This document shows, piece by piece, positions 1 to 64,000 of a stretch of DNA of 64,000 nt. The translations under genes and the position numbers were made by a program. The notes under the pieces were generated by a model. That model was not told the DNA's origin. It made no database searches and saw nothing but the letters and a program-made list of their open reading frames with translations. How positions within the stretch are numbered: position 1 is the first letter of the stretch; each line of letters starts with the position of its first letter. Source of the stretch: Halanaerobiales bacterium (lineage in GTDB: Bacteria; Bacillota; Halanaerobiia; Halanaerobiales; M55B127); contig JAGXLU010000001.1 in assembly GCA_018334565.1 (NCBI GenBank), positions 61,248-125,247 of the forward strand. The letters run 5' to 3'.

Positions 1-197
1 TCACCTGTTAATACTGCCCAAACTCCAGGCAAACTCTCTGCTTTGGTTTTATCTATATTAACAATTTTTGCGTGTGCATAAGGACTTAATTTCATTTTGG
101 CATGTAACATACCTTGTATTTCAATATCATGAACAAATTGAGCATTTCCAGTTACTTTTTCTAATGCCTTAATTCTCTTGACACTTTTACCAATCAT
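1..197 (-). CDS. XDH/aldehyde-oxidase family molybdopterin-binding large subunit, N-terminal fragment (gene runs off the window start)
   Basis: Own translation of the reverse strand from the ATG at 197 gives MIGKSVKRIKALEKVTGNAQFVHDIEIQGMLHAKMKLSPYAHAKIVNIDKTKAESLPGVWAVLTG. This is the typical N-terminus of CoxL/XdhA-type Mo subunits. It starts 8 nt after the stop of the 2Fe-2S subunit gene. It is absent from the ORF track because it is truncated. Confidence 0.75.
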   Translation of the reverse strand, partial: MIGKSVKRIKALEKVTGNAQFVHDIEIQGMLHAKMKLSPYAHAKIVNIDKTKAESLPGVWAVLTG

Positions 198-205
198 TTC
201 TTCAG

Positions 206-682
206 TCACGATTGACTACCTCCCTTCTTCTCAGCTGCACGTTTAACCGCATTTCTAATAGAATAATACCCTGTGCAGCGACAGATATTACCCGATAGAG
301 CAATATCGATATCTTCATCAGAAGGATCAGGATTTCTATCCAATAATGCCTTGGTAGACATGACCATTCCAGGTGTACAAAAACCACATTGGATCGCATT
401 CTCCTCTATAAAAGCCTCCTGAATATCACTGATCTCTTCGCCAACTGATTGTCCCTCTATCGTTTCTATATCAGAACCATCAGCTTCCACAGCTAAAATG
501 ATACAACTTGTGACAGCCTGACCGTCCATTATAACAGTACAGGCTCCACATTCACCTTCACCACAACCTTCTTTGGCACCGGTAAAATGTAACTTCTCTC
601 TCAGCATATCAAGAAGTATCTCATTATCTTTAACATCCAACTCATAATTTCTTCCATTTACTGTAAAGTTAATGGTTTTCAT
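206..682 (-). CDS. XDH-family [2Fe-2S] small subunit (CoxS/XdhC-type iron-sulfur subunit)
   Basis: 158 aa. It has the plant-type ferredoxin motif CGEGECGACTV and the second-cluster motif CGFCTPG...CRCTGY. It lies between the FAD and Mo subunit genes. Confidence 0.9.
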   Translation of the reverse strand: MKTINFTVNGRNYELDVKDNEILLDMLREKLHFTGAKEGCGEGECGACTVIMDGQAVTSCIILAVEADGSDIETIEGQSVGEEISDIQEAFIEENAIQCGFCTPGMVMSTKALLDRNPDPSDEDIDIALSGNICRCTGYYSIRNAVKRAAEKKGGSQS

Positions 683-1536
683 TACTTATCACCTGCTTTC
701 CATAGTCTGGAAAGAATTCTACGAGTATAAACCTGTGACATCTTTATCCGATATTGTTTTGTGCTGCGTACATCATCAATCGGATTAATATTTTCTTTAA
801 CCTTTTCTAATATTTTCTCTTGTTTATCTGTAAAACTTCCCACTCCAAAAAAGATCTCACTGAAATCTAAATAGACGGGGGTAGGGGCAACTGCACCCAG
901 AGCAAAGGCCAAATATTCTTCCTCTTCAGATATATATCCTGCTACACCGACTCCACTTAAATCAGGCCCTTTTGTTCTTCTTTTCTTTAAATAGGCCCCT
1001 TTGCCATCAGCAGAATGTTTTTTGACTAAAAGCCCTTTAACAATTTCATTATCTTTTAATACATTTCGTTTTACACCTGTTGCAAATTGTTCTAAAGGTA
1101 CTTGCCTGCTTTCCTCTTTACTTTCAATTACGACCCTTGTTTTGAGTACTAAAAGCCCGGGAAACATATCTGCACCAGGTGAAGTAGTACAAAGATTTCC
1201 TACAACTGTTGCTCTATTTCTAACCTGGTGAGCCGCAACTTCTAAAGCTGAATCAGCTAATATTTTATAATCCTTATTCACCAGTTCACTATCGATAATT
1301 TCATTACATGTTATTGCAGCACCTATAAATAATTCTTGATCCCTTTCTTCAATTTTAGAAAAAACTTCGATATTTTTAATATCAATAATAGTATCAGGTT
1401 TTCTCATCTTATGCTTCATATCAACGAAAAGGTCGGTACCACCTGCCAATAATGCGGTTTCACTTTCCTTATTTTCAAGTATATCAAATATTTCTTCAAG
1501 ACTTTCCGGTTTATAATATTCAAATTCATTAAGCAT
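682..1536 (-). CDS. XDH-family FAD-binding medium subunit (CoxM/XdhB-type)
   Basis: 284 aa. The LLAGGTDL FAD-binding motif, the size and the position (1-nt overlap with the 2Fe-2S gene) fit the molybdenum hydroxylase FAD subunit. Confidence 0.85.
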   Translation of the reverse strand: MLNEFEYYKPESLEEIFDILENKESETALLAGGTDLFVDMKHKMRKPDTIIDIKNIEVFSKIEERDQELFIGAAITCNEIIDSELVNKDYKILADSALEVAAHQVRNRATVVGNLCTTSPGADMFPGLLVLKTRVVIESKEESRQVPLEQFATGVKRNVLKDNEIVKGLLVKKHSADGKGAYLKKRRTKGPDLSGVGVAGYISEEEEYLAFALGAVAPTPVYLDFSEIFFGVGSFTDKQEKILEKVKENINPIDDVRSTKQYRIKMSQVYTRRILSRLWKAGDK

Positions 1537-1571
1537 TTATATACTTCACCTCCATCATTCTCATAACCAAT

Positions 1572-2504
1572 CTAAGGAACTATTCTGGTACCGGCGTTAC
1601 CGTGGACGGCCTCTAAAACATTTTCAATCGAAGTTATAATTGCCTTTTGGCCTCCACTTTCTACAAAATCAGCTGCTGCCTGTACCTTGGGTTTCATACT
1701 TCCCTCTCCAAAGTGACCCTTATTTATATGCTCTTCTATTTCTTTTATCTTAACCTCTTTCAATGCCTCTTCATCTTCTTGTCCATAGTTAATATAAGCG
1801 TTCGATACATCTGTCAATACCAAAAAGATATCCGATTTAATCTCTTGAGCTAAAAGACAGCCAGCCCTGTCTTTATCAATTACTGCTTCAATACCATGAA
1901 TTTTGTTATCTTTTTCTACAACCGGGATTCCGCCCCCACCAGAGGCTATGACAATTTCTCCGTTCCTCACTAGATCATTAATTATAGGGGCTTCTACAAT
2001 TTTTTTAGGAATAGGAGATGCTACTACTTTTCTCCAGCCTCTTCCACTATCTTCTATCCAATTTTCATTTTTTGCTTCTATCATTTTATCAGCATGTTTT
2101 TTATCATAAAATGGCCCAACAGGTTTGGTTGGATTTTGAAAAGCTTTATCATTTTTATCTACCAAAACCTGAGTAACAACGGTTGCTACATTTTTATCAA
2201 GATCAAGTTCAGTAAAAATATTATGCAAACTGTTTTGCAGCATATAACCTATAAAACCCTGTGTTTGTGAACCACAAACATCGAGAGGCATTGCTGGTAC
2301 ATCATCTTTTGCTTTATCTTGCTGAATTAAAATATTACCAACTTGAGGACCATTTCCATGGGTAATAACAACTTCATTGCCTTCGGCTATAAGTTGTGCA
2401 ATCTGTTTACTTGTTGATAATACATTATGAAACTGCTCTTCAGCTGTGCCATTTTGTCCTGGTTGCAATATTGCATTTCCACCTAAAGCGATTGTTAATT
2501 TCAT
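1572..2504 (-). CDS. arcC: carbamate kinase
   Basis: 310 aa. Hallmarks: N-terminal IALGGNAIL, ITHGNGPQVG and ASGGGGIPV. Confidence 0.9.
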   Translation of the reverse strand: MKLTIALGGNAILQPGQNGTAEEQFHNVLSTSKQIAQLIAEGNEVVITHGNGPQVGNILIQQDKAKDDVPAMPLDVCGSQTQGFIGYMLQNSLHNIFTELDLDKNVATVVTQVLVDKNDKAFQNPTKPVGPFYDKKHADKMIEAKNENWIEDSGRGWRKVVASPIPKKIVEAPIINDLVRNGEIVIASGGGGIPVVEKDNKIHGIEAVIDKDRAGCLLAQEIKSDIFLVLTDVSNAYINYGQEDEEALKEVKIKEIEEHINKGHFGEGSMKPKVQAAADFVESGGQKAIITSIENVLEAVHGNAGTRIVP

Positions 2505-2530
2505 AAAAATTCCTCCATTTGCTATCTATT

Positions 2531-2568
2531 AATTAGAAAATAAAGGAATCCTGTTTAAACAGGATTCC
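2531..2568 (-). terminator. rho-independent terminator or attenuator between the cyclase-family gene and arcC
   Basis: A perfect 10-bp stem ggaatcctgt/acaggattcc with loop ttaa lies at 2545-2568. On the minus strand it is followed by tttattttct. Confidence 0.6.
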
Positions 2569-2581
2569 CATTATATATATT

Positions 2582-3334
2582 TTATTCTTCAAATGCTACA
2601 CAACGACCGATACTTGTTTCAAGATCTACACCTTTCCAGGGGAAGAATCCTATTTTGATTCTTCTGTTTAGTATTTTATCAATTTCTCCACCTAAATTTT
2701 CAGCATGGATAATTCCTTTTGGGAATAGTTTGGTGTGCATTAGTTGCCTGCTTTCAGGATGTGAAAATACTTCATCTAAAGGCTTGCCCAAATGTTCTTC
2801 ACATTCTTCAGCAAGATCAGGTCTCAGCTTTTTACAGACTGTATTCATAGGATGATCTGCAGAACCACAATCAACACCAATCCATTTTATCTTCTTTTCT
2901 ATTGCCCATTGAGCAAATTCCATATTTGGACCGGGATGTTTCATGAAGTATCTTTCTTCATCTGCTTCTGGCTGATCCCAACCATATTTATGGTAACCAG
3001 TATTTATAACTAAAATATCATGTTCTTTAACTTCAACTCTTTCTTCAATCATCTCTGAAGTATAAATATCATAATCGCCTACAGCATCACTTAAGTCAAC
3101 TACAACTCCATCTCCAAAGAGGTCTTCTAAAGGGATACTAGCCATATCTCTTCCAGCAGTCCAGAAGTGTCTTTCTCCATCCAGATGGGTTCCAATATGA
3201 TTACTAGTTTTTATAATCTGACCATTTACTCTCTCAGTTGAAAGACGCTTAAAATACTTCATTTCTAGAGGTTCATAAGTTGGCCAAGGTGGTGTGGAAA
3301 TACCAATCTTTTGAGTTAAATCATATAATTTCAT
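2582..3334 (-). CDS. cyclase-family metal-dependent hydrolase (kynurenine formamidase / isatin hydrolase-like)
   Basis: 250 aa. It carries the family metal-binding motif HxGTHxDxxxH (HIGTHLDGERH). It lies 14 nt downstream of the AllG-like gene. Confidence 0.8.
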   Translation of the reverse strand: MKLYDLTQKIGISTPPWPTYEPLEMKYFKRLSTERVNGQIIKTSNHIGTHLDGERHFWTAGRDMASIPLEDLFGDGVVVDLSDAVGDYDIYTSEMIEERVEVKEHDILVINTGYHKYGWDQPEADEERYFMKHPGPNMEFAQWAIEKKIKWIGVDCGSADHPMNTVCKKLRPDLAEECEEHLGKPLDEVFSHPESRQLMHTKLFPKGIIHAENLGGEIDKILNRRIKIGFFPWKGVDLETSIGRCVAFEE

Positions 3335-3348
3335 TAAAATCTCTCCTT

Positions 3349-4770
3349 TTATTTAATATATTTTTGGGCAAATGCCCTAATTGCCGATTTAAAACATTCT
3401 TCGGGCGGATCTACTAAGCCTGCCCCAATCTGTCCTATACCCGGTTCTTTATGAGCAATACCGGTATTGATAGCCGGCAAAATTCCTGTTTCTATTATTT
3501 TCAATAAATCAATACCTGTTGGTGTTCCCCTGAAGTTCAGTGGGGGAATGGTGAAGTTATCATTTTCATCAACTGTGATCTCATACATATCCTTGGTAAA
3601 TCTTATAGAATCAGCAACTGTTCCTCCGACAAAACCTACTATAGCAGGAGCAGCTGCCATGGCAAAACCACCTACCGCAGCTGTCTCAGAAATCGTACTG
3701 TCTCCAAGATCAGGACAGGCATCTTCTTCTGTATAACCAGGGAAGTAAAGACCGTCAACTATTTGGGCTTCACCTACAAACCATCTATCTCCTAAACCAC
3801 TAATCCTAATTCCAAAACGGACGCCATTTCTGGCCATTGCTGTTAATACAGTACTATATTCTATTCCGTGAGCAGCATCCATAGTTGCTTTAGAAGCAGG
3901 CATCGATAGATTTAAATAAAAGTGCTCATTGCCTGCCATAAATTTAATTATTTCTTTTATTTCTTTATTTGTATAATTTGTTTCAAGTAGAAATGGAGTA
4001 ATTTCTCTGATAAAAAGTGCTGTTGCTGCTTTATTCCTATTATGCACTTCATCACCCATGTGCAATGCTTGAGAAGTAATATTTTTGAGATTAATACCAT
4101 CTGTTTTACTTAAAGCTTCTCTTAAAGCAGGTGCTAGTGATTTTTCCATCCACTTTAGTTTTTTGATCACATCCGGACCATTGGCACCAAATCTTAACAC
4201 TTTTCCAAGACCTTCATTCAATGTTGTAAATGCCTTATTACCATAAGTCTTATTTTCTACAACCCAGACCGGCATAGAAGGTGAAACTATACCTGTCATA
4301 GGACCAACAGCATTATGATGGTGAGCAGCATCAAAAGTCACCTGACCATCATCCAACATTTTACGGGCTTCTTTTTCATTTTCTGCCCAACCTTCATATA
4401 TACATGCCCCAATAGCTGCACCCTGCATTGGACCTGACATGTCTTCCCATTTTTCAGGTGGGGCAGCATGTAAAATCATCTTATCAGAAAAGTCTGGTAA
4501 AGCATCTTTAGCAGTTTGCACATCTATTACTATAGGTTCACTTTTTTGAATTTTCTCTACAGCTTTTTCATTCGCTGCTTCAATTTTATCACTGATATTT
4601 TCTATCTCATCTAAAAGACCTGCCATTTCTTTGTCTCCACCAGCTGCTGGTTTCCAATCAACCTGTACAGCATTATATCCTTCATCTTTTAAGTTTTCGG
4701 CAAAAGATTCTAGACCAATGTTTATAACATTTAACTCTTCTTTAAATAAATCTTCTAATTTCTTAGTCAT
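3349..4770 (-). CDS. DUF1116 protein, YlbE/AllG-like (putative oxamate carbamoyltransferase subunit)
   Basis: 473 aa. Size and sequence character resemble YlbE. It sits immediately after an FdrA-like gene and near a carbamate kinase, as in E. coli fdrA-ylbE-ylbF-ybcF. The call rests on recollection of the family plus synteny. Confidence 0.7.
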   Translation of the reverse strand: MTKKLEDLFKEELNVINIGLESFAENLKDEGYNAVQVDWKPAAGGDKEMAGLLDEIENISDKIEAANEKAVEKIQKSEPIVIDVQTAKDALPDFSDKMILHAAPPEKWEDMSGPMQGAAIGACIYEGWAENEKEARKMLDDGQVTFDAAHHHNAVGPMTGIVSPSMPVWVVENKTYGNKAFTTLNEGLGKVLRFGANGPDVIKKLKWMEKSLAPALREALSKTDGINLKNITSQALHMGDEVHNRNKAATALFIREITPFLLETNYTNKEIKEIIKFMAGNEHFYLNLSMPASKATMDAAHGIEYSTVLTAMARNGVRFGIRISGLGDRWFVGEAQIVDGLYFPGYTEEDACPDLGDSTISETAAVGGFAMAAAPAIVGFVGGTVADSIRFTKDMYEITVDENDNFTIPPLNFRGTPTGIDLLKIIETGILPAINTGIAHKEPGIGQIGAGLVDPPEECFKSAIRAFAQKYIK

Positions 4771-4784
4771 ATTATCTCTCCCCC

Positions 4785-6338
4785 TTAATTTAGATCACTT
4801 AAAATTTTATTTACTACGCGTACAGCCTGAACGTTAGTGGGGAGTACTTTAGCTCCAACCTCACGTAATTTTTCTTCCTGCACATGAAGATTTTGAGGAT
4901 CTTTTTCAGTCCCACATACAGAAGCAATGACTGATAAATATGCTCCCCGGTCAGCTACTTTTGTTTTTGCTTCTTTTATAGCTTTTGCAGCTTCACCGGC
5001 CGGATCCATATGAGATCCATAACCCAACACTACATCAAGAAGTATAACTGCTACCTCTTTATCTTCAGTTTCTTCAGCCATTCTTTCATTTCGCAGTGAG
5101 GGCTCAATCATGGGGTGAGGTTTGCCTTTTGTAAATTCGTCTTCACCTAGGTCAATAACTGTATTTTTAATACTTTTTAGATTTTCTTTTAAAGCAAATT
5201 CATCTTTTAACGGAGTATTAGAATAAACATCTTCATTTTCTTCAGTTAAAAGTATAACGGCTTCACTACAGAGAGTTCCGCCGGTATAAAGACCTCGTAA
5301 ATATTTTTGAGAACTGGCCATTTTTTTAGTTTCTTTTTCTGCAATCTCTGCTATTTCTTCATCTTTTAGACTGGCCGAACTTACTTCATCTTCTCCCTTG
5401 ATAAAAGCTGCTGCTTTGAGAGCTGCATCTTCTAAAGTATCAGCCCAGATTGCATCTGTACCTTTTACAACTGCAGAATCACCACCCAAGAAATTAACGA
5501 TCACGGGTTTTTTAAGTTTTTTGACTTCATCCATAATTTTTTTACTAACTTCTTTTGCTGGTGGTTTGGAAACTAAAACGATTATTTCAGTTTCTTCATC
5601 ATTTTCAAGAGCTTTCATATCCTTAATCATTTCAATGCCTTTAACCCTAGACTTGAGGTCACGGCCTCCGGTTCCAATAACCTGAGTAAGACCTACTCCT
5701 TGCCTATCGACTAAACTCGAGACGGCCTGGGCACCGGTTCCAGATGCAGCAACAATACCAACTGGCCCTCTGCTTACTACATTGGCAAAGGCAAGTGGCG
5801 CTCCATTTACAATTGCTGTACCACAATCAGGACCCATTAATAATAGATTTTTTTCTGCCGCCATCTTTTTAAGCTCGATTTCATTTTCTACTGGAACATT
5901 GTCACTAAAAAGCATTACATGTAGACCTCTTTTTAAGGCCTTTTTAGCTTCCCGAGCTGCATATTCACCCGGTACAGATATAATCACTAGATTTGAATCT
6001 GGCTGGAGGTCCAAAGCTCCATCCAGGGAACCAGGATTATATTCTTTTTCTTCATCTGAGGAAGCCTTTTTGTCTGCTAACATTTGATTAGTTTCATCGA
6101 TAGTTTTATCCAATACTTCTTTTTGACCATCTATTACTATTACAAGATCATTTGGTTTTGCAGCTTCTGCTTCTGGTAATAGCAAATTGGCATTTTTTAA
6201 TATTTCTTTATTGGCATCAGTACCCATTACAATGGTTGCTTCATTAATTCCGTCCAACGCTTTAATATCTTTAGAAATTGACATTAAGCTAACCGAATCA
6301 AAATAGGTACCCTCTTTAACAAGTGCCTTTTTAGCCAT
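4785..6338 (-). CDS. FdrA/AllF-like acyl-CoA synthetase (succinyl-CoA ligase alpha-like) family protein
   Basis: 517 aa. The N-terminus (KEGTYFDSVSLMSISKDI) resembles E. coli FdrA. Glycine-rich CoA-ligase-like segments are present (GPDCGTA, GIVAASGTG). An AAGGAG SD lies upstream. Confidence 0.8.
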   Translation of the reverse strand: MAKKALVKEGTYFDSVSLMSISKDIKALDGINEATIVMGTDANKEILKNANLLLPEAEAAKPNDLVIVIDGQKEVLDKTIDETNQMLADKKASSDEEKEYNPGSLDGALDLQPDSNLVIISVPGEYAAREAKKALKRGLHVMLFSDNVPVENEIELKKMAAEKNLLLMGPDCGTAIVNGAPLAFANVVSRGPVGIVAASGTGAQAVSSLVDRQGVGLTQVIGTGGRDLKSRVKGIEMIKDMKALENDEETEIIVLVSKPPAKEVSKKIMDEVKKLKKPVIVNFLGGDSAVVKGTDAIWADTLEDAALKAAAFIKGEDEVSSASLKDEEIAEIAEKETKKMASSQKYLRGLYTGGTLCSEAVILLTEENEDVYSNTPLKDEFALKENLKSIKNTVIDLGEDEFTKGKPHPMIEPSLRNERMAEETEDKEVAVILLDVVLGYGSHMDPAGEAAKAIKEAKTKVADRGAYLSVIASVCGTEKDPQNLHVQEEKLREVGAKVLPTNVQAVRVVNKILSDLN

Positions 6339-6350
6339 ATTAACAACTCC

Positions 6351-6390
6351 TTTTTAAAAAATCCCCACCCCATATTGATTGAGAGTGGGG
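6351..6390 (-). terminator. hairpin plus U-tract directly abutting the allF-like RBS
   Basis: The stem is ccccac (6363-6368) / gtgggg (6385-6390) with a 16-nt loop. On the minus strand it is followed by attttttaaaaa, which runs straight into the AAGGAG of the FdrA-like gene. Confidence 0.55.
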
Positions 6391-6428
6391 ATGTTATTAT
6401 CAATCAATACTAATTAATTGTTAAACAC

Positions 6429-7142
6429 CTATGGCATAACTAATTCTTCATTTTTTTCTAATAATTCATCTTCAACATCATAGTCTAATTCATTACCAAC
6501 CATTTCTTTAACATAATCTTTAACTGCTGCATTCCAATATTGCTGATCTACATAAAATACTCTTGCTCCACCCAGTTCATGCTGATATTCTGGATAGGGA
6601 TATGAAGGTTGAGCCATTCCGATACCCCATCTTTTTAGGCCATTATAGCTTTCGAATGTAGACCAAACTTCCTGATTTTTTTGTTCTTCAAAAGCATAAA
6701 CTAACTTCCTATAATAAAGGGTTGCACCAATTCTCAAACCCCTTTTAAATGCCATGGTGTGTAATGATATATTGAGATCTTTGTCTCTTACTCGTCCATT
6801 TGCAAATCCAACTATCTCACCATCAATTGCTCCTACAAATAAGTAGGGGTCTTTAAGTCTATTTCTCAAATAGCCGAGTAATTCAGCATAAATTCTGGCT
6901 CCTACGATATCATAAAAGTCCTTAGCACCAGTCTCCATAAATTTCTTGACATAATCCAATAACATCGGTATTTCTTTATCTTTAACTTCTCTAATCAACA
7001 TTGTGGAACCGTCTTTTAATTCAATCTTACATGGCTTCGGTGTAGCCATATCTAACTGTGGTGCACTTAAAAATGGTTCTAATTCCTCTACCTTAAAAGT
7101 AATTTCTTTTTGTGATACTTCAACTGGACTTTCCTTATACAT
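6429..7142 (-). CDS. hypothetical protein, divergent GNAT-like acyltransferase fold (237 aa from the SD-supported start)
   Basis: The ORF track gives 6429..7184. The internal ATG at 7142 is preceded by AAGGAGGA plus a 7-nt spacer, whereas the ATG at 7184 has no SD. The segment GEIVGFANG...LHTMAFKRGLRIGATLYYRKLVYAFE resembles the GNAT beta4-alpha3 acyl-CoA-binding region, but with a non-canonical motif. Confidence 0.5.
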   Translation of the reverse strand: MYKESPVEVSQKEITFKVEELEPFLSAPQLDMATPKPCKIELKDGSTMLIREVKDKEIPMLLDYVKKFMETGAKDFYDIVGARIYAELLGYLRNRLKDPYLFVGAIDGEIVGFANGRVRDKDLNISLHTMAFKRGLRIGATLYYRKLVYAFEEQKNQEVWSTFESYNGLKRWGIGMAQPSYPYPEYQHELGGARVFYVDQQYWNAAVKDYVKEMVGNELDYDVEDELLEKNEELVMP

Positions 7143-7343
7143 TAATAATTCCTCCTTAAAGTTTTTATAATTATATTTTTTCATATTTTTTAAACTATTT
7201 TACATAAATCATAGCTTTTTTGGGTTCTATCACTCCTTTCTACATAATATATATGCATTTAACCCTAGCTAACATTTTTAGTACTATTTTATAAATTCTC
7301 GATAATTATCAAGATTACCTTTGTAATTATTCATAAATATTTA

Positions 7344-7370
7344 GCATAAATTTTGTTAAATAATTTATGC
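7344..7370 (-). terminator. AT-rich hairpin overlapping the mmdB-like stop codon (weak terminator candidate)
   Basis: A 9-bp stem gcataaatt/aatttatgc with a 9-nt loop. The downstream tract on the minus strand is only moderately U-rich. Confidence 0.3.
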
Positions 7371-8495
7371 AAATATTGACATCATTACACCAGCTGCAAC
7401 AGCAGATCCTATAGCCCCAGCCACATTAGGACCCATAGCATGCATCAATAAATAATTGGACGAGTCAGCCTTTTGACCTTCTTTTTGAACCACACGGGCT
7501 GACATTGGAACAGCTGCAACCCCTGCAGCCCCAATCATGGGATTAACTTTACCATCAGTTAATTTATACATCAACTTACCAACTAAAAGACCTGACAGGG
7601 TTCCAATTGCGAAAGCAATAACACCTAATATGAGGATTTGAATAGTATCTATTCTTAAAAATTTATCTGCTGTGGCACTTCCTCCCACGGCAAGTCCCAA
7701 TAAAATAGTTAATATATTAATTAAAGAATTTTGCGCTGTATCACTTAATCTATCTACTACACCGCTTTCCCGAAATAAATTACCAAGCATTAACATCCCA
7801 ATCAAGGGTCCAGCTTCGGGTAAAATAATAATTACAATAATTGTAACTGCAATTGGTAAAATAATTTTCTCGCTTTTAGAAACCGGTCTAAGTTGTTTCA
7901 TTTTTGTTGTTCTTTCTTTTTTTGTAGTAACTAAATTAATTAAAGGTGGCTGAATAACAGGAACTAATGCCATATAAGAATAAGCGGCAATTGCTATCGC
8001 ACCCAACATTTTAGGAGCCAGATTTGAAGCAACATAAATTACAGCTGGCCCATTTGCTCCACCTATAATGCCTATTGAAGCAGCTTCCTGCCCCGTAAAA
8101 CCAAGTAATATTGCACCCAAAAAGGTAATAAATACCCCTATCTGGGCAGCTGCTCCTAAAAGAAGTCCTTTAGGGTCAGAAATTAAAGGACCGAAGTCTA
8201 TCATTGCACCAATTCCCATGAAGATTAATGGTGGAAATATACTTAAAGAAGCACCTTTGTAAAAATATCTTAAAAGACCAGCAGGTTGACCATTGAACGC
8301 TTCCTGCATCATACCTGTCAAGGGCAAATTAACCAGCAACATCCCAAAGGCAATCGGTACTAAGAGTAAAGGCTCATACTTTTTGACTATACCGAGATAT
8401 AATAAGACTAAAGATATTATTATCATTATAAAATGGGGTATATCTAAAGTCATTATACCGGTTTGCTGTAAAAATTCCACAAAAGCTTGTACCAA
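7365..8495 (-). CDS. mmdB: Na+-translocating decarboxylase beta subunit (OadB/MmdB/GcdB family integral membrane pump)
   Basis: 376 aa and polytopic. The sequence is typical of OadB-family beta subunits (N-terminal LQQTGI, GPLISDP, GAAAQIG, LMHAMGPNVAGAIGSAVAAGV). Confidence 0.9.
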   Translation of the reverse strand: MVQAFVEFLQQTGIMTLDIPHFIMIIISLVLLYLGIVKKYEPLLLVPIAFGMLLVNLPLTGMMQEAFNGQPAGLLRYFYKGASLSIFPPLIFMGIGAMIDFGPLISDPKGLLLGAAAQIGVFITFLGAILLGFTGQEAASIGIIGGANGPAVIYVASNLAPKMLGAIAIAAYSYMALVPVIQPPLINLVTTKKERTTKMKQLRPVSKSEKIILPIAVTIIVIIILPEAGPLIGMLMLGNLFRESGVVDRLSDTAQNSLINILTILLGLAVGGSATADKFLRIDTIQILILGVIAFAIGTLSGLLVGKLMYKLTDGKVNPMIGAAGVAAVPMSARVVQKEGQKADSSNYLLMHAMGPNVAGAIGSAVAAGVMMSIFA

Positions 8496-8527
8496 TTTTC
8501 TAACCTCCTATCATAATAAAATCTAAC

Positions 8528-8965
8528 TTATTCTATGACAACTAATGTTTCTCCTGATTCAACTTTTTGATTTTCACTTATCTTAATATTTTTAACTTTA
8601 CCAGAACCTGGTGCATAAACTTCATTTTCCATCTTCATTGCCTCTAAGACTAAAATTAAATCACCAGATTTAACTTCTTGACCTTCTGATACTTTTATTT
8701 CTAAAATCGTTCCTGCCATAGGAGCTTCCACTGCTCCCCCCTCTAAACTGGGTATAGAAGAAGGTTTTTTCTTAGCCTTTGGTTTTGTTCTAGATTTTGT
8801 TTTATTTACATCAGCAGATGAACTACTCTTAGTTTCAAAAGTTTTTTTAGTAGTTTTGCTTTTACCTTCAGCAGTATCAGTATTAACTGTTTCTGCTGTT
8901 TTTATCTCTTCTACTTCTACTTCATATTCTTCATTATTGACCTTTACTTTAAATTTCCTGCTCAT
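8528..8965 (-). CDS. mmdC: biotin carboxyl carrier subunit of the decarboxylase (MmdC/GcdC-like)
   Basis: 145 aa. The C-terminal biotinyl domain has the EAMKMENEV biotinylation motif. An S/T/K-rich linker precedes it. The start overlaps the upstream gene (ATGA). Confidence 0.85.
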
Positions 8966-9378
8966 AATAACTCTCCTTTACTATTTTCTGTTAGTTTTCC
9001 ACCCCGGGCAAATTTCCCCCAAACAGAGATATTATCTTCAACCTTACTTGCTTTTCTAATTTTAAATTTGCTGCTTTTTTTAACATCTTCCCGGCTCATT
9101 ATAGCAGCTATTATGGCTGCTATTTTTTCATCTTCACGATTAATTTCAGTTTCCAGTTCTATATCTTTTCTTTGAATATCGGATCTTTCTTCGGCAAAAT
9201 CTAATTGTTCAGAATAACAAATATTTTTAACTATTCTTATTGCCAACATCAATAAATATAATATAGCAAATACTATTACCATACCCAGAATAGCAACCTG
9301 GAAACTTGAAATTAACTTCTCATTAATAGTCATTGATTGAACAAGAGACGGATCTTTTAAAAGATCTAGAGGATTCAC
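8962..9378 (-). CDS. mmdD: OadG/MmdD-like small membrane-anchor subunit
   Basis: 138 aa. The GTG start lies 7 nt after GGAGG. There is a single N-terminal TM helix ([20 protein letters not shown]) and an IAAIIAAI motif typical of the OadG family. Confidence 0.65.
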
Positions 9379-9400
9379 ATTAATGCCTCCTTTTTATGTT

Positions 9401-10945
9401 CTATAAAGGTATATTGCCATGCTTCCTATTTGGCCTGTCTTCTTTTTTATTAATTATTGACTCTAATGCCATAATAATCCTGGGTCTTGTTTGGCTTGGA
9501 TCAATTATATCATCAACATAACCTTCTGCGGCTGCTCTATAAGGATTAGCAAAGTTTTCCCTATATTCCTCAATTTTTTCCTGTCTTTTCTTGCCTGAAT
9601 CATCAGCTTTTTTTATTTCTTTTCTAAAAATTATATTAGCTGCACCCTGAGGTCCCATAACAGCAATTTCTGCATTTGGCCATGCAAATACATAATCAGC
9701 ACCAAGGTGACCACTGCTCATCGCTATATAGGCTCCCCCATATGCTTTTCTTAAAATTACATTTATCATAGGAACGGTAGCTTCTGAATAAGCATAAAGT
9801 AATTTTGCACCATGTCTTATTACTCCACCATACTCCTGTTCTACACCCGGTAAGTAACCAGGTACATCTGTTAATGATAGAATAGGAATATTAAAAGAAT
9901 CACAAAATCTAATAAACCTTGCTGCTTTATCAGATGCATCGATATCTAATGTACCTGCTTTAAAATTTGGTTGGTTTGCGATTATCCCAACTGAACGCCC
10001 ATTTAATCTCGCAAAACCAACTACAATATTTTTTGCAAAATATTTATGAACTTCAAAAAAATCCTTATTGTCAACTATTTTTTCGATTACATCCCTTATA
10101 TCATATGCTTTATTGGGATTGACAGGTACGATCTCTTTGAGTTCTTCTTCGATGCGTTCGGGGGGATCCTCAATTTCAATAACAGGAGCTCCTTCTAAAT
10201 TATTATTTGGTATAAAGGAGATTAACTTTTTGATTTGTTCAAAACTGTGTTCCTCATTATCGGCCAAGAAGTGTGCTACACCACTAACCTGGTTGTGCGT
10301 TGATCCTCCCCCAAGGTCTTCTGCACTTACTTCTTCTCCAGTTACAGATTTAACAACCTGAGGACCAGTTATAAACATTTTGGAAGTGTGATCAACCATA
10401 AATATAAAATCTGTGATGGCTGGAGAATATACTGCCCCCCCAGCACAGGGGCCTAAAATAACAGAGATCTGTGGAATAACACCTGAATTTTCGGTGTTTC
10501 TCCTAAAAATTTCACCATACCCTTTTAGAGAGTTAACTCCTTCTTGGATCCTAGCTCCACCTGAATCAAGAAGCGCTATAAATGGGGCACCTGATTTTTT
10601 TGCCAAGTCCATAACCTTACAAATCTTCTTAGCATGCATTTCACCGAGTGAACCACCCATTGTTGTGAAGTCCTGAGCATATACATATACTGTTCTTTGA
10701 TCAATTGTGCCTTGACCGGTGATTACACCATCAGCAGGTAATTCCTTCTCATCCATACCTAAATCTTGTGAATGATGTTCTACAAACATGCCAATTTCAT
10801 TAAAACTACCATCATCAAATAACTTATCGATCCTTTCGCGGGCGGTTAGTTTATTTTTTTTATGCTGCTTTTCTATTCTTTTTTCTCCTCCGCCTTTAGA
10901 TATCTTTTCTCGTTTTTTCTCTAATTCTTGAATTTTATCTTTCAA
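9401..10945 (-). CDS. mmdA: acyl-CoA carboxyltransferase subunit (methylmalonyl-CoA decarboxylase alpha / PccB family)
   Basis: 514 aa. The N-terminus GGGEKRIEKQHKKNKLTARERIDKLFDDGSF and the two crotonase-like carboxyltransferase halves are typical of MmdA/PccB. The size fits MmdA better than the longer GcdA. Confidence 0.9.
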   Translation of the reverse strand: MKDKIQELEKKREKISKGGGEKRIEKQHKKNKLTARERIDKLFDDGSFNEIGMFVEHHSQDLGMDEKELPADGVITGQGTIDQRTVYVYAQDFTTMGGSLGEMHAKKICKVMDLAKKSGAPFIALLDSGGARIQEGVNSLKGYGEIFRRNTENSGVIPQISVILGPCAGGAVYSPAITDFIFMVDHTSKMFITGPQVVKSVTGEEVSAEDLGGGSTHNQVSGVAHFLADNEEHSFEQIKKLISFIPNNNLEGAPVIEIEDPPERIEEELKEIVPVNPNKAYDIRDVIEKIVDNKDFFEVHKYFAKNIVVGFARLNGRSVGIIANQPNFKAGTLDIDASDKAARFIRFCDSFNIPILSLTDVPGYLPGVEQEYGGVIRHGAKLLYAYSEATVPMINVILRKAYGGAYIAMSSGHLGADYVFAWPNAEIAVMGPQGAANIIFRKEIKKADDSGKKRQEKIEEYRENFANPYRAAAEGYVDDIIDPSQTRPRIIMALESIINKKEDRPNRKHGNIPL

Positions 10946-11072
10946 CTTGGTCCCTCCCTAAAAAATATATTTTGACAAATATATTGTCGTTTTCCATTAT
11001 AAATAATTCAATAATTTAATTCACTTTACCTTTGTTATCTTTTCACATATTTTTTTTAATTATATTGTACTT

Positions 11073-11918
11073 TTATACAGTAAGACAAAAATAAACCCCG
11101 GACAAGATATCTAAACCAGAACTGCTGCCGAGGTTGATAAGGTTTTGCGCATCTTTCATATACTGAAAAGGATTATAGTTTATATTTTGGTATAATATAA
11201 ATAAACTTTTATTAAATCTTTTTTTCAAAGCTGCTTTTAGATTTAAAGCACTAACCCTTGTTGTCATTTTAAAAAAATCTTCTTTTTTTAAACTTTTTTT
11301 GATCTTTAGTACATCTTCAGCAATACCAGCTTCTACTACAGATAAATAGCCAATTATAAAATCATCACTACTAGGTGTTAAGCCTATTCCCAAACCTATT
11401 AAATCATTTAAATTTCCATTTTTATTGATAAGTATTTTCAATTTTATGTAAAATTGTTTCTGGAGTGGATTTAACTCTTTTGCCTGTGGATTTTTTAAAT
11501 AATCCTTAAAGTACAATATGCTTTTATCCAAACTACCCAAGTTTTTAGTTCCTAGAATCACTTTTTCTGTCATTTTAATTAGATTACTTTTGTTAACTTG
11601 AGTAGTGCTAGGTATTTTGCCAATAAATATTTTTTTATCAGCAATATTTAATTTTTTGTTATTATAAATTATTTTAAATTCATCCAACCGTAAATTATGA
11701 AAATTTAATGCACTTTTTTTTATTTCTTTATATTTATCATTAGGTAATATAAGGTGGTAAGGAGCAGGAATCACAGAACTATCAGTAATTGCAAAACCTT
11801 TATTTTGATCAGTTTGAAAATTTATAACATGATCAAAAATGCTGATTACTTTTGCATTTAAACCATAATTTTCACAGACCAAATCACCTTCAACAATATC
11901 AGAGACCATAATTTTCAC
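11073..11918 (-). CDS. DUF2877 protein, YlbF/AllH-like (putative oxamate carbamoyltransferase subunit)
   Basis: 281 aa. The GLGIGLTPSSDDF motif and the size fit my recollection of the DUF2877/YlbF family. It overlaps the pucR stop by 20 nt. The family assignment is from memory, not a search. Confidence 0.55.
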   Translation of the reverse strand: MKIMVSDIVEGDLVCENYGLNAKVISIFDHVINFQTDQNKGFAITDSSVIPAPYHLILPNDKYKEIKKSALNFHNLRLDEFKIIYNNKKLNIADKKIFIGKIPSTTQVNKSNLIKMTEKVILGTKNLGSLDKSILYFKDYLKNPQAKELNPLQKQFYIKLKILINKNGNLNDLIGLGIGLTPSSDDFIIGYLSVVEAGIAEDVLKIKKSLKKEDFFKMTTRVSALNLKAALKKRFNKSLFILYQNINYNPFQYMKDAQNLINLGSSSGLDILSGVYFCLTV

Positions 11919-13572
11919 CTTTTGTAGCAGTGAAGTTTAACATCTTAAGAGCTATTTCTAAATTTAATTTATCTTCAGGATTATCTAGATTCAATCCTGT
12001 AATTTTCTCAATTCTTTTCAAACGGTAGTGGACAGTGTTGTAATGAATATATATTTTTTTTGCTACATTACTTAAATTTCCATTTTCTTTAAAATATGCC
12101 TTAAGTGTCTTAAGTAATTCTGTGTTGTGAGTTCTATCATACTTTAATAGAGGGTCAATTGTCTTTTTTAAAAAACTATTTTTTTCTTTCTGGTCTATCT
12201 GATAAAGTAGCTTATATACTCCTAGATCTCCAAAGAAATATATTTGATTATGCTTATCTAATTTTTTGGCAACCTGAATAGTCCTTTTCGCCTGTGAATA
12301 ACTTTTATGTAAATTTATAATATCTTTTTGATAATTTCCAATACCAATTTTAACTAAATCTTTATTCCGTTCTTCGATTATCCCCATTACTTTATTAATA
12401 AATGCATTCATATCTTCTTTTTCCTCTCTACCCTCGGGATAGAGCGCTATTAAATAAGTTCCCAAATCTCCCATGATTATATCATCATTGATCACCCGTT
12501 CGGCTGTTTCAAGATATGTTTTTTGTAAATTTTCATTTAAAAGGCCCTTCTTTTTAAAGTGATCTGAGATCAGATCCTTAAGTTCAAAAACAATCACAGA
12601 AAAACCCTTATCTAGGTCCAAACCCATATTATTTCCACGAGTCAGAATAGTCTGTTTATGATTAAACTTGCCTTTTAAAATGTCATAGAGGAGTTCGTTT
12701 CTATACTTAAACTCCACATTGGTAATAGTTCTTTTATTTAATATATCTAATGCTGCTATAGTACTAGCCCATTTCAAGGTAGAAAGGTCTAATTTATTAA
12801 TCATCTTTTTATACTCCCATGAGAAAAGATAACCGAAATGGTTGTTAGGAGTGATTATTGGTATTTTTATAAGGTTTATCTCTCTTTTATTTAAAGAAAC
12901 TAACTTTTTTTTGCATCTATAACCATAAATTTCTTCTTCTGTTTCTTTTTGTCCGTCGGTCGTAATAGTACTTAATAAATCCTCTTTAGTTAATTCTTCA
13001 TTATTATTTGGTATAGAATAAGACATTATTGATATATTGGAATCTGTAATTAAAACAGGATTATTTATCAGTTCAACCAATATAGAAGAGAGTCTATCTA
13101 GACCGTTTTCATATAAAACAGTATTTGTTAAAACCTCATGAATATTTAAGGTCTTTTCCAAAAATCTCGTCTGTACATTTAGAATTTCACTTAAAATTGG
13201 ATTTATAAATTCTGAAAAAGAAAAATCGTAGGGAATTTTAAGAAGTGGAAAATCATATTTTTTTGCTTGATCAATCATAAAGCCAGGTATTTCATTTATA
13301 TATCTACCTGGTTTAATGCCCAAACCTGCTAATTTCTTTTTGGCTAAATTAGGTATTAAGTTTTTTAATGCTTTTTTATCATCTTTAATTGAGTAAAGGG
13401 TAGTAAAAAGAAGTTCCCCCTCTTTTACCCAGTCAACTATATCGGGCACTTCCATAATGTTAACCTTTGTTATGTGGCGGTCTAAACCCTTTTGACCAGA
13501 CAAAACCTCCACTTCATTCATCTTTTCTAAATTTAAGGCTTCAGCAATAGTTATACCAATTAATTCTTTCAT
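11899..13572 (-). CDS. pucR: PucR-family transcriptional regulator (purine catabolism regulator-like)
   Basis: 557 aa. The N-terminal PucR-type ligand-binding region starts LGITIAEAL...VLSGQKGLDRHIT. The C-terminal HTH is LSNVAKKIYIHYNTVHYRLKRIEKITG. Confidence 0.85.
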   Translation of the reverse strand: MKELIGITIAEALNLEKMNEVEVLSGQKGLDRHITKVNIMEVPDIVDWVKEGELLFTTLYSIKDDKKALKNLIPNLAKKKLAGLGIKPGRYINEIPGFMIDQAKKYDFPLLKIPYDFSFSEFINPILSEILNVQTRFLEKTLNIHEVLTNTVLYENGLDRLSSILVELINNPVLITDSNISIMSYSIPNNNEELTKEDLLSTITTDGQKETEEEIYGYRCKKKLVSLNKREINLIKIPIITPNNHFGYLFSWEYKKMINKLDLSTLKWASTIAALDILNKRTITNVEFKYRNELLYDILKGKFNHKQTILTRGNNMGLDLDKGFSVIVFELKDLISDHFKKKGLLNENLQKTYLETAERVINDDIIMGDLGTYLIALYPEGREEKEDMNAFINKVMGIIEERNKDLVKIGIGNYQKDIINLHKSYSQAKRTIQVAKKLDKHNQIYFFGDLGVYKLLYQIDQKEKNSFLKKTIDPLLKYDRTHNTELLKTLKAYFKENGNLSNVAKKIYIHYNTVHYRLKRIEKITGLNLDNPEDKLNLEIALKMLNFTATKGENYGL

Positions 13573-13700
13573 TAATCTTCACCATCCCAAAAATATTTAT
13601 GATTTTTACATATGGTATTATAACATAGATGAATTTATTATGGAAGTATTCACAATATTTTTTTATATTTAAACTACTTTTTTGTGTGTATTAAATAAAT

Positions 13701-13725
13701 AGAGGCAACCATAATGGTTGCCTCT
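13701..13725 (-). terminator. rho-independent terminator of the permease gene
   Basis: A 10-bp stem agaggcaacc/ggttgcctct with loop ataat. A T-rich tract follows on the minus strand. Confidence 0.65.
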
Positions 13726-13812
13726 ACAAATTTACAATTTTAATTATTGTTTATTCAATTATAATATCTATATAATTATTGATTAACTTTATAAATTATT
13801 TGAACTTCTTAT

Positions 13813-15072
13813 TTAGCCCAGGCTGGCTGTGGATTCTGCTTCTTCTTTAGTTCCCGGCAAAACTAAGTTAAGTACAACCCCTGCAAGTGCAGCAAGAGCT
13901 AAACTAGAAAATTCAACTCTACCAAGTTTGAGAACAGCTCCACCAATACCTAATACAAGTATTGTACCACCAATAACTAAATTTCTGGACTCTTTGAAAT
14001 CTGTTTGACTTTCTACCAAAGTTCTAATACCAACAACTGTAATCATTCCATATAAGAGGAATGAAATTCCACCGATGACTGGAGTAGGAATAGTCTCGAT
14101 TAGACCACCAAATTTAGGTATAACAGCCATTGCGATTGCAAATGTAGCTGCAATTCTCATCACAACTGGATCATAAACCTTTGTTAAAGCTAAAACCCCG
14201 GTGTTTTCTCCATATGTTGTATTCGGAGGTCCACCAAATATACCAGCTAAGGCTGTAGCCATTCCATCACCAAGCATGGTTCTGTGAATACCTGGATCAG
14301 TTACTAGTTCTCGTCCTTTACCTATTGTTTCACTGATAGCAAGAATATCACCTACGTGTTCTACCATTGAAACAATGGCAACCGGAGCGATAATGGTAAT
14401 CGCCCTCATTTTAAAAACAGGTACTGTAAATTCGGGCAGTCCCAACCAAGCATTTTGCATTACAGGACTAAAGTCAACAATACCTACGATAATTGCAACT
14501 ATATATCCAGTTACTAAACCCACAATAATCGGAACAATTTTTAAGAAACCTTTTGCAAATATTGCTGCTATAATTGCTCCTAAAAGCGAGGCTACTGCTA
14601 CTACAACATTTAATGTGCTACCACCTGCCATATCAATTGCTACTGGTGCTAAAATTAAACCAATTGTCATAATTACTGGACCGGTAACAATTGGAGGGAA
14701 TATCCTTTTGATTAAACTTGGTCCTACCTTATAAATGATAAATGCAACTATAGCGTATATAATTCCTGCAAATATAATACCCCCCTGTGCAGCTGGTATA
14801 CCTCCGTGTTGTTCTATTACTAAAGCTATGGGTGCTATAAAAGCAAATGAAGAACCTAGATAAGCAGGTACTTTCTTTTTAGTAATGAAGTGAAATAACC
14901 ATGTACCAACACCCGCAGTAAATAAAGCAACCGAAACATGTAAGCCGGTTAAAATTGGAACCAAAATTGTGGCGCCGAACATAGCTAGAGCGTGTTGTAA
15001 TCCTAAGAAAACTCCTTGAAAAGTGTTGAGTTTCTTAATATCTCTAACAGCTTCATCTCTTCTTGACTCCAT
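13813..15072 (-). CDS. NCS2/NAT-family nucleobase permease, UraA/PyrP (uracil) subtype
   Basis: 419 aa and polytopic. The NAT signature region TTYGENTGVLALTKVY has Glu rather than Gln, and an upstream VEHVGD is present. Both match UraA-type substrate-binding segments rather than the xanthine/urate (QN) type. Confidence 0.85.
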   Translation of the reverse strand: MESRRDEAVRDIKKLNTFQGVFLGLQHALAMFGATILVPILTGLHVSVALFTAGVGTWLFHFITKKKVPAYLGSSFAFIAPIALVIEQHGGIPAAQGGIIFAGIIYAIVAFIIYKVGPSLIKRIFPPIVTGPVIMTIGLILAPVAIDMAGGSTLNVVVAVASLLGAIIAAIFAKGFLKIVPIIVGLVTGYIVAIIVGIVDFSPVMQNAWLGLPEFTVPVFKMRAITIIAPVAIVSMVEHVGDILAISETIGKGRELVTDPGIHRTMLGDGMATALAGIFGGPPNTTYGENTGVLALTKVYDPVVMRIAATFAIAMAVIPKFGGLIETIPTPVIGGISFLLYGMITVVGIRTLVESQTDFKESRNLVIGGTILVLGIGGAVLKLGRVEFSSLALAALAGVVLNLVLPGTKEEAESTASLG

Positions 15073-15353
15073 TAATAATTCCTCCTTTATAAATATGATA
15101 TATTATGAATGTTAAATACACTTCTCTAATTTATAAATATACCACCTCCTAATTATTTAAATTTTAGACATAAACATGGTAATTATTTCTAATAATCTCT
15201 TATATAATAATTCTCAATATCTTAACCGTATTCCTTTTGTAATAACAAACAATTTTATTGTCTTTTTTTCGTTACTTTCACTAATGTAACTATAGATATT
15301 ATCTAATATAATTATTATAATAAATAACATTTAATAAATTCGGAGGTTTTTTT

Positions 15354-15836
15354 ATGAATGGTATCAAGTTATTAAAAACAAGAAGATCTATTAGAAAATT
15401 TACCGACCAAATTATAGAAATGAATAAATTAGAGAAAATGATTGAAACAGCCAGATATGCTCCAACTACCAATAACATACAGCCCTGGGAACTCATCGTA
15501 GTTACTGATAATGATAAGCTTAAGACCCTGGAGAAGTATATAGACCAGGATAAAAAATTTCCAGCCTGTGTTGTAGTTTGTAGTCAAAATGTTAAACATC
15601 ATCTTGAAGATGGATCTAATGTAAGTACATATATCACGTTAGCAGCTCGAGAACTAGGCCTGGGAACCTGCTGGATCGGCAGTTATAATAAACCTTATTT
15701 GCCTAAGGTTAAAAAACTATTAAAAGTCCCCCAAAAATACAAAATAATTTCAATTATTACTGTAGGCTATCCAGACGAGAATCCACAACCCAACAAAAAG
15801 GAATTGGCTGAAGTAATCCACTGGGAACAATTTTAA
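15354..15836 (+). CDS. nitroreductase family protein
   Basis: 160 aa. It starts LLKTRRSIRKF and contains APTTNNIQPWE, both typical of FMN nitroreductases. GGAGG lies upstream. Confidence 0.8.
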   Translation: MNGIKLLKTRRSIRKFTDQIIEMNKLEKMIETARYAPTTNNIQPWELIVVTDNDKLKTLEKYIDQDKKFPACVVVCSQNVKHHLEDGSNVSTYITLAARELGLGTCWIGSYNKPYLPKVKKLLKVPQKYKIISIITVGYPDENPQPNKKELAEVIHWEQF

Positions 15837-15849
15837 AGAACTAATTATA

Positions 15850-15879
15850 CATAGCTGCGAGATTAATCTCACAGCCATG
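15850..15879 (-). terminator. hairpin between the convergent nitroreductase and fabF genes
   Basis: A 12-bp stem catagctgcgag/ctcacagccatg. The two positions that mismatch on the plus strand become G:U pairs on the minus strand. The U-tract is weak. Confidence 0.4.
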
Positions 15880-15889
15880 TATTTATAGT

Positions 15890-17131
15890 TTAATCTATAT
15901 TATTCAAAACAAGACATGCATTCTGTCCACCAAAACCAAACGAATTAGATAAGACATTTTTCAAATTGTCAACCTCTCGTGCCTCATTTGGTACATAATC
16001 TAAATCGCATTCTGGATCTTCATTTTCATAGTTCATAGTTGGAGGGATAATATTATCCCTAATTGCTAAAACTGAAATAATAGCCTCTATTCCACCTGCT
16101 GCACCCAGTAAATGACCTGTCATAGATTTACTTGAACTAACTGCTAAACTATCTGCATGATCTCCAAATAGATTCCTGATCGCTTTCGTTTCTAACTTAT
16201 CATTAAGGGGAGTTGAAGTACCATGAGCATTTATATATTCAAATTCTTTTAGAGGAATTCCTGACTTTTTGATAGCCATCTCCATCGCCCGATAAGCTCC
16301 TTTTCCGTCCGGATCAGGTTGGGTCATATGATAAGCATCGGCAGACATACCATACCCACTTAATTCAGCAATGATATTAGCTCCTCTATTTTTGGCGAAT
16401 TCATACTCTTCTAGGATTAGTATACCACTTCCTTCCCCAATAATAAAACCATCTCTATTTTTATCGAATGGTCGGCTTGCTTTTTCCGGTTCATCATTTC
16501 TGGTTGATAGTGCTCTCATATTACTAAAACCGGCTAAAGCCGAAGGAGAGATAGATGCTTCTGCCCCACCAGCAATCATTACTTTAGCATCACCTCTTTT
16601 AATAATTTCAGCAGCTTCTCCTATAGAATGAGTGCCTGAAGCACAAGCTGTTACTTCATTACTGTTTGGACCCTTCGCATTTGCATATATAGCAATCTGT
16701 CCGGCCACCATATTTGAAATCATCATAGGTATAAAGAAAGGACTTATTCTGCGGGGACCTCTTTTGACCAACCTTTCAACTTGCTTTTCAAAAACCTCTA
16801 TACCTCCAATACCCGAACCAACTAACACCCCTACCTCATTAGCTATATCTTGATCAACTTCCAGTTTAGCATCAGCAAGCGCTTTTAAAGCAGCAACTAC
16901 CCCATATTGAGTAAATAAGGCCATTCGTTTGGCATCTTTACGATCAATATAGTCACCTGTTGCAAAATCCTTTATTTCTGCACCTATCTGGCTTGCATAA
17001 CCTTCGGTATCAAAGCCTTCTATATGTGATATACCTGATTTTCCATTTTTAATATTTTCCCAAAATTCTTTTATCTGCATACCAAGTGAAGACACTACTC
17101 CCAGACCTGTTATAACAACTCTGTTATTCAT
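15890..17131 (-). CDS. fabF: beta-ketoacyl-ACP synthase II
   Basis: 413 aa. It has the active-site TACASG and the motifs NAHGTSTP and GHLLGAAG, with a C-terminal SNSFGFGGQN. Confidence 0.95.
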   Translation of the reverse strand: MNNRVVITGLGVVSSLGMQIKEFWENIKNGKSGISHIEGFDTEGYASQIGAEIKDFATGDYIDRKDAKRMALFTQYGVVAALKALADAKLEVDQDIANEVGVLVGSGIGGIEVFEKQVERLVKRGPRRISPFFIPMMISNMVAGQIAIYANAKGPNSNEVTACASGTHSIGEAAEIIKRGDAKVMIAGGAEASISPSALAGFSNMRALSTRNDEPEKASRPFDKNRDGFIIGEGSGILILEEYEFAKNRGANIIAELSGYGMSADAYHMTQPDPDGKGAYRAMEMAIKKSGIPLKEFEYINAHGTSTPLNDKLETKAIRNLFGDHADSLAVSSSKSMTGHLLGAAGGIEAIISVLAIRDNIIPPTMNYENEDPECDLDYVPNEAREVDNLKNVLSNSFGFGGQNACLVLNNID

Positions 17132-17150
17132 AAATATTTTACCTCCTGAA

Positions 17151-18080
17151 TTATGTTTTTTTTACTGCTTTTTTTAAACTGCTTTTATCCTGTATATTAT
17201 ATGTTTTAATAGAACGGTCTATTCTTCTCATTAAAGCCTTTAAAACCCTACCAGGTCCCAATTCAAAGGCAAGCTCAACATCATTTTCAGCCATCAGTTT
17301 TATACTTTCAACCCATCTAACTGGACTTGTTAACTGTTCACTTAAAGCTGTGGTGATTTCCCTTGTGTTTTTGACAAAATCAGCTGTGCTGTTAGCAATA
17401 ATTGGTATATTGGGATCATTAAACTCTAGTGTTTCTATATAGTTTTTCAATTTATTTTTAGCCGGTTCCATAAGCTGAGAGTGAAAAGCTGAACTTACAT
17501 TTAGTTCAACAACTTTTTTAGCTCCAGCCTTTTCTGCCAATTCCATGGCCTCATCTACCGCTTTTTCTTCACCTGATATAACAATCTGAAGAGGAGAATT
17601 AATATTGGCCAATTCACAGATCCCCTCAACATTAGTACAAATATCTTCTATCTTTTTTCTGTCCAAAGCAATTATAGCTGCCATAGTGCCCTGCGAGCCT
17701 TCTGATACAGCCTCAGACATCAACTCTCCTCTTTTGCGTACTAACTTTAAGCCAGTTGCAAAATCAAAGACACCAGCTGCACATAAGGCAGAATATTCAC
17801 CCAAGCTATGCCCAGCAACAATGGAGGGTTTAAATCCTTTGTCTTTTAGAAGTTTATAAGCTATCACACTTACTGTAAATATAGCAGGTTGTGTATTTTG
17901 GGTCTCTGTAAGTTTGTCTTCAGGACCTTTAAAACATAATTTCTTAAGATCCATTTCCAATATTTGATTTGTTTGATCAAAGTACTCTCTGGCCAGTTCA
18001 AAATTATCATAAAAATCTTTACCCATCCCTACGTATTGAGAACCCTGGCCAGGAAATACAAAAGCAGTATTTTTATTCAT
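17151..18080 (-). CDS. fabD: malonyl-CoA:ACP transacylase
   Basis: 309 aa with FPGQGSQ and GHSLGEYSA motifs. Confidence 0.95.
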   Translation of the reverse strand: MNKNTAFVFPGQGSQYVGMGKDFYDNFELAREYFDQTNQILEMDLKKLCFKGPEDKLTETQNTQPAIFTVSVIAYKLLKDKGFKPSIVAGHSLGEYSALCAAGVFDFATGLKLVRKRGELMSEAVSEGSQGTMAAIIALDRKKIEDICTNVEGICELANINSPLQIVISGEEKAVDEAMELAEKAGAKKVVELNVSSAFHSQLMEPAKNKLKNYIETLEFNDPNIPIIANSTADFVKNTREITTALSEQLTSPVRWVESIKLMAENDVELAFELGPGRVLKALMRRIDRSIKTYNIQDKSSLKKAVKKT

Positions 18081-18098
18081 TCAATTTCACTCCATTAA

Positions 18099-19088
18099 TT
18101 AAATATTTTCATTCCATTCAATCACTGTAGCAGCCCATGTTAGGCCCGCACCAAAAGCAACCATTAATAACCTATCACCATTTTTTATCATGCCCTTTTC
18201 CTTAGCCTCTGCCAATGCTATTGCTACAGAAGCACTTGAAGTATTACCCACTTCTGGTAAATTAACATATATTTGTTCTTCAGTTAATTTTAATTTACGG
18301 CGAGCTGATTTAATAATTCTTGTGTTGGCCTGATGAGGGATCAATAAATCAAGATCATCTATACTAAGATCTGCTTTTTTTAATACATCTAAGGAAGCTC
18401 TCTTCATTGTTTTAACAGCAAATTTAAAAACAGGTGTACCTTCCATTCTTATAGTATGCATTTTATTTTTAACAGTTTCTAGACTGGCCGGATTCAAAGA
18501 ACCACCTGCTTCCATATAAAGAGCATCTGCTCCACTACCGTCAGAACCTAAATCAAAGGAGAGAAATCCTCCTTTTTCAGTTGGCTGCAGCACAGCTGCA
18601 CCTGCTCCATCTCCAAACAGCACACAGGTGTTTCTATCATCCCAGTCTGTGATTTTGGAAAGTGATTCAGCACCTATGATTAATACATTGTTATAAAGGC
18701 CAGTCTCTATAAATTGAGCACCTACACTTAAACCATATACAAAACCTGAACAGCCTGCTTCTAAATCAAAAGCTGCTGCTTTATTCGCACCAATTTTTTC
18801 CTGAATAATACAGGCTGTTGCAGGAAAAGCCATATCAGGAGTTACAGTTGATACAATAATTAAATCTAATTCTTTGGGATCAAGATTGGCTTTTTCTAAG
18901 GCTTTATAGGATGCTTCTAATGCTAGATCAGAGGTTGAAGTATCCTCATCTGCAATCCTCCTTTTTTTGATACCTGTTCTTTTTTGTATCCATTGATCTG
19001 TTGTATCAACTATCTTTTCTAATTCTTCATTTGTTACCACATTGGGAGGCAAATAACTCCCCCAACCCGTTATTGTTGCTCTTCTCAT
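18099..19088 (-). CDS. fabH: beta-ketoacyl-ACP synthase III
   Basis: 329 aa with the active-site AGCSGF, HQAN and GNTSSAS motifs. Confidence 0.95.
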   Translation of the reverse strand: MRRATITGWGSYLPPNVVTNEELEKIVDTTDQWIQKRTGIKKRRIADEDTSTSDLALEASYKALEKANLDPKELDLIIVSTVTPDMAFPATACIIQEKIGANKAAAFDLEAGCSGFVYGLSVGAQFIETGLYNNVLIIGAESLSKITDWDDRNTCVLFGDGAGAAVLQPTEKGGFLSFDLGSDGSGADALYMEAGGSLNPASLETVKNKMHTIRMEGTPVFKFAVKTMKRASLDVLKKADLSIDDLDLLIPHQANTRIIKSARRKLKLTEEQIYVNLPEVGNTSSASVAIALAEAKEKGMIKNGDRLLMVAFGAGLTWAATVIEWNENI

Positions 19089-19205
19089 TTATATATCCAC
19101 CTTTCTTAGTTCCTTTTAAAAGTTTTTATCTTATTATTTAGGTTGTAAAGTTTGAAGTCTTATCCACCTCCTATATTTATTTTTAACAATATTGAATTCA
19201 ATTTA

Positions 19206-20162
19206 TTATTGTTCTTTAATATATTCAACGTTTTTTTCTATTACCAAAGCTGTTTCATAAACCATTCCATCTATTATTTCTTTAACTGGCAAAATATCTT
19301 CTACCATTCCTGCAATTTGTCCGGCCATAACACTGCCCTCTTTAATATTTCCATTTTGGACTGCTTCTCTTAATTTTCCTTTTGCAGCTTCTTCTATTTT
19401 TTCCTTTTTTGTTCCCGTAGATTCCATCTTATCTATCTTTCTAGTTAATCTATTTTTCAGGTTACGTACAGGATGGCCGGTGCTTATACCAGTTATAACA
19501 GCATCTCTATCCCTCGCGGATAATATCGCTTCCTTATATTTTACATGAGCAGGGCTTTCTTGTGAACAAACAAATCTCGTGCCCATCTGCACACCTGAAG
19601 CTCCTAAAGATAATACAGCTGCAATACCACGTCCATCCGCTATTCCACCTGCTGCTATAATAGGAATTTTTATTGCATCAGCCATTTGAGGAATTATGGC
19701 CATGGTCGTTAATTCTCCGATATGACCACCAGCTTCTGTACCTTCAGCAATAACAGCATCTGCTCCCGCTCTAGCTAGTCGTTTTGCTAAAGCAACTGAT
19801 GATGCTACAGGGACTACCTTTATTTTGTTTTTTTTGAATCTATCAATATATTTGCCGGGATTACCTGCTCCTGTAGTTATTACAGGTACTTCTTCTTCAA
19901 TCACAAGCTCGATAATATCATCGACAAAAGGAGATAAAAGCATAATATTGACTCCATAGTTATTATCTGTTCTCTTTTTTACTTTCTGAATTTCCTCTCT
20001 TATAACTTCCCGGGGGGCATTTCCTGCCCCAATAATACCCAGACCACCTGCTTGCGATACTGCCGCGGCAAGTTCACCTGTGGCTACCCAGGCCATACCT
20101 CCTTGAAGAATTGGATACTTAATCTCAAAAAGGTCACATATTTTTGTTTTAATTGTTTTCAT
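19206..20162 (-). CDS. fabK: enoyl-ACP reductase II (FMN-dependent, FabK type)
   Basis: 318 aa. It resembles streptococcal FabK closely along its length (YPILQGGMAWV, GVNIMLLSPF, AEGTEAGGHIG, GSVMAGQIAG). Confidence 0.9.
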   Translation of the reverse strand: MKTIKTKICDLFEIKYPILQGGMAWVATGELAAAVSQAGGLGIIGAGNAPREVIREEIQKVKKRTDNNYGVNIMLLSPFVDDIIELVIEEEVPVITTGAGNPGKYIDRFKKNKIKVVPVASSVALAKRLARAGADAVIAEGTEAGGHIGELTTMAIIPQMADAIKIPIIAAGGIADGRGIAAVLSLGASGVQMGTRFVCSQESPAHVKYKEAILSARDRDAVITGISTGHPVRNLKNRLTRKIDKMESTGTKKEKIEEAAKGKLREAVQNGNIKEGSVMAGQIAGMVEDILPVKEIIDGMVYETALVIEKNVEYIKEQ

Positions 20163-21188
20163 TTAATCACCTCGGCTTTGACCGCTATTTTTAAGTTTAT
20201 CTTTTATTATATCAACTAAATTATTATCAATTGCTGCTCTAGCTACTTTTATCGCATTATATATAGCCTGATCATCTGAACTACCATGACCAATAATGAC
20301 TAGACCCTGCAAACCTAATAGAGGAGCACCTCCGTACTGTCGGTAATCCACTTTGTCTTTCATTTGATTTAACTCCTCTTTTAAAAGAAGGGCACCTAGT
20401 TTGGATTTAAGATTTTTGGTTAAGGCCTCTTTGAGTAAATCAAATACATAAGAAGCCACTCCCTCTGTTGTCTTTAAGACAATATTTCCCACAAATCCAT
20501 CGCAAACAACCACATCACAGCTGCCATTGAAAATATCTCTTCCCTCCACATTTCCAATAAAATTTTCTACTCTGTCTTCCTGTTCCAAGAGTTCAAATGT
20601 ATTACTATTTAATTTATTCCCCTTCTCTTTTTCCTCACCGATACTCAGCAAACCCACTCTCGGGTTGCTGATATTTAAAACCTGCTCAGCATAAATAGAG
20701 CCCATAATTGCAAATTGGATAAGGTGTTTAGGTGTAGAATCTACATTGGCCCCTGCATCCAAAACAATAGTATTACCTATTTTAGATGGAAAAACAGTTG
20801 CAATAGGGGGCCGATTAAGATTTGTAATTCTCCCAATTTTAAAAATTGCGGCAGCCATTACCGCCCCTGTATTCCCTGCTGAAATCAGTGCATCAGCTTT
20901 ATCTTCTTTTATTAATTTACATGCTACTAATAGAGAAGAATCCTTTTTATTGCGTAAAACAGAGGATGGTTTATCATCCATAGAAACAGTTTGTGATGCA
21001 TTTACCACCTTTATCGTGTCAGCTTTATAATTAAACTCTTTTAATATATTCTTTATTTTTGTTTCTTTTCCAGTTAAAATTACTTTTAAATCAGAAAATT
21101 CATTAACAGCTTTAACTGTGCCTTTAATAATTTCCCGGGGAGCTTTATCGCCACCCATACTATCTAATACAATTCTCAATCTTAACAA
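20163..21188 (-). CDS. plsX: phosphate acyltransferase PlsX
   Basis: 341 aa. The motifs DSMGGDKAP, GNTGA and VVCDGFVGN are present. The start is TTG as reported by the track. Confidence 0.9.
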   Translation of the reverse strand: MLRLRIVLDSMGGDKAPREIIKGTVKAVNEFSDLKVILTGKETKIKNILKEFNYKADTIKVVNASQTVSMDDKPSSVLRNKKDSSLLVACKLIKEDKADALISAGNTGAVMAAAIFKIGRITNLNRPPIATVFPSKIGNTIVLDAGANVDSTPKHLIQFAIMGSIYAEQVLNISNPRVGLLSIGEEKEKGNKLNSNTFELLEQEDRVENFIGNVEGRDIFNGSCDVVVCDGFVGNIVLKTTEGVASYVFDLLKEALTKNLKSKLGALLLKEELNQMKDKVDYRQYGGAPLLGLQGLVIIGHGSSDDQAIYNAIKVARAAIDNNLVDIIKDKLKNSGQSRGD

Positions 21189-21267
21189 CCCCTTTATCCT
21201 TAACTATATTTATATATTATATATTTATATCAATATTCCTACTTTTAAGAACAATTTTTTTAATATA

Positions 21268-21291
21268 TAACAAAACCAGCTTTTCAGCTGG
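21268..21291 (-). terminator. short hairpin with GAAA tetraloop plus UUUUG just upstream of the plsX promoter region
   Basis: The minus strand reads ccagct-gaaa-agctgg followed by ttttgtt. This implies that something transcribed from 21.3-21.9 kb ends here. Confidence 0.45.
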
Positions 21292-21883
21292 GGTCCTTTA
21301 TAATACTTTCTTAATATAATTTTTATGTTCTGTTTTTAAATTCAAAAGAGTAGATCAGTGCCTCTATATCAACATAATCCTATATTTTATCACTAATATG
21401 TAGTTTATGCTTCCCATTTAAACCTTAGCTATATTTTACCTTTTTAGTCCTGGTTAAGGGTATTTATCAAACATGCAAAAGATAAATTTAAAGATGCCTC
21501 TTTTTGTTTAACTACTTTTACTTATCTTTGATTACTAATCTAACCAAACCTTAAAATTTAACTTTGAATATAATAGATAAGGTCATTAAATTTTTTTCTT
21601 TTTTTAGAACTAATCACTACCACTAGAGCCTAATCTTGTTTATATAATTGCTCAAATTGATTATTTGCTCAAGCCTTTTGCATTCAAGACATAGTCAGCA
21701 CCTTATCTTTTTAAAATACATTTGCCTTATTTTTAGATTTAGGCTGACATTCTTTTACTTTATTAACTTAACCTGTTTATCTTTGAATATTATAATATCT
21801 CAAGCTCATCTTTTATAACACAGTCAAAATAGGGCTTTCAGTTTTAATCAAAATTATTTAAAAAGTACTTTATCATGTAAAAA

Positions 21884-21913
21884 GACAGGCCTTAGTTTTA
21901 AACCTGGCCTGCC
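21884..21913 (-). terminator. rpmF terminator
   Basis: The minus strand reads caggcc-(14 nt)-ggcctg followed by tcttttta, 10 nt after the rpmF stop. Confidence 0.5.
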
Positions 21914-21923
21914 TCTATATCTT

Positions 21924-22097
21924 TTATGTGTTAATTACTTTTTCACCCTTATAATATCCGCAGTTTGGACATGCTCGGTGTGATAATATCAATTCATCGC
22001 ATTCCGGACAATTTACTAAATTTGGAGCTTTCAACTTCCAATGTGTACGGCGTTTTCTTTTTCTTGATTTAGAAGTCCTTCTTTTAGGAACCGCCAT
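21924..22097 (-). CDS. rpmF: 50S ribosomal protein L32 (zinc-ribbon C+ form)
   Basis: Missing from the ORF track (57 aa). Own translation: [57 protein letters not shown]. Confidence 0.92.
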
Positions 22098-22121
22098 ATC
22101 CTAACACCTCCCCTATGTTTA

Positions 22122-22601
22122 CTATTTTTGTTTAAATTCTTTTAATTTTTCCAATCTTGGATCAATATTTTCAAATTCACAATCACAATCACCTTCATTT
22201 AGATTCTGACCACAAATTGGACAGAGTCCTTTACAGTTTTCATCGTGAAGAGGTTTGATCGGAATTTCCAGTATAATATCGCTAACCAAGAGAGGAAATA
22301 TATTTATATTGTTTAAGTCTTCGATGTCTTCAATATCCAGCTCATCTCTAATCTCAACTTCAATCATATAATCAAAATATTTCAAACATCTGCTGCACTG
22401 TAAAATCAATGTGCATTCTAAATCTCCCTTTAAAATAAATGATCTTTCGGTTTTTAATACATCCAAATTTACTTTTATAGGCCCCTTTAATTCTATCTCT
22501 TTGTGTCTATAATCAATCTTGGTCGCTTCGATTTCTTTAACATAGTTCTTTTGGCTTCCGACTTCTTTGAGATCACTGAGATTCAAAATCATTTTTTTCA
22601 C
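22122..22601 (-). CDS. yceD: YceD/YlbN family DUF177 protein (large-subunit rRNA accumulation protein)
   Basis: 159 aa. It has CSRC...CKGLCPICGQNLN cysteine motifs and the conserved position immediately upstream of rpmF. Confidence 0.85.
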   Translation of the reverse strand: MKKMILNLSDLKEVGSQKNYVKEIEATKIDYRHKEIELKGPIKVNLDVLKTERSFILKGDLECTLILQCSRCLKYFDYMIEVEIRDELDIEDIEDLNNINIFPLLVSDIILEIPIKPLHDENCKGLCPICGQNLNEGDCDCEFENIDPRLEKLKEFKQK

Positions 22602-22662
22602 CTCTATATATATATGAGCCAGACTTTATTATATAAAAGATAATAAATAATTGTCAAGCTAT

Positions 22663-23862
22663 TTATTTATTTTCTACAATTCTTTTTGTATCTCTGGCAA
22701 TAACTAATTCCTCATTAGTTGGGATCACAAAAACTTTTATTTTTGATTTATCGGTGGTAATCTCTTTTTCTTCACCCCTTACTTTATTTGCTTTATGATT
22801 TAAGTCAAAACCTAAATTATTAAGGTCTTTTAGGATATTTGCTCTGACTTCTCCAGCGTTTTCACCAATACCCCCTGTGAAAACAACTGCATCTACCCCG
22901 TTTAGCACTGCCATATATGATCCAATATATTTTTTTACCCTATAGTTAAAAATCTGGTCTGCTAGAGCTGCCCTGTGGTTACCACTACTGGCAGCCTGTC
23001 TTACATCACGCGAATCATTACTCACACCTGATATACCCAATAGACCACTTTTTTTATTCAGTATATTATCAACCTCTTCTGTATCTAAATCTTCTTTTTC
23101 CATTAAAAAAGGTATAATAGCGGGATCTAAATCACCACTTCTTGTTCCCATTGCCAACCCTTCTAGAGGTGTCATCCCCATACTAGTATCAACAGATTTC
23201 CCTTTATCTACTGCTGTAATTGACGCTCCATTACCCAAATGACAGGTAATAATTTTGAGTTCTTTTATATCCTTATCCATTAATTCAGCTGCTCGATTAG
23301 CAACATATTGATGAGATGTCCCATGAAAACCATAGCGCCTAACTTCATATTTTTTATAGTATTCATAGGGTATAGCATATATATATGCTTTTTCCGGCAT
23401 AGATTGGTGAAAAGCCGTATCAAAAACACCCACCTGAGGTTTATCAGGCAATAGCTCTTTACAAACTTTAATACCTGATAAGTTATGCGGATTATGGAGA
23501 GGAGCTAAAGAAGATACTTCCTCTATTTTATCAAGTACTTCATCAGTAATTAAGGTTGATTGAGCAAATTTTTCACCCCCATGAACAACTCTATGTCCAA
23601 CAGCATAAATTTCATCTATATTCTCTAACACACCCACCTTAGAATCAAGGAGTATATCCATCACATCCTGAATTCCATCCCGGTGATTCGAGATATTCAA
23701 AGTTTTATTAACTTCTTTACCTTCAATATTTTCATATTCTATGACTGAATCACCAATTCCGATTCTCTCTACAAGACCTTTAGCAAGTACTTTTTCTTCT
23801 TCCATATTGAATAATTGAAATTTTATTGATGAACTTCCACTATTTAATACCAAAACTTTCAT
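22663..23862 (-). CDS. ackA: acetate kinase
   Basis: 399 aa with the motifs VLVLNSGSSSIKFQL, HRVVHGG and FTGGIGEN. Confidence 0.95.
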   Translation of the reverse strand: MKVLVLNSGSSSIKFQLFNMEEEKVLAKGLVERIGIGDSVIEYENIEGKEVNKTLNISNHRDGIQDVMDILLDSKVGVLENIDEIYAVGHRVVHGGEKFAQSTLITDEVLDKIEEVSSLAPLHNPHNLSGIKVCKELLPDKPQVGVFDTAFHQSMPEKAYIYAIPYEYYKKYEVRRYGFHGTSHQYVANRAAELMDKDIKELKIITCHLGNGASITAVDKGKSVDTSMGMTPLEGLAMGTRSGDLDPAIIPFLMEKEDLDTEEVDNILNKKSGLLGISGVSNDSRDVRQAASSGNHRAALADQIFNYRVKKYIGSYMAVLNGVDAVVFTGGIGENAGEVRANILKDLNNLGFDLNHKANKVRGEEKEITTDKSKIKVFVIPTNEELVIARDTKRIVENK

Positions 23863-24203
23863 TATTGCCCTCCTAATTAAAATAATTTTTTAGTCATTTA
23901 TATTATACATAGTCCTTTGATATATAAAATCAATTAAAAAACAAAATTTATTATTTATTAAAGCATAAGGCGAGAAAACAAATATATATGTATATGATAC
24001 TGAACTTAAAAATCATTAATTATTTGATTATCTATTAGATCTTACTTTCAACTTAAACTATTTAATAATATATTGTGCCTTTATGTCTTGCATCCTTATT
24101 AATATTGTTTAGTTTTTTTTAATTTCTTACTCTCAATATTTTGTTGGAGCTTGCTATTTTAAAAGATTATTCCTGCTTTTCTTCACAGTAATTTAATTAT
24201 AAT

Positions 24204-25205
24204 TTATTTTAAGTTTTGAGCCTGAACTGCTGTAATAGTTACAACATTTACAATATCCTGAACTGAACATCCTCTGGATAAATCATTAACTGGCTTTGCC
24301 ATGCCCTGTAAAATAGGTCCAATTGCATCTGCCTTAGCCAACCTCTGTACTAATTTATACCCTATATTCCCAGCCTGCAAATCGGGAAATATTAATACAT
24401 TTGCTTTGCCGGCAACAGGACTTTCCGGTGACTTTTTTTCTGCAACAGAAGGTACTATTGCAGCATCCAGCTGTAGTTCCCCATCAATAATTATATCAGG
24501 AGCTTGTTTTTGAGCTAAATTAGTAGCTTCAATCACCTTATCAGCTAATCCATGTTTAGCACTGCCTTTTGTGGAAAATGAGAGCATTGCTACCACAGGA
24601 TCTAAATCAGGCAGAAGCCCTGCCGTTTCTGCTGATGATACAGCTATTTCAGCCAGCTGATTGGCATCAGGATTGGGGTTAACCGCCACATCAGAAAATA
24701 TAAAGACTCCTTTTTGGCCAAATTCAGTATCAGGAACATCCATGATCATCGCACCTGATACAACCGATATATTTTCTTTTGTTTTTATAATCTGTAAAGC
24801 AGGTCTTAAAACATCGCCTGTTGCATTTATAGAACCAGCTAATAGACCATCTGCTCTTTTTGTATAAACCATTAAAACTCCAAAATATAGTGGATCTGAA
24901 ACTTTTTCAAAAGCAGCCTCTTTTAAAAGCCCTTTCTCTTTACGTAATTTAAATAAAGTTTCTGCAAACTCCTCTCTAAGTACTGAATCGTGGGGATTTA
25001 TTATTTCTATATCAGTTAAATCCACATCTGCCTGCTGAGCAATATTTTTAATTTCACTCTCTTGGCCTAATAAAATAATATCTGCCAATTTTTCTTCTTT
25101 TATTTGAGTTAAGGCATTAATAATTCTTGGTTCAATACCTTCGGGTAATACAATTTTTTGTTTGTTCTGTCGGGCTTTGTCTTTAAATTCCTTCATAATA
25201 TTCAT
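24204..25205 (-). CDS. pta: phosphate acetyltransferase
   Basis: 333 aa from the ATG at 25205, which has AAGGAGG 9 nt upstream. The track start at 25226 has no SD. The sequence is a PTA_PTB family member throughout (SFSTKGSA, DGELQLDAA). Confidence 0.92.
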   Translation of the reverse strand: MNIMKEFKDKARQNKQKIVLPEGIEPRIINALTQIKEEKLADIILLGQESEIKNIAQQADVDLTDIEIINPHDSVLREEFAETLFKLRKEKGLLKEAAFEKVSDPLYFGVLMVYTKRADGLLAGSINATGDVLRPALQIIKTKENISVVSGAMIMDVPDTEFGQKGVFIFSDVAVNPNPDANQLAEIAVSSAETAGLLPDLDPVVAMLSFSTKGSAKHGLADKVIEATNLAQKQAPDIIIDGELQLDAAIVPSVAEKKSPESPVAGKANVLIFPDLQAGNIGYKLVQRLAKADAIGPILQGMAKPVNDLSRGCSVQDIVNVVTITAVQAQNLK

Positions 25206-25355
25206 CTTTATATACCTCCTTATCATATATTACATTATATTATAAAAATTAAAATAATTCTATATGTAAACTTTATATAAATAGGCCTTTGTTATTATGT
25301 ATATTTTCTGATAATATTAAAATATAAATTATGTTTTATGTAAAGGATGATAAAA

Positions 25356-26627
25356 ATGAAAATAGTTGGTATCATTGTTGAATATAATCCTTTTCACAAA
25401 GGCCACCTATATCACATTAATAAAACGCGGGAAATAACAAGGGCCGATTATATAATAGCCGTAATGTCTGGACATTTTACACAACGTGGCACCCCTGCTC
25501 TCTGTGATAAATGGAACAGAACAAAAATGGCCTTAAAGGGAGGCATAGACCTGTTAATAGAGCTACCCTTATGTTTTAGCATAAGGAGTGCTGAATACTT
25601 TGCACAATCCTCTCTGCGCCTTCTAGATAGTCTGAATATAGTTGATCAGGTCGTTTTCGGCAGTGAGCTAGGCCAAATTGAAACTCTAGCTAAAATTTCC
25701 TCCCTGATGCTCAGCAGTAATCAATATTATGAAAAACGGCTCAAAAATTACCTAAAAGAGGGACAAGCCTATCCGGCTGCACGAAAAAATGCCCTGCTCG
25801 ATATTATAAAGATAGAAAATTTAGAATTGATAAGTAAAAAGGAAAACATTTATAAAATTCTAGGTGGTTCCAATAACATCCTTGGTATAGAATATCTGAA
25901 AGCAAAACAAAAATATCAATTAAATATTGATCTCAAGACTATCAAAAGAATTGGTCAAAACTATCATTCTAATAACATTGAAGATAAATATATCAGTGCC
26001 ACATCGATCAGGCATGCAGTTTATAAAAATAATTTAGTCAAAATAAAAGATAAGATACCTAGCTTTTCTTATAAGATCTTAAGAAATGAGATCAAAAAAA
26101 ATAAAATACCTTTAATAAAAGATAATTTAGCCCTAATTATGCTGGCTAAATTAAGGCATTTAGATGTAAATGATTTAAAAAAAATTCATGATGTAAACCC
26201 GAATTTAGCCCAAAGAATTAAAGCTGTTGCGCAAAAAACAGGCGACTATAATCAGCTTATATCTGCTTTAAATACCAGGTCTTATACAAAAACCAGATTT
26301 CAGAGGATTTTACTAAATATATTATTTGATCTAGATCAAAAAACAATAGAAAAACATGATAGAAAAGGGCCTTCTTATTTACGTATATTGGGATTTAGTC
26401 TTAAAGCAGAAAATCTGCTTTCGATTTTATCTGAAGAAGCAGGCCTACCTCTCATCTATAATCCATCTCAATATTTAAATGAACTCTCTTTTAAAACAGA
26501 GAATCTTTTAAAAAGTTCTTTAAGTTACGATCTTTACGCAACTGATATCTTCAGCCTTTTATATCAAGATTCGTCATATAGAATTGCCAAAATGGATTAC
26601 AAAAATAAGGTTATTAAAATGAATTAA
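25356..26627 (+). CDS. tmcAL: tRNA(Met) cytidine acetate ligase TmcAL (YlbM/UPF0348)
   Basis: The N-terminal GIIVEYNPFHKGHLYHI hallmark is present. The start is moved to the ATG at 25356, which has AAAGGA upstream. Confidence 0.8.
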   Translation: MKIVGIIVEYNPFHKGHLYHINKTREITRADYIIAVMSGHFTQRGTPALCDKWNRTKMALKGGIDLLIELPLCFSIRSAEYFAQSSLRLLDSLNIVDQVVFGSELGQIETLAKISSLMLSSNQYYEKRLKNYLKEGQAYPAARKNALLDIIKIENLELISKKENIYKILGGSNNILGIEYLKAKQKYQLNIDLKTIKRIGQNYHSNNIEDKYISATSIRHAVYKNNLVKIKDKIPSFSYKILRNEIKKNKIPLIKDNLALIMLAKLRHLDVNDLKKIHDVNPNLAQRIKAVAQKTGDYNQLISALNTRSYTKTRFQRILLNILFDLDQKTIEKHDRKGPSYLRILGFSLKAENLLSILSEEAGLPLIYNPSQYLNELSFKTENLLKSSLSYDLYATDIFSLLYQDSSYRIAKMDYKNKVIKMN

Positions 26628-27637
26628 GCAGCAGTTTTTAGCTTTTGTTTATTTAAATAGTCAATAACATCATCAAATGTTCTAACTGGAATGAGTTTCA
26701 TATTTATATTGGCTTTTTTTGCCTCCTCTTGATTCTCAATCGGTAAAATAAATATTTCTGCCCCAGCTTTCTGGGCAGCCAATATTTTCTGCACAACACC
26801 ATCTATTTCTCCAATTTCTCCTTTTAAGTTTATAGTTCCTGTTCCGGCAATTTTTTTACCCATTGTCAGGTCTTCTTTAACCAACTGATTATAAATTTCA
26901 AGGGCAAACATACCACCGGCCGATGGACCAACAATATTGCCGGTTTTATATTCAACCTTAACCGGGAAATTATAACTTAAATTCTTGGTCGTTATCAAAA
27001 TACCAATTGAAGCCTTACCGGGGTCTTCAGCAAGTTCTATTGTCTCAACATTTATGGTTATTTTGTTATTATTACGCATTACCGCTAATTTTACCTCATC
27101 ACCAATCTCACGTTTTCTTATTATATCAACTGCCTCAGAGGCAAGCTCGGTCTTCTGTCCATCAACTTCTACAATAGTGTCACCACTTTTTAATTTATTA
27201 TAGGCAGCACTGCTCTCTAAAACTTCAATTATTTCTACCCCACCGCCATGAACCTGAATATCATAGCCATTTTTTTGTAAAGCAACAGCTTCAGCTGTTA
27301 ATTTGCTTTCCTCCATCAAATCAGCCATCATCTGTAAATATCTCTCCATATTTATATTTTCGGGTAATTGATCTGTTAATAACTCCAGCTCATAACCAGC
27401 AGGACTAAATGTTTTGAGATAAATATAATCCCAAACAGTCGCTTTCTGGCTGCCTACAGCAGTTAACAGGAAGCTGCCCTCTATCTGATCCTTATATCCA
27501 CCTTCAACTGTAATTATAGAAGATAGCTCTTTAGCCAATCCGGGTGACATAAGATAATAGGAAGTAGGTATAAAGTTTATGATTATAAAAATTATAATTA
27601 AAATGCCGATTCCTTTTGTCAATTTATCCTTATTCAT
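26624..27637 (-). CDS. ylbL: YlbL/SepM-type PDZ plus Lon-like C-terminal serine protease
   Basis: The architecture is an N-terminal TM helix, a PDZ domain (GDTIVEVDG) and a Lon_C-like domain (GPSAGGMFAL). The start at 27637 is preferred (AGGAGTGG SD) over 27718, which would overlap coaD. Confidence 0.8.
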   Translation of the reverse strand: MNKDKLTKGIGILIIIFIIINFIPTSYYLMSPGLAKELSSIITVEGGYKDQIEGSFLLTAVGSQKATVWDYIYLKTFSPAGYELELLTDQLPENINMERYLQMMADLMEESKLTAEAVALQKNGYDIQVHGGGVEIIEVLESSAAYNKLKSGDTIVEVDGQKTELASEAVDIIRKREIGDEVKLAVMRNNNKITINVETIELAEDPGKASIGILITTKNLSYNFPVKVEYKTGNIVGPSAGGMFALEIYNQLVKEDLTMGKKIAGTGTINLKGEIGEIDGVVQKILAAQKAGAEIFILPIENQEEAKKANINMKLIPVRTFDDVIDYLNKQKLKTAA

Positions 27638-27662
27638 AACAAGACCACTCCTGATATCTGCT

Positions 27663-28145
27663 TTATTGTTCTTTGATTTTTTTTTGCAAGGCTTTTTCGA
27701 CCTGCTCTGGCACAACATTATTCAAATTACCGCCAAACTTTGCCACCTCTTTAACCAGACTGGAACTCAAAAAAGCATATTTGGTATCAGTCATCAAAAA
27801 GATGGTCTCAATACTGTCATCAAGTTCTTTATTCATAGAAGCCATTTGAAATTCTCCTTCAAAATCAGATACAGCTCTAAGCCCTCTTAAAATAGCTTTA
27901 GCCTTTTGTGACCTCACATAATTTGTAGTAAGGCCTGTGAAGGAATCTATTTTTACCTTATCTATATCACCTATGGTCTCTTTTAACAGATTCACTCTTT
28001 CTTCCATAGAAAAAATATGATCTTTATTGGGATTATTAAAAACCGCCACAATAACCTCATCAAATAAATTAACAGCTCTCTTTATAATATTAATATGGCC
28101 CTTTGTAATAGGATCAAAACTACCAGGATATACTACCGTATCCAT
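27663..28145 (-). CDS. coaD: phosphopantetheine adenylyltransferase
   Basis: 160 aa. It has the YPGSFDPITKGH nucleotidyltransferase motif and ISSSLV near the C-terminus. Confidence 0.95.
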   Translation of the reverse strand: MDTVVYPGSFDPITKGHINIIKRAVNLFDEVIVAVFNNPNKDHIFSMEERVNLLKETIGDIDKVKIDSFTGLTTNYVRSQKAKAILRGLRAVSDFEGEFQMASMNKELDDSIETIFLMTDTKYAFLSSSLVKEVAKFGGNLNNVVPEQVEKALQKKIKEQ

Positions 28146-28696
28146 TATAATGTATCACTCCTTTTTAAATATACTTTAATTGCAGTCTTATTATAATTTC
28201 TATCTTTAATCTTGATTAAACTATTAAATTTTTCAATTTTTTCTTCTTCATGATGCTCCACAATAATTAGGGCATCATTGATTAACAATTTATTGTTGAC
28301 CAGGCTTTTTATAGTTTTATTAACTAGATCTCTATTATAGGGAGGATCTAAAAATACTATATCAAACCTTTGGTCCACAGTTCGAAGATATTTCAAAACA
28401 TCATTAACTACAATTTGACATTGATATGTAAACCCACATTTATCAATATTTTCTTTTATTATGCTGGCAAATTTAGGGCTTTTTTCAACAAAGGTTAATT
28501 TTTCTACTCCCCTGCTAACTGCTTCAAGACCCAGGTTGCCAAATCCAGCATAGAGATCAAGACCATTTGTTTTAGGAAAATATGGTAAAATAATACTGAA
28601 TAATGCTTCTTTAACCCTATCCAGGGTGGGCCTCACTTTTTTAGTATTTATACTTTTTAATGTTATTCCACCTGCCTGACCGGCAATTACTCTCAT
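28145..28696 (-). CDS. rsmD: 16S rRNA (guanine966-N2)-methyltransferase RsmD
   Basis: 183 aa. It starts MRVIAGQAGG, contains the DPPY motif, and lies upstream of coaD as in B. subtilis ylbH-ylbI. Confidence 0.88.
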   Translation of the reverse strand: MRVIAGQAGGITLKSINTKKVRPTLDRVKEALFSIILPYFPKTNGLDLYAGFGNLGLEAVSRGVEKLTFVEKSPKFASIIKENIDKCGFTYQCQIVVNDVLKYLRTVDQRFDIVFLDPPYNRDLVNKTIKSLVNNKLLINDALIIVEHHEEEKIEKFNSLIKIKDRNYNKTAIKVYLKRSDTL

Positions 28697-28713
28697 CTTT
28701 TACCACTCTTTTT

Positions 28714-30768
28714 TTATATTATTATTGTTAGTTCTTCTACTTTTTTAGCTAACTTTTTGTATTTCTGAGACCAGTTATAAATTTCTGTAAGCTGATTGGC
28801 TTCCTGGTTGGCCTTGGCTAATATTTTTCTGTCTTTTAAGATATCAGCTACTTTTAAATCTGTTATACCATGCTGTCTAGTACCAAAAAATTCACCCGGA
28901 CCCCTGATCTCAAGATCAGCTTCTGAAATTCTGAATCCATCATTAGTTTCTGTCATCACTTCCAACCTTTTTTTAGCTTCTTCAGTATTGGGATCAGCAA
29001 TCATAATGCAGTATGCTTGTTTTTGACCACGCCCTATTCTACCTCGTAGTTGATGAAGTTGTGCCAGCCCAAATCTTTCGGCATTTTCGATTACCATAAT
29101 GTTAGCAGTATCAACATCAACACCAACTTCGATAATGGTTGTAGAGATTAATACATCTATTTTATGATTGACAAAATCACTCATTATTTTATTTTTTTCA
29201 TTGCTACTCAGCTGACCATGAAGGGCTATAACATTAAATTCAGAAAGATAATTTTTTTCTAAAATCTCCTTTATCTCTAAAACAGAATTAGCCTCCAATT
29301 CTTCCGAAGGTTCTATTAAGGGGCAAACCACATACACTTGTTCACCTTTTTTAATCTTTTCTTTAACAAAATTATATATTTTAGAACGACTTTTTTCGGT
29401 TCTCCATGTTGTGATAACTGGTTTCCTGCCCGGCGGCATCTCATCAATAATTGAAAGATCAAGATCCCCATATACAGTTAAGGCTAAAGACCTGGGAATG
29501 GGGGTAGCTGTCATTACCAACAGATCAGGATTATCACCTTTTTGTTTAAGTTGATATCTCTGTTCAACACCAAATCTGTGCTGTTCATCAATAACTATTA
29601 AACCAATATTGTAATATTCAATATCATTTTGAAAAAGAGCATGTGTTCCAATAATAAGATCAGCCTGGCTGTTTTTTATCCTTTTGATAATATCTTCACG
29701 CTCTGTACCCTTAACTCCACCCACCAATATATCAATATTATAGTCAAATCCCTTAAGGATTTTATTGATTTTTATATAATGCTGTTCAGCCAGTATCTCG
29801 GTAGGCGCCATTAAGATACCCTGATAGCCATTTTCTATTGTTTTAATTAAAGACATCACTGCAATTACAGTTTTCCCTGAACCAACATCACCTTGGAGAA
29901 GCCTCTGCATGGGTTCTTTTTTTTCCATATCACTTTTAATCTGCTGCCAGGCTTTCTTTTGAGCATTCGTTAAATTAAAATGAAGTCTATCTAAAAAATC
30001 ATCCATCTTTTCATTAAAACTATGGTGCTTAATCCCATTAACTTTTTTATATTCCTTTTTCCTTTTCAACATTACTATTTGCAATAAAAATAATTCCTGA
30101 AAGGCAAGCCTATTTCTGGCTTTTACAAAAATCTGCCTATTCTGTGGAAAGTGCATATTAAAAATAGCTTTTTCCAATTCAATATGATTATATTTATCAA
30201 TAATATATTCAGGTAAAAAGTCAGTGATTTTATGTAGGTGATCTTTTAATGCCCTGTATATTATATACCTAAGCCTCTTTTGTGTTAATCCCTCTGTCAA
30301 AGAATAGATCGGAACTACTCGGCCGGTATGAATAATGGTATTCTTATTACCGATCTCTTCATAGGTTGGGTTTATCATCTCTTTTTTATTATACTTAAAA
30401 AAACTCTTCTTACTTAGCTCACCGTATAAATTATACTTTTGCCCTGATTCAAATACATCATTCAAATAAGATTGATTAAACCATGTACCGATTAATGTAT
30501 CAGTCCCATCTGTAAAAGTTACTTTAAAAACAGATTTATATTTACCTCTTTTTATCAAATCTTTATCTAAAACCTCGGCCTCAATACTGACCATCTCATT
30601 TGGCCTTATAAATCGAATTTCCTTGAAGTCCGAACGATCCTGGTAAGTACGAGGAAAGTAATAAAAAAGATCTTTCAAATTATTAATTCCCAGATTATTT
30701 AATCTCTTCTCAAATTTCGGACCCACCCCTTTTAAAAATCTAATCTCTTCTTCTTTAAAATTGCTCAT
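28714..30768 (-). CDS. recG: ATP-dependent DNA helicase RecG
   Basis: 684 aa with Walker A GDVGSGKT, the DEQHRFGV box and the QLRGRIGRG motif. Confidence 0.95.
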   Translation of the reverse strand: MSNFKEEEIRFLKGVGPKFEKRLNNLGINNLKDLFYYFPRTYQDRSDFKEIRFIRPNEMVSIEAEVLDKDLIKRGKYKSVFKVTFTDGTDTLIGTWFNQSYLNDVFESGQKYNLYGELSKKSFFKYNKKEMINPTYEEIGNKNTIIHTGRVVPIYSLTEGLTQKRLRYIIYRALKDHLHKITDFLPEYIIDKYNHIELEKAIFNMHFPQNRQIFVKARNRLAFQELFLLQIVMLKRKKEYKKVNGIKHHSFNEKMDDFLDRLHFNLTNAQKKAWQQIKSDMEKKEPMQRLLQGDVGSGKTVIAVMSLIKTIENGYQGILMAPTEILAEQHYIKINKILKGFDYNIDILVGGVKGTEREDIIKRIKNSQADLIIGTHALFQNDIEYYNIGLIVIDEQHRFGVEQRYQLKQKGDNPDLLVMTATPIPRSLALTVYGDLDLSIIDEMPPGRKPVITTWRTEKSRSKIYNFVKEKIKKGEQVYVVCPLIEPSEELEANSVLEIKEILEKNYLSEFNVIALHGQLSSNEKNKIMSDFVNHKIDVLISTTIIEVGVDVDTANIMVIENAERFGLAQLHQLRGRIGRGQKQAYCIMIADPNTEEAKKRLEVMTETNDGFRISEADLEIRGPGEFFGTRQHGITDLKVADILKDRKILAKANQEANQLTEIYNWSQKYKKLAKKVEELTIII

Positions 30769-31648
30769 TTAAATATTTACCACCCTTAAATAACACAACA
30801 CCATATACAGTAGGCCCTGTATGACTGCCAATAACAGCACCAACAGTATTTTGATAGTACTTACAACCAAAAGATAAATTATCTATTTTGTTCTGATACA
30901 TTTTTTTAAAAGTAGTGGTGTACTTTAACTCACCGTGAACAAAACCGAACCAATATTCTCCCTTATTACCCTTGTCTTTAGTTATATACTTCTCTACTAA
31001 TTCTAGCAGTTTTTTATGAGTGTTTTTTCTTCCTCTTGCTTTATCCATGGGCTCAACAGCTTTAGAATCAAAATCTAATTTCAAAATTGGTTTTAAATTA
31101 ATCAGATCTCCTATGAACGATCCTGCTTTACTGATACGTCCTCCTTTTTCAAAAAAAGAAAGATTATCTACGGTTAAATAGATTTCTATATCACGGCGTG
31201 CTCTTTTTAAAATTTTTACGATTTTTTCTAATTCTAAGCCTTTTGCAATTAGCTTGGCGGCTAAAATATCTAAAAACCCTAAGCCCATTGAAGCTGTTTT
31301 AGAATCAATTACTGTGATATTAAACTCTGGATTTTCCTTAAGAGCCAGTTGAGCTGAATGAACTGTTCCACTTAAATGGCTAGATAAGTGCATTGATATT
31401 ACATGATCATAATCTTTATTTAGCTCTTTATAGATAACCTCAAATTCACCTACTGAAGGTTGTGAAGTGGTCGGCATTACATCGGATTGCTTTATCCTGT
31501 TTAAAAATTGATCAGAATTTATTTCCTTTCTATCCTTATATTGTTCTTCTCCAATTCTAAGGGTTAAAGGAATAATATGAATATTATATTCATCTATTAA
31601 TTTTTGTGGCAAGTCACATGTGCTATCTGTTAAAATACCTATTTTCAT
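30755..31648 (-). CDS. DegV family fatty-acid-binding protein
   Basis: It starts MKIGILTDSTCDLP and contains TTSQPS, both typical of DegV. The start at 31648 has a GAGGAG SD. Confidence 0.85.
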   Translation of the reverse strand: MKIGILTDSTCDLPQKLIDEYNIHIIPLTLRIGEEQYKDRKEINSDQFLNRIKQSDVMPTTSQPSVGEFEVIYKELNKDYDHVISMHLSSHLSGTVHSAQLALKENPEFNITVIDSKTASMGLGFLDILAAKLIAKGLELEKIVKILKRARRDIEIYLTVDNLSFFEKGGRISKAGSFIGDLINLKPILKLDFDSKAVEPMDKARGRKNTHKKLLELVEKYITKDKGNKGEYWFGFVHGELKYTTTFKKMYQNKIDNLSFGCKYYQNTVGAVIGSHTGPTVYGVVLFKGGKYLNEQF

Positions 31649-31670
31649 AATTAATCTCCTCACTTATAAT

Positions 31671-33353
31671 TTATTCTAAAGAAATAATATATGGATATAA
31701 TGGTTGGCCACCTTCATATATTTCTATTTCCACATCTTTTGAAAACTCTTGAAATTTCTCTTTGATCTTTTCAGCTTCTTTAAAATCTGCTCCATCACCA
31801 TAGTAGATAGTAATTAAATCCTCGCATTCCCATTCTTTGTCTATAAGCTCTTCAATAACATCCAATTCATCATCACCTACAGCTTTGATGGTTCCGTTGA
31901 CAATTCCTATCACATCTTCTTGATCAATCTTAAAACCATTTACTTTAGAATCTTTAACAGCATTTGTAATTTCAATCGTCTTTACCTGTTTTGTTTCCTT
32001 TTCCATTATGGTTTTTAATTCATCTAATTCTTTTTGGTCATTAAAGATTAATAATGCTGCTATTGCTTCCGGTATAGTCCTTGTTTCAATTATACTTACT
32101 TCTTTATCTGAAAGTGATTTTGCCTGTTTAGCGGCTGATATAATGTTTTTGTTATTGGGAAAAATTATTATTTTTTCCTGTTTTATTTCTTTAACAGCTT
32201 CTACAAAGTCATTGGTACTTGGATTCATAGATTGCCCTCCATCGATAATTAAATCTACACCAAGTTCCAACAATATATTTTTAATGCCATTTCCTTTAGC
32301 AACAGCAATTATACCTATTTTCTTATTCATTTGTGTGGTTTTTTTATTCTTGACAATCTTTTCTTGGCTTTCCTCTTTGATCTGTTCAAATTCTTGTTGC
32401 TGTTGTTTCTCGCTTTCTTTTCTCATCTCGGCACTTTGTATTCTCATATTATCGATAGTTATATCTCTCAAACTACCAGTTTTTAGGGCATATTCTAAAA
32501 TAATTCCAGGGTGGTCGGTATGGATATGTATTTTAATAATATCATCATCTCCCACCACCATCATCGAATCACCAAACTGTTCAATATCTTCTTTTATCTC
32601 ATTTATATCCACATCTCTATCTTTAACCTCTATCAAGGTTTGGGTACAATAACCGTATTTTAATTCTTCAGCTTCTCCTTGTTCTTTAACAGTTTTTTTG
32701 ATCTCTTCTTCTTCAACTATTTCAATCTTACCTGTTAAACCAGCTAACATCCCTTTTAAGATAATCAAATAACCCTGGCCTCCCGCATCTACAACACCAG
32801 CTTCTTTCAGCTGGGGTAATTGTTCTGGGGTTTTATTTAAAGCCGTATGGGCTGCTTGTATTACTTCATTTAAGATTTTTTCTATATCTTTGGTTTCCTC
32901 CAATTCTTCAGCCCTTTCAGCAGCTTTTCTAGCCACAGTCAAAATGGTACCTTCAACTGGCCTTAAAACACCCTGATATGCTATTTTAGATGCCCTAGAC
33001 AAAGAATGAATTATATCCTGACTATCCATAACCTGATTACCCTTGTTAGCCTCTGAAAGACCGCGTAATAACTGTGATAAGATTACGCCGGAGTTACCCC
33101 TTGCTCCCATTAAAGCCCCTTTAGAAAGAGCCTGTGTTAATTTATCTATACGTTTAGATTTTGACTTATCAAGATTTTCTACAGCCTCCTGCAAAGTTAA
33201 TAACATATTTGTTCCTGTATCTCCATCTGGCACAGGAAAGACATTTAAAGAATCTATATAAGACTGCTGTTCTTTAAGCTTGTTGAGAGCGCCGTAACAC
33301 ATGTCTTTAAAAGTTTTATCATCTATTATTTTGAACTCCTCATTCTGTTCCAT
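31671..33353 (-). CDS. yloV: DAK2 (DhaL-like) domain protein YloV
   Basis: 560 aa. The N-terminal Dak2 domain has DGDTGTNM. It is paired with the upstream Asp23 gene, as in B. subtilis yloU-yloV. Confidence 0.85.
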   Translation of the reverse strand: MEQNEEFKIIDDKTFKDMCYGALNKLKEQQSYIDSLNVFPVPDGDTGTNMLLTLQEAVENLDKSKSKRIDKLTQALSKGALMGARGNSGVILSQLLRGLSEANKGNQVMDSQDIIHSLSRASKIAYQGVLRPVEGTILTVARKAAERAEELEETKDIEKILNEVIQAAHTALNKTPEQLPQLKEAGVVDAGGQGYLIILKGMLAGLTGKIEIVEEEEIKKTVKEQGEAEELKYGYCTQTLIEVKDRDVDINEIKEDIEQFGDSMMVVGDDDIIKIHIHTDHPGIILEYALKTGSLRDITIDNMRIQSAEMRKESEKQQQQEFEQIKEESQEKIVKNKKTTQMNKKIGIIAVAKGNGIKNILLELGVDLIIDGGQSMNPSTNDFVEAVKEIKQEKIIIFPNNKNIISAAKQAKSLSDKEVSIIETRTIPEAIAALLIFNDQKELDELKTIMEKETKQVKTIEITNAVKDSKVNGFKIDQEDVIGIVNGTIKAVGDDELDVIEELIDKEWECEDLITIYYGDGADFKEAEKIKEKFQEFSKDVEIEIYEGGQPLYPYIISLE

Positions 33354-33714
33354 TGCCTATCCTCACTCCCTGGACATTAATCTCTATATCCTCTACTTCG
33401 ATGCCTACTCTGTTTTTCAGAGTATATTTAACCCTTTCAATTATATTATTGGCTACCTCATAAATATTTGTTCCATATTCTACTACAATATTTAGAAATA
33501 TTTTCACTTCATCTTCTTCAATCTCTACAGAAACTCCTTTGCTGACATTATCTAGACCGAGCAAATCTGCTATACCGTCCTGCATATTTTTAGATGACAT
33601 CCCTACCAAACCATAACATTCCATTGCAGAAAGTCCTGCAATATTTTCTATAACTTCTTCTGCTATAAATATCTTACCAAGTTCTGTATTAATCTCTTTA
33701 ACCATAATTTTCAC
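33340..33714 (-). CDS. yloU: Asp23/Gls24 family envelope stress protein (YloU)
   Basis: 124 aa. The sequence is Asp23-like (IAEEVIENIAG...ECYGLVGM) and has the conserved position. Confidence 0.8.
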   Translation of the reverse strand: MKIMVKEINTELGKIFIAEEVIENIAGLSAMECYGLVGMSSKNMQDGIADLLGLDNVSKGVSVEIEEDEVKIFLNIVVEYGTNIYEVANNIIERVKYTLKNRVGIEVEDIEINVQGVRIGNGTE

Positions 33715-33883
33715 CTCTCTTTATATACATTGTAATTTTACTATATTTTGATTAAGCTTGCAACATTTAAGAAATACAATAATATTTATTAATAAACTAC
33801 TTGTCATAACCTGCCTTAATGTGTTAAAATGATATTTGACTGAAAAGTTATATTAGTTATATTAGATACAGGAGGTGTATCAA

Positions 33884-34114
33884 ATGGCAAAATATTGTGA
33901 AATATGCGGTAAAGGCAACAATAATGCCAATAGAATTAGAAGACGTGGTAAAGCCAAGAAAAAAGGTGGAGTCGGACGTAATGTTACAAGTATAAGCAGT
34001 CGCACCCAAAAACCAAACTTGCATAAAGTTAAAGCTATTGTAGATGGGAAAAAACAAAAAATTACGGTATGCGCTAAGTGCTTAAAAGCAGGTAAAGTTC
34101 AACGAGCATATTAA
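33884..34114 (+). CDS. rpmB: 50S ribosomal protein L28 (C+ zinc form) with an internal basic insertion
   Basis: The ATG at 33884 lies 8 nt after GGAGG; the track's GTG at 33875 overlaps the SD. The protein starts MAKYCEICGKG and ends VCAKCLKAGKVQRAY. An extra stretch NNNANRIRRRGKAKKKGGV is present relative to the usual ~60-aa L28. Confidence 0.85.
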   Translation: MAKYCEICGKGNNNANRIRRRGKAKKKGGVGRNVTSISSRTQKPNLHKVKAIVDGKKQKITVCAKCLKAGKVQRAY

Positions 34115-34133
34115 ATAGATTGTCGATATCAGG

Positions 34134-34167
34134 GTTTATTCATTATATAATGAATAAACTCTTTTTT
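34134..34167 (+). terminator. rpmB rho-independent terminator
   Basis: An 11-bp stem gtttattcatt/aatgaataaac with loop atat, followed by tctttttt. Confidence 0.75.
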
Positions 34168-34304
34168 GTTTTAAGCTGTTATAAATGGTTTTTTATTATC
34201 ATAACTTATCAATAGTTAAAATTTTACATTTTCTAAAAAGTTTTAAAAATTTATTATTTATTATTTATTATTTTTAATTCAAAGCTAAAAATTAAAAAGT
34301 ATGA

Positions 34305-34334
34305 ATAAAAAAATAAACAGTAGAAATTTCTACT
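34305..34334 (-). terminator. terminator after the fumarase beta subunit gene
   Basis: The palindrome agtagaaatttctact is followed on the minus strand by gtttattttttt. Confidence 0.55.
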
Positions 34335-34456
34335 ATTCTTCTATCCATTTATCTATTTATTTAAATTTTGTAAAACAGTCGACTCTTGTTTTAATTACAA
34401 CTATTCATTGTTAAATACTTTTAAACTGCTGTATTTTAAAATACTTTTTAAAACCC

Positions 34457-35008
34457 TCAACCACTAATCTCACTATATTTATTTTTCCCCATATCATACA
34501 AATCGTTACCATAAATATCATTAATCACAACCAGGGGAAAATCACTAACTTTTAAGAGCCTAATCGCCTCTGTATCTAATTTGGGATAAGCAACTACTTT
34601 AGAATCAATAATTCTTTTAGACAGAAGTGCCGCCGCTCCTCCTGTGGCAGCTAAATATACTGCCTTGTTTTCTTTTATTAAGTCAACTATCCTCTTACTT
34701 CTCTGCCCTTTACCGATCATGGCTTTTAAGCCCATCTTTAAAAGAGCCGGTGTATATTTATCCATCCGATAACTTGTAGTGGGTCCACATGGGCCTATAA
34801 CTCTGCCTGGTCGGGCTGGAGCAGGTCCAGTATAGTATATAATCGCATTTTCAATATTAATAGGAAGCTCTTCATTATTCTCAATAAGTTCACATAACTT
34901 TTTATGAGCCTGATCACGAGCAGTATATAGATAACCACTTAAATAAATTTTATCTCCCGCTTTTAATTTATTAATCTTGTTTTCTGTCAATGGTGTCTCT
35001 AAATTCAT
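34457..35008 (-). CDS. class I Fe-S hydro-lyase beta subunit (fumarate hydratase / L-tartrate dehydratase C-terminal domain type)
   Basis: The sequence is FumA_C/TtdB-like (YTARDQAHKK, GPTTS, AIGKG). The ATG at 35008 lies 8 nt after AGGTGG; the track start is the GTG at 35020. Confidence 0.85.
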   Translation of the reverse strand: MNLETPLTENKINKLKAGDKIYLSGYLYTARDQAHKKLCELIENNEELPINIENAIIYYTGPAPARPGRVIGPCGPTTSYRMDKYTPALLKMGLKAMIGKGQRSKRIVDLIKENKAVYLAATGGAAALLSKRIIDSKVVAYPKLDTEAIRLLKVSDFPLVVINDIYGNDLYDMGKNKYSEISG

Positions 35009-35020
35009 AATTTCACCCAC

Positions 35021-35851
35021 CTATATACTGATTTTGATATGACGTGAAGCGTGACAGTTAATATTTACTGCCACCGGCAGAGAAGCAATATGACAGGGAT
35101 GTTTTAAAATACGCACATCTAAAGCTGTAACTTTACCTCCCAGTCCGCCAGGACCAATTCCCGTTTTGTTTATTTCTTTTAATATACGCTTTTCAAAAAT
35201 CCTAATAGAAGGATCCTCAGTTTTTTCCTTAAGCAAAGCCTTTTTCGACAAAAGGGCTGCTTTTTCAAAAGTTCCCCCAATACCAATTCCCATAATATAA
35301 GGAGGACAGGCACTTGCGCCTGCTCTTTGCACCGTATCAATTATAAAATCAATGATCTCATCTTTACTCGCTGTGGGGTTAAACATATTAATTCTACTCA
35401 TGTTTTCACTACCAGCGCCCTTGATTAATATATTAAATTCTAAGCTATCCCCTAATACATTTTCTATATAAATTATAGCTGGTGTATTATCTTGAGTATT
35501 TTCTCTATTAAAGGGATCTTTCACAACTGACTTTCTCAAATAACCTTTATTATATCCGGCCTTTATTCCTCTGTTTACTGCCTTATATAAATCACCTTGA
35601 ATCTGTATTTGATTACCAATTTTTATAAAAATAACGACAATGCCCGTATCCTGACAGATAGCAATCTTCTCCTGCTCAGCAATTTGAGCATTTTTTATCA
35701 AACTTTTTAAAATATTTTTCCCAAGTAAAGATTGCTCTTTTTTTACTGCATCTTCTAACATATCTAACAACTTTAAATCAAGAGAAAAATTAGCATTTTG
35801 AACTGCTTGTGATATATTTTTGCTTATTATTTCACCATCTATTTCTCTCAT
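35021..35851 (-). CDS. class I Fe-S hydro-lyase alpha subunit (fumarate hydratase N-terminal domain type)
   Basis: 276 aa with CQDTG and PPYIMGIGIGG motifs. It is adjacent to the beta subunit. Confidence 0.85.
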   Translation of the reverse strand: MREIDGEIISKNISQAVQNANFSLDLKLLDMLEDAVKKEQSLLGKNILKSLIKNAQIAEQEKIAICQDTGIVVIFIKIGNQIQIQGDLYKAVNRGIKAGYNKGYLRKSVVKDPFNRENTQDNTPAIIYIENVLGDSLEFNILIKGAGSENMSRINMFNPTASKDEIIDFIIDTVQRAGASACPPYIMGIGIGGTFEKAALLSKKALLKEKTEDPSIRIFEKRILKEINKTGIGPGGLGGKVTALDVRILKHPCHIASLPVAVNINCHASRHIKISI

Positions 35852-35863
35852 AAAAAACTCCTA

Positions 35864-36517
35864 TTATAATTTTTTTGATATAAAGTATAATAACTTACCT
35901 GTTTCAATTGTGATTACGGCCTCTTTTTTTTCAATTACATTACTAATTCCCCGGCTGCTTGCCCTATTCAGCCTATAATCATCTAATTCATATCTGCAAC
36001 CCCTTAAACTACTAATTATAACATCTTTTGTAAGTGCAAATATGGAAAGGATAAAATTCTTTTTATTGTTGAAAGTTCTTTTGTTTTCAATTAAACCAAT
36101 CTCTAAACCAGGTGCGATAATTCTAGCATTGATACTATTGAGAGCAGCATACTCTAATAACAATATATTACCAAATTGCTGATCAGCTCTGCCCCCATAG
36201 GCTCCTATAAAAGATATCTGCAGATGCCCTTTGGTCAGACAGTAATCTACTGCTAATTCTGCATCTGTCTTATCCTTATGACTGGGAAATTTCAAAATCT
36301 CTCCATTATAATTTTTTAAAAGCTTTGAATCTCTATCGAGGGAATCAAAATCACCAATTATTGCATCAGGTTTTCTATCAACTATATTTTGTAAAAATTT
36401 ATATCCTCCATCTACAGCAATAATAGTGCTGTATCGATCAATTATCTCTTTATATAAAAGCTTTTTATTTTTAAATACACCGTTTAATACAATTAAAATT
36501 TCATTCAACTTGCTCAC
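35864..36517 (-). CDS. thiN: thiamine pyrophosphokinase
   Basis: 217 aa with the motifs AVDGG and GDFDS. It has the conserved position after rpe. Confidence 0.85.
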   Translation of the reverse strand: MSKLNEILIVLNGVFKNKKLLYKEIIDRYSTIIAVDGGYKFLQNIVDRKPDAIIGDFDSLDRDSKLLKNYNGEILKFPSHKDKTDAELAVDYCLTKGHLQISFIGAYGGRADQQFGNILLLEYAALNSINARIIAPGLEIGLIENKRTFNNKKNFILSIFALTKDVIISSLRGCRYELDDYRLNRASSRGISNVIEKKEAVITIETGKLLYFISKKL

Positions 36518-37163
36518 TATTCCTTAAAATTTCTCTAAATTTATTTAAGTTTTCGGTAGGGTCTCCTACAAATATAGTAGAACCACTTACTATAATATCA
36601 ACACCTGTTTTAGCTATTTTTTCTACATTTGCAAAATTAACCCCTCCGTCAATTTCAATTAGGGTATCAGTTGAACTTTCTTTTATCATCAGTTTTAATT
36701 TTTTTATTTTGTTCAAAGTATTTAAAATTAATTTTTGTCCACCAAAACCAGGGTTTACCGACATAATTAAAATTAAATCGAGATCATCTATGATATTTTC
36801 AATGGTATTTAAAGAAGTTGCCGGGTTTAATGAAATCCCAGCCTTACAACCAGAGTTTTTAATAAGCTGAATTGTTCGATGAACATGTTTGGATGCTTCT
36901 ATATGAACTGTAATGAAATCACTACCCGCTCTAGCAAATTCTTCAATATATCTTTCCGGTTCCTCAATCATGAGATGGGTATCAAATATTTGATTACTGT
37001 GCTGCCTAATAGATTTAATAACTACAGGCCCAAAAGTAATGTTCGGCACAAATCTACCATCCATGATATCTAAATGGATGTACTCTGCGCTTTTTACACT
37101 AGTAATCTCTTCTTTCAATCTGCTAAAATCGGCTGACAGAATCGATGGTGCAATTTTAATCAT
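36501..37163 (-). CDS. rpe: ribulose-phosphate 3-epimerase
   Basis: It starts MIKIAPSILSADF and contains HLDIMDG and VNPGFGGQ. The track's N-terminal extension to 37217 would overlap rsgA. Confidence 0.92.
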   Translation of the reverse strand: MIKIAPSILSADFSRLKEEITSVKSAEYIHLDIMDGRFVPNITFGPVVIKSIRQHSNQIFDTHLMIEEPERYIEEFARAGSDFITVHIEASKHVHRTIQLIKNSGCKAGISLNPATSLNTIENIIDDLDLILIMSVNPGFGGQKLILNTLNKIKKLKLMIKESSTDTLIEIDGGVNFANVEKIAKTGVDIIVSGSTIFVGDPTENLNKFREILRNSEQVE

Positions 37164-38019
37164 ATAAATCATCCTCTTTTTTTTGTAGCTCTTTATATAT
37201 TTCTTTATAACTTTCATACCTATTTTTTGATATAAGATTGTTTTTTAAAGCTTCTTTGACCATACAGCCAGGTTCATGAGTATGACTGCAGCTATTAAAT
37301 TTACAGCTACCTTCATATTTTTCAAATTCTGGAAAATAAAAATGTAAATCAGAAGATTTAATATTTTCAATGTCTATACTACTAAAACCCGGTGTATCGG
37401 CTACATATCCTTTTTTTGAGATGGCAATCAACTCTACATGACGGGTTGTGTGTACACCTCTTTTTGATTTCTTACTAACCTTTTGAGTCGGGAGCTTAAC
37501 ATCTTTTACAATACTGTTTATCAATGTAGACTTGCCACTCCCACTGTTACCAGCTACTACAGATATATGGCCTTCTAAATTGTGATATAGGTTATCTAAA
37601 CCAATATGTTCTTTAGCACTGATAAAAAATGTGTTATATCCGATCTCTTCATATACAAATAATTCAGTTTTCATCTGCTCTAAATCATCTATCAGATCAA
37701 CTTTGTTAAAGGCAATTAATGGTTTCAAACCGGAAGATTCAACCATTAAAATAAATCTGTCCAGCAGCTTTTTTTCTAAAGGAGGATTCTTAAGGGAATG
37801 AATAATTACAACTTGATCAACATTGGCTATCTTGGGCCTACTTAGTAAATTCCTTCTGTCTTTAACAGCTTCGACAATCTTCTTTTTTTCATCTATAACT
37901 ACTATATCTCCAGGATATATGGTTTTTTTTAGCTTGCCCCTAATCCCACATTTATGAACCCTACTATTAGTTTTTACGAAAAAAAATCCTCCCAGGGTTT
38001 TTGTAATAATGCCCTCCAT
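37156..38019 (-). CDS. rsgA: ribosome small-subunit-dependent GTPase A
   Basis: 287 aa. It is a circularly permuted GTPase (NKVDL, GNSGSGKST) with a C-terminal zinc motif CKFNSCSHTHEPGC. Confidence 0.92.
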   Translation of the reverse strand: MEGIITKTLGGFFFVKTNSRVHKCGIRGKLKKTIYPGDIVVIDEKKKIVEAVKDRRNLLSRPKIANVDQVVIIHSLKNPPLEKKLLDRFILMVESSGLKPLIAFNKVDLIDDLEQMKTELFVYEEIGYNTFFISAKEHIGLDNLYHNLEGHISVVAGNSGSGKSTLINSIVKDVKLPTQKVSKKSKRGVHTTRHVELIAISKKGYVADTPGFSSIDIENIKSSDLHFYFPEFEKYEGSCKFNSCSHTHEPGCMVKEALKNNLISKNRYESYKEIYKELQKKEDDLYD

Positions 38020-38032
38020 TAAAAACCTCCTT

Positions 38033-39979
38033 TTATACTCCTATTTCTTGTGATTTTATTAATTCACCATCACGATAAATTTCTAAAACTGTAGGTCCTA
38101 CACTATAAATTGTTTTATTTAAATACTGTCCAGGACTATGTACTTTTTGATATACAACTTCTTCACCATTACTGTCCTTTACAATGATCTTTATTTCCTG
38201 TTTATCACTACCCACAACGTTAATCCCTATATTTGTTTTATGTTCCTCAAAATTATTGTTATTGATTAACCCGGTACTTATCCCTAAATTGACTTCATTA
38301 TTTTCTGGTACTTCTTCCCCGGCTGAAAACTGTTGATAGAAAATTAAATTTTCATCATATCGAGTTGACTCACTGTAATTTAACCTACCTACATTCAACC
38401 CCTTATTTTTTATTAGTTCAAATGCTTTATCTTTTTCAACACCTAGTAGAGAAGGCATTTTTACCATAATGGGGCTTGGACCATTACTAACTATTAGTTT
38501 AATCTTCGTATTTACATCAATTTGACTACCCGCTTCAGGAGATTGTGAGATGATGTGATTTTCCCTTATTTGTTCGCTGTATTCATATTCAATCTGCTCT
38601 TGAGACAAACCAAGATTCTCTAAGATAACCTGTGCATCTCTTAATGGCCTATTATTGAAGTCAGGAACTTCCACCACCTTAGGCCCTTTACTTATAGAAA
38701 CAACTATCTTTCTTGTTTGTTTGATCCTTTCACCCGGCGAGGGCTCCTGAGTAACTATATGACCTTCTTCAATTTTATTATGAAATATCTCTTCCCCGGA
38801 TTTCTGCAGACTTAAACCCTGTTGAGAAGCTATATCAACAGCTTCATTATATTCTTTCTCCAATAAATCGGGAACCTTTACAATGGGAACTTCTGTATAT
38901 ACCTTGAAAAAATAAATAACTGCAAAGGCTGCTGCTGAAAATAAAAACATAATAACTATAACCCAAACAATCCACTTATTTAATTTACTAGATTGTTTTT
39001 TATCTGGGGTATAATAGTTTCTGTTGTTTGTGCTACGATTACTTTTAGCATTATTTTTTTTGTTTTCCAAGCTCTTACTTTTTATTTCCGATTTTTTTAG
39101 TATCTTTGTTTCACTTTTTTTTGAGTTTTTGCTTTCTTTATTAAATCCTGGTTCAGATTTAACATATTTTAATGTTTCTACTATTTCTTCCCTTAAATCT
39201 GTAGCATTATCGTGGCGTTTTTCTGGATCTTTGGCCAGAGTCTTCATAATAAGTTCATTGACCTTTTCAGGAATAGAGGGTAGAACTTCCTTCAGCTCTT
39301 TAGGCTCATTTTGGATATGTTTTAATGCAACTGAAATTGGACTTTCACCTTTAAAAGGAACTTCACCAGTTATCATTTCATATAATACAACACCTATTGA
39401 ATAAATATCAGAATATGTATTTATCTCTTGACCCTGGGCCTGTTCGGGTGAAAAGTAATGAGCACTGCCCATTACAGTATCTGTAATTGTCATTGTTGAA
39501 GTAGATACAGCCCGGGCAATACCAAAATCAGTAACTTTAACCTTGTTATTTTCAGTAATCAAAATATTGTGGGGTTTTATGTCACAGTGTATTATGTTAT
39601 TTTTATGAGCTACCTCAACACCAGCAGTTATTTGATTGGCTATGTCTAAGGCTTTAACTAAGGTTAATCTTCCTCTTTTTTTAATAATACTTTTTAAATT
39701 TTCACCCCTTATATATTCCATAACTAGATAAAGGCTATCTTCACCTTCTACTATATCATAAATACTGACAACATTAGGATGAGTAATTCTGGCCACAGAC
39801 TTGGCCTCTTGCCTAAATTTGTTGATGAAGTCCTCATCAGATACAAATTCCGGCCTTAGCATTTTAATTGCAACCTCACGGTCAAGCAATATGTCCTGGG
39901 CCTTAAAGACTAATGCCATTCCTCCACTGCCTTTTTTTTCTTTTATTTTATACCTGTTATTCAATAATTTTCCAATCAT
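38033..39979 (-). CDS. prkC: Ser/Thr protein kinase with extracellular PASTA repeats (PrkC)
   Basis: 648 aa. It has a Hanks kinase domain (HCDIKPHN, DFGIA, SPEQ), one TM helix and three PASTA-like repeats. Confidence 0.92.
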   Translation of the reverse strand: MIGKLLNNRYKIKEKKGSGGMALVFKAQDILLDREVAIKMLRPEFVSDEDFINKFRQEAKSVARITHPNVVSIYDIVEGEDSLYLVMEYIRGENLKSIIKKRGRLTLVKALDIANQITAGVEVAHKNNIIHCDIKPHNILITENNKVKVTDFGIARAVSTSTMTITDTVMGSAHYFSPEQAQGQEINTYSDIYSIGVVLYEMITGEVPFKGESPISVALKHIQNEPKELKEVLPSIPEKVNELIMKTLAKDPEKRHDNATDLREEIVETLKYVKSEPGFNKESKNSKKSETKILKKSEIKSKSLENKKNNAKSNRSTNNRNYYTPDKKQSSKLNKWIVWVIVIMFLFSAAAFAVIYFFKVYTEVPIVKVPDLLEKEYNEAVDIASQQGLSLQKSGEEIFHNKIEEGHIVTQEPSPGERIKQTRKIVVSISKGPKVVEVPDFNNRPLRDAQVILENLGLSQEQIEYEYSEQIRENHIISQSPEAGSQIDVNTKIKLIVSNGPSPIMVKMPSLLGVEKDKAFELIKNKGLNVGRLNYSESTRYDENLIFYQQFSAGEEVPENNEVNLGISTGLINNNNFEEHKTNIGINVVGSDKQEIKIIVKDSNGEEVVYQKVHSPGQYLNKTIYSVGPTVLEIYRDGELIKSQEIGV

Positions 39980-39996
39980 TTTGACACCTCATATGG

Positions 39997-40713
39997 TTAA
40001 ATCTTGCCCATTATTATAGTGATATTGTCATTTCCGCCGTTTTGCAAAGCCGTGGTACCTAACTTTTGCAAAAAAACTTTTATCTCATTATTTTCTTTTA
40101 ATATCTTTTCTATTTCATCAAAGCGTATCATATCTGACAAACCATCTGTACATAACATTATTGTATCTTCTTTACTAACACTAATTTGATTTATTTGAAC
40201 TTTTAAATCTCTATCAATACCGAGGGCTTGTGTAATTATATTGCGATCAGGATGATTGAATACCTGTTCTGGTCTAATTGAATTATTATCAACAAGATCA
40301 TTAACTAGTGAATGATCTTTCGTTATCTGTTTAAGTTTTTCGTTGAAAATATAGATCCTACTATCACCAACATGCCCATAATACAATACTTGTTCTACTA
40401 TTAAACACATTGTCAAAGTAGTCCCCATATCCTGGCAGTCTTCATGTTTTTTTGAGTAATCAATAATATTATGATTAGCTGCAATTACAGCAGAATTAAT
40501 CTGTTCTTTTATACTCTTTTGATCTTTAAAATCAAAAGAATAATTTTTTATAGTTTCTGTTGCAATTTTGCTAGCTATCTCACCTGCCTGATGTCCACCC
40601 ATTCCATCAGCAACAGCAAGCATATGAATTTCCCCTTTTATGGGTTTTATCAAATAGCTGTCTTCATTTTTTTCTCGGTTATTACCGATATTACAAAAGA
40701 CTTGAAAACTCAT
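39997..40713 (-). CDS. prpC: PP2C-family Ser/Thr phosphatase (PrpC/Stp)
   Basis: 238 aa with the motifs NEDS, ADGMGGH, TDGLSD and GGNDNIT. Confidence 0.92.
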   Translation of the reverse strand: MSFQVFCNIGNNREKNEDSYLIKPIKGEIHMLAVADGMGGHQAGEIASKIATETIKNYSFDFKDQKSIKEQINSAVIAANHNIIDYSKKHEDCQDMGTTLTMCLIVEQVLYYGHVGDSRIYIFNEKLKQITKDHSLVNDLVDNNSIRPEQVFNHPDRNIITQALGIDRDLKVQINQISVSKEDTIMLCTDGLSDMIRFDEIEKILKENNEIKVFLQKLGTTALQNGGNDNITIIMGKI

Positions 40714-41774
40714 TATGAACCTCCATTTTTATGACTGGACCTCAGTTGGCCACAGGCTGCCTTAATATTTGTTCCCTTCTCTTTTCTAACTGTAACAGTA
40801 ATATTATTCTCCCTGAGTTTTTTTTGAAAATGATCAATAACTTCTTGAGGAGACCTGCTTATATCTAATTCTGGAACAGGGTTTAAAGGTATTAAATTTA
40901 GATGAACAAGCTTGTTTTTTAAAAGAGATATCAATTGAAAGAGATGAACTTCTTTGTCGTTGATCCCTTCCATTAAGACATATTCAAAACTAACCCTCCG
41001 ATTTGTTTTTTGAATATAATAATCGACCGCCTTCATTATTTTTTTTATATTGTACTTTTTATTGATAGGCATTAATTCATCCCTTAATTGATCATTAGGT
41101 GCATTAAGTGATATGGCCAGTCCCAGCTGTTCTTCTCTTTCAGCAATTCTTATTATTTTATCAACTACACCGGCCGTAGAAATAGTTATTTTTCTTTTAG
41201 CTATATTAAGAGCCTTGGGACTATTTAAAATTTGCACAGCCTTCATTACATTATTGTAATTTAAAAAAGGCTCTCCCATTCCCATAAATACTATATTTGT
41301 TATTTGTGGAATTTTAAATTCTCTGTAACTGACATCAACCTGTATTCGTAATACTTGTTCAACTATTTCCCCTGTATTTAGATCTCTTTTCAGACCATCA
41401 ATACCTGTGGCACAAAACTTACAACCTAAAGAACAACCAATTTGGCTGGAAACACAGATCGAATACCTATTATCCTCTTCATATGGCAAAAAAACGCTTT
41501 CCAGCAATTTATCATCTTCCGTTTTCCAGAGATATTTTAATGTGCCATCTTCAGAAATTAGTTTCTTATCCAGCTTAAAAGAAGTAATTTTATAGTTCTT
41601 TTTAAGTCCTTTAATTAAATCATTAGGTAAATTGTTCATATTTGTAAACTCTAATATACCATTTCTATATATCCAGTTAAAAACCTGTTTTGCTCTATAT
41701 TGTTTTATGCCTTTTATTTTGAAATCTTCTTTTAGTTCTTCTAAAGTAAAATTTAATATGTTGGTTTTAATCAT
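40713..41774 (-). CDS. rlmN: 23S rRNA/tRNA (adenine-C2)-methyltransferase RlmN (radical SAM)
   Basis: It has the radical-SAM motif CSLGCKFCATG, GMGEP and a C-terminal ACGQL. The ATG at 41774 is preferred over the track's TTG at 41789. Confidence 0.9.
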   Translation of the reverse strand: MIKTNILNFTLEELKEDFKIKGIKQYRAKQVFNWIYRNGILEFTNMNNLPNDLIKGLKKNYKITSFKLDKKLISEDGTLKYLWKTEDDKLLESVFLPYEEDNRYSICVSSQIGCSLGCKFCATGIDGLKRDLNTGEIVEQVLRIQVDVSYREFKIPQITNIVFMGMGEPFLNYNNVMKAVQILNSPKALNIAKRKITISTAGVVDKIIRIAEREEQLGLAISLNAPNDQLRDELMPINKKYNIKKIMKAVDYYIQKTNRRVSFEYVLMEGINDKEVHLFQLISLLKNKLVHLNLIPLNPVPELDISRSPQEVIDHFQKKLRENNITVTVRKEKGTNIKAACGQLRSSHKNGGS

Positions 41775-42462
41775 TTCTGCCCATTCCAAATAGAAGTACT
41801 ATTCTAACCAGGTTAACAAGTGCTATTAGAGTAGCTGATACATAAGTAAAAGCTGCTGCTCTTAGAACCTTTGTGGCTCCTTTTAGTTCATCATTATTCA
41901 GTATATTATTTCTTTTTAAAAGTGTCAATGCCTTATTACTGGCGTCAAATTCAACAGGTAGGGTTATCAAATGAAAAATTAGAGCCCCCAAAAACATAAT
42001 GAAACCCAGAGCAATCATAGTCTGTGACTGTAAAAAGAAACCAATTATCGCCAAAGGTAAACCCCAACTCGAACCTATGCTGGCAGCAGGTACGATTTTG
42101 GCCCTAATTTTTAGCAGTGTATAACCCTGAGCATCTTGAATAGCATGGCCAGCTTCATGAGCAGCAATTCCGATAGCTGCTACCGATTTACTACCATATA
42201 TTTCTTCTGATAGATTTAAAAGCTTGTTTTTAGGATCATAATGATCATTTAGATTACCCTTTATCCTTTTTACTTTAATATCATTTATATCATTTTTAAA
42301 CAGCAATTCTTGGGCTATCTCTGCTGCTGTTTTATTTGAATTTGAGCCTACTTCAGAATATTTCTTAAAGGTGTTTTTAACTTTATATTGAGCATACATC
42401 GCAATCAATAGTGCTGGTATTAGAATTATAATGGTAGGGTCATAAAAGAACATATCAATCAC
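41767..42462 (-). CDS. YugP-type membrane zinc metallopeptidase
   Basis: 231 aa. The N-terminus (FYDPTIIILIPALLIAMYAQYKVKNTFKKY), the HEAGHAIQ zinc motif and the C-terminal TM helices fit the family. Confidence 0.8.
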   Translation of the reverse strand: MIDMFFYDPTIIILIPALLIAMYAQYKVKNTFKKYSEVGSNSNKTAAEIAQELLFKNDINDIKVKRIKGNLNDHYDPKNKLLNLSEEIYGSKSVAAIGIAAHEAGHAIQDAQGYTLLKIRAKIVPAASIGSSWGLPLAIIGFFLQSQTMIALGFIMFLGALIFHLITLPVEFDASNKALTLLKRNNILNNDELKGATKVLRAAAFTYVSATLIALVNLVRIVLLFGMGRND

Positions 42463-43403
42463 TCCTTATCTTCAAATTTAACATCCTGTTCTATCTTATT
42501 ACCCCTGAGAAAATCAGATGATGACATTTTTTTCCTTCCTGCTAACTGCAATTTATTCAGTTTTAATAGCCCCCGACCGGTCTGAACTATCAATCCTTTT
42601 TTGGGATCAGCCTCAACAATACTACCAGGCTTTTTATCGGTATTCCCCTTAACAGGTTCTACTTCGAATATTTTTAATAATTGGCCATTGAGATAGGTAA
42701 ATGAACCAGGCCAAGGATTCATAGCTTTCACAAAGTAATAAAGTTTTTGATTTGTCTTTTCCCAATTAATTAGTCCATCTTCTTTACTTAACTTAGTTGT
42801 ATAACTTGCTTTCGATTCATTTTGTTTGAACCGTGTTACCTTGTTTCGGCTTAAATCGGTTAGCGTTTTATCTAAGAGTTCCGCTCCTATTTGAGCCAAT
42901 CTATCATGTAAATCTCCTGCATTATAATCTTCTTTAATTTCTACTTCTTTTTGATAGATTATATCACCGGTATCAAGGCCTTCATCCATAAACATAGTTG
43001 TGACACCAGTTTTATTTCTGCCGTCCTTTATCGCCTGCTGTATAGGGCTGGATCCCCTGTATAAAGGTAATAATGAAGCATGTAAATTTATACAACCATA
43101 GTGGGGCATATTAAGTAACTTCTTTGATAAAATCTGACCATAAGCGACTACTAAAATAAGATCTATGTCCATTTTTTCTATTTTTCTTATAAAATCATCT
43201 TCATGTATATTTTGAGGCTGCATGACTTCTAATTCTAATTTTAAAGCCTCTTTTTTTACAGGTGAATATTGAACTCTTTTACCTCTACCCCGTTTGCGGT
43301 CAGGTTGTGTTATAACTGCTTTAATTTCTATTTGATTATTATTATACAATTTTCTTAAACTTAAAACCGCAAAATCAGGTGTACCAGCAAAAATCAATTT
43401 CAT
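42459..43403 (-). CDS. fmt: methionyl-tRNA formyltransferase
   Basis: It starts MKLIFAGTPDFAV and contains NLHASLLPLYRG. The ATG at 43403 has a GGAGTG SD. The track's N-terminal extension overlaps def. Confidence 0.93.
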   Translation of the reverse strand: MKLIFAGTPDFAVLSLRKLYNNNQIEIKAVITQPDRKRGRGKRVQYSPVKKEALKLELEVMQPQNIHEDDFIRKIEKMDIDLILVVAYGQILSKKLLNMPHYGCINLHASLLPLYRGSSPIQQAIKDGRNKTGVTTMFMDEGLDTGDIIYQKEVEIKEDYNAGDLHDRLAQIGAELLDKTLTDLSRNKVTRFKQNESKASYTTKLSKEDGLINWEKTNQKLYYFVKAMNPWPGSFTYLNGQLLKIFEVEPVKGNTDKKPGSIVEADPKKGLIVQTGRGLLKLNKLQLAGRKKMSSSDFLRGNKIEQDVKFEDKE

Positions 43404-43407
43404 TTTA

Positions 43408-43869
43408 TCACTCCGATGATGTTTCCATAATTTCTTGCGCTTTATCGACAAACAAAATACCGTCAAGATGATCTATTTCATGTAAGAAGGCTCTGGCTTT
43501 TATACCCTCTAAATCATATTCTACTTCTTTACCATCTTTATTTAAACCGCTAATTTTAACCTCTTCGGCCCTTTCAACCAATCCTGTTTTACCGGGCACG
43601 CTCAAACAACCTTCTTCTGCTAGAGATTTCCCCCGCTTTTTATTAGCGACCGGATTTATAGTTGCCATTAATTCACCATCAATTTCAACTACTATAACAC
43701 GCTGCAAAATACCAATCTGTGGAGCTGCCAGGCCAATACCCTCAGCTGCCTCCATTGATTCCACCATATTATTTATTAACTCTTTTGTAGCTTCATTTAC
43801 TTTTTGAATCTCTTTGGATCTGCTTCTTAAAACGGGATCTCCAATTTTTCTTATTGGCATTACAGCCAT
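43408..43869 (-). CDS. def: peptide deformylase
   Basis: The motifs GIGLAAPQ, EGCLS and HEIDH are present. The ATG at 43869 lies 6 nt after GAGGTG. Confidence 0.93.
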   Translation of the reverse strand: MAVMPIRKIGDPVLRSRSKEIQKVNEATKELINNMVESMEAAEGIGLAAPQIGILQRVIVVEIDGELMATINPVANKKRGKSLAEEGCLSVPGKTGLVERAEEVKISGLNKDGKEVEYDLEGIKARAFLHEIDHLDGILFVDKAQEIMETSSE

Positions 43870-43890
43870 TTTAATCACCTCTTTTTAATA

Positions 43891-46125
43891 TTATAACATT
43901 GATATTGGATCTACATCAATATTATACTTTACATTTGTACTTATCTTTTTAAGAAATCCTTCTTTTAGATCTACTAACAGCTTCTTTCTTTCTTCTGCCA
44001 TAGCAAATTTCAGTAAAATCTGCACTCTATATTCTCCCCTGATACGTTCAATGGGGGCTGGAGAAGGACCAATTATTTTTTTTGCCTTACAGTCTTTAAG
44101 ATAATTATATAATTTTCTAGCTGCTTTTTCTGCTTTATTTTTATTTTGATGTACAGTCGTTATTTTTATAAGATAGATAAAAGGTGGATAATTTAGGGCT
44201 TTTCGCAGCCTTATCTCCTTTTTAAAAAAATATTGATAATCGTGTTCTTTAGATGCTAGAACACTATAATGATCGGGATTATAGGTCTGAATTACAACAT
44301 TTCCCACCTTCTTACCACGGCCTGTCCGTCCTGCTACCTGGGTTAAAAGCTGAAATGTTCTTTCAGCTGATCTGAAATCAGGCAGGTTCATTATCGTATC
44401 TGCAGTCACTACACCCACCAGAGAAATATTGGGGTAATCGTGTCCCTTGGCAACCATTTGTGTGCCCACTAAAATATCAATTTCATTATTTTCTATTTTT
44501 TTTAAAATCTTGCGGTGAGCACCTTTTTTAGTTGTAGTATCATAATCCATCCTGCTAACCACAGCCTCAGGAAATAGTTTATTTACCTCTTTTTCAATTC
44601 TTTCTGTTCCTATCCCAAAATCCTTAATATATTTACTACTACATTTAGGACAATATTTAGGCATATCCTTTGTATTTCCACAATAGTGACAGATCAACTT
44701 ATCTTTATTTTGATGATAGGTCATAGATATATCACATTCATCACATTTTATAACCTGTCCACAACTGCGGCAGAGAACAAAGTTCGAATATCCTCTTCTG
44801 TTCAAAAAAAGGATGGCCTGTTCATCATTTTTTAAGGCCTTTTGTAAGTTATTTTGTAAATACATACTGAAAATCGAGGGATTACCCTTTTTAAGCTCTT
44901 CTGTCATGTTTATTATCTTAACCGGGGGCATTTTTTTATTTTCAATTCTCTTTGGTAAAGACATGTATTGATAAACACCTGATTTAGCTTTATAATAACT
45001 TTCTAAAGAAGGGGTAGCAGAACCCAATACTAAATCAATATTATTTATTTCAGCCCGTTTTTTGGCAACTTCCCTAGCATGATAATAAGGATGAGTGCTC
45101 TGTTTGTATGAGTTCTCGTGTTCCTCATCAATAATAATTAAACCCAGATTCTTAACTGGAGCAAAAATTGCAGACCTGGCCCCAATCACAATTTGAGCAT
45201 CTCCTTTTTTTATTCTTCTCCATTCATCATACCTTTCACCTGAAGCAAGACCAGAATGTAAAACTGCTATTTTGCCTTTGAATCTACTGTAAAATCTTTT
45301 CACCATTAACGGTGTCAGAGATATCTCTGGAACTAATAGAATTGCCCCTTTTTTATTTTTTAGTACATTTCTAATCAACTGCATATATACTTCTGTCTTA
45401 CCAGAACCTGTTACTCCATGTAAAAGATATGTGAAACTTTTTTTATCCAAAAGGCCTTTTTTGATCTTATTTAAAACTTTCTTCTGAGAAGGAGTAGGGG
45501 TCAAATCTTCAACTAATTGTCTGTCGAAATCCCTATCAGCTATTCTCCTTATAACATTTGTCTCGAAATCTAGGAAGTTTTTATCTATCAAACTGTTAAC
45601 AGCACCCCTGTATATTTCAAGGTTACCAATGAGATCTCTCACCTTCAGTCTGCGGTTTGGATGTTCTTGAAAATATTTCATCACTTTATACTGGCTGGGG
45701 GCCCTGTTTTTTAATTTATCTAAAATTATTTTCATCTCATCTTCTGAGGCTTTTAGATAAACCTTTTTGACAGTCTTCTTTTTTGTATTTCCCCGATAAA
45801 CAGCCGTTGGAACAGCTGCCTTAATTACATTTATTAATAAGGTACAATAATAATCACTCACCCATCTATATAAATGTAAATCCCTTTTTTCAAAGAATTT
45901 TTCTTCAGATATGATACTATCTATTGCTTTAATTTTATCTTCTTGAATATCTGTTGTTTCCTTTATATTTAATACAAAAGAACTTGGCTTTAATTTGCCA
46001 AAAGGAACCCTTACAGCCATTCCAATTCGTAATTTTTCTTTCATGTCATCCGGAATTTTATAATCATATACTTTATCAAATTTTGTGACCGGTACATCCA
46101 CTGCAACTTCTGCGTATTTATTCAT
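43891..46125 (-). CDS. priA: primosomal protein N' (replication restart helicase PriA)
   Basis: It starts MNKYAEVAVDVP and has Walker A GVTGSGKT, DEEH and a Cys-rich zinc module (CRSCG...CDECD...CHYCG...CPKC). The start at 46125 has an AAGAGGAA SD. Confidence 0.93.
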   Translation of the reverse strand: MNKYAEVAVDVPVTKFDKVYDYKIPDDMKEKLRIGMAVRVPFGKLKPSSFVLNIKETTDIQEDKIKAIDSIISEEKFFEKRDLHLYRWVSDYYCTLLINVIKAAVPTAVYRGNTKKKTVKKVYLKASEDEMKIILDKLKNRAPSQYKVMKYFQEHPNRRLKVRDLIGNLEIYRGAVNSLIDKNFLDFETNVIRRIADRDFDRQLVEDLTPTPSQKKVLNKIKKGLLDKKSFTYLLHGVTGSGKTEVYMQLIRNVLKNKKGAILLVPEISLTPLMVKRFYSRFKGKIAVLHSGLASGERYDEWRRIKKGDAQIVIGARSAIFAPVKNLGLIIIDEEHENSYKQSTHPYYHAREVAKKRAEINNIDLVLGSATPSLESYYKAKSGVYQYMSLPKRIENKKMPPVKIINMTEELKKGNPSIFSMYLQNNLQKALKNDEQAILFLNRRGYSNFVLCRSCGQVIKCDECDISMTYHQNKDKLICHYCGNTKDMPKYCPKCSSKYIKDFGIGTERIEKEVNKLFPEAVVSRMDYDTTTKKGAHRKILKKIENNEIDILVGTQMVAKGHDYPNISLVGVVTADTIMNLPDFRSAERTFQLLTQVAGRTGRGKKVGNVVIQTYNPDHYSVLASKEHDYQYFFKKEIRLRKALNYPPFIYLIKITTVHQNKNKAEKAARKLYNYLKDCKAKKIIGPSPAPIERIRGEYRVQILLKFAMAEERKKLLVDLKEGFLKKISTNVKYNIDVDPISML

Positions 46126-47176
46126 TATTGTTCCTCTTTTTGCTAATCTCTCGCAGGGCGAAAAATCCTCCCACCACAAGTATGAAATAAAATGTGAATA
46201 ATCTCCAGCTAAAAGTAATTAAACCAATAATATCTCTTGGAATAAAGGCTACAAATAAAGAGGCAAAACCTATCTCGGCAACCCCACTAGCTCCAGGAGT
46301 AGGTGTATAGGGTATTATCAAATAAAATATTGTCTGCATGATATAGGCCTGTAAAAAATGAGGTTCTGCCCCAAATGCAATTAATAATACGGGCATTATC
46401 ATAAAAAGACTGGTCCAAAATATTACAGTATGAAATACGCCCCAAAATAAGGCTTTTTTATTATTTTTAAGCAAAATTAAAGACCTTCTAAAATCGGCAA
46501 GTTCTCTTCTGCTTTTTACCATCCATTTTTTCGCCTTATAACTATTTTTTATAAATTCGTTAACCTTATTTATCTTCAAAACATAATTGATTAATCTGTC
46601 GGTTATTTGTGGAACTAAGGTTAATAAAATAATTCCTATTGAAAATAAGATTCCCATACCAAAAGCCAAATAAAATATATATTTTGGGATTACACCAGGA
46701 TTGATATATTTACTAAAAAAAATTAAAAATACAGGGGTAATTATGCCAAAATAGAACAACCTCAATAAAAAATTAATTACAACTGCTGTGGAAGCCTTGC
46801 CAATATTTACACCCTTTTTATGAAGAAAATATATCTGAAAAGGCCCACCCCCACTGGAAAAAGGAGTTACGTTAGAAACAAATGCCCCAGATATGTGTAT
46901 TACCATACAATCCATAAGACTCAACGGTCTATCAATTGATTTTATCATTACCCTTATTCGTTGTCCTGCAGCAATTATATTAATCAATAATAATCCTAAA
47001 ATGATTAGAATATATTTGGGTTCTAGATTTTTCAGAACTCGCTGTAATGTATCCTCATCTATGGTAATTATTATAATAATAGCAGAAATTATCAAACTTA
47101 ATATTACAGCAATTCTAAGTCCTCTGTATAAAGTTTTGCGATCTATAGTTTTTTGTTGACTTTTCATTGTATTCAC
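46118..47176 (-). CDS. UPF0104 / lysylphosphatidylglycerol-synthase-TM-like (flippase-like) membrane protein
   Basis: 352 aa and polytopic, with a TPGASGVAEIGF-type motif typical of the family. Confidence 0.65.
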   Translation of the reverse strand: MNTMKSQQKTIDRKTLYRGLRIAVILSLIISAIIIIITIDEDTLQRVLKNLEPKYILIILGLLLINIIAAGQRIRVMIKSIDRPLSLMDCMVIHISGAFVSNVTPFSSGGGPFQIYFLHKKGVNIGKASTAVVINFLLRLFYFGIITPVFLIFFSKYINPGVIPKYIFYLAFGMGILFSIGIILLTLVPQITDRLINYVLKINKVNEFIKNSYKAKKWMVKSRRELADFRRSLILLKNNKKALFWGVFHTVIFWTSLFMIMPVLLIAFGAEPHFLQAYIMQTIFYLIIPYTPTPGASGVAEIGFASLFVAFIPRDIIGLITFSWRLFTFYFILVVGGFFALREISKKRNNNE

Positions 47177-47184
47177 CTCTTTTA

Positions 47185-47220
47185 AAGCAAGGCAAAACCG
47201 AAGGAAGTAGCTCCTCCGGT
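47185..47220 (-). terminator. metK terminator
   Basis: The minus strand reads accggagga-gctact-tccttcggt (one G:U pair) followed by tttgccttgcttt. Confidence 0.6.
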
Positions 47221-47230
47221 AAAGTATATT

Positions 47231-48415
47231 TTAGATCTCTTTTTGTATTGCTTTTATCATATCAAGTTTTTCCCAGGGTAAGTCTAAATCTAAACGACCA
47301 AAATGACCATAATTAGTGATCTGGCTGTATATCGGCCTCATAAGATCAAATTTATCAATAATTCCACCGGGAGTTAAATCAAAGAGTTTCTTTACGACTT
47401 TTATTAAACTAGCTTCTTTTATTTTTGATGTCTCAAAGGTCTCAACCATTACTGAAAGTGGTTGTGCAACTCCTATTGCATATGAAAGTTGAACCTCACA
47501 TTTTTTTGCCAAACCTGCTGCTACAATATTTTTAGCAATATGCCGGGCTGCATATGAAGCTGACCTATCAACTTTAGTTGGATCTTTACCTGAAAAGGCA
47601 CCTCCTCCGTGACGAGCAGTACCACCATAAGTATCTACTATAATTTTACGGCCAGTCAAACCGGCATCCCCATGAGGGCCTCCAATAACAAATCTTCCTG
47701 TAGGATTAATTAAAATCTCCATATCATCATCAATAAGTTTTGGATCTATAATTTCTTTGATAACAAATTCAGTCAGATCTCTTTTAATAGTACTTTGAGC
47801 AACTTCAGGATGATGCTGAGCTGAAATTAAAACTTTGTCTACTCTTACAGGAGTATTGTTATCATACTCTATTGTGACCTGTGTCTTACCATCAGGTCTT
47901 AAATAATCTATTATGTTTTTTTTCCTAACCTCAGCCAATCTACGGGCCAGTTTATGAGCTAGAATAATTGGTAGGGGCATATATTCTTTAGTTTCATCAG
48001 TTGCATATCCATACATAATGCCCTGATCACCGGCTCCCAACTGTTTTTTATCTTTTTCTTTTTCTTTTTCTTTGGATTCAAAGGACTGATCTACACCTAA
48101 AGCAATATCAGCAGACTGTTCTTTTAAAGAAGTAATTACCCCACATGTTTCACCATCAAAACCATATTTAGCTCTATTATATCCAATATCGAGAATAGTG
48201 CTCCTTACAATATCTGTGAAATCAACGTAGCAATCAGTCGTTATCTCACCGGAAATAAAGGCTAAACCAGTGGTCACAAGTGTTTCACAGGCAACTCTGG
48301 CATCTTTATCAAGTGTCAGTATGGCATCCAAAATTGAATCTGATATTTTATCTGCAATTTTATCTGGATGGCCTTCTGTTACAGATTCTGAGGACATTAA
48401 ATATTTTTTTACCAT
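47231..48415 (-). CDS. metK: S-adenosylmethionine synthase
   Basis: 394 aa with the motifs [17 protein letters not shown] and GGGAFSGKD. Confidence 0.96.
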
Positions 48416-48452
48416 TTTACCACCCTTAATTATATATATTATTAATAATTCA

Positions 48453-48481
48453 AGTTTAGCATATTGATATTATTGTGTCAA
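48453..48481 (-). promoter_or_regulatory. sigma-A-type promoter of metK
   Basis: The minus strand reads TTGACA, a 17-nt spacer, then TAAACT, within the 71-nt pmbA-metK gap. Confidence 0.5.
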
Positions 48482-48486
48482 TCTGA

Positions 48487-49830
48487 CTATGAGCCAGAAA
48501 TATCAAGATTTTTTACTAAAATTGAAGCAGAACCAAAATGTCCACTACCCGGTAGTCCCATCTTGAAATCATTACCGATTAATATAATATCTTTTAGTAG
48601 TTTTAAGAAGTTACCTGATATAGTAATTTGTTCAACAGGTTTTGCTATATCTCCATTTTCTATAAAAAATCCTCGAGCTGAAAGTGAAAAATCACCAGAT
48701 ACCTGATTTGCACCTGAGTGCAGCCCTTGAACATTTTCAACCAGTAGTCCTTTTTCTATTTGATTTTTTAATTTTGTAAAATCAGCCTCTCCTTTTTTTA
48801 AATACATATTTGTTGGCGAAATACTGATTTTGCTTTTATGATTAGAACGATAGGCATTGCCGGTTGTTTGTACAGAACTTTTTTTAGCAGTTTTCAAATT
48901 ATGAAGATAGGTGGTCAGCTTCCCTTTTTTTATAACTTCCTTATATTTGGAAGCTGCCCCTTCAGAATCGAAGGGAGTTCTTCGATACCCCTTTGCATAA
49001 AAAGGATCATCAACAATATTTACCACTTTATTTGCTACTTGCTCATTCATTTTTCCTTCAAATAAGGAAAGGCCTTTTTGTACATTTTCCGCCGAAAAGG
49101 TTGAACTAAAAGTAGAAAGCATATCAATAAAAACTTCATTTCTTAAAATTACGGGATATTGACCTGATTTAATATCAGCTGCTCCAAACTGTCTGACAGC
49201 ATCTTCAATTATTTTTTTTACAAATTGATCAGGATCAACTTCATCAAGATCCCTAAATAACTTATAATGAGAAGAAGTATGAACTTCACCCTCATCTTCC
49301 ACTACTACAGATATATATATATATGAAATATCATTTTTAAAATTTAAATTTAGGTCTTTGCTATTGACTATTTCTTCGCCCGACTTCTCATCAGCATATA
49401 TGCAGTAGTTAATACTTCTTACCCGATCATCATACTCAAAAATCTTTTTTTCTAATTTTTTTAATAAATCTATTTTTTTTGTTCTATCTAAACTATAAAT
49501 TCCTTTCGTTTCAGATAACTCTTTGTAACTTTTTGAACCAGAAAATATTTTTTCTTCTTCATCCATTATATTAGCATTATTTTCAGCTCTTGTTAAAATA
49601 TCATCTATAAGTTCATCAGAAAACTTTTCGGTATAAGAATAACCCATCTTGTTATTAATCTCACCCCTAAAAGCCAAACCGTACTCTTCATTTTCTTCAT
49701 AATAGTCAACTTCACCCTGATATAATCTCACTTCAAAATTTTGTGATTTATTTAAATATATTTCACTCTCTGAAAAATTTTTATCCTCTGTTTTTTTGAG
49801 AATATTTTTTATAAAATTATCTAAATTCAT
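48487..49830 (-). CDS. pmbA: TldD/PmbA family metalloprotease, PmbA-like partner subunit
   Basis: 447 aa with a family-typical C-terminus (GDFSLSARGFFIENG). It lacks the HExxxH motif, as PmbA does. It is overlap-coupled to tldD. Confidence 0.8.
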   Translation of the reverse strand: MNLDNFIKNILKKTEDKNFSESEIYLNKSQNFEVRLYQGEVDYYEENEEYGLAFRGEINNKMGYSYTEKFSDELIDDILTRAENNANIMDEEEKIFSGSKSYKELSETKGIYSLDRTKKIDLLKKLEKKIFEYDDRVRSINYCIYADEKSGEEIVNSKDLNLNFKNDISYIYISVVVEDEGEVHTSSHYKLFRDLDEVDPDQFVKKIIEDAVRQFGAADIKSGQYPVILRNEVFIDMLSTFSSTFSAENVQKGLSLFEGKMNEQVANKVVNIVDDPFYAKGYRRTPFDSEGAASKYKEVIKKGKLTTYLHNLKTAKKSSVQTTGNAYRSNHKSKISISPTNMYLKKGEADFTKLKNQIEKGLLVENVQGLHSGANQVSGDFSLSARGFFIENGDIAKPVEQITISGNFLKLLKDIILIGNDFKMGLPGSGHFGSASILVKNLDISGS

Positions 49831-51218
49831 TACTCTTTTTCACCTCTTCCCCCAACTGTCAGTTCTGAAACCCTTAAAGTGGGCTGGCCTACTCCAGCTG
49901 GAACACTACCACTTATTGAACCACACATGCCTTCAGCTAAATCAAGGTTATTGGCTACCATGTCAATTTTTTTTAAAATATCAGCACCCTTGCCTATTAA
50001 AGTAGCTCCCCGAACTGGCTTTTCAATCTGACCGTTTTTGATAATATAACCTTCCCGTACATTGAAGTTAAAATCACCCGTAGCAGGATTGACAGAACCG
50101 CCTCCCATATGTTTGGCATAAAGTCCAAATTCGGTTGCAGCTATTATTTCCTCCCTGCTATACTCTCCGTTATCTATAAAGGTATTTGTCATTCTGGAAG
50201 TGGGAGCGTAACGGTAAGATTCTCTTCTACCTGAACCTGTGCTCTTCATATTTAATCTGCGTCCATTTATGAAATCAATCATATAATTTTTCAATATACC
50301 TCTTTCAATTAACACATTACGCTGTGTTTTATGTCCTTCATCATCAAAATTCTGTGAACCCCATTGATGGGCAATGGTTCCGTCATCGATAGCCGTCACT
50401 TTTTCGCTGGCAATTTTCTCTTTTAATTTATTAGAAAAAACAGAATTATTTTTAGCAACTGAGGTAGCTTCTAATCCATGACCACATGCCTCATGAAATA
50501 TAACTCCCCCAAATTTATTATCAATTATAACAGGCATTTTACCCTGAGGAGCATGCCCTGCTTTTATCATTGTTACGGCCATTCTTGCTGCATCTTCTGC
50601 TCTTTTTGTTATATCAATCTGATCGAAAAGTTCAAAACCCATATGTGCACCAGGACCCTGAAAGCCGGTCTGTTTCTCACCTTCAAGACTGGCTACAGCC
50701 TGAATGCCCAATCTAACCCTACTTCTTTCATCCTCAACAAATACACCATTTGAATTTGCAATCTGAACATTTTGTGTATAATCAGAAAGACCAACCACCA
50801 CCTGGGTTATTAGTTCGTCATATTGATCTGCTGTTAGATAGGCACGTCTGATGAATTCTACTTTTTCAGTCTGGTTGAGATCAGCTGGATAGATTTTTAC
50901 TGGATGCAGATTATCATAATCAGCAAACCGCAACCTACTACTTTTTAAATCCGCTTTCTTAAACATTCCAGCAGCCTTTTTAGCCAATTTTAGCAGGTTG
51001 TCTTTTTGATCATCATTTGTATATACATATATTTCATTAGTATCTTTAATAACACGAATTCCTACTCCATAATCATTACCGGTATTGGCACTATCTATTT
51101 TACCATTGATAAGGTTAATAGAATTAGTTATCTTATCTTCAACAAATATTTCTGCAAAATCACCACCTTCTGAAAGGGCTGTGTCGATAATATTTTCTAG
51201 TAGACTTTTACTTAGCAT
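49830..51218 (-). CDS. tldD: TldD metalloprotease
   Basis: 462 aa with the HEACGHGLE zinc motif and GDFNFNVREGYIIKNG. Confidence 0.85.
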   Translation of the reverse strand: MLSKSLLENIIDTALSEGGDFAEIFVEDKITNSINLINGKIDSANTGNDYGVGIRVIKDTNEIYVYTNDDQKDNLLKLAKKAAGMFKKADLKSSRLRFADYDNLHPVKIYPADLNQTEKVEFIRRAYLTADQYDELITQVVVGLSDYTQNVQIANSNGVFVEDERSRVRLGIQAVASLEGEKQTGFQGPGAHMGFELFDQIDITKRAEDAARMAVTMIKAGHAPQGKMPVIIDNKFGGVIFHEACGHGLEATSVAKNNSVFSNKLKEKIASEKVTAIDDGTIAHQWGSQNFDDEGHKTQRNVLIERGILKNYMIDFINGRRLNMKSTGSGRRESYRYAPTSRMTNTFIDNGEYSREEIIAATEFGLYAKHMGGGSVNPATGDFNFNVREGYIIKNGQIEKPVRGATLIGKGADILKKIDMVANNLDLAEGMCGSISGSVPAGVGQPTLRVSELTVGGRGEKE

Positions 51219-51282
51219 TTAAATATCTCCTTTCCACAATTTATATCTATACTATATTATTAATTAAGTCTTGTTAATATCC

Positions 51283-51312
51283 TGCAAAAAATAAGACCGC
51301 CCTGAAAGCGGT
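51283..51312 (-). terminator. coaBC terminator
   Basis: The minus strand reads accgc-tttcagg-gcggt followed by cttatttttt. Confidence 0.55.
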
Positions 51313-51327
51313 AAAATAAATGATTGT

Positions 51328-52503
51328 TTATTTAAGCATATCATATATCCTATCAGCAATATTTTCTTTAGCTGATCTGGATATGTCTATTTTTTTCTCT
51401 TCTGTGATGACCACAACTTCACTTTCATCTTGATTAAATATTTTCTTATTTTTTATATCATTTGCAACAATCATATCCAATCCTTTATTGATTAGTTTTT
51501 TTTCAGCATTTTCAATTAGATCTTTACTCTCTGCAGCAAAACCAACCACTACTTGCTCTTTATCTTTATTTTTGACAACCTTATTGATAACATCATTAGT
51601 TCTTTTTAAATCTAAGATGAAATTGTCTTGATTGCCTTTTTTAAGCTTATCTGCCGCATAATCTTTAGGAGTAAAATCAGCGACCGCTGCTGCCATAACA
51701 ATAATATCAAAATCTTCAAAACAGTCCATCACACTATTATATAAATCAAGTGCAGTCTCTACTCTTTCAAAATCTACTCCAAGAGGCCTGGATAGAGTTG
51801 TTGGTCCAGAAATCAGTTTGACTTTTGCCCCCCTATAAGCAGCTCTTTTGGCAAGGGCATAACCCATCTTGCCGCTTGATTTATTCGTTATATATCTAAC
51901 AGGATCAATTCTTTCTCGGGTAGGACCGGCTGTTACTAATATTTTTTTATTAGCTAGATCTTTGTCGGTCAGTTTTTTCAATACGTATTCTATAAGCATT
52001 TCTGGTTCTGGTAATCGTCCCTTACCTACATATCCACAAGCTAACCTACCTTCAGCCGGGTTTATCATATCATAACCCTTCTGTTTTAGGTAATTGATAT
52101 TATCCTGTAAAATTGGGTTATTAAACATATTTACATTCATGGAAGGTGCGATAATAACAGGTGATCTAACAGCTGTAACTATGGTTGATAGTAAATCATC
52201 AGCTATTCCGTTAGCAACTTTACCAATTATATTAGCTGTTGCTGGACCTATCAGCATTAGATCAGCATTGTCGGCCAATGTAATGTGTTTAACTTCTTGG
52301 TCTTTAGTTTGCTCAAATAAATCACTTTCCACAACAAAACCTGTGATTGTTTTAAAGCAAATGGGGGAAATAAATTCTTGGGCTGAATCAGTCATGATAA
52401 CGTGAACATCATGACCTTTTTTTGTTAAACCGCTTGCTACATTAACCATCTTGTAAGCAGCAATTCCCCCTGTCACACCGAGTAAAATATTTTTTTTATC
52501 CAA
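51328..52503 (-). CDS. coaBC: bifunctional phosphopantothenoylcysteine decarboxylase / phosphopantothenate-cysteine ligase
   Basis: 391 aa. It has an N-terminal flavoprotein domain (ILLGVTGGIAAYK, PAMN-like SMNVNM) and a C-terminal DFP ligase domain (ITNKSSGKMG). Confidence 0.93.
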   Translation of the reverse strand: MDKKNILLGVTGGIAAYKMVNVASGLTKKGHDVHVIMTDSAQEFISPICFKTITGFVVESDLFEQTKDQEVKHITLADNADLMLIGPATANIIGKVANGIADDLLSTIVTAVRSPVIIAPSMNVNMFNNPILQDNINYLKQKGYDMINPAEGRLACGYVGKGRLPEPEMLIEYVLKKLTDKDLANKKILVTAGPTRERIDPVRYITNKSSGKMGYALAKRAAYRGAKVKLISGPTTLSRPLGVDFERVETALDLYNSVMDCFEDFDIIVMAAAVADFTPKDYAADKLKKGNQDNFILDLKRTNDVINKVVKNKDKEQVVVGFAAESKDLIENAEKKLINKGLDMIVANDIKNKKIFNQDESEVVVITEEKKIDISRSAKENIADRIYDMLK

Positions 52504-52512
52504 AGTTAAATA

Positions 52513-53091
52513 TCACTCCTTTCTTAATGAACGCTCCTTTTTAATAACCTTTTTAATTTCCTGCACAGTTTTTTCTATTTGATCATTTACTATACTGTAA
52601 TCATAATTATTAACTTCACTTATTTCTTGATCAGCATTTTTAAGCCTTTTCTTCAGACTCTCTAAAGTTTCAGAGTTTCTCTTCTTAAGTCTGTTTTTTA
52701 ATTCTTTATTATTCGGAGGTAATAAAAATATGTAAACTGTATCTTTAAATTTGTTTTTAATCTGTCTAGCTCCCTGAATATCAATTTCCAATATGACATC
52801 TTCACCTTTTGATAAACAATGTTCAACATATTTTTGAGGAGTACCATAATAATTTCCATGCACACAAGCTGTTTCCAAAAATAGATCTTCCCTTTTCATT
52901 TCTTGAAACTTTTCAGTACTAACAAAGAAATAATCTATACCATCTTTTTCATCTTTACGCGGTTTTCTGGTGGTTACAGAAATAGAATATTTAATACCGT
53001 TAAAATCATTCATTAATCTGTCCAAAATAGTCCCCTTACCAACCCCAGAGGGTCCTGAAAGAACGAATAGAATTCCTCTTACCATATCCAA
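52513..53091 (-). CDS. gmk: guanylate kinase
   Basis: It has the P-loop SGPSGVGKGT and TTRKPR. The start is ambiguous between the TTG at 53091 and the ATG at 53085. Confidence 0.93.
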   Translation of the reverse strand: MDMVRGILFVLSGPSGVGKGTILDRLMNDFNGIKYSISVTTRKPRKDEKDGIDYFFVSTEKFQEMKREDLFLETACVHGNYYGTPQKYVEHCLSKGEDVILEIDIQGARQIKNKFKDTVYIFLLPPNNKELKNRLKKRNSETLESLKKRLKNADQEISEVNNYDYSIVNDQIEKTVQEIKKVIKKERSLRKE

Positions 53092-53105
53092 TCACATCCT
53101 ATTGT

Positions 53106-53366
53106 TTATTCTTTGCTCTCTTCTTTCTGATTATCCATACGGTGTGAAACGGTTTCAGGCTGGATAGCAGATAATATAACATGATCACTATCAGTAATGA
53201 TTACTGCTCTCGTGCGCCGTCCATATGTTGCATCTATCAACATGCCACTTTCTCTGGCTTCTTGAATAATTCTTTTTATAGGAGCAGATTCTGGACTTAC
53301 AACTGCAATTACTCGATTTGCAGCTACAATATTACCGAACCCTATATTTATTAAATTGACTTTCAT
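53106..53366 (-). CDS. remA: RemA (YlzA/DUF370) biofilm/extracellular-matrix regulatory DNA-binding protein
   Basis: 86 aa from the ATG at 53366, which has a GAGGAGGG SD. The protein reads [39 protein letters not shown]...[14 protein letters not shown]. Confidence 0.88.
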
Positions 53367-53571
53367 ATAAACCCTCCTCACTCCAGTTTCTATATAAAAA
53401 ATCATTTTTATATTTTTTCTTATAATATCATATAATCATTAATTTAACAAGGAAATTGGCCCTCTTTTATCTTGTGATTTCTGATTAATAATTTTGACTA
53501 AATAACCATTATAATTTATACTATAAATATAGTAAACAAATGAAATATGTAGGATCAGGAGGAATATATTT

Positions 53572-55308
53572 ATGTCTATAGATGGAATATTACTTTCAGC
53601 GATAAACAATAATCTTACACAAAAATTAGTTGACGGCAGAATAGATAAAATCTATCAAATAAATCAAAAAGCTATTACGATGACTATTAGAAATAATAAT
53701 CAAAATTACAAGTTATTAATTAACACTGACCCCAGGGAAGCAAGAATTCAAATTACAGAATTTGAATTTGATAATCCAGAGTTCCCACCCGATTTCTGCA
53801 TGCTGCTACGAAAATATCTGATCAGAGGTGTTATAAAGAATATAAGTCAGCCTGTTTTCGAACGTATTTTAAAAATCAAAGTGGAAATTTATAATAAAAT
53901 ATATTACATATTTATTGAAATAATGGGCAGATATAACAATATAATTTTGATTGATCAAAATGATTTGATTCTGGATGCTATTAAACGGCTTGACAATGAA
54001 AAAAGAAAAATATATCCCGGTAGCCAGTATAAATTTCCTCCCGGCCAGGATAAGTTAAATCCCTTAAAAGTAAGCAGAGAAAACTTTTTTAAAAAGATTC
54101 CTGCTAATTTTTCTAAAAGAATATATCAGGCAGTCATGTTTAACTTTAGAGGAATCGGACCGGCTTCAAGTAAGGAAATTGCTTACAGAGCTAATCTAAA
54201 TTATAATGATAAATATAATAATCTAAACAGTGAAAAACAAAATGACCTTTATGAAAGTTTTACTGAAATATTTACTAAAATCAAAGACAAAAATTACAGC
54301 CCTACAATCGGACTTACAGATAATAAGATAGAATATTATTCTGCCTTTAACCTGAGTTACAAAAAAAATATAGATAAAACGATAAATTTTTTAGATACTG
54401 ATCAGCTATTTGATTATTATTACGAACATCACCTAAAAAACATCGCTTTAAGGGAAAACAATGAAAAATTAAAAGCAGTAGCCAACGATTTTTTAAAAAA
54501 GAATTTAAAAAAGCAAGATGAATTTAAGACAGAGTTAAAGGTCAATAAAAATTATGAAAGTTTTAAACAAAAAGGTGAGTTGCTAAAAGCGAATCTTCAT
54601 CAAATAAGCAAAGGTGATAATCAAATTAAGTTGACAAATTACTATGATTCTAAGCAAGAAACAGTCAATATCAGTCTAGATCCTAAAAAAACACCCATGC
54701 AAAATGCAAAAAGATACTTCAAAAAATACAAAAAAGCTAAAAAAAGCTTAAAACACCTAAAAAGACAGATTGGTAAATTAAGGCATGAAGAAAAATATTT
54801 AAGACAGGTCCTTTTTAATATTGAAGATTCAAATACTTTAGATGAATTAAAAGAAATAGAAAATGAATTAAGAGAAGAAGGGTATATAAAGAAAAAACAA
54901 AAGAAAAAAAGCAAACCGAATAATAAAATTAAACCTAATAAATATATAAGCAGCGATAATTATCAAATTCTTATAGGCAGGAATAATAAGCAGAATGACA
55001 AATTAACAAAATATGTAGCCAACAAAGGAGATATATGGTTACATACCAAAACAATTGCTGGATCTCATGTTATTATAAGAAACCATACCAATAAAAAAAT
55101 ACCAGAAAATACAATTTTAGAAGCAGCTAGATTGGCCGCTTATTTTAGTAAAGCAAAACAATCTAAAAATGTCCCAGTAGATTACACTCCGGTGGAAAAT
55201 GTTAATAAACCTAAAGGAGCTAAACCGGGTTTGGTTTACTATGATAATTACAGCACAGTATATGTCGATCCAGCTCAAGATAAGGAGATTGAAAAAATTG
55301 AAAAATAA
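53572..55308 (+). CDS. rqcH: RqcH (NFACT/FbpA family, ribosome quality-control, YloA)
   Basis: 578 aa. It has an N-terminal NFACT-N domain, a central coiled coil (K/E-rich) and a C-terminal NFACT-R/DUF814 domain (ILIGRNNKQND...WLHTKTIAGSHVII). Confidence 0.85.
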   Translation: MSIDGILLSAINNNLTQKLVDGRIDKIYQINQKAITMTIRNNNQNYKLLINTDPREARIQITEFEFDNPEFPPDFCMLLRKYLIRGVIKNISQPVFERILKIKVEIYNKIYYIFIEIMGRYNNIILIDQNDLILDAIKRLDNEKRKIYPGSQYKFPPGQDKLNPLKVSRENFFKKIPANFSKRIYQAVMFNFRGIGPASSKEIAYRANLNYNDKYNNLNSEKQNDLYESFTEIFTKIKDKNYSPTIGLTDNKIEYYSAFNLSYKKNIDKTINFLDTDQLFDYYYEHHLKNIALRENNEKLKAVANDFLKKNLKKQDEFKTELKVNKNYESFKQKGELLKANLHQISKGDNQIKLTNYYDSKQETVNISLDPKKTPMQNAKRYFKKYKKAKKSLKHLKRQIGKLRHEEKYLRQVLFNIEDSNTLDELKEIENELREEGYIKKKQKKKSKPNNKIKPNKYISSDNYQILIGRNNKQNDKLTKYVANKGDIWLHTKTIAGSHVIIRNHTNKKIPENTILEAARLAAYFSKAKQSKNVPVDYTPVENVNKPKGAKPGLVYYDNYSTVYVDPAQDKEIEKIEK

Positions 55309-57130
55309 TAAATTAATAGTTTTATTACTCGTTATTTTAATCTTATCAGGCTCTAAAGTAAAGGCCAATATACAAACATCTCCAATCGAATATGATGATG
55401 AAATCTATATTATTGAAAACTACTCTGAATTCGGAGATTTAGATTCTCCTAAATTAGCACTAGCCTTAAGTGGTGGTGGTGCCAGGGCCTTTGTAAATAT
55501 AGGCGTTATTAAAGCCCTAAATGAAGCAGATATATATCCTGATATAGTTATCGGATCCAGTATGGGAGGGATCATAAGTGCTCTTTATGGAAGTGGGATG
55601 ACGGCTGAAAGCATGCATGAGATAACTTCCTCATTGCCTTACGGATCACTTTTTGATATAAACCTAATTCCTATTTACTCTATATTTAGAACCAGAAAAT
55701 TAAATCAAATTATAGAAAAATTATCTCCCAATAAAGATCTAAAAAATTTCCCTATCAAAACAGGTCTACTTACTTATGATTTGGATAATGGATACAAATA
55801 TATTATGAGTGAGGGGAAAATTTCTGAAGTATTACAAAGTACATATTCCATACCTTTTTATTACCCTATAACAGAAAACAAGGACCGTTATTTAATTGAT
55901 CCTGGTACAGTTGAAATGGTCCCTTCAAAAGCGGCTAGGGCTTTAGATGCAGACATTGTGATTGCAACTACTGCATTCAATGATTTGCCTTATGAAAGTT
56001 ATAAATATCCTCTTCAGTCATTATCAAAGATGCTTTTATTGGTTCAAAAGAAAAATGCTAGACCAATTTTGGAAAAGTATTCTGATATAATTATAGAAAA
56101 TGATGTTGGGCGTTATAGTTTTAAAGATTTTGATCTAATAGATAAATTTATAGAAATAGGTTATCAAAACACACAGGCTATGCTGCCTGAAATTCAAAAG
56201 CTTTTAGAAGAAAAGAATCATAAAAGCAAACGCCCTGATCTCGTTAATATTAGTCAAGATTATTATAAAAAAATATATACCGATATCCTTTATGATCGTA
56301 TTATATATTCAGATACTTATTTTCACTATTTGCTTTATTATTTTAATAATCAATCTTTTTTTACACAAGAACTATTTAAAAAACCAATCTACAACCTTCA
56401 TTTTGGATTTTACTTTGAAAAGTCACATTTTGATATAAAGGCGCTTTTCAATGTTGAAAAAGATAAGCATACTGAATTAATGCTCAGATATAAAAAAATA
56501 ACAGATAATATTGATCTTGTTGCTAAATTAAAAAATAATACCCAGAAAAATAACATAGATTACATAGTAGAATTGAAGTATTTTAATAACAACTCCTCTT
56601 ATTCAATTGGCCTGGCTAATTTAGATAATGAAAATTACTATTATCTAAATAATAATATTAATTTATCAGGTGGAAAATTTGGTTTTAAAAATAATACAGA
56701 TATTCTTTTGAACATGAAGAAAAATCCTCAATTGATAAACTTAAGTCAGATTGATTACCATATAAACCAAAGATGGACTTCTGTTAATAAGTTTATGTAT
56801 TCAAATACCAACTTGTTAGGTGACCCTGATATTTATAGAGGTAATGACAAAAATAAAAAAGATAAAACAGCTTTATCCACTTCCATTGTTTATAATATTC
56901 CTTTTTATCAATCACCTGAATTTTTGTATTTCTTTGCCTTAGAAGAGATAAATCCCGCTCTGTTTGTTGATATAGAGCACACAGATAATCTGAATTCAGC
57001 AATAGGGCTTAATATGAATATGGTATCTTCTCTAATGGGGTTAAATCCCTTAAATTTAGATTTGAGTGCTGCTTATGATAAGAATTCAAATAAGATGGTC
57101 TACAATTTCTCTGTTGATGTCAACTTTTAA
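55298..57130 (+). CDS. secreted patatin-like phospholipase with a C-terminal beta-barrel-like domain (type Vd autotransporter-like)
   Basis: The TTG at 55298 lies 10 nt after AAGGAG; the alternative ATG at 55262 has no SD. The signal peptide is KNNKLIVLLLVILILSGSKVKA. Patatin motifs are GGGARAF, GSSMGG (GxSxG) and DPG. The last ~270 aa are Y/N/F-rich with an alternating hydrophobic pattern and end in ...YNFSVDVNF. Confidence 0.7.
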   Translation: MKNNKLIVLLLVILILSGSKVKANIQTSPIEYDDEIYIIENYSEFGDLDSPKLALALSGGGARAFVNIGVIKALNEADIYPDIVIGSSMGGIISALYGSGMTAESMHEITSSLPYGSLFDINLIPIYSIFRTRKLNQIIEKLSPNKDLKNFPIKTGLLTYDLDNGYKYIMSEGKISEVLQSTYSIPFYYPITENKDRYLIDPGTVEMVPSKAARALDADIVIATTAFNDLPYESYKYPLQSLSKMLLLVQKKNARPILEKYSDIIIENDVGRYSFKDFDLIDKFIEIGYQNTQAMLPEIQKLLEEKNHKSKRPDLVNISQDYYKKIYTDILYDRIIYSDTYFHYLLYYFNNQSFFTQELFKKPIYNLHFGFYFEKSHFDIKALFNVEKDKHTELMLRYKKITDNIDLVAKLKNNTQKNNIDYIVELKYFNNNSSYSIGLANLDNENYYYLNNNINLSGGKFGFKNNTDILLNMKKNPQLINLSQIDYHINQRWTSVNKFMYSNTNLLGDPDIYRGNDKNKKDKTALSTSIVYNIPFYQSPEFLYFFALEEINPALFVDIEHTDNLNSAIGLNMNMVSSLMGLNPLNLDLSAAYDKNSNKMVYNFSVDVNF

Positions 57131-57147
57131 AACCAAATATAAGTAAT

Positions 57148-57185
57148 AAAGCCCTCACTTTGTTTTTTCAAGTAAGGGCTTTTTC
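57148..57185. terminator. bidirectional terminator between the convergent patatin and EF-G2 genes
   Basis: The stem is aaagccctcactt / aagtaagggcttt with one mismatch (G:U on the minus strand). It is flanked by an A-run and a T-run. Confidence 0.7.
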
Positions 57186-57229
57186 ATAATAATCTATAAA
57201 TGTTATTTTTGATAACTAGTCAAAAATAT

Positions 57230-59293
57230 TTACTCTTCTTGTTTACTTTCTTCTATAATTTTTTGGCTTGTTTCTTCAGGTACTTTTTCATATGTCGAAA
57301 ATTCAGTAGTGAAATAACCATATCCACCGGTTATCGACTTTAAATCTGTTGCATAATTAAATAATTCACTCTTTGGGACTTTTGCTTTTATTTTTTGGGT
57401 GCCATCTTGAGGTTCCATTCCAGAAATTTTACCTCTCCTGGAATTAAGATCCCCCATTATATCCCCCATAAATCTTTCAGGCACTACAACCGTTACATCC
57501 ATAACCGGCTCAAGTAATACCGGCTTAGCCTGCTGCATGGCCTTTTTAAAGGCTTTTGAAGCAGCAATCTTGAAGGCCATTTCAGAAGAATCAACATCAT
57601 GGTATGAACCATCGTAAACAGTTGCTTTGAAATCTACTACTGGATATTTGGCTAAAACACCTTCGTCTTTAGCCTCTACTATACCCTTTTCCACAGCTGG
57701 TATATACTGGCTGGGGATTGCTCCTCCAAATATTTCTTCTTCAAATATGAAGTCCTTGCCCCTTGGTAAAGGTTCAAACCTGATCATTACATGTCCATAT
57801 TGTCCTCTACCACCAGACTGCTTTTTATATTTCTCTTCTACAGATACTTTTCTTCTGATAGTTTCTTTATACTCAACTTTGGGTTCAACCAAATTAAACC
57901 CAACATCAAATTTTCTTTTACAAATATCATTTACTACAGATAAATGAACTGTCCCCATACCAGTAATTAAGAGCTGTTTAGTCACTTTATTAAAATCTAC
58001 TTTAAAGGTAGGATCTTCCAAAGAATATCTCTGGATAGCAGAAGACATTTTTTCGTTATCTGCATCATCAGCTGGAACAGCTGCTTTAGTCAACATCGGC
58101 ACTGGAAAGTCGATAGGCGCAATTTTTACATCTAAATCATCTTTTGTGATGGTATCAGAAGTCTCTATTTCATCCAATTTGGCTACTGCTCCTATATCTC
58201 CTGCAATGAGTTTTTCTACCTGTTCTTGTTCTGAACCATGCAGTTTATAGAGTTTACTAACCCGTAAACTTTCATTTAATCTAGGTAGATAAAGATCTTC
58301 CCCTTTATCAATACTGCCTGAAAATACCCTAAAAATAGATAATTTACCAATATAAGGATCAACCATTGTTTTACCCACAATACCTATAAATGGGCCTTCT
58401 TCATCTGTGGCAAATACTTTTTTTTCATCTTCTGTTTTAACAGTTAATTCTTCTCTATCAGCAGCAGAAGGAGCAAGCTTTATCATATACTCCATAAATG
58501 TATTAACCCCAGAATTATTTAGAGCAGAACCACAGAAAACAGGTACTATATCTTTGTTTAGGACGCCTTTTAAAAGGGCATTATGCATTTCCTGATCCGT
58601 AATTTCCTCATCTTCTAAATATTTAATCATCAGTTCTTCATCTAATTCTATGATCGATTCAATCAATTCCAATTTATATTGTTCTAATACTTCTCTTTGC
58701 TCATCATTTAAATCTAATTTATTCTCCTCACCATCATTGAGCTCTATAAATTTTTCAGATAATAAATCAATTATACCTTTATATTTATTTCCCTCTTTAT
58801 ATGGGATCGTAATTGGTAATAGAGAATCTTCAAAATTATCATCCAATTCAGCGAATAAATCTTTAAAGTTACTGTCTTCCAGATCAAATTTATTAATGAA
58901 TATAAATCTCGAATTATTATTTTCAACTGCTATGTCCCATACATAGTTAGTATTAACTTCCACTCCGGAATCTGCATTTATTAATAAAATAGAAGACTCA
59001 ACCATTCTGGTTGCGCTGGCAACTTCACTTCTAAAATCAGCATAACCAGGAGTATCTATTAAGTTGAAGTACTTACCCTTCCAGGCAAAAGCAAAATATG
59101 AACTATTAATAGAATATTTATGATCTTTCTCTTCTGGTATAAAGTCTGATTTGGAGTTTCCCTCATCCACCAATCCTATATCTTTGATCTTACCTGCATT
59201 AAATAATACATCCTCTGTTAATGTAGTTTTCCCCGCACCTCCATGGGAAATAAATGAAAAATTTTTGATGTCTTTTGTCTTATAGTTACTCAA
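57230..59293 (-). CDS. elongation factor G paralog (EF-G2-type translational GTPase)
   Basis: 687 aa with full EF-G domain order. G1 is SHGGAGKT instead of AHIDAGKT, G3 is DTPGYADF and G4 is NKFD. The start is TTG. The gene is not in a str operon context. Confidence 0.8.
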   Translation of the reverse strand: MSNYKTKDIKNFSFISHGGAGKTTLTEDVLFNAGKIKDIGLVDEGNSKSDFIPEEKDHKYSINSSYFAFAWKGKYFNLIDTPGYADFRSEVASATRMVESSILLINADSGVEVNTNYVWDIAVENNNSRFIFINKFDLEDSNFKDLFAELDDNFEDSLLPITIPYKEGNKYKGIIDLLSEKFIELNDGEENKLDLNDEQREVLEQYKLELIESIIELDEELMIKYLEDEEITDQEMHNALLKGVLNKDIVPVFCGSALNNSGVNTFMEYMIKLAPSAADREELTVKTEDEKKVFATDEEGPFIGIVGKTMVDPYIGKLSIFRVFSGSIDKGEDLYLPRLNESLRVSKLYKLHGSEQEQVEKLIAGDIGAVAKLDEIETSDTITKDDLDVKIAPIDFPVPMLTKAAVPADDADNEKMSSAIQRYSLEDPTFKVDFNKVTKQLLITGMGTVHLSVVNDICKRKFDVGFNLVEPKVEYKETIRRKVSVEEKYKKQSGGRGQYGHVMIRFEPLPRGKDFIFEEEIFGGAIPSQYIPAVEKGIVEAKDEGVLAKYPVVDFKATVYDGSYHDVDSSEMAFKIAASKAFKKAMQQAKPVLLEPVMDVTVVVPERFMGDIMGDLNSRRGKISGMEPQDGTQKIKAKVPKSELFNYATDLKSITGGYGYFTTEFSTYEKVPEETSQKIIEESKQEE

Positions 59294-59422
59294 ATTTTTA
59301 CACCAACCTTCCTAAATTCTAATAATTAATATCTTTATTTCATACTTTTTTATAATTCTATGTTTTGTGGTATAAATCCTGCCTCTAGTTTACAATTAAT
59401 TATATTTATTCATCTATTTTTA

Positions 59423-59980
59423 TTATTTTTTAAATTGATTATGGAAAGAAAACTCTTCAACCGTTTTTCTTGGGGGCCTTGTTTTTTCATCTTTTAACTG
59501 TTTTTTTGAAAGTATATCTTTATAATCTTGATCATGTTTTCCCACTATTAATAAAGCAATTAGTTTATATGCTTCAGGAATTCCCATTATTTTTTTTGCC
59601 CTGCTTTGACTATATCCTGCAATTGGGTGAACAACTAGGCCTAATTCAGTTGCCCTCAGCATAATCATCGATGTTGCCAGCCCAATATCAAAAAGATAGT
59701 ACTCTCGATCCTTTATATTACAATCATCCTCTTTTTTTCCAGTAACCCCGATTACCATTGATGCATTATGTGCCCATTCATTACCTTTAGATAAGGTATC
59801 AAAAACCTGTTTTAATTTTTCATCATCATAAACAAAAACATAATTCCAAGGTTGATTATTAAAACAGGATGGGGCCAGTGAAGCAGATTCACTAAGATCA
59901 TTTATTAAATCATCATCTATATCTACAGGAGCTAAAGACCTGTAAGATCTTCTTTTTTCAATAGCCTCTTTAACATTCAT
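59423..59980 (-). CDS. nitroreductase family protein
   Basis: 185 aa. It starts AIEKRRSYRS and contains APSCFNNQPW. Confidence 0.8.
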   Translation of the reverse strand: MNVKEAIEKRRSYRSLAPVDIDDDLINDLSESASLAPSCFNNQPWNYVFVYDDEKLKQVFDTLSKGNEWAHNASMVIGVTGKKEDDCNIKDREYYLFDIGLATSMIMLRATELGLVVHPIAGYSQSRAKKIMGIPEAYKLIALLIVGKHDQDYKDILSKKQLKDEKTRPPRKTVEEFSFHNQFKK

Positions 59981-59999
59981 ATTTTAATACCTCCTTTTT

Positions 60000-61184
60000 T
60001 TATATTTTTTCACCTGTATTTTTACCTAACTGATAAGCTTTTTTTAAATTATTTTCTGTAGGTCCATATTTGTTTTTAACTTTTGGTTCTACTACATTTA
60101 TATTGCAATTTTTTTCGAATTGGTTCATTCTTTTTAACGAACCTCCACTCCAGCTATAAGTACCAATAAAACCAAATAATCTATTTTTTATACCTCTATT
60201 CTCCAGTGCTTCAATTAAAGCCAACATCGGTGGAAAAAGCTCATTATTATAACTACAACTTGCCATTATTACACCTTTATACTTCCAAATATCACTAATC
60301 AGAAATGACTTATCAGTCTTGGAAACATCATAGACTTTCACCTCATTTATACCTGCTTCACTTAGGCCTGCAGCGGCTTCTTCTGCAAATCTTTTGGTGT
60401 TTCCATACATAGTTCCATAAACAACCACAGCACCTTCTGTTGCTTCAAATTTACTCATTTTAAGGTACTTGTCAAGTATATATTCTGGTTTATCCCTCCA
60501 TATAGGTCCATGGGTTGAAGCAATTATTTTAATATCAAGTTCCCCTAAAGAAGAAATATGCTTGGCTGCTATAGGAGAATATTTACCTACAATATTGGAA
60601 TAATAACGCATGATTTCGTCCTCATAAAATTCTAAATTTATTTCATCATCAAAAATACTACCATTAAAGGCTCCAAAGGTTCCAAAAACATCTCCTGAAA
60701 ACAAAATACTATCTTCTATAATATAAGTCATCATTGTTTCAGGCCAATGAACCATCGGTGTAATAAAAAATTTAAGGGTTTTTTCACCAATACTTAAGGT
60801 CTCTTTATCATTAATCTCCTTAATATTATTTTCAATATCGTAAAAGCCTTTGAGAAAACCAGTAGTTTTTTTATTTCCAATTATCTTCATTTCAGGAAAT
60901 GATCTAATCAATTCATTTATAGACCCAGAATGATCTGGTTCCATGTGATTAATTATAAGATAATCAATTGATCTGCCTTCTGTTAGCTGCTTAATCTTTT
61001 CTAAGTATGGTTCTTGATAATCAGCTTTAACGGTATCAACTAATACCACCTTTTCATCAACAATCAAATATGAATTGTAAGAAATACCTTTGGGCAGAGG
61101 CCATAAGTTTTCAAAAAGTTCAGTTTCTCTATCATTTACACCAACCCAATACACATTATCGCTCAATCGATTTAAATAACTCAT
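60000..61184 (-). CDS. fprA: flavodiiron protein (FprA-type A-flavoprotein, O2/NO reductase)
   Basis: 394 aa. It has a metallo-beta-lactamase-like diiron domain (HMEPDHSG) plus a C-terminal flavodoxin domain (VVVYGTMYGNT). Confidence 0.88.
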   Translation of the reverse strand: MSYLNRLSDNVYWVGVNDRETELFENLWPLPKGISYNSYLIVDEKVVLVDTVKADYQEPYLEKIKQLTEGRSIDYLIINHMEPDHSGSINELIRSFPEMKIIGNKKTTGFLKGFYDIENNIKEINDKETLSIGEKTLKFFITPMVHWPETMMTYIIEDSILFSGDVFGTFGAFNGSIFDDEINLEFYEDEIMRYYSNIVGKYSPIAAKHISSLGELDIKIIASTHGPIWRDKPEYILDKYLKMSKFEATEGAVVVYGTMYGNTKRFAEEAAAGLSEAGINEVKVYDVSKTDKSFLISDIWKYKGVIMASCSYNNELFPPMLALIEALENRGIKNRLFGFIGTYSWSGGSLKRMNQFEKNCNINVVEPKVKNKYGPTENNLKKAYQLGKNTGEKI

Positions 61185-61263
61185 TTTTCCCCTCCTTTTA
61201 AAAATATCTAAAAATTTTCTACTTAATCAATCAGTTTGTTTTTATGAATACTTTATTTATATG

Positions 61264-61292
61264 ATTATAATGATAACATTAATCAACTTCAA
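61264..61292 (-). promoter_or_regulatory. sigma-A-type promoter of fprA with an overlapping PerR/Fur-like AT-rich box
   Basis: The minus strand reads TTGAAG, a 17-nt spacer, then TATAAT. The spacer and -10 contain TTATCATTATAATCA, which matches the remembered PerR consensus TTATAATNATTATAA at 12 of 15 positions. Confidence 0.4.
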
Positions 61293-61389
61293 TATAATTA
61301 TAATCTCATTACCAAAGTAAAATCAAAGTCTGAGATCTAAAATATATTTGATAGGACAAAAGGAAAAAAACTAAATGTAATTTTTTAAA

Positions 61390-62304
61390 TTATTTTTTCT
61401 CTAATTTTGACAAGTGTTCTTTGAATTCCTCTGGTAATTCTGCTTCAAATTCAACCCAATTACCCTTTTTGGGATGGTAAAAACCTAATTGATAAGCATG
61501 TAATAGTAGATGATCCAAATTAAATATTTCTTCTTGACCACCATATTTATTATCACCAAGAATAGGAAAGCCTAAATAAGCAAAATGAACTCTTATTTGA
61601 TGAGTGCGACCGGTTTTTAATATCACCTTAAGATAACTATGGTTAGAAAATCTTTTAATTACCTCAAATTCTGTAATCGCTTTTTTACTATTTTTTTTGA
61701 CTACAGCCATTTTGGTCCTATTTTTAGGATCCCGCCCAATAGGAGCATCAATGGTTCCACTATTATAAGGTAAAGTTCCCTTTAAAATGGTTCTATATTC
61801 TTTTTTGACCTGTCTTTTTTTAAATTGTTTTATCAAATTATTTAAACTTTTTTGCGATTTAGCAACCACAATTGTCCCACTGGTGTTTTTATCTAATCTA
61901 TGCACTATGCCTGGCCTGATAGTGCCATTAATGCTGCCCAGTTTTTCAGAATGAGCAAGAAGGGCATTTACCAGGGTATCTTTTTTATTACCCTTTACAG
62001 GGTGAACTATTAATCCGACTGGCTTATTAATTACAATAATCTCTTCATCTTCAAAAATTATATCTAAATCCATTTCTTTTTTTGCTAAATCAAGTAGCTT
62101 GTCTTCTTTTTTATATATTACTATCTGATCTTTATAACTAACCTTATAGCTTTTTTTCTCTTTTTTATTATTTACCTTAATCTGACCATTATCAATCATC
62201 TTTTGAATTTGATTTCTACTTAAATTACTTTTGATCTCTGAAATAAATTTATCTAATCTAAAATTTTCATAATTTTTTTCAACATTTATTTTAAAGCTAT
62301 TCAT
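61390..62304 (-). CDS. rluD: RluA-family 23S rRNA pseudouridine synthase (RluD-like) with N-terminal S4 domain
   Basis: 304 aa with the HRLDKNTSG catalytic motif and GRTHQIRVH. Confidence 0.9.
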   Translation of the reverse strand: MNSFKINVEKNYENFRLDKFISEIKSNLSRNQIQKMIDNGQIKVNNKKEKKSYKVSYKDQIVIYKKEDKLLDLAKKEMDLDIIFEDEEIIVINKPVGLIVHPVKGNKKDTLVNALLAHSEKLGSINGTIRPGIVHRLDKNTSGTIVVAKSQKSLNNLIKQFKKRQVKKEYRTILKGTLPYNSGTIDAPIGRDPKNRTKMAVVKKNSKKAITEFEVIKRFSNHSYLKVILKTGRTHQIRVHFAYLGFPILGDNKYGGQEEIFNLDHLLLHAYQLGFYHPKKGNWVEFEAELPEEFKEHLSKLEKK

Positions 62305-62495
62305 TTAAAACACCTATCTACAAACTCATATTTTTTTTATTTTATCATAAACACCCTCGATAAACAACTTGATAAATTTTATAAAATATTACCTATTATT
62401 GATATAAAGTACTTTATCTTCATTCTGAATTGTGTTATGATAACTATGGTAAAAATATAAATTAATAATTTTATAATATTTAAGGTGAAATAAAT

Positions 62496-63854
62496 ATGGA
62501 ATCTATTCTCACAAATAATTCAAAAAAAAGAATAATTAAGATTTTGATCCTTGCCTTACCTGCTGTTTTAGAAATGAGTCTCAATACCCTCTTGGGTGTA
62601 GCTGATACATTAATGATCAGCAGAATAATTGGAAAAGAAGGGTTAGCAGCTGTAGGCTTTGCCAATCAAATATTTTTTGCATTAATCTACATCTTTTCAT
62701 CTTTTAATGCAGGAGCTACCGCAATGATAGCCAGGAGTTATGGTAAAAAAGACTATAAGAAATTAAATATTATTATGGGACAAAACTTAGTATTGAATAC
62801 CTTTATAGGTATTGTTGTATTCATAGTTACATTTACTTTTGCCAACAATATCTTAAATGTTTATGATATAACTAATCAGGTACAATCATTGGGATTAACT
62901 TATTTAAAGATTGTTTCATTCAGCCAACTTTTTATGTTCATCTCTTTTGCCATGGCTGCTAGCTTCAGGGGCTCAGGCGATACTAAAACTCCTATGTATA
63001 TCACAGGTACAGCAAATATTTTAAATATTATAGGTAATTATGTACTAATGACTGGTTTCTGGATATTTCCCAATATGGGTATTGCGGGTGCAGCAATTTC
63101 TACAACAGTTTCCAGATTATTGGCTTCTCTTGCTTATATTATTGTTGTCTTCAAAGTAAAAGAAAAATTAAAGCTTAAAATGGTTAATTTGAAGTTTTCT
63201 TTTGATATATTAAAACGATTATGGAATTTTAGTTATGCAGCTGGCCTTGAACAACTATCAATGCAGTTAGCTTTCTTTTTAAATGGTATTATTGTATCAT
63301 TATTAGCTACAACTTCGGAAGCTGCTTTTAGAATTTTGATCAATATCGAATCCATTTCATTTATGCCGGCAATAGGAATTTCTATTGCTACAGCTACATT
63401 AGTAGGTAAACACTTAGGAGAAGATGATCCTCAGGAATCATTACATACCGGTTTTACTGCAGCTGTTATAGGTATAATATGGGGAATATTTATGGGGATT
63501 ATATTCTTTATATTTACAGAACCTATTATAAGGATATTTACAACTGAAACAGTTGTAATTAATGCCTCTTTAAAAACTTTGAAAATTGCTGGCATTAATC
63601 AGGCTCCCTTAGCTTTTATGATCATAATGGGAGGGGCCCTGAGAGGATCTGGCGATACAAAAGGAGTAATGATGATTACAGCTATGCGCTTATGGCTTGT
63701 TTTTGTGCCCCTTACCTATCTATTCACTATATTGCTAAATCAAGGTGTGGTGGGAGTATGGTATGCTGAAATTACATCATTTTTTATCTTCTCACTTGTT
63801 ATATTAAAAAGATTTAAAGAAATGGAGTGGGCCCAGATTAAAATGTTCGTTTAA
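62496..63854 (+). CDS. MATE family efflux transporter
   Basis: 452 aa with 12 predicted TM segments. The N-terminus (ILALPAVLEMSLNTLLGVADTLMISRI) and the repeated GSGDTK loops are typical of NorM/MATE. Confidence 0.88.
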   Translation: MESILTNNSKKRIIKILILALPAVLEMSLNTLLGVADTLMISRIIGKEGLAAVGFANQIFFALIYIFSSFNAGATAMIARSYGKKDYKKLNIIMGQNLVLNTFIGIVVFIVTFTFANNILNVYDITNQVQSLGLTYLKIVSFSQLFMFISFAMAASFRGSGDTKTPMYITGTANILNIIGNYVLMTGFWIFPNMGIAGAAISTTVSRLLASLAYIIVVFKVKEKLKLKMVNLKFSFDILKRLWNFSYAAGLEQLSMQLAFFLNGIIVSLLATTSEAAFRILINIESISFMPAIGISIATATLVGKHLGEDDPQESLHTGFTAAVIGIIWGIFMGIIFFIFTEPIIRIFTTETVVINASLKTLKIAGINQAPLAFMIIMGGALRGSGDTKGVMMITAMRLWLVFVPLTYLFTILLNQGVVGVWYAEITSFFIFSLVILKRFKEMEWAQIKMFV

Positions 63855-63879
63855 AAAATATTTTCTATTAGTTGCATTT

Positions 63880-63910
63880 AAAAGAGGGGCTAAGAACACC
63901 CCTCTTTTTA
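63880..63910. terminator. bidirectional terminator after the MATE gene
   Basis: The sequence is aaaagagggg-ctaagaaca-cccctcttttt, a 7-bp GC-rich stem flanked by A and T runs. Confidence 0.8.
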
Positions 63911-63914
63911 AAAA

Positions 63915-64000
63915 CTATTCATTTTTTAAGACATTTGCACATCTTTCACAAATATCTTCATATTGTTCATCTTTTCCAACTGTAGTACTATACTTCCAAC
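63915..64000 (-). CDS. C-terminal fragment of an unidentified small protein (gene runs off the window end)
   Basis: Own translation of the reverse strand gives ...WKYSTTVGKDEQYEDICERCANVLKNE*, with a CxxC pair. It is too short to assign. Confidence 0.3.
   Translation of the reverse strand, partial: WKYSTTVGKDEQYEDICERCANVLKNE

Follow-up and report, generated by a model that had tools for sequence, protein, structure and literature searches.

A gene island in Halanaerobiales as a candidate oxygen-independent route of oxidative pyrimidine degradation

Oxidative pyrimidine degradation is known from aerobic actinobacteria such as Rhodococcus erythropolis, which use uracil/thymine dehydrogenase, barbiturase (EC 3.5.2.1), and ureidomalonase. 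Here we describe a gene island of a Halanaerobiales bacterium, located at the start of the window (the whole 64,000-nucleotide stretch that was analyzed), whose proposed route shares the intermediates uracil, barbiturate, ureidomalonate, and a malonyl unit, and whose first step would likewise fall to a Mo/FAD/FeS hydroxylase. The resemblance extends to gene content: actinobacterial clusters with a verified barbiturase also hold the island's orphan gene, AllHFG, and a Mo subunit of the same subfamily as that in the window. In contrast to the actinobacterial pathway, the window has no PF09663 barbiturase and encodes a PF04199 metal hydrolase instead, the ureido group is proposed to yield carbamoyl phosphate and ATP rather than urea, and a Na+ pump is proposed to act on the malonyl unit, decarboxylating its CoA ester. 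A further difference is that O2 cannot serve as electron acceptor here, since the host is strictly anaerobic.

Other described systems resemble parts of the island. Its pump has the same four subunit types (carboxyltransferase, small membrane subunit, AMKM biotin carrier, and OadB-type pump subunit) as MmdABCD(E) of Veillonella and Propionigenium and the malonate decarboxylase of Malonomonas rubra, enzymes that accept malonyl-CoA or malonyl thioesters. It differs from them in lying within a nucleobase catabolic cluster rather than with methylmalonyl-CoA mutase/epimerase or mad genes, and its carboxyltransferase scores below the cut-off of the mmdA model (TIGR01117, 885 vs 999 bits). In E. coli, AllFGH is an oxamate transcarbamoylase (PMC11326118) accompanied by the carbamate kinase AllK (PMC11326118, PMC9843812), and the island has all three subunit families plus a carbamate kinase. 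The chemistry proposed for both, each anaerobic, is phosphorolysis of an N-acyl-urea to carbamoyl phosphate, for which the E. coli enzyme provides the precedent. However, island AllF, AllG, and AllH are only 37%, 46%, and 23% identical to E. coli FdrA/AllF, YlbE/AllG, and YlbF/AllH (the carbamate kinase is 40% identical to YbcF/AllK), allH lies five genes away from allFG, the N-terminus of AllG (residues 8-56) matches what is the C-terminus of FdrA in E. coli, AllC, AllD, and AllE are not found nearby, and the proposed substrate, ureidomalonate, is one CH2 longer than oxalurate. The reductive uric acid pathway of E. coli and Clostridioides difficile (XdhD, YgfK, SsnA, HyuA, YgeW, YqeA, YgeY, and YgeX; PMC12507026) is also an anaerobic N-heterocycle route with an XDH-family enzyme, carbamoyl-phosphate formation, and carbamate kinase. 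Unlike the island, it relies on another gene set (YgfK, SsnA, HyuA, YgeW, YgeY, and YgeX in E. coli), ends in diaminopropionate and pyruvate, and has no decarboxylase pump, AllFGH, cyclase-family hydrolase, or orphan, all four of which the island has.

The gene content of the island, the conserved linkage of its genes in several phyla, the replacement of the cyclase by barbiturase in some loci, and the pyrimidine-type neighbors are direct observations, and on these grounds the island probably, though far from certainly, encodes the oxidative pyrimidine pathway in a form that does not depend on oxygen. The first-pass annotation of this DNA had proposed an anaerobic pyrimidine route via barbiturate, which comparative genomics now supports; we found no paper describing this route. 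Uracil or thymine would enter through the UraA-type permease, and the Mo/FAD/2Fe-2S enzyme would hydroxylate C6, with water as the oxygen donor, to give (5-methyl)barbiturate. The cyclase-family metal hydrolase would open the ring to ureidomalonate, the job of barbiturase in actinobacteria, and the AllFGH-like enzyme would split the acyl-urea phosphorolytically, in the way that its E. coli counterpart splits oxalurate, leaving carbamate kinase to make ATP from the carbamoyl phosphate. The malonyl half would become (methyl)malonyl-CoA, and the MmdADCB-type complex would decarboxylate the thioester and export Na+, while the acetyl-CoA (propionyl-CoA from thymine) would yield acetate (propionate) and ATP. 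We infer the order of these steps, the reaction of the orphan, and ureidomalonate as the substrate of the AllFGH-like enzyme. If the route is real, a salt-loving anaerobe gains ATP from carbamoyl phosphate and a Na+ gradient from (methyl)malonyl-CoA. Related gene clusters are present in hundreds of bacterial species.

The ORF listing and the Pfam and NCBIfam scans place 15 genes in this island of ~15 kb, all on the minus strand (Table 1), with family-match E-values far beyond chance. The earlier gene list agrees at all 15 positions, and its family assignments are all correct. Its worry that further island genes might lie beyond the window start can be set aside: in close relatives, the cluster stops directly after the Mo subunit, and the genes beyond it are of the Asp23 family and of SDR/FabG-like type, so the missing part would be the remainder of the Mo gene alone. 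The PucR and AllH genes share 20 nt at the 3' end of the former, or 11 nt if AllH starts at the ATG at 11909. An Rfam scan of the island gave the hairpin behind the permease gene as its sole match, under the gathering score.

Table 1. Features of the island, in window coordinates
Feature	Position	Strand	Evidence
NCS2 nucleobase permease, UraA/PyrP/RutG type	13813..15072	-	PF00860
Terminator-like hairpin 3' of permease gene	13699..13727	-	13-bp stem, then T-rich tail
PucR-family transcriptional regulator	11899..13572	-	PF07905, PF17853, PF13556
AllH/DUF2877-like subunit	11073..11918	-	PF11392, 76.7 bits
TAACAAAGGTAA motif 5' of mmdA, weak candidate shared operator	11026..11037	-	Motif comparison with relatives
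MmdA-like carboxyltransferase, biotin-dependent decarboxylase subunit	9401..10945	-	PF01039, E 5e-204
OAD_gamma/MmdD-like small membrane subunit	8962..9378	-	PF04277, TIGR01195
MmdC-like biotin carboxyl carrier	8528..8965	-	PF00364 and EAMKM biotinylation motif
MmdB/OadB-like Na+-translocating carboxybiotin decarboxylase beta	7365..8495	-	PF03977, E 1.5e-154; TIGR01109, 483 bits (cut-off 191)
TTACAAAGGTAA motif 5' of orphan gene	7315..7326	-	Motif comparison with relatives
Orphan, 237 aa, GNAT-fold protein	6429..7142	-	Predicted fold; no Pfam/NCBIfam match
Hairpin and T-run between orphan and allF, terminator- or attenuator-like	6355..6392	-	Read from sequence: ATCCCCAC...GTGGGGAT, then TTTTT
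FdrA/AllF-like subunit, succinyl-CoA-synthetase-alpha-like	4785..6338	-	PF02629, PF00549; NF004760, 525 bits (cut-off 433)
AllG/DUF1116-like subunit	3349..4770	-	PF06545, 328 bits
PF04199 cyclase-family metal hydrolase	2582..3334	-	PF04199, 122 bits
Hairpin between cyclase and carbamate kinase genes	2544..2569	-	11-bp stem, then T-rich tail
Carbamate kinase	1572..2504	-	TIGR00746, 430 bits (cut-off 358)
FAD subunit, XDH-family hydroxylase	682..1536	-	PF00941, PF03450
2Fe-2S subunit, XDH-family hydroxylase	206..682	-	PF01799, PF00111
Mo subunit, first 69 codons, cut by window edge	1..209	-	GTG start at 209; GTGA overlap with 2Fe-2S stop

Evidence on the ring-opening step comes from loci in which the cyclase is exchanged. 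Among the 71 orphan loci outside Halanaerobiales, 45 have a cyclase, five actinobacterial loci (L036, L087, L091, L093, and L094) have a PF09663 protein in its place, and none has both. The PF09663 proteins score 584 bits to barbiturase (PDB 5hwe), compared with at most 310 bits to cyanuric acid hydrolases, and carry all five specificity residues of the barbiturase signature (Asn195, His321, Lys325, Val345, and Ser346; PMC3758960). Since the position of the cyclase in the cluster is taken there by a sequence-verified barbiturase and the two families are mutually exclusive, the PF04199 cyclase most likely takes the role of barbiturase by non-orthologous displacement, as the first-pass annotation had guessed. 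The cyclase itself retains the HxGTHxDxxxH motif and scores just 29 bits to kynurenine formamidase. The ring opened here might instead be an s-triazine (cyanuric acid or hydroxylated 5-azauracil), with the AllFGH-like enzyme phosphorolyzing biuret or carboxybiuret; NCBIfam would assign the name cyanuric acid amidohydrolase to the PF09663 proteins (464-474 bits, cut-off 360), and the CodA-like hydrolases of related loci are relatives of AtzC. This is highly improbable, since the PDB comparison and the specificity residues identify barbiturase rather than cyanuric acid hydrolase, the neighbors include uridine phosphorylase and uracil-type permeases, and a triazine has no C-C bond and therefore offers nothing for an acyl-CoA carboxyltransferase to decarboxylate.

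Judged by its conserved linkage with the module across phyla, the mmd operon is part of the island. Conservation of this neighborhood had been raised as a point to check, and the mmd genes do recur: 16-18 of the 71 loci have homologs of mmdA and mmdB no more than 10 kb from the orphan and cyclase. These loci come from Anaerolineales (Chloroflexota), Caldisericota, and an unclassified MAG and show three gene orders. The order in L076 and L079 is Mo-MmdADCB-AllF-AllG-cyclase-orphan, on one strand in L076 (Mo-MmdA-gamma-C-B-AllF-AllG-cyclase-orphan); the L028 type combines a nucleoside ABC transporter, MmdADCB, cyclase, orphan, a CodA-like hydrolase, and a Mo enzyme; and the pump genes of the Caldisericota locus L072 are also embedded with the module. 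Only 4 of the 16 loci with Mmd also have AllF close to the orphan, so these branches can be separated from each other or lie at another genomic site. The carboxyltransferase finds its best PDB match in T. maritima propionyl-CoA carboxylase beta (739 bits; glutaconyl-CoA decarboxylase, 135 bits), and no methylmalonyl-CoA mutase or epimerase family appears among the annotated recurrent neighbor families of orphan loci. The island sits within a fab region (plsX, fabK-like, fabH, fabD, and fabF upstream; a FabG-like SDR downstream in relatives), which would suit an Mmd-like complex that serves the flanking fatty-acid genes, as a reverse Na+-driven acetyl-CoA carboxylase or in the removal of surplus malonyl-CoA, and is unconnected with the heterocycle genes. 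We give this scarcely any probability, as the pump genes of Anaerolineales and Caldisericota lie inside or beside the orphan/cyclase cluster and no fab gene family is found among the annotated recurrent neighbors.

The NCS2 permease is 41% identical to E. coli UraA, and its best NCBIfam match is uracil permease (404 bits, cut-off 477; xanthine permease PbuX, 229 bits). It retains F73, E241, and G289-E290, positions at which UraA binds uracil, but has Asp for H245. A comparison of the Mo subunit with characterized hydroxylases, suggested in the first-pass annotation, places it under every xanthine-dehydrogenase equivalog cut-off (XdhA, 521 vs 780 bits; PucD, 454 vs 784 bits), and among solved structures it is closest to 4-hydroxybenzoyl-CoA reductase alpha rather than to XDH. 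The Mo subunits of full-length relatives carry GGGFGGKAGIHFE, VNVTRA, YRGFG, and GVAEHP (those of L015 and L006 are 88% identical to one another), and the Mo subunits encoded beside barbiturase share 53% identity and the active-site motifs with the window type. We propose the window Mo subunit as a candidate uracil/thymine dehydrogenase.

These comparisons bear on the conservative reading of the locus as an ordinary purine/allantoin-oxalurate cluster, with an XDH that makes urate, oxalurate cleavage by AllFGH and carbamate kinase, and an unrelated mmd operon that lies inside by chance. Such a cluster would account for the PucR-family regulator and for the homology of four island proteins (AllF, AllG, AllH, and carbamate kinase) to the oxalurate enzymes of E. 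coli. However, the permease is of the uracil type, the Mo subunit falls below the XDH cut-offs, the substitute for the cyclase is a barbiturase rather than a purine enzyme, and the Mmd linkage recurs in three phyla with different gene orders. In addition, a search that covered allantoate amidohydrolase (AllC), ureidoglycolate dehydrogenase (AllD), and ureidoglycine aminohydrolase (AllE) found homologs of these three neither in the window nor in 81 related loci (0 of the 71 orphan loci outside Halanaerobiales). The neighborhood data largely refute this reading, which we regard as very unlikely.

Purines might also be degraded by a route that converts xanthine or urate to a 5-substituted barbiturate (uramil, dialurate, or pseudouric acid). 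Ring opening would follow as in the pyrimidine route, and the pump would decarboxylate an amino- or hydroxymalonyl thioester. Besides the PucR-family regulator, there are hints toward purines in the Anaerolineae locus L001, where an adenine deaminase (574 bits, over the equivalog cut-off) lies beside AllH and two AllF-AllG-cyclase-orphan sets would match the presence of two ureido groups in urate, and in L028-type clusters, whose other Mo enzyme (just 33% identical) has GGAFGGKE, a motif typical of XDH. We nevertheless consider this route unlikely. Recurrent neighbors are uridine phosphorylase (4 of 71 loci; 291 bits, over the equivalog cut-off of 280), cytosine-deaminase-like hydrolases (13 of 71), dCTP deaminase, dihydropyrimidinase, and UraA/RutG-type permeases, and a nucleoside ABC transporter is near the orphan in 15 of 71 loci. 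All signature residues of barbiturase, whose substrate is unsubstituted barbiturate, are present in the displaced enzyme, and the window-type Mo subunit has Ala at the position that matches bovine XDH Glu802. The PucR-family regulator, the different Mo enzyme of the L028 type, and the carboxyltransferase score under the mmdA cut-off were counted against the pyrimidine reading.

Some loci (L014, L012, and L025) have AllHFG, cyclase, and orphan with no Mo enzyme within 10 kb, and L014 and L012 have no hydroxylase at all within that distance. They would fit a hydrolytic, Rut-like route that bypasses barbiturate: uracil would be opened to ureidoacrylate, AllFGH would release carbamoyl phosphate, and aminoacrylate would pass through malonic semialdehyde to malonate, by way of the Mo enzyme, and then to the pump; the XDH family does include aldehyde oxidoreductases. 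Such a route is distinctly unlikely, because the actinobacterial module is linked to a verified barbiturase and the same Mo-enzyme subfamily, and we know of no precedent for direct hydrolysis of aromatic uracil.

Within the proposed oxidative route, the conversion to (methyl)malonyl-CoA may involve the orphan, to which the earlier reading assigned no role. Its ATG start behind AAGGAGG gives exactly the 237 aa first annotated. The earlier label "GNAT-like" holds at the level of the fold, as the AlphaFold2 model (pLDDT 77.7) matches GNAT acetyltransferases in Foldseek (E 6e-6, TM about 0.5), but not at the level of sequence, where no Pfam, NCBIfam, or PDB match was found. The database holds 1366 relatives, about 60% identical across phyla, and the gene is present in about 500 species genomes; 66 residues are invariant among 25 sequences. 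The orphan turns out to be the marker and most tightly conserved member of a conserved module, with AllF nearby in 28 and an XDH-type Mo subunit in 26 of the 71 loci. Residues R134-G135...G139-A140 lie at the beta4-alpha3 junction of the predicted fold, the site of CoA pyrophosphate binding in GNATs. Since the island has no CoA ligase or transferase, the orphan is a candidate for the CoA-dependent step. In Elusimicrobiota it is also found on its own or next to Iso_dh, HMGL-like, and CoA-transferase genes.

AllH evolves fast: its identity falls to 45-51% in relatives that share 75-92% identity in the rest of the island genes. Only in Halanaerobiales does carbamate kinase adjoin the module; Thermobispora bispora has a carbamate kinase gene directly next to barbiturase, and we found one single ORF that is a barbiturase::AllH fusion. 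No PucR homolog was found in the 71 orphan loci outside Halanaerobiales. The TAACAAAGGTAA motif 5' of mmdA has an exact copy 5' of the orphan gene; L022 and L015 retain it 5' of mmdA, as does L005 with a single mismatch, and the TTACAAAGGTAA motif is retained 5' of the orphan gene in L024 and L015.

On balance, we read the minus-strand island at positions 1-15072 of the window as probably encoding an oxygen-independent oxidative pyrimidine route. The first-pass annotation had proposed such a route, from uracil or thymine through barbiturate and ureidomalonate to malonyl units, and its list of genes, all on the minus strand, was borne out by ORF listing and profile searches. All three Mo, FAD, and FeS hydroxylase subunits are present in the window, and the Mo subunit is the last cluster gene in relatives. 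Locus L015 (MAG contig JAGYMU010000001.1; L numbers denote the related loci compared) has 91-99% protein identity over the island genes lying wholly inside the window. T-run hairpins occur 3′ of the permease, orphan, and cyclase genes, so several transcripts are possible.

Genes of the island, with coordinates in the window
Feature	Coordinates	Strand	Remarks
NCS2 permease	15072-13813	minus	profile search
PucR-family regulator	13572-11899	minus	profile search
AllH/DUF2877	11918-11073	minus	overlaps last codons of PucR-family regulator gene
Acyl-CoA carboxyltransferase, pump gene 1/4	10945-9401	minus	biotin-dependent Na+ pump
OAD_gamma, pump gene 2/4	9378-8962	minus	
Biotin carrier, pump gene 3/4	8965-8528	minus	EAMKM motif
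OAD_beta, pump gene 4/4	8495-7365	minus	
237-aa orphan	7142-6429	minus	
FdrA/AllF	6338-4785	minus	
AllG	4770-3349	minus	
PF04199 “cyclase” hydrolase	3334-2582	minus	
Carbamate kinase (arcC)	2504-1572	minus	TIGR00746 430 bits, cut-off 358
XDH-family FAD subunit	1536-682	minus	
XDH-family 2Fe-2S subunit	682-206	minus	
XDH-family Mo subunit, start only	209-1	minus	

Barbiturate comes into the picture through what takes the place of the cyclase-family hydrolase elsewhere. Five actinobacterial loci carry the orphan, AllF/AllG, and XDH genes without a cyclase, and once their genes were re-called with a GC3 filter, each cluster was found to encode a PF09663 ring-opening amidohydrolase (485-492 bits). 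L036, for example, encodes an acyl-CoA ligase, AllG and AllF (divergent), a RutG-like NCS2 permease, the orphan, the PF09663 protein, and the XDH FAD/FeS/Mo subunits, while L093 encodes the orphan, an AccD-AccA-type carboxyltransferase, the PF09663 protein, AllH, AllF, AllG, and XDH. Two activities are known in the PF09663 (AtzD/TrzD, “Toblerone”) family, barbiturase and cyanuric acid hydrolase. Because the L093 protein scores 584 bits to a crystallised barbiturase (5hwe) versus at most 310 to cyanuric acid hydrolases, and because it has Asn195, His321, Lys325, Val345, and Ser346, the complete barbiturase signature defined by Peat et al. (PMC3758960), we assign it as a barbiturase; the L036 protein, at 82% identity to it, shows four of these five residues. 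Among the orphan loci, five have the barbiturase, 45 the cyclase, and none both. No PF09663 gene was found by tblastn in any Halanaerobiales locus, the window included, and the corresponding place is taken by a PF04199 hydrolase. This mutual exclusion argues for non-orthologous displacement, from which we infer barbiturate as a probable intermediate. The initial suggestion that the cyclase-family hydrolase stands in for barbiturase thus gains support, and this hydrolase is likely the barbiturate ring-opening enzyme in anaerobes. The window protein itself matches PF04199 at 122 bits, with a metal-binding HxGTHxDxxxH motif that aligns to kynurenine formamidase, and falls short of the arylformamidase equivalog (40 bits versus 223).

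Several further arrangements were seen around barbiturase genes. In L087, L093, and L094, a fused AccD-AccA-type carboxyltransferase (∼675 aa; L093 10324-12351) lies between the orphan and the barbiturase, with no biotin carrier gene noted near it; this protein may be a soluble counterpart of the pump carboxyltransferase. A single metagenomic 623-aa ORF (L099 1250-3121), preceded by the same carboxyltransferase gene, joins barbiturase (PF09663) to AllH (PF11392). This fusion may be genuine, or it may stem from an assembly error or a lost stop codon. In Thermobispora bispora (L098 955-11107), a carbamate-kinase-family gene, 41% identical to that of the window, ends one base before the barbiturase gene, and a family-III CoA-transferase gene together with a carboxyltransferase operon lies 6 kb upstream; no orphan, AllF, or XDH gene occurs within 10 kb there.

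If the hydroxylase were a xanthine dehydrogenase, the proposal of a pyrimidine substrate would be undermined. We took the full-length Mo subunit from L006, a locus whose orphan shares 92% identity with that of the window. This subunit reaches no xanthine-dehydrogenase equivalog score: it gives 521 bits versus 780 for XdhA, 497 versus 916 for PRK09970, 454 versus 784 for PucD, and 353 versus 850 for XdhB. Its nearest solved structure is 4-hydroxybenzoyl-CoA reductase alpha. The Mo subunits next to barbiturase genes are 53% identical to the window type, and the two types share GGGFGGKAGIH[FL]E, VNVTRA, GPY.I.N, and YTNK..GTAYRGFG. The catalytic Glu (GVAEHP) is retained. The Mo subunit reads Ala after GGGFGGK, a position that we take to be the substrate-binding Glu802 of bovine XDH; since in E. 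coli XdhA GGGFGNK is followed by Gln instead, we give this argument little weight. An Arg located 33 residues before the RGF motif, a plausible Arg880 equivalent, was set aside without a reference alignment. The Mo enzymes of the L028 type, found in Anaerolineales, have 33% identity to the window type and the motif GGAFGGKE, and may act on a different substrate.

Neighborhoods of the orphan were surveyed by tblastn with the window proteins and extra queries, and counts refer to 71 loci outside Halanaerobiales, within 10 kb of the orphan. The cyclase-family hydrolase occurs at 45/71 loci, AllF at 28/71, the XDH-type Mo subunit at 26/71 (the hydroxylase is absent within 10 kb at some loci), MmdA at 16/71, and MmdB at 18/71. 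Less frequent are a Bmp/PnrA-type nucleoside ABC transporter (15/71), a cytosine-deaminase-like amidohydrolase (13/71), the NCS2 permease (7/71), uridine phosphorylase (4/71), and adenine deaminase (1/71). Carbamate kinase was found at 0/71, being adjacent to the module in Halanaerobiales loci only. Two “no-Pfam” neighbor families (12 and 22) were discarded as antisense ORFs over or beside the orphan in GC-rich genomes.

The setting of the module is linked to pyrimidine uptake and salvage. The window permease shares 41% identity with UraA and retains Glu residues at what we take to be the uracil-binding positions of UraA, and the related loci encode uridine phosphorylase, dCTP deaminase, CodA-like hydrolases, dihydropyrimidinase, and a RutG-like permease. 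At L014, the order is dCTP deaminase, AllH, AllF, an unassigned gene, AllG, a CodA-like hydrolase, the cyclase, a uridine phosphorylase scoring above its equivalog cut-off, and the orphan. Homologs of E. coli AllC, AllD, and AllE were found by tblastn neither in the window nor in 81 related loci. Duplications were also seen. In L001 (Anaerolineae, 2788-20729), AllH-AllF-AllG-cyclase-orphan is followed in tandem by orphan′-AllF′-AllG′-cyclase′ (557 aa) and then by an NmrA-like reductase and XDH genes, with an adenine deaminase, above its equivalog cut-off, upstream; the double module may serve a second, possibly purine, substrate. L008 (Halanaerobium sp., 7330-14222), which is more distantly related, has an orphan 70% identical, two tandem cyclase genes, and a second XDH gene set beginning directly after the first.

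All four subunit types of an Mmd-type Na+ pump (acyl-CoA carboxyltransferase, OAD_gamma, biotin carrier, and OAD_beta) are encoded together in the window, and the operon could be an unrelated one that had come to lie in the cluster by chance. Mmd and AllF are both near the orphan in only 4 of the 16 Mmd-bearing loci. Co-occurrence of mmd genes with the orphan and cyclase is found in Anaerolineales and Caldisericota. On Anaerolineales chromosomes L076 and L079, Mo, MmdA, gamma, MmdC, MmdB, AllF, AllG, cyclase, and orphan genes follow one another on one strand with short gaps. L028 and ten other Anaerolineales loci have a nucleoside ABC transporter, MmdADCB, the cyclase, the orphan, and a CodA-like hydrolase, then a fused FeS-Mo hydroxylase, a CDA-fold deaminase, and XdhC. 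In Caldisericota (L054, L059, and L072), the orphan, AllH, AllF, and cyclase genes occur in that order, with pump genes and a biotin ligase gene in convergent orientation. Three gene orders in three phyla are not what chance insertion is expected to produce. Judged by this gene order, the pump belongs to the heterocycle system. Among the recurrent neighbor families annotated, which leave out some low-count families, there is no methylmalonyl-CoA mutase or epimerase.

The window carboxyltransferase scores below the mmdA model (TIGR01117, 885 bits versus a cut-off of 998.8), with 739 bits to T. maritima propionyl-CoA carboxylase beta versus 135 to glutaconyl-CoA decarboxylase. It is thus of the propionyl-/methylmalonyl-CoA type, so a malonyl- or methylmalonyl-thioester is the expected substrate. 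The residue after GGAY is Ile, as it is in AccB, whereas Streptomyces PccB has Asp there. Methylmalonyl-CoA enzymes without that Asp also exist, and we dropped the residue as a discriminator between malonyl- and methylmalonyl-CoA.

The remaining conserved genes, AllF (CoA_binding and Ligase_CoA; FdrA NF004760 525 bits, cut-off 433), AllG (PF06545), and AllH (PF11392), are all present, with 37%, 46%, and 23% identity, respectively, to the subunits of E. coli AllFGH, which is an oxamate transcarbamoylase (PMC11326118). In Halanaerobiales loci, a catabolic carbamate kinase is encoded with them. AllG residues 8-56 (window 4605-4749) match the last 50 residues of FdrA/AllF from E. coli (NF004760 506-554), and a segment shifted across the allF-allG gene boundary fits AllF and AllG working in one complex.

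The orphan has no Pfam or NCBIfam match at E of 1e-3 or better, and its profile (25 sequences) has no match in the PDB at E up to 10. It is highly conserved, with 1366 relatives in the database, ∼60% identical across phyla, and 66 invariant positions among 25 sequences. The predicted fold is GNAT (AlphaFold2 pLDDT 77.7; Foldseek): the model gave 55 PDB matches at E of 1e-3 or better, and the best 50 of the 55 are all GNAT-type acyltransferases (TM 0.33-0.51). Invariant R134-G135...G139-A140 falls at the beta4-alpha3 junction of the model, which we take to be the CoA-pyrophosphate site of GNATs. The most conserved stretch, residues 164-194 (window 6561-6653; ESYNG.KRWG.GMAQPSYP.P..QHELGG), is also the only internal region with pLDDT <50 and may cover the active site as a lid or form an interface between subunits. 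The orphan marks a conserved module: with one genome scanned per species, it turned up in about 500 genomes, from which 80 loci were fetched. Carriers include Chloroflexota, Caldisericota, Elusimicrobiota, Spirochaetota, Acidobacteriota, Actinomycetota, and Bacillota, and the gene is also found in contexts unrelated to the module. Among cultured carriers are Halanaerobium and Bellilinea caldifistulae, the latter with cyclase and orphan at locus L089. In Elusimicrobiota L010 (10001-14283), it adjoins isocitrate/isopropylmalate-dehydrogenase-family, HMGL-like, and family-III CoA-transferase genes. Uridine phosphorylase lies near it in L060, L067, and L088 of the same phylum; the first two of these loci also have a cyclase, and L067 an HMGL-like gene as well. 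These neighbors suggest further CoA-ester chemistry around the orphan family.

Established directly here are what the genes encode, their conservation as neighbors, the swap between cyclase and barbiturase, and the pyrimidine setting; all substrates and the order of the steps are inferred, as follows. The Mo enzyme would hydroxylate uracil or thymine to (methyl)barbiturate, the cyclase-family hydrolase would open the ring, and the AllFGH-like enzyme would cleave ureidomalonate with phosphate, giving carbamoyl phosphate from which carbamate kinase would make ATP. (Methyl)malonyl-CoA would then be formed, with the GNAT-fold orphan as a tentative candidate, and the pump would decarboxylate the (methyl)malonyl thioester, exporting Na+. 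Weighing against this reading are the rarity of Mmd and AllF together near the orphan, the restriction of module-adjacent carbamate kinase to Halanaerobiales, the adenine deaminase and double module of L001, the loci with no hydroxylase within 10 kb, and the presence of the orphan in other contexts. A bolder and equally doubtful idea is that the orphan is a new kind of enzyme, one that transfers malonyl directly to CoA from an acyl-urea or amide donor, be it ureidomalonate, malonamate, or the barbiturate ring. If so, malonyl-CoA would be made without ATP, one uracil would yield ATP through carbamoyl phosphate and through acetyl phosphate as well as a Na+ gradient, and the module would contain the long-missing genes for the post-barbiturase (“ureidomalonase”) step, in aerobes as in anaerobes.

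Biochemical knowledge of the oxidative pyrimidine pathway dates back to the 1950s, and the pathway is regarded as a rare, aerobic curiosity; to our knowledge, barbiturase is the only gene identified for it. The island works like the actinobacterial pathway but lacks the defining barbiturase family, PF09663, so we class it as similar in operation and not as a member. It uses an enzyme of the E. coli AllFGH family outside the allantoin context and an Mmd-type pump outside the succinate-propionate context, and its likeness to the reductive urate pathway (PMC12507026) goes no further than the pairing of an XDH-family enzyme with carbamate kinase. We found neither an anaerobic barbiturate route nor an Mmd-pyrimidine link described in the full-text literature, a scope that excludes subscription journals. 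The island and its relatives suggest that an oxygen-independent form of the pathway is widespread, and they offer candidate genes for uracil dehydrogenase and for the enzyme that acts after barbiturase. Under this route, the recently defined AllFGH transcarbamoylase would gain a second substrate, and the highly conserved, unannotated orphan family a first functional context. For a fermenter, pyrimidines could thereby yield usable energy at two points, substrate-level phosphorylation and Na+ export driven by decarboxylation.

The island lies within a conserved housekeeping region. Upstream are pta, ackA, yceD, plsX, fabK-like, fabH, fabD, and fabF (window 15890-25226), and downstream in relatives are an Asp23-family gene and a FabG-like SDR (L005 19405-20729), which gives the island the look of an insertion that has split the genes for fatty-acid synthesis. 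At the upstream junction lies a nitroreductase gene on the plus strand (15354-15836). An Rfam search of positions 1-16500 (E up to 1) found no riboswitch, the sole match being a terminator hairpin below the gathering threshold. The 12-mer TWACAAAGGTAA occurs upstream of mmdA (11026-11037) and of the orphan gene (7315-7326), in AT-rich intergenic regions, and four of its five window matches are inside the island, including 11584-11595 and 13461-13472. It was found post hoc, with at least as many matches in 8 of 100 shuffles, and is conserved in part among relatives (L005, L022, and L024); as a weak lead, it could be a shared operator.
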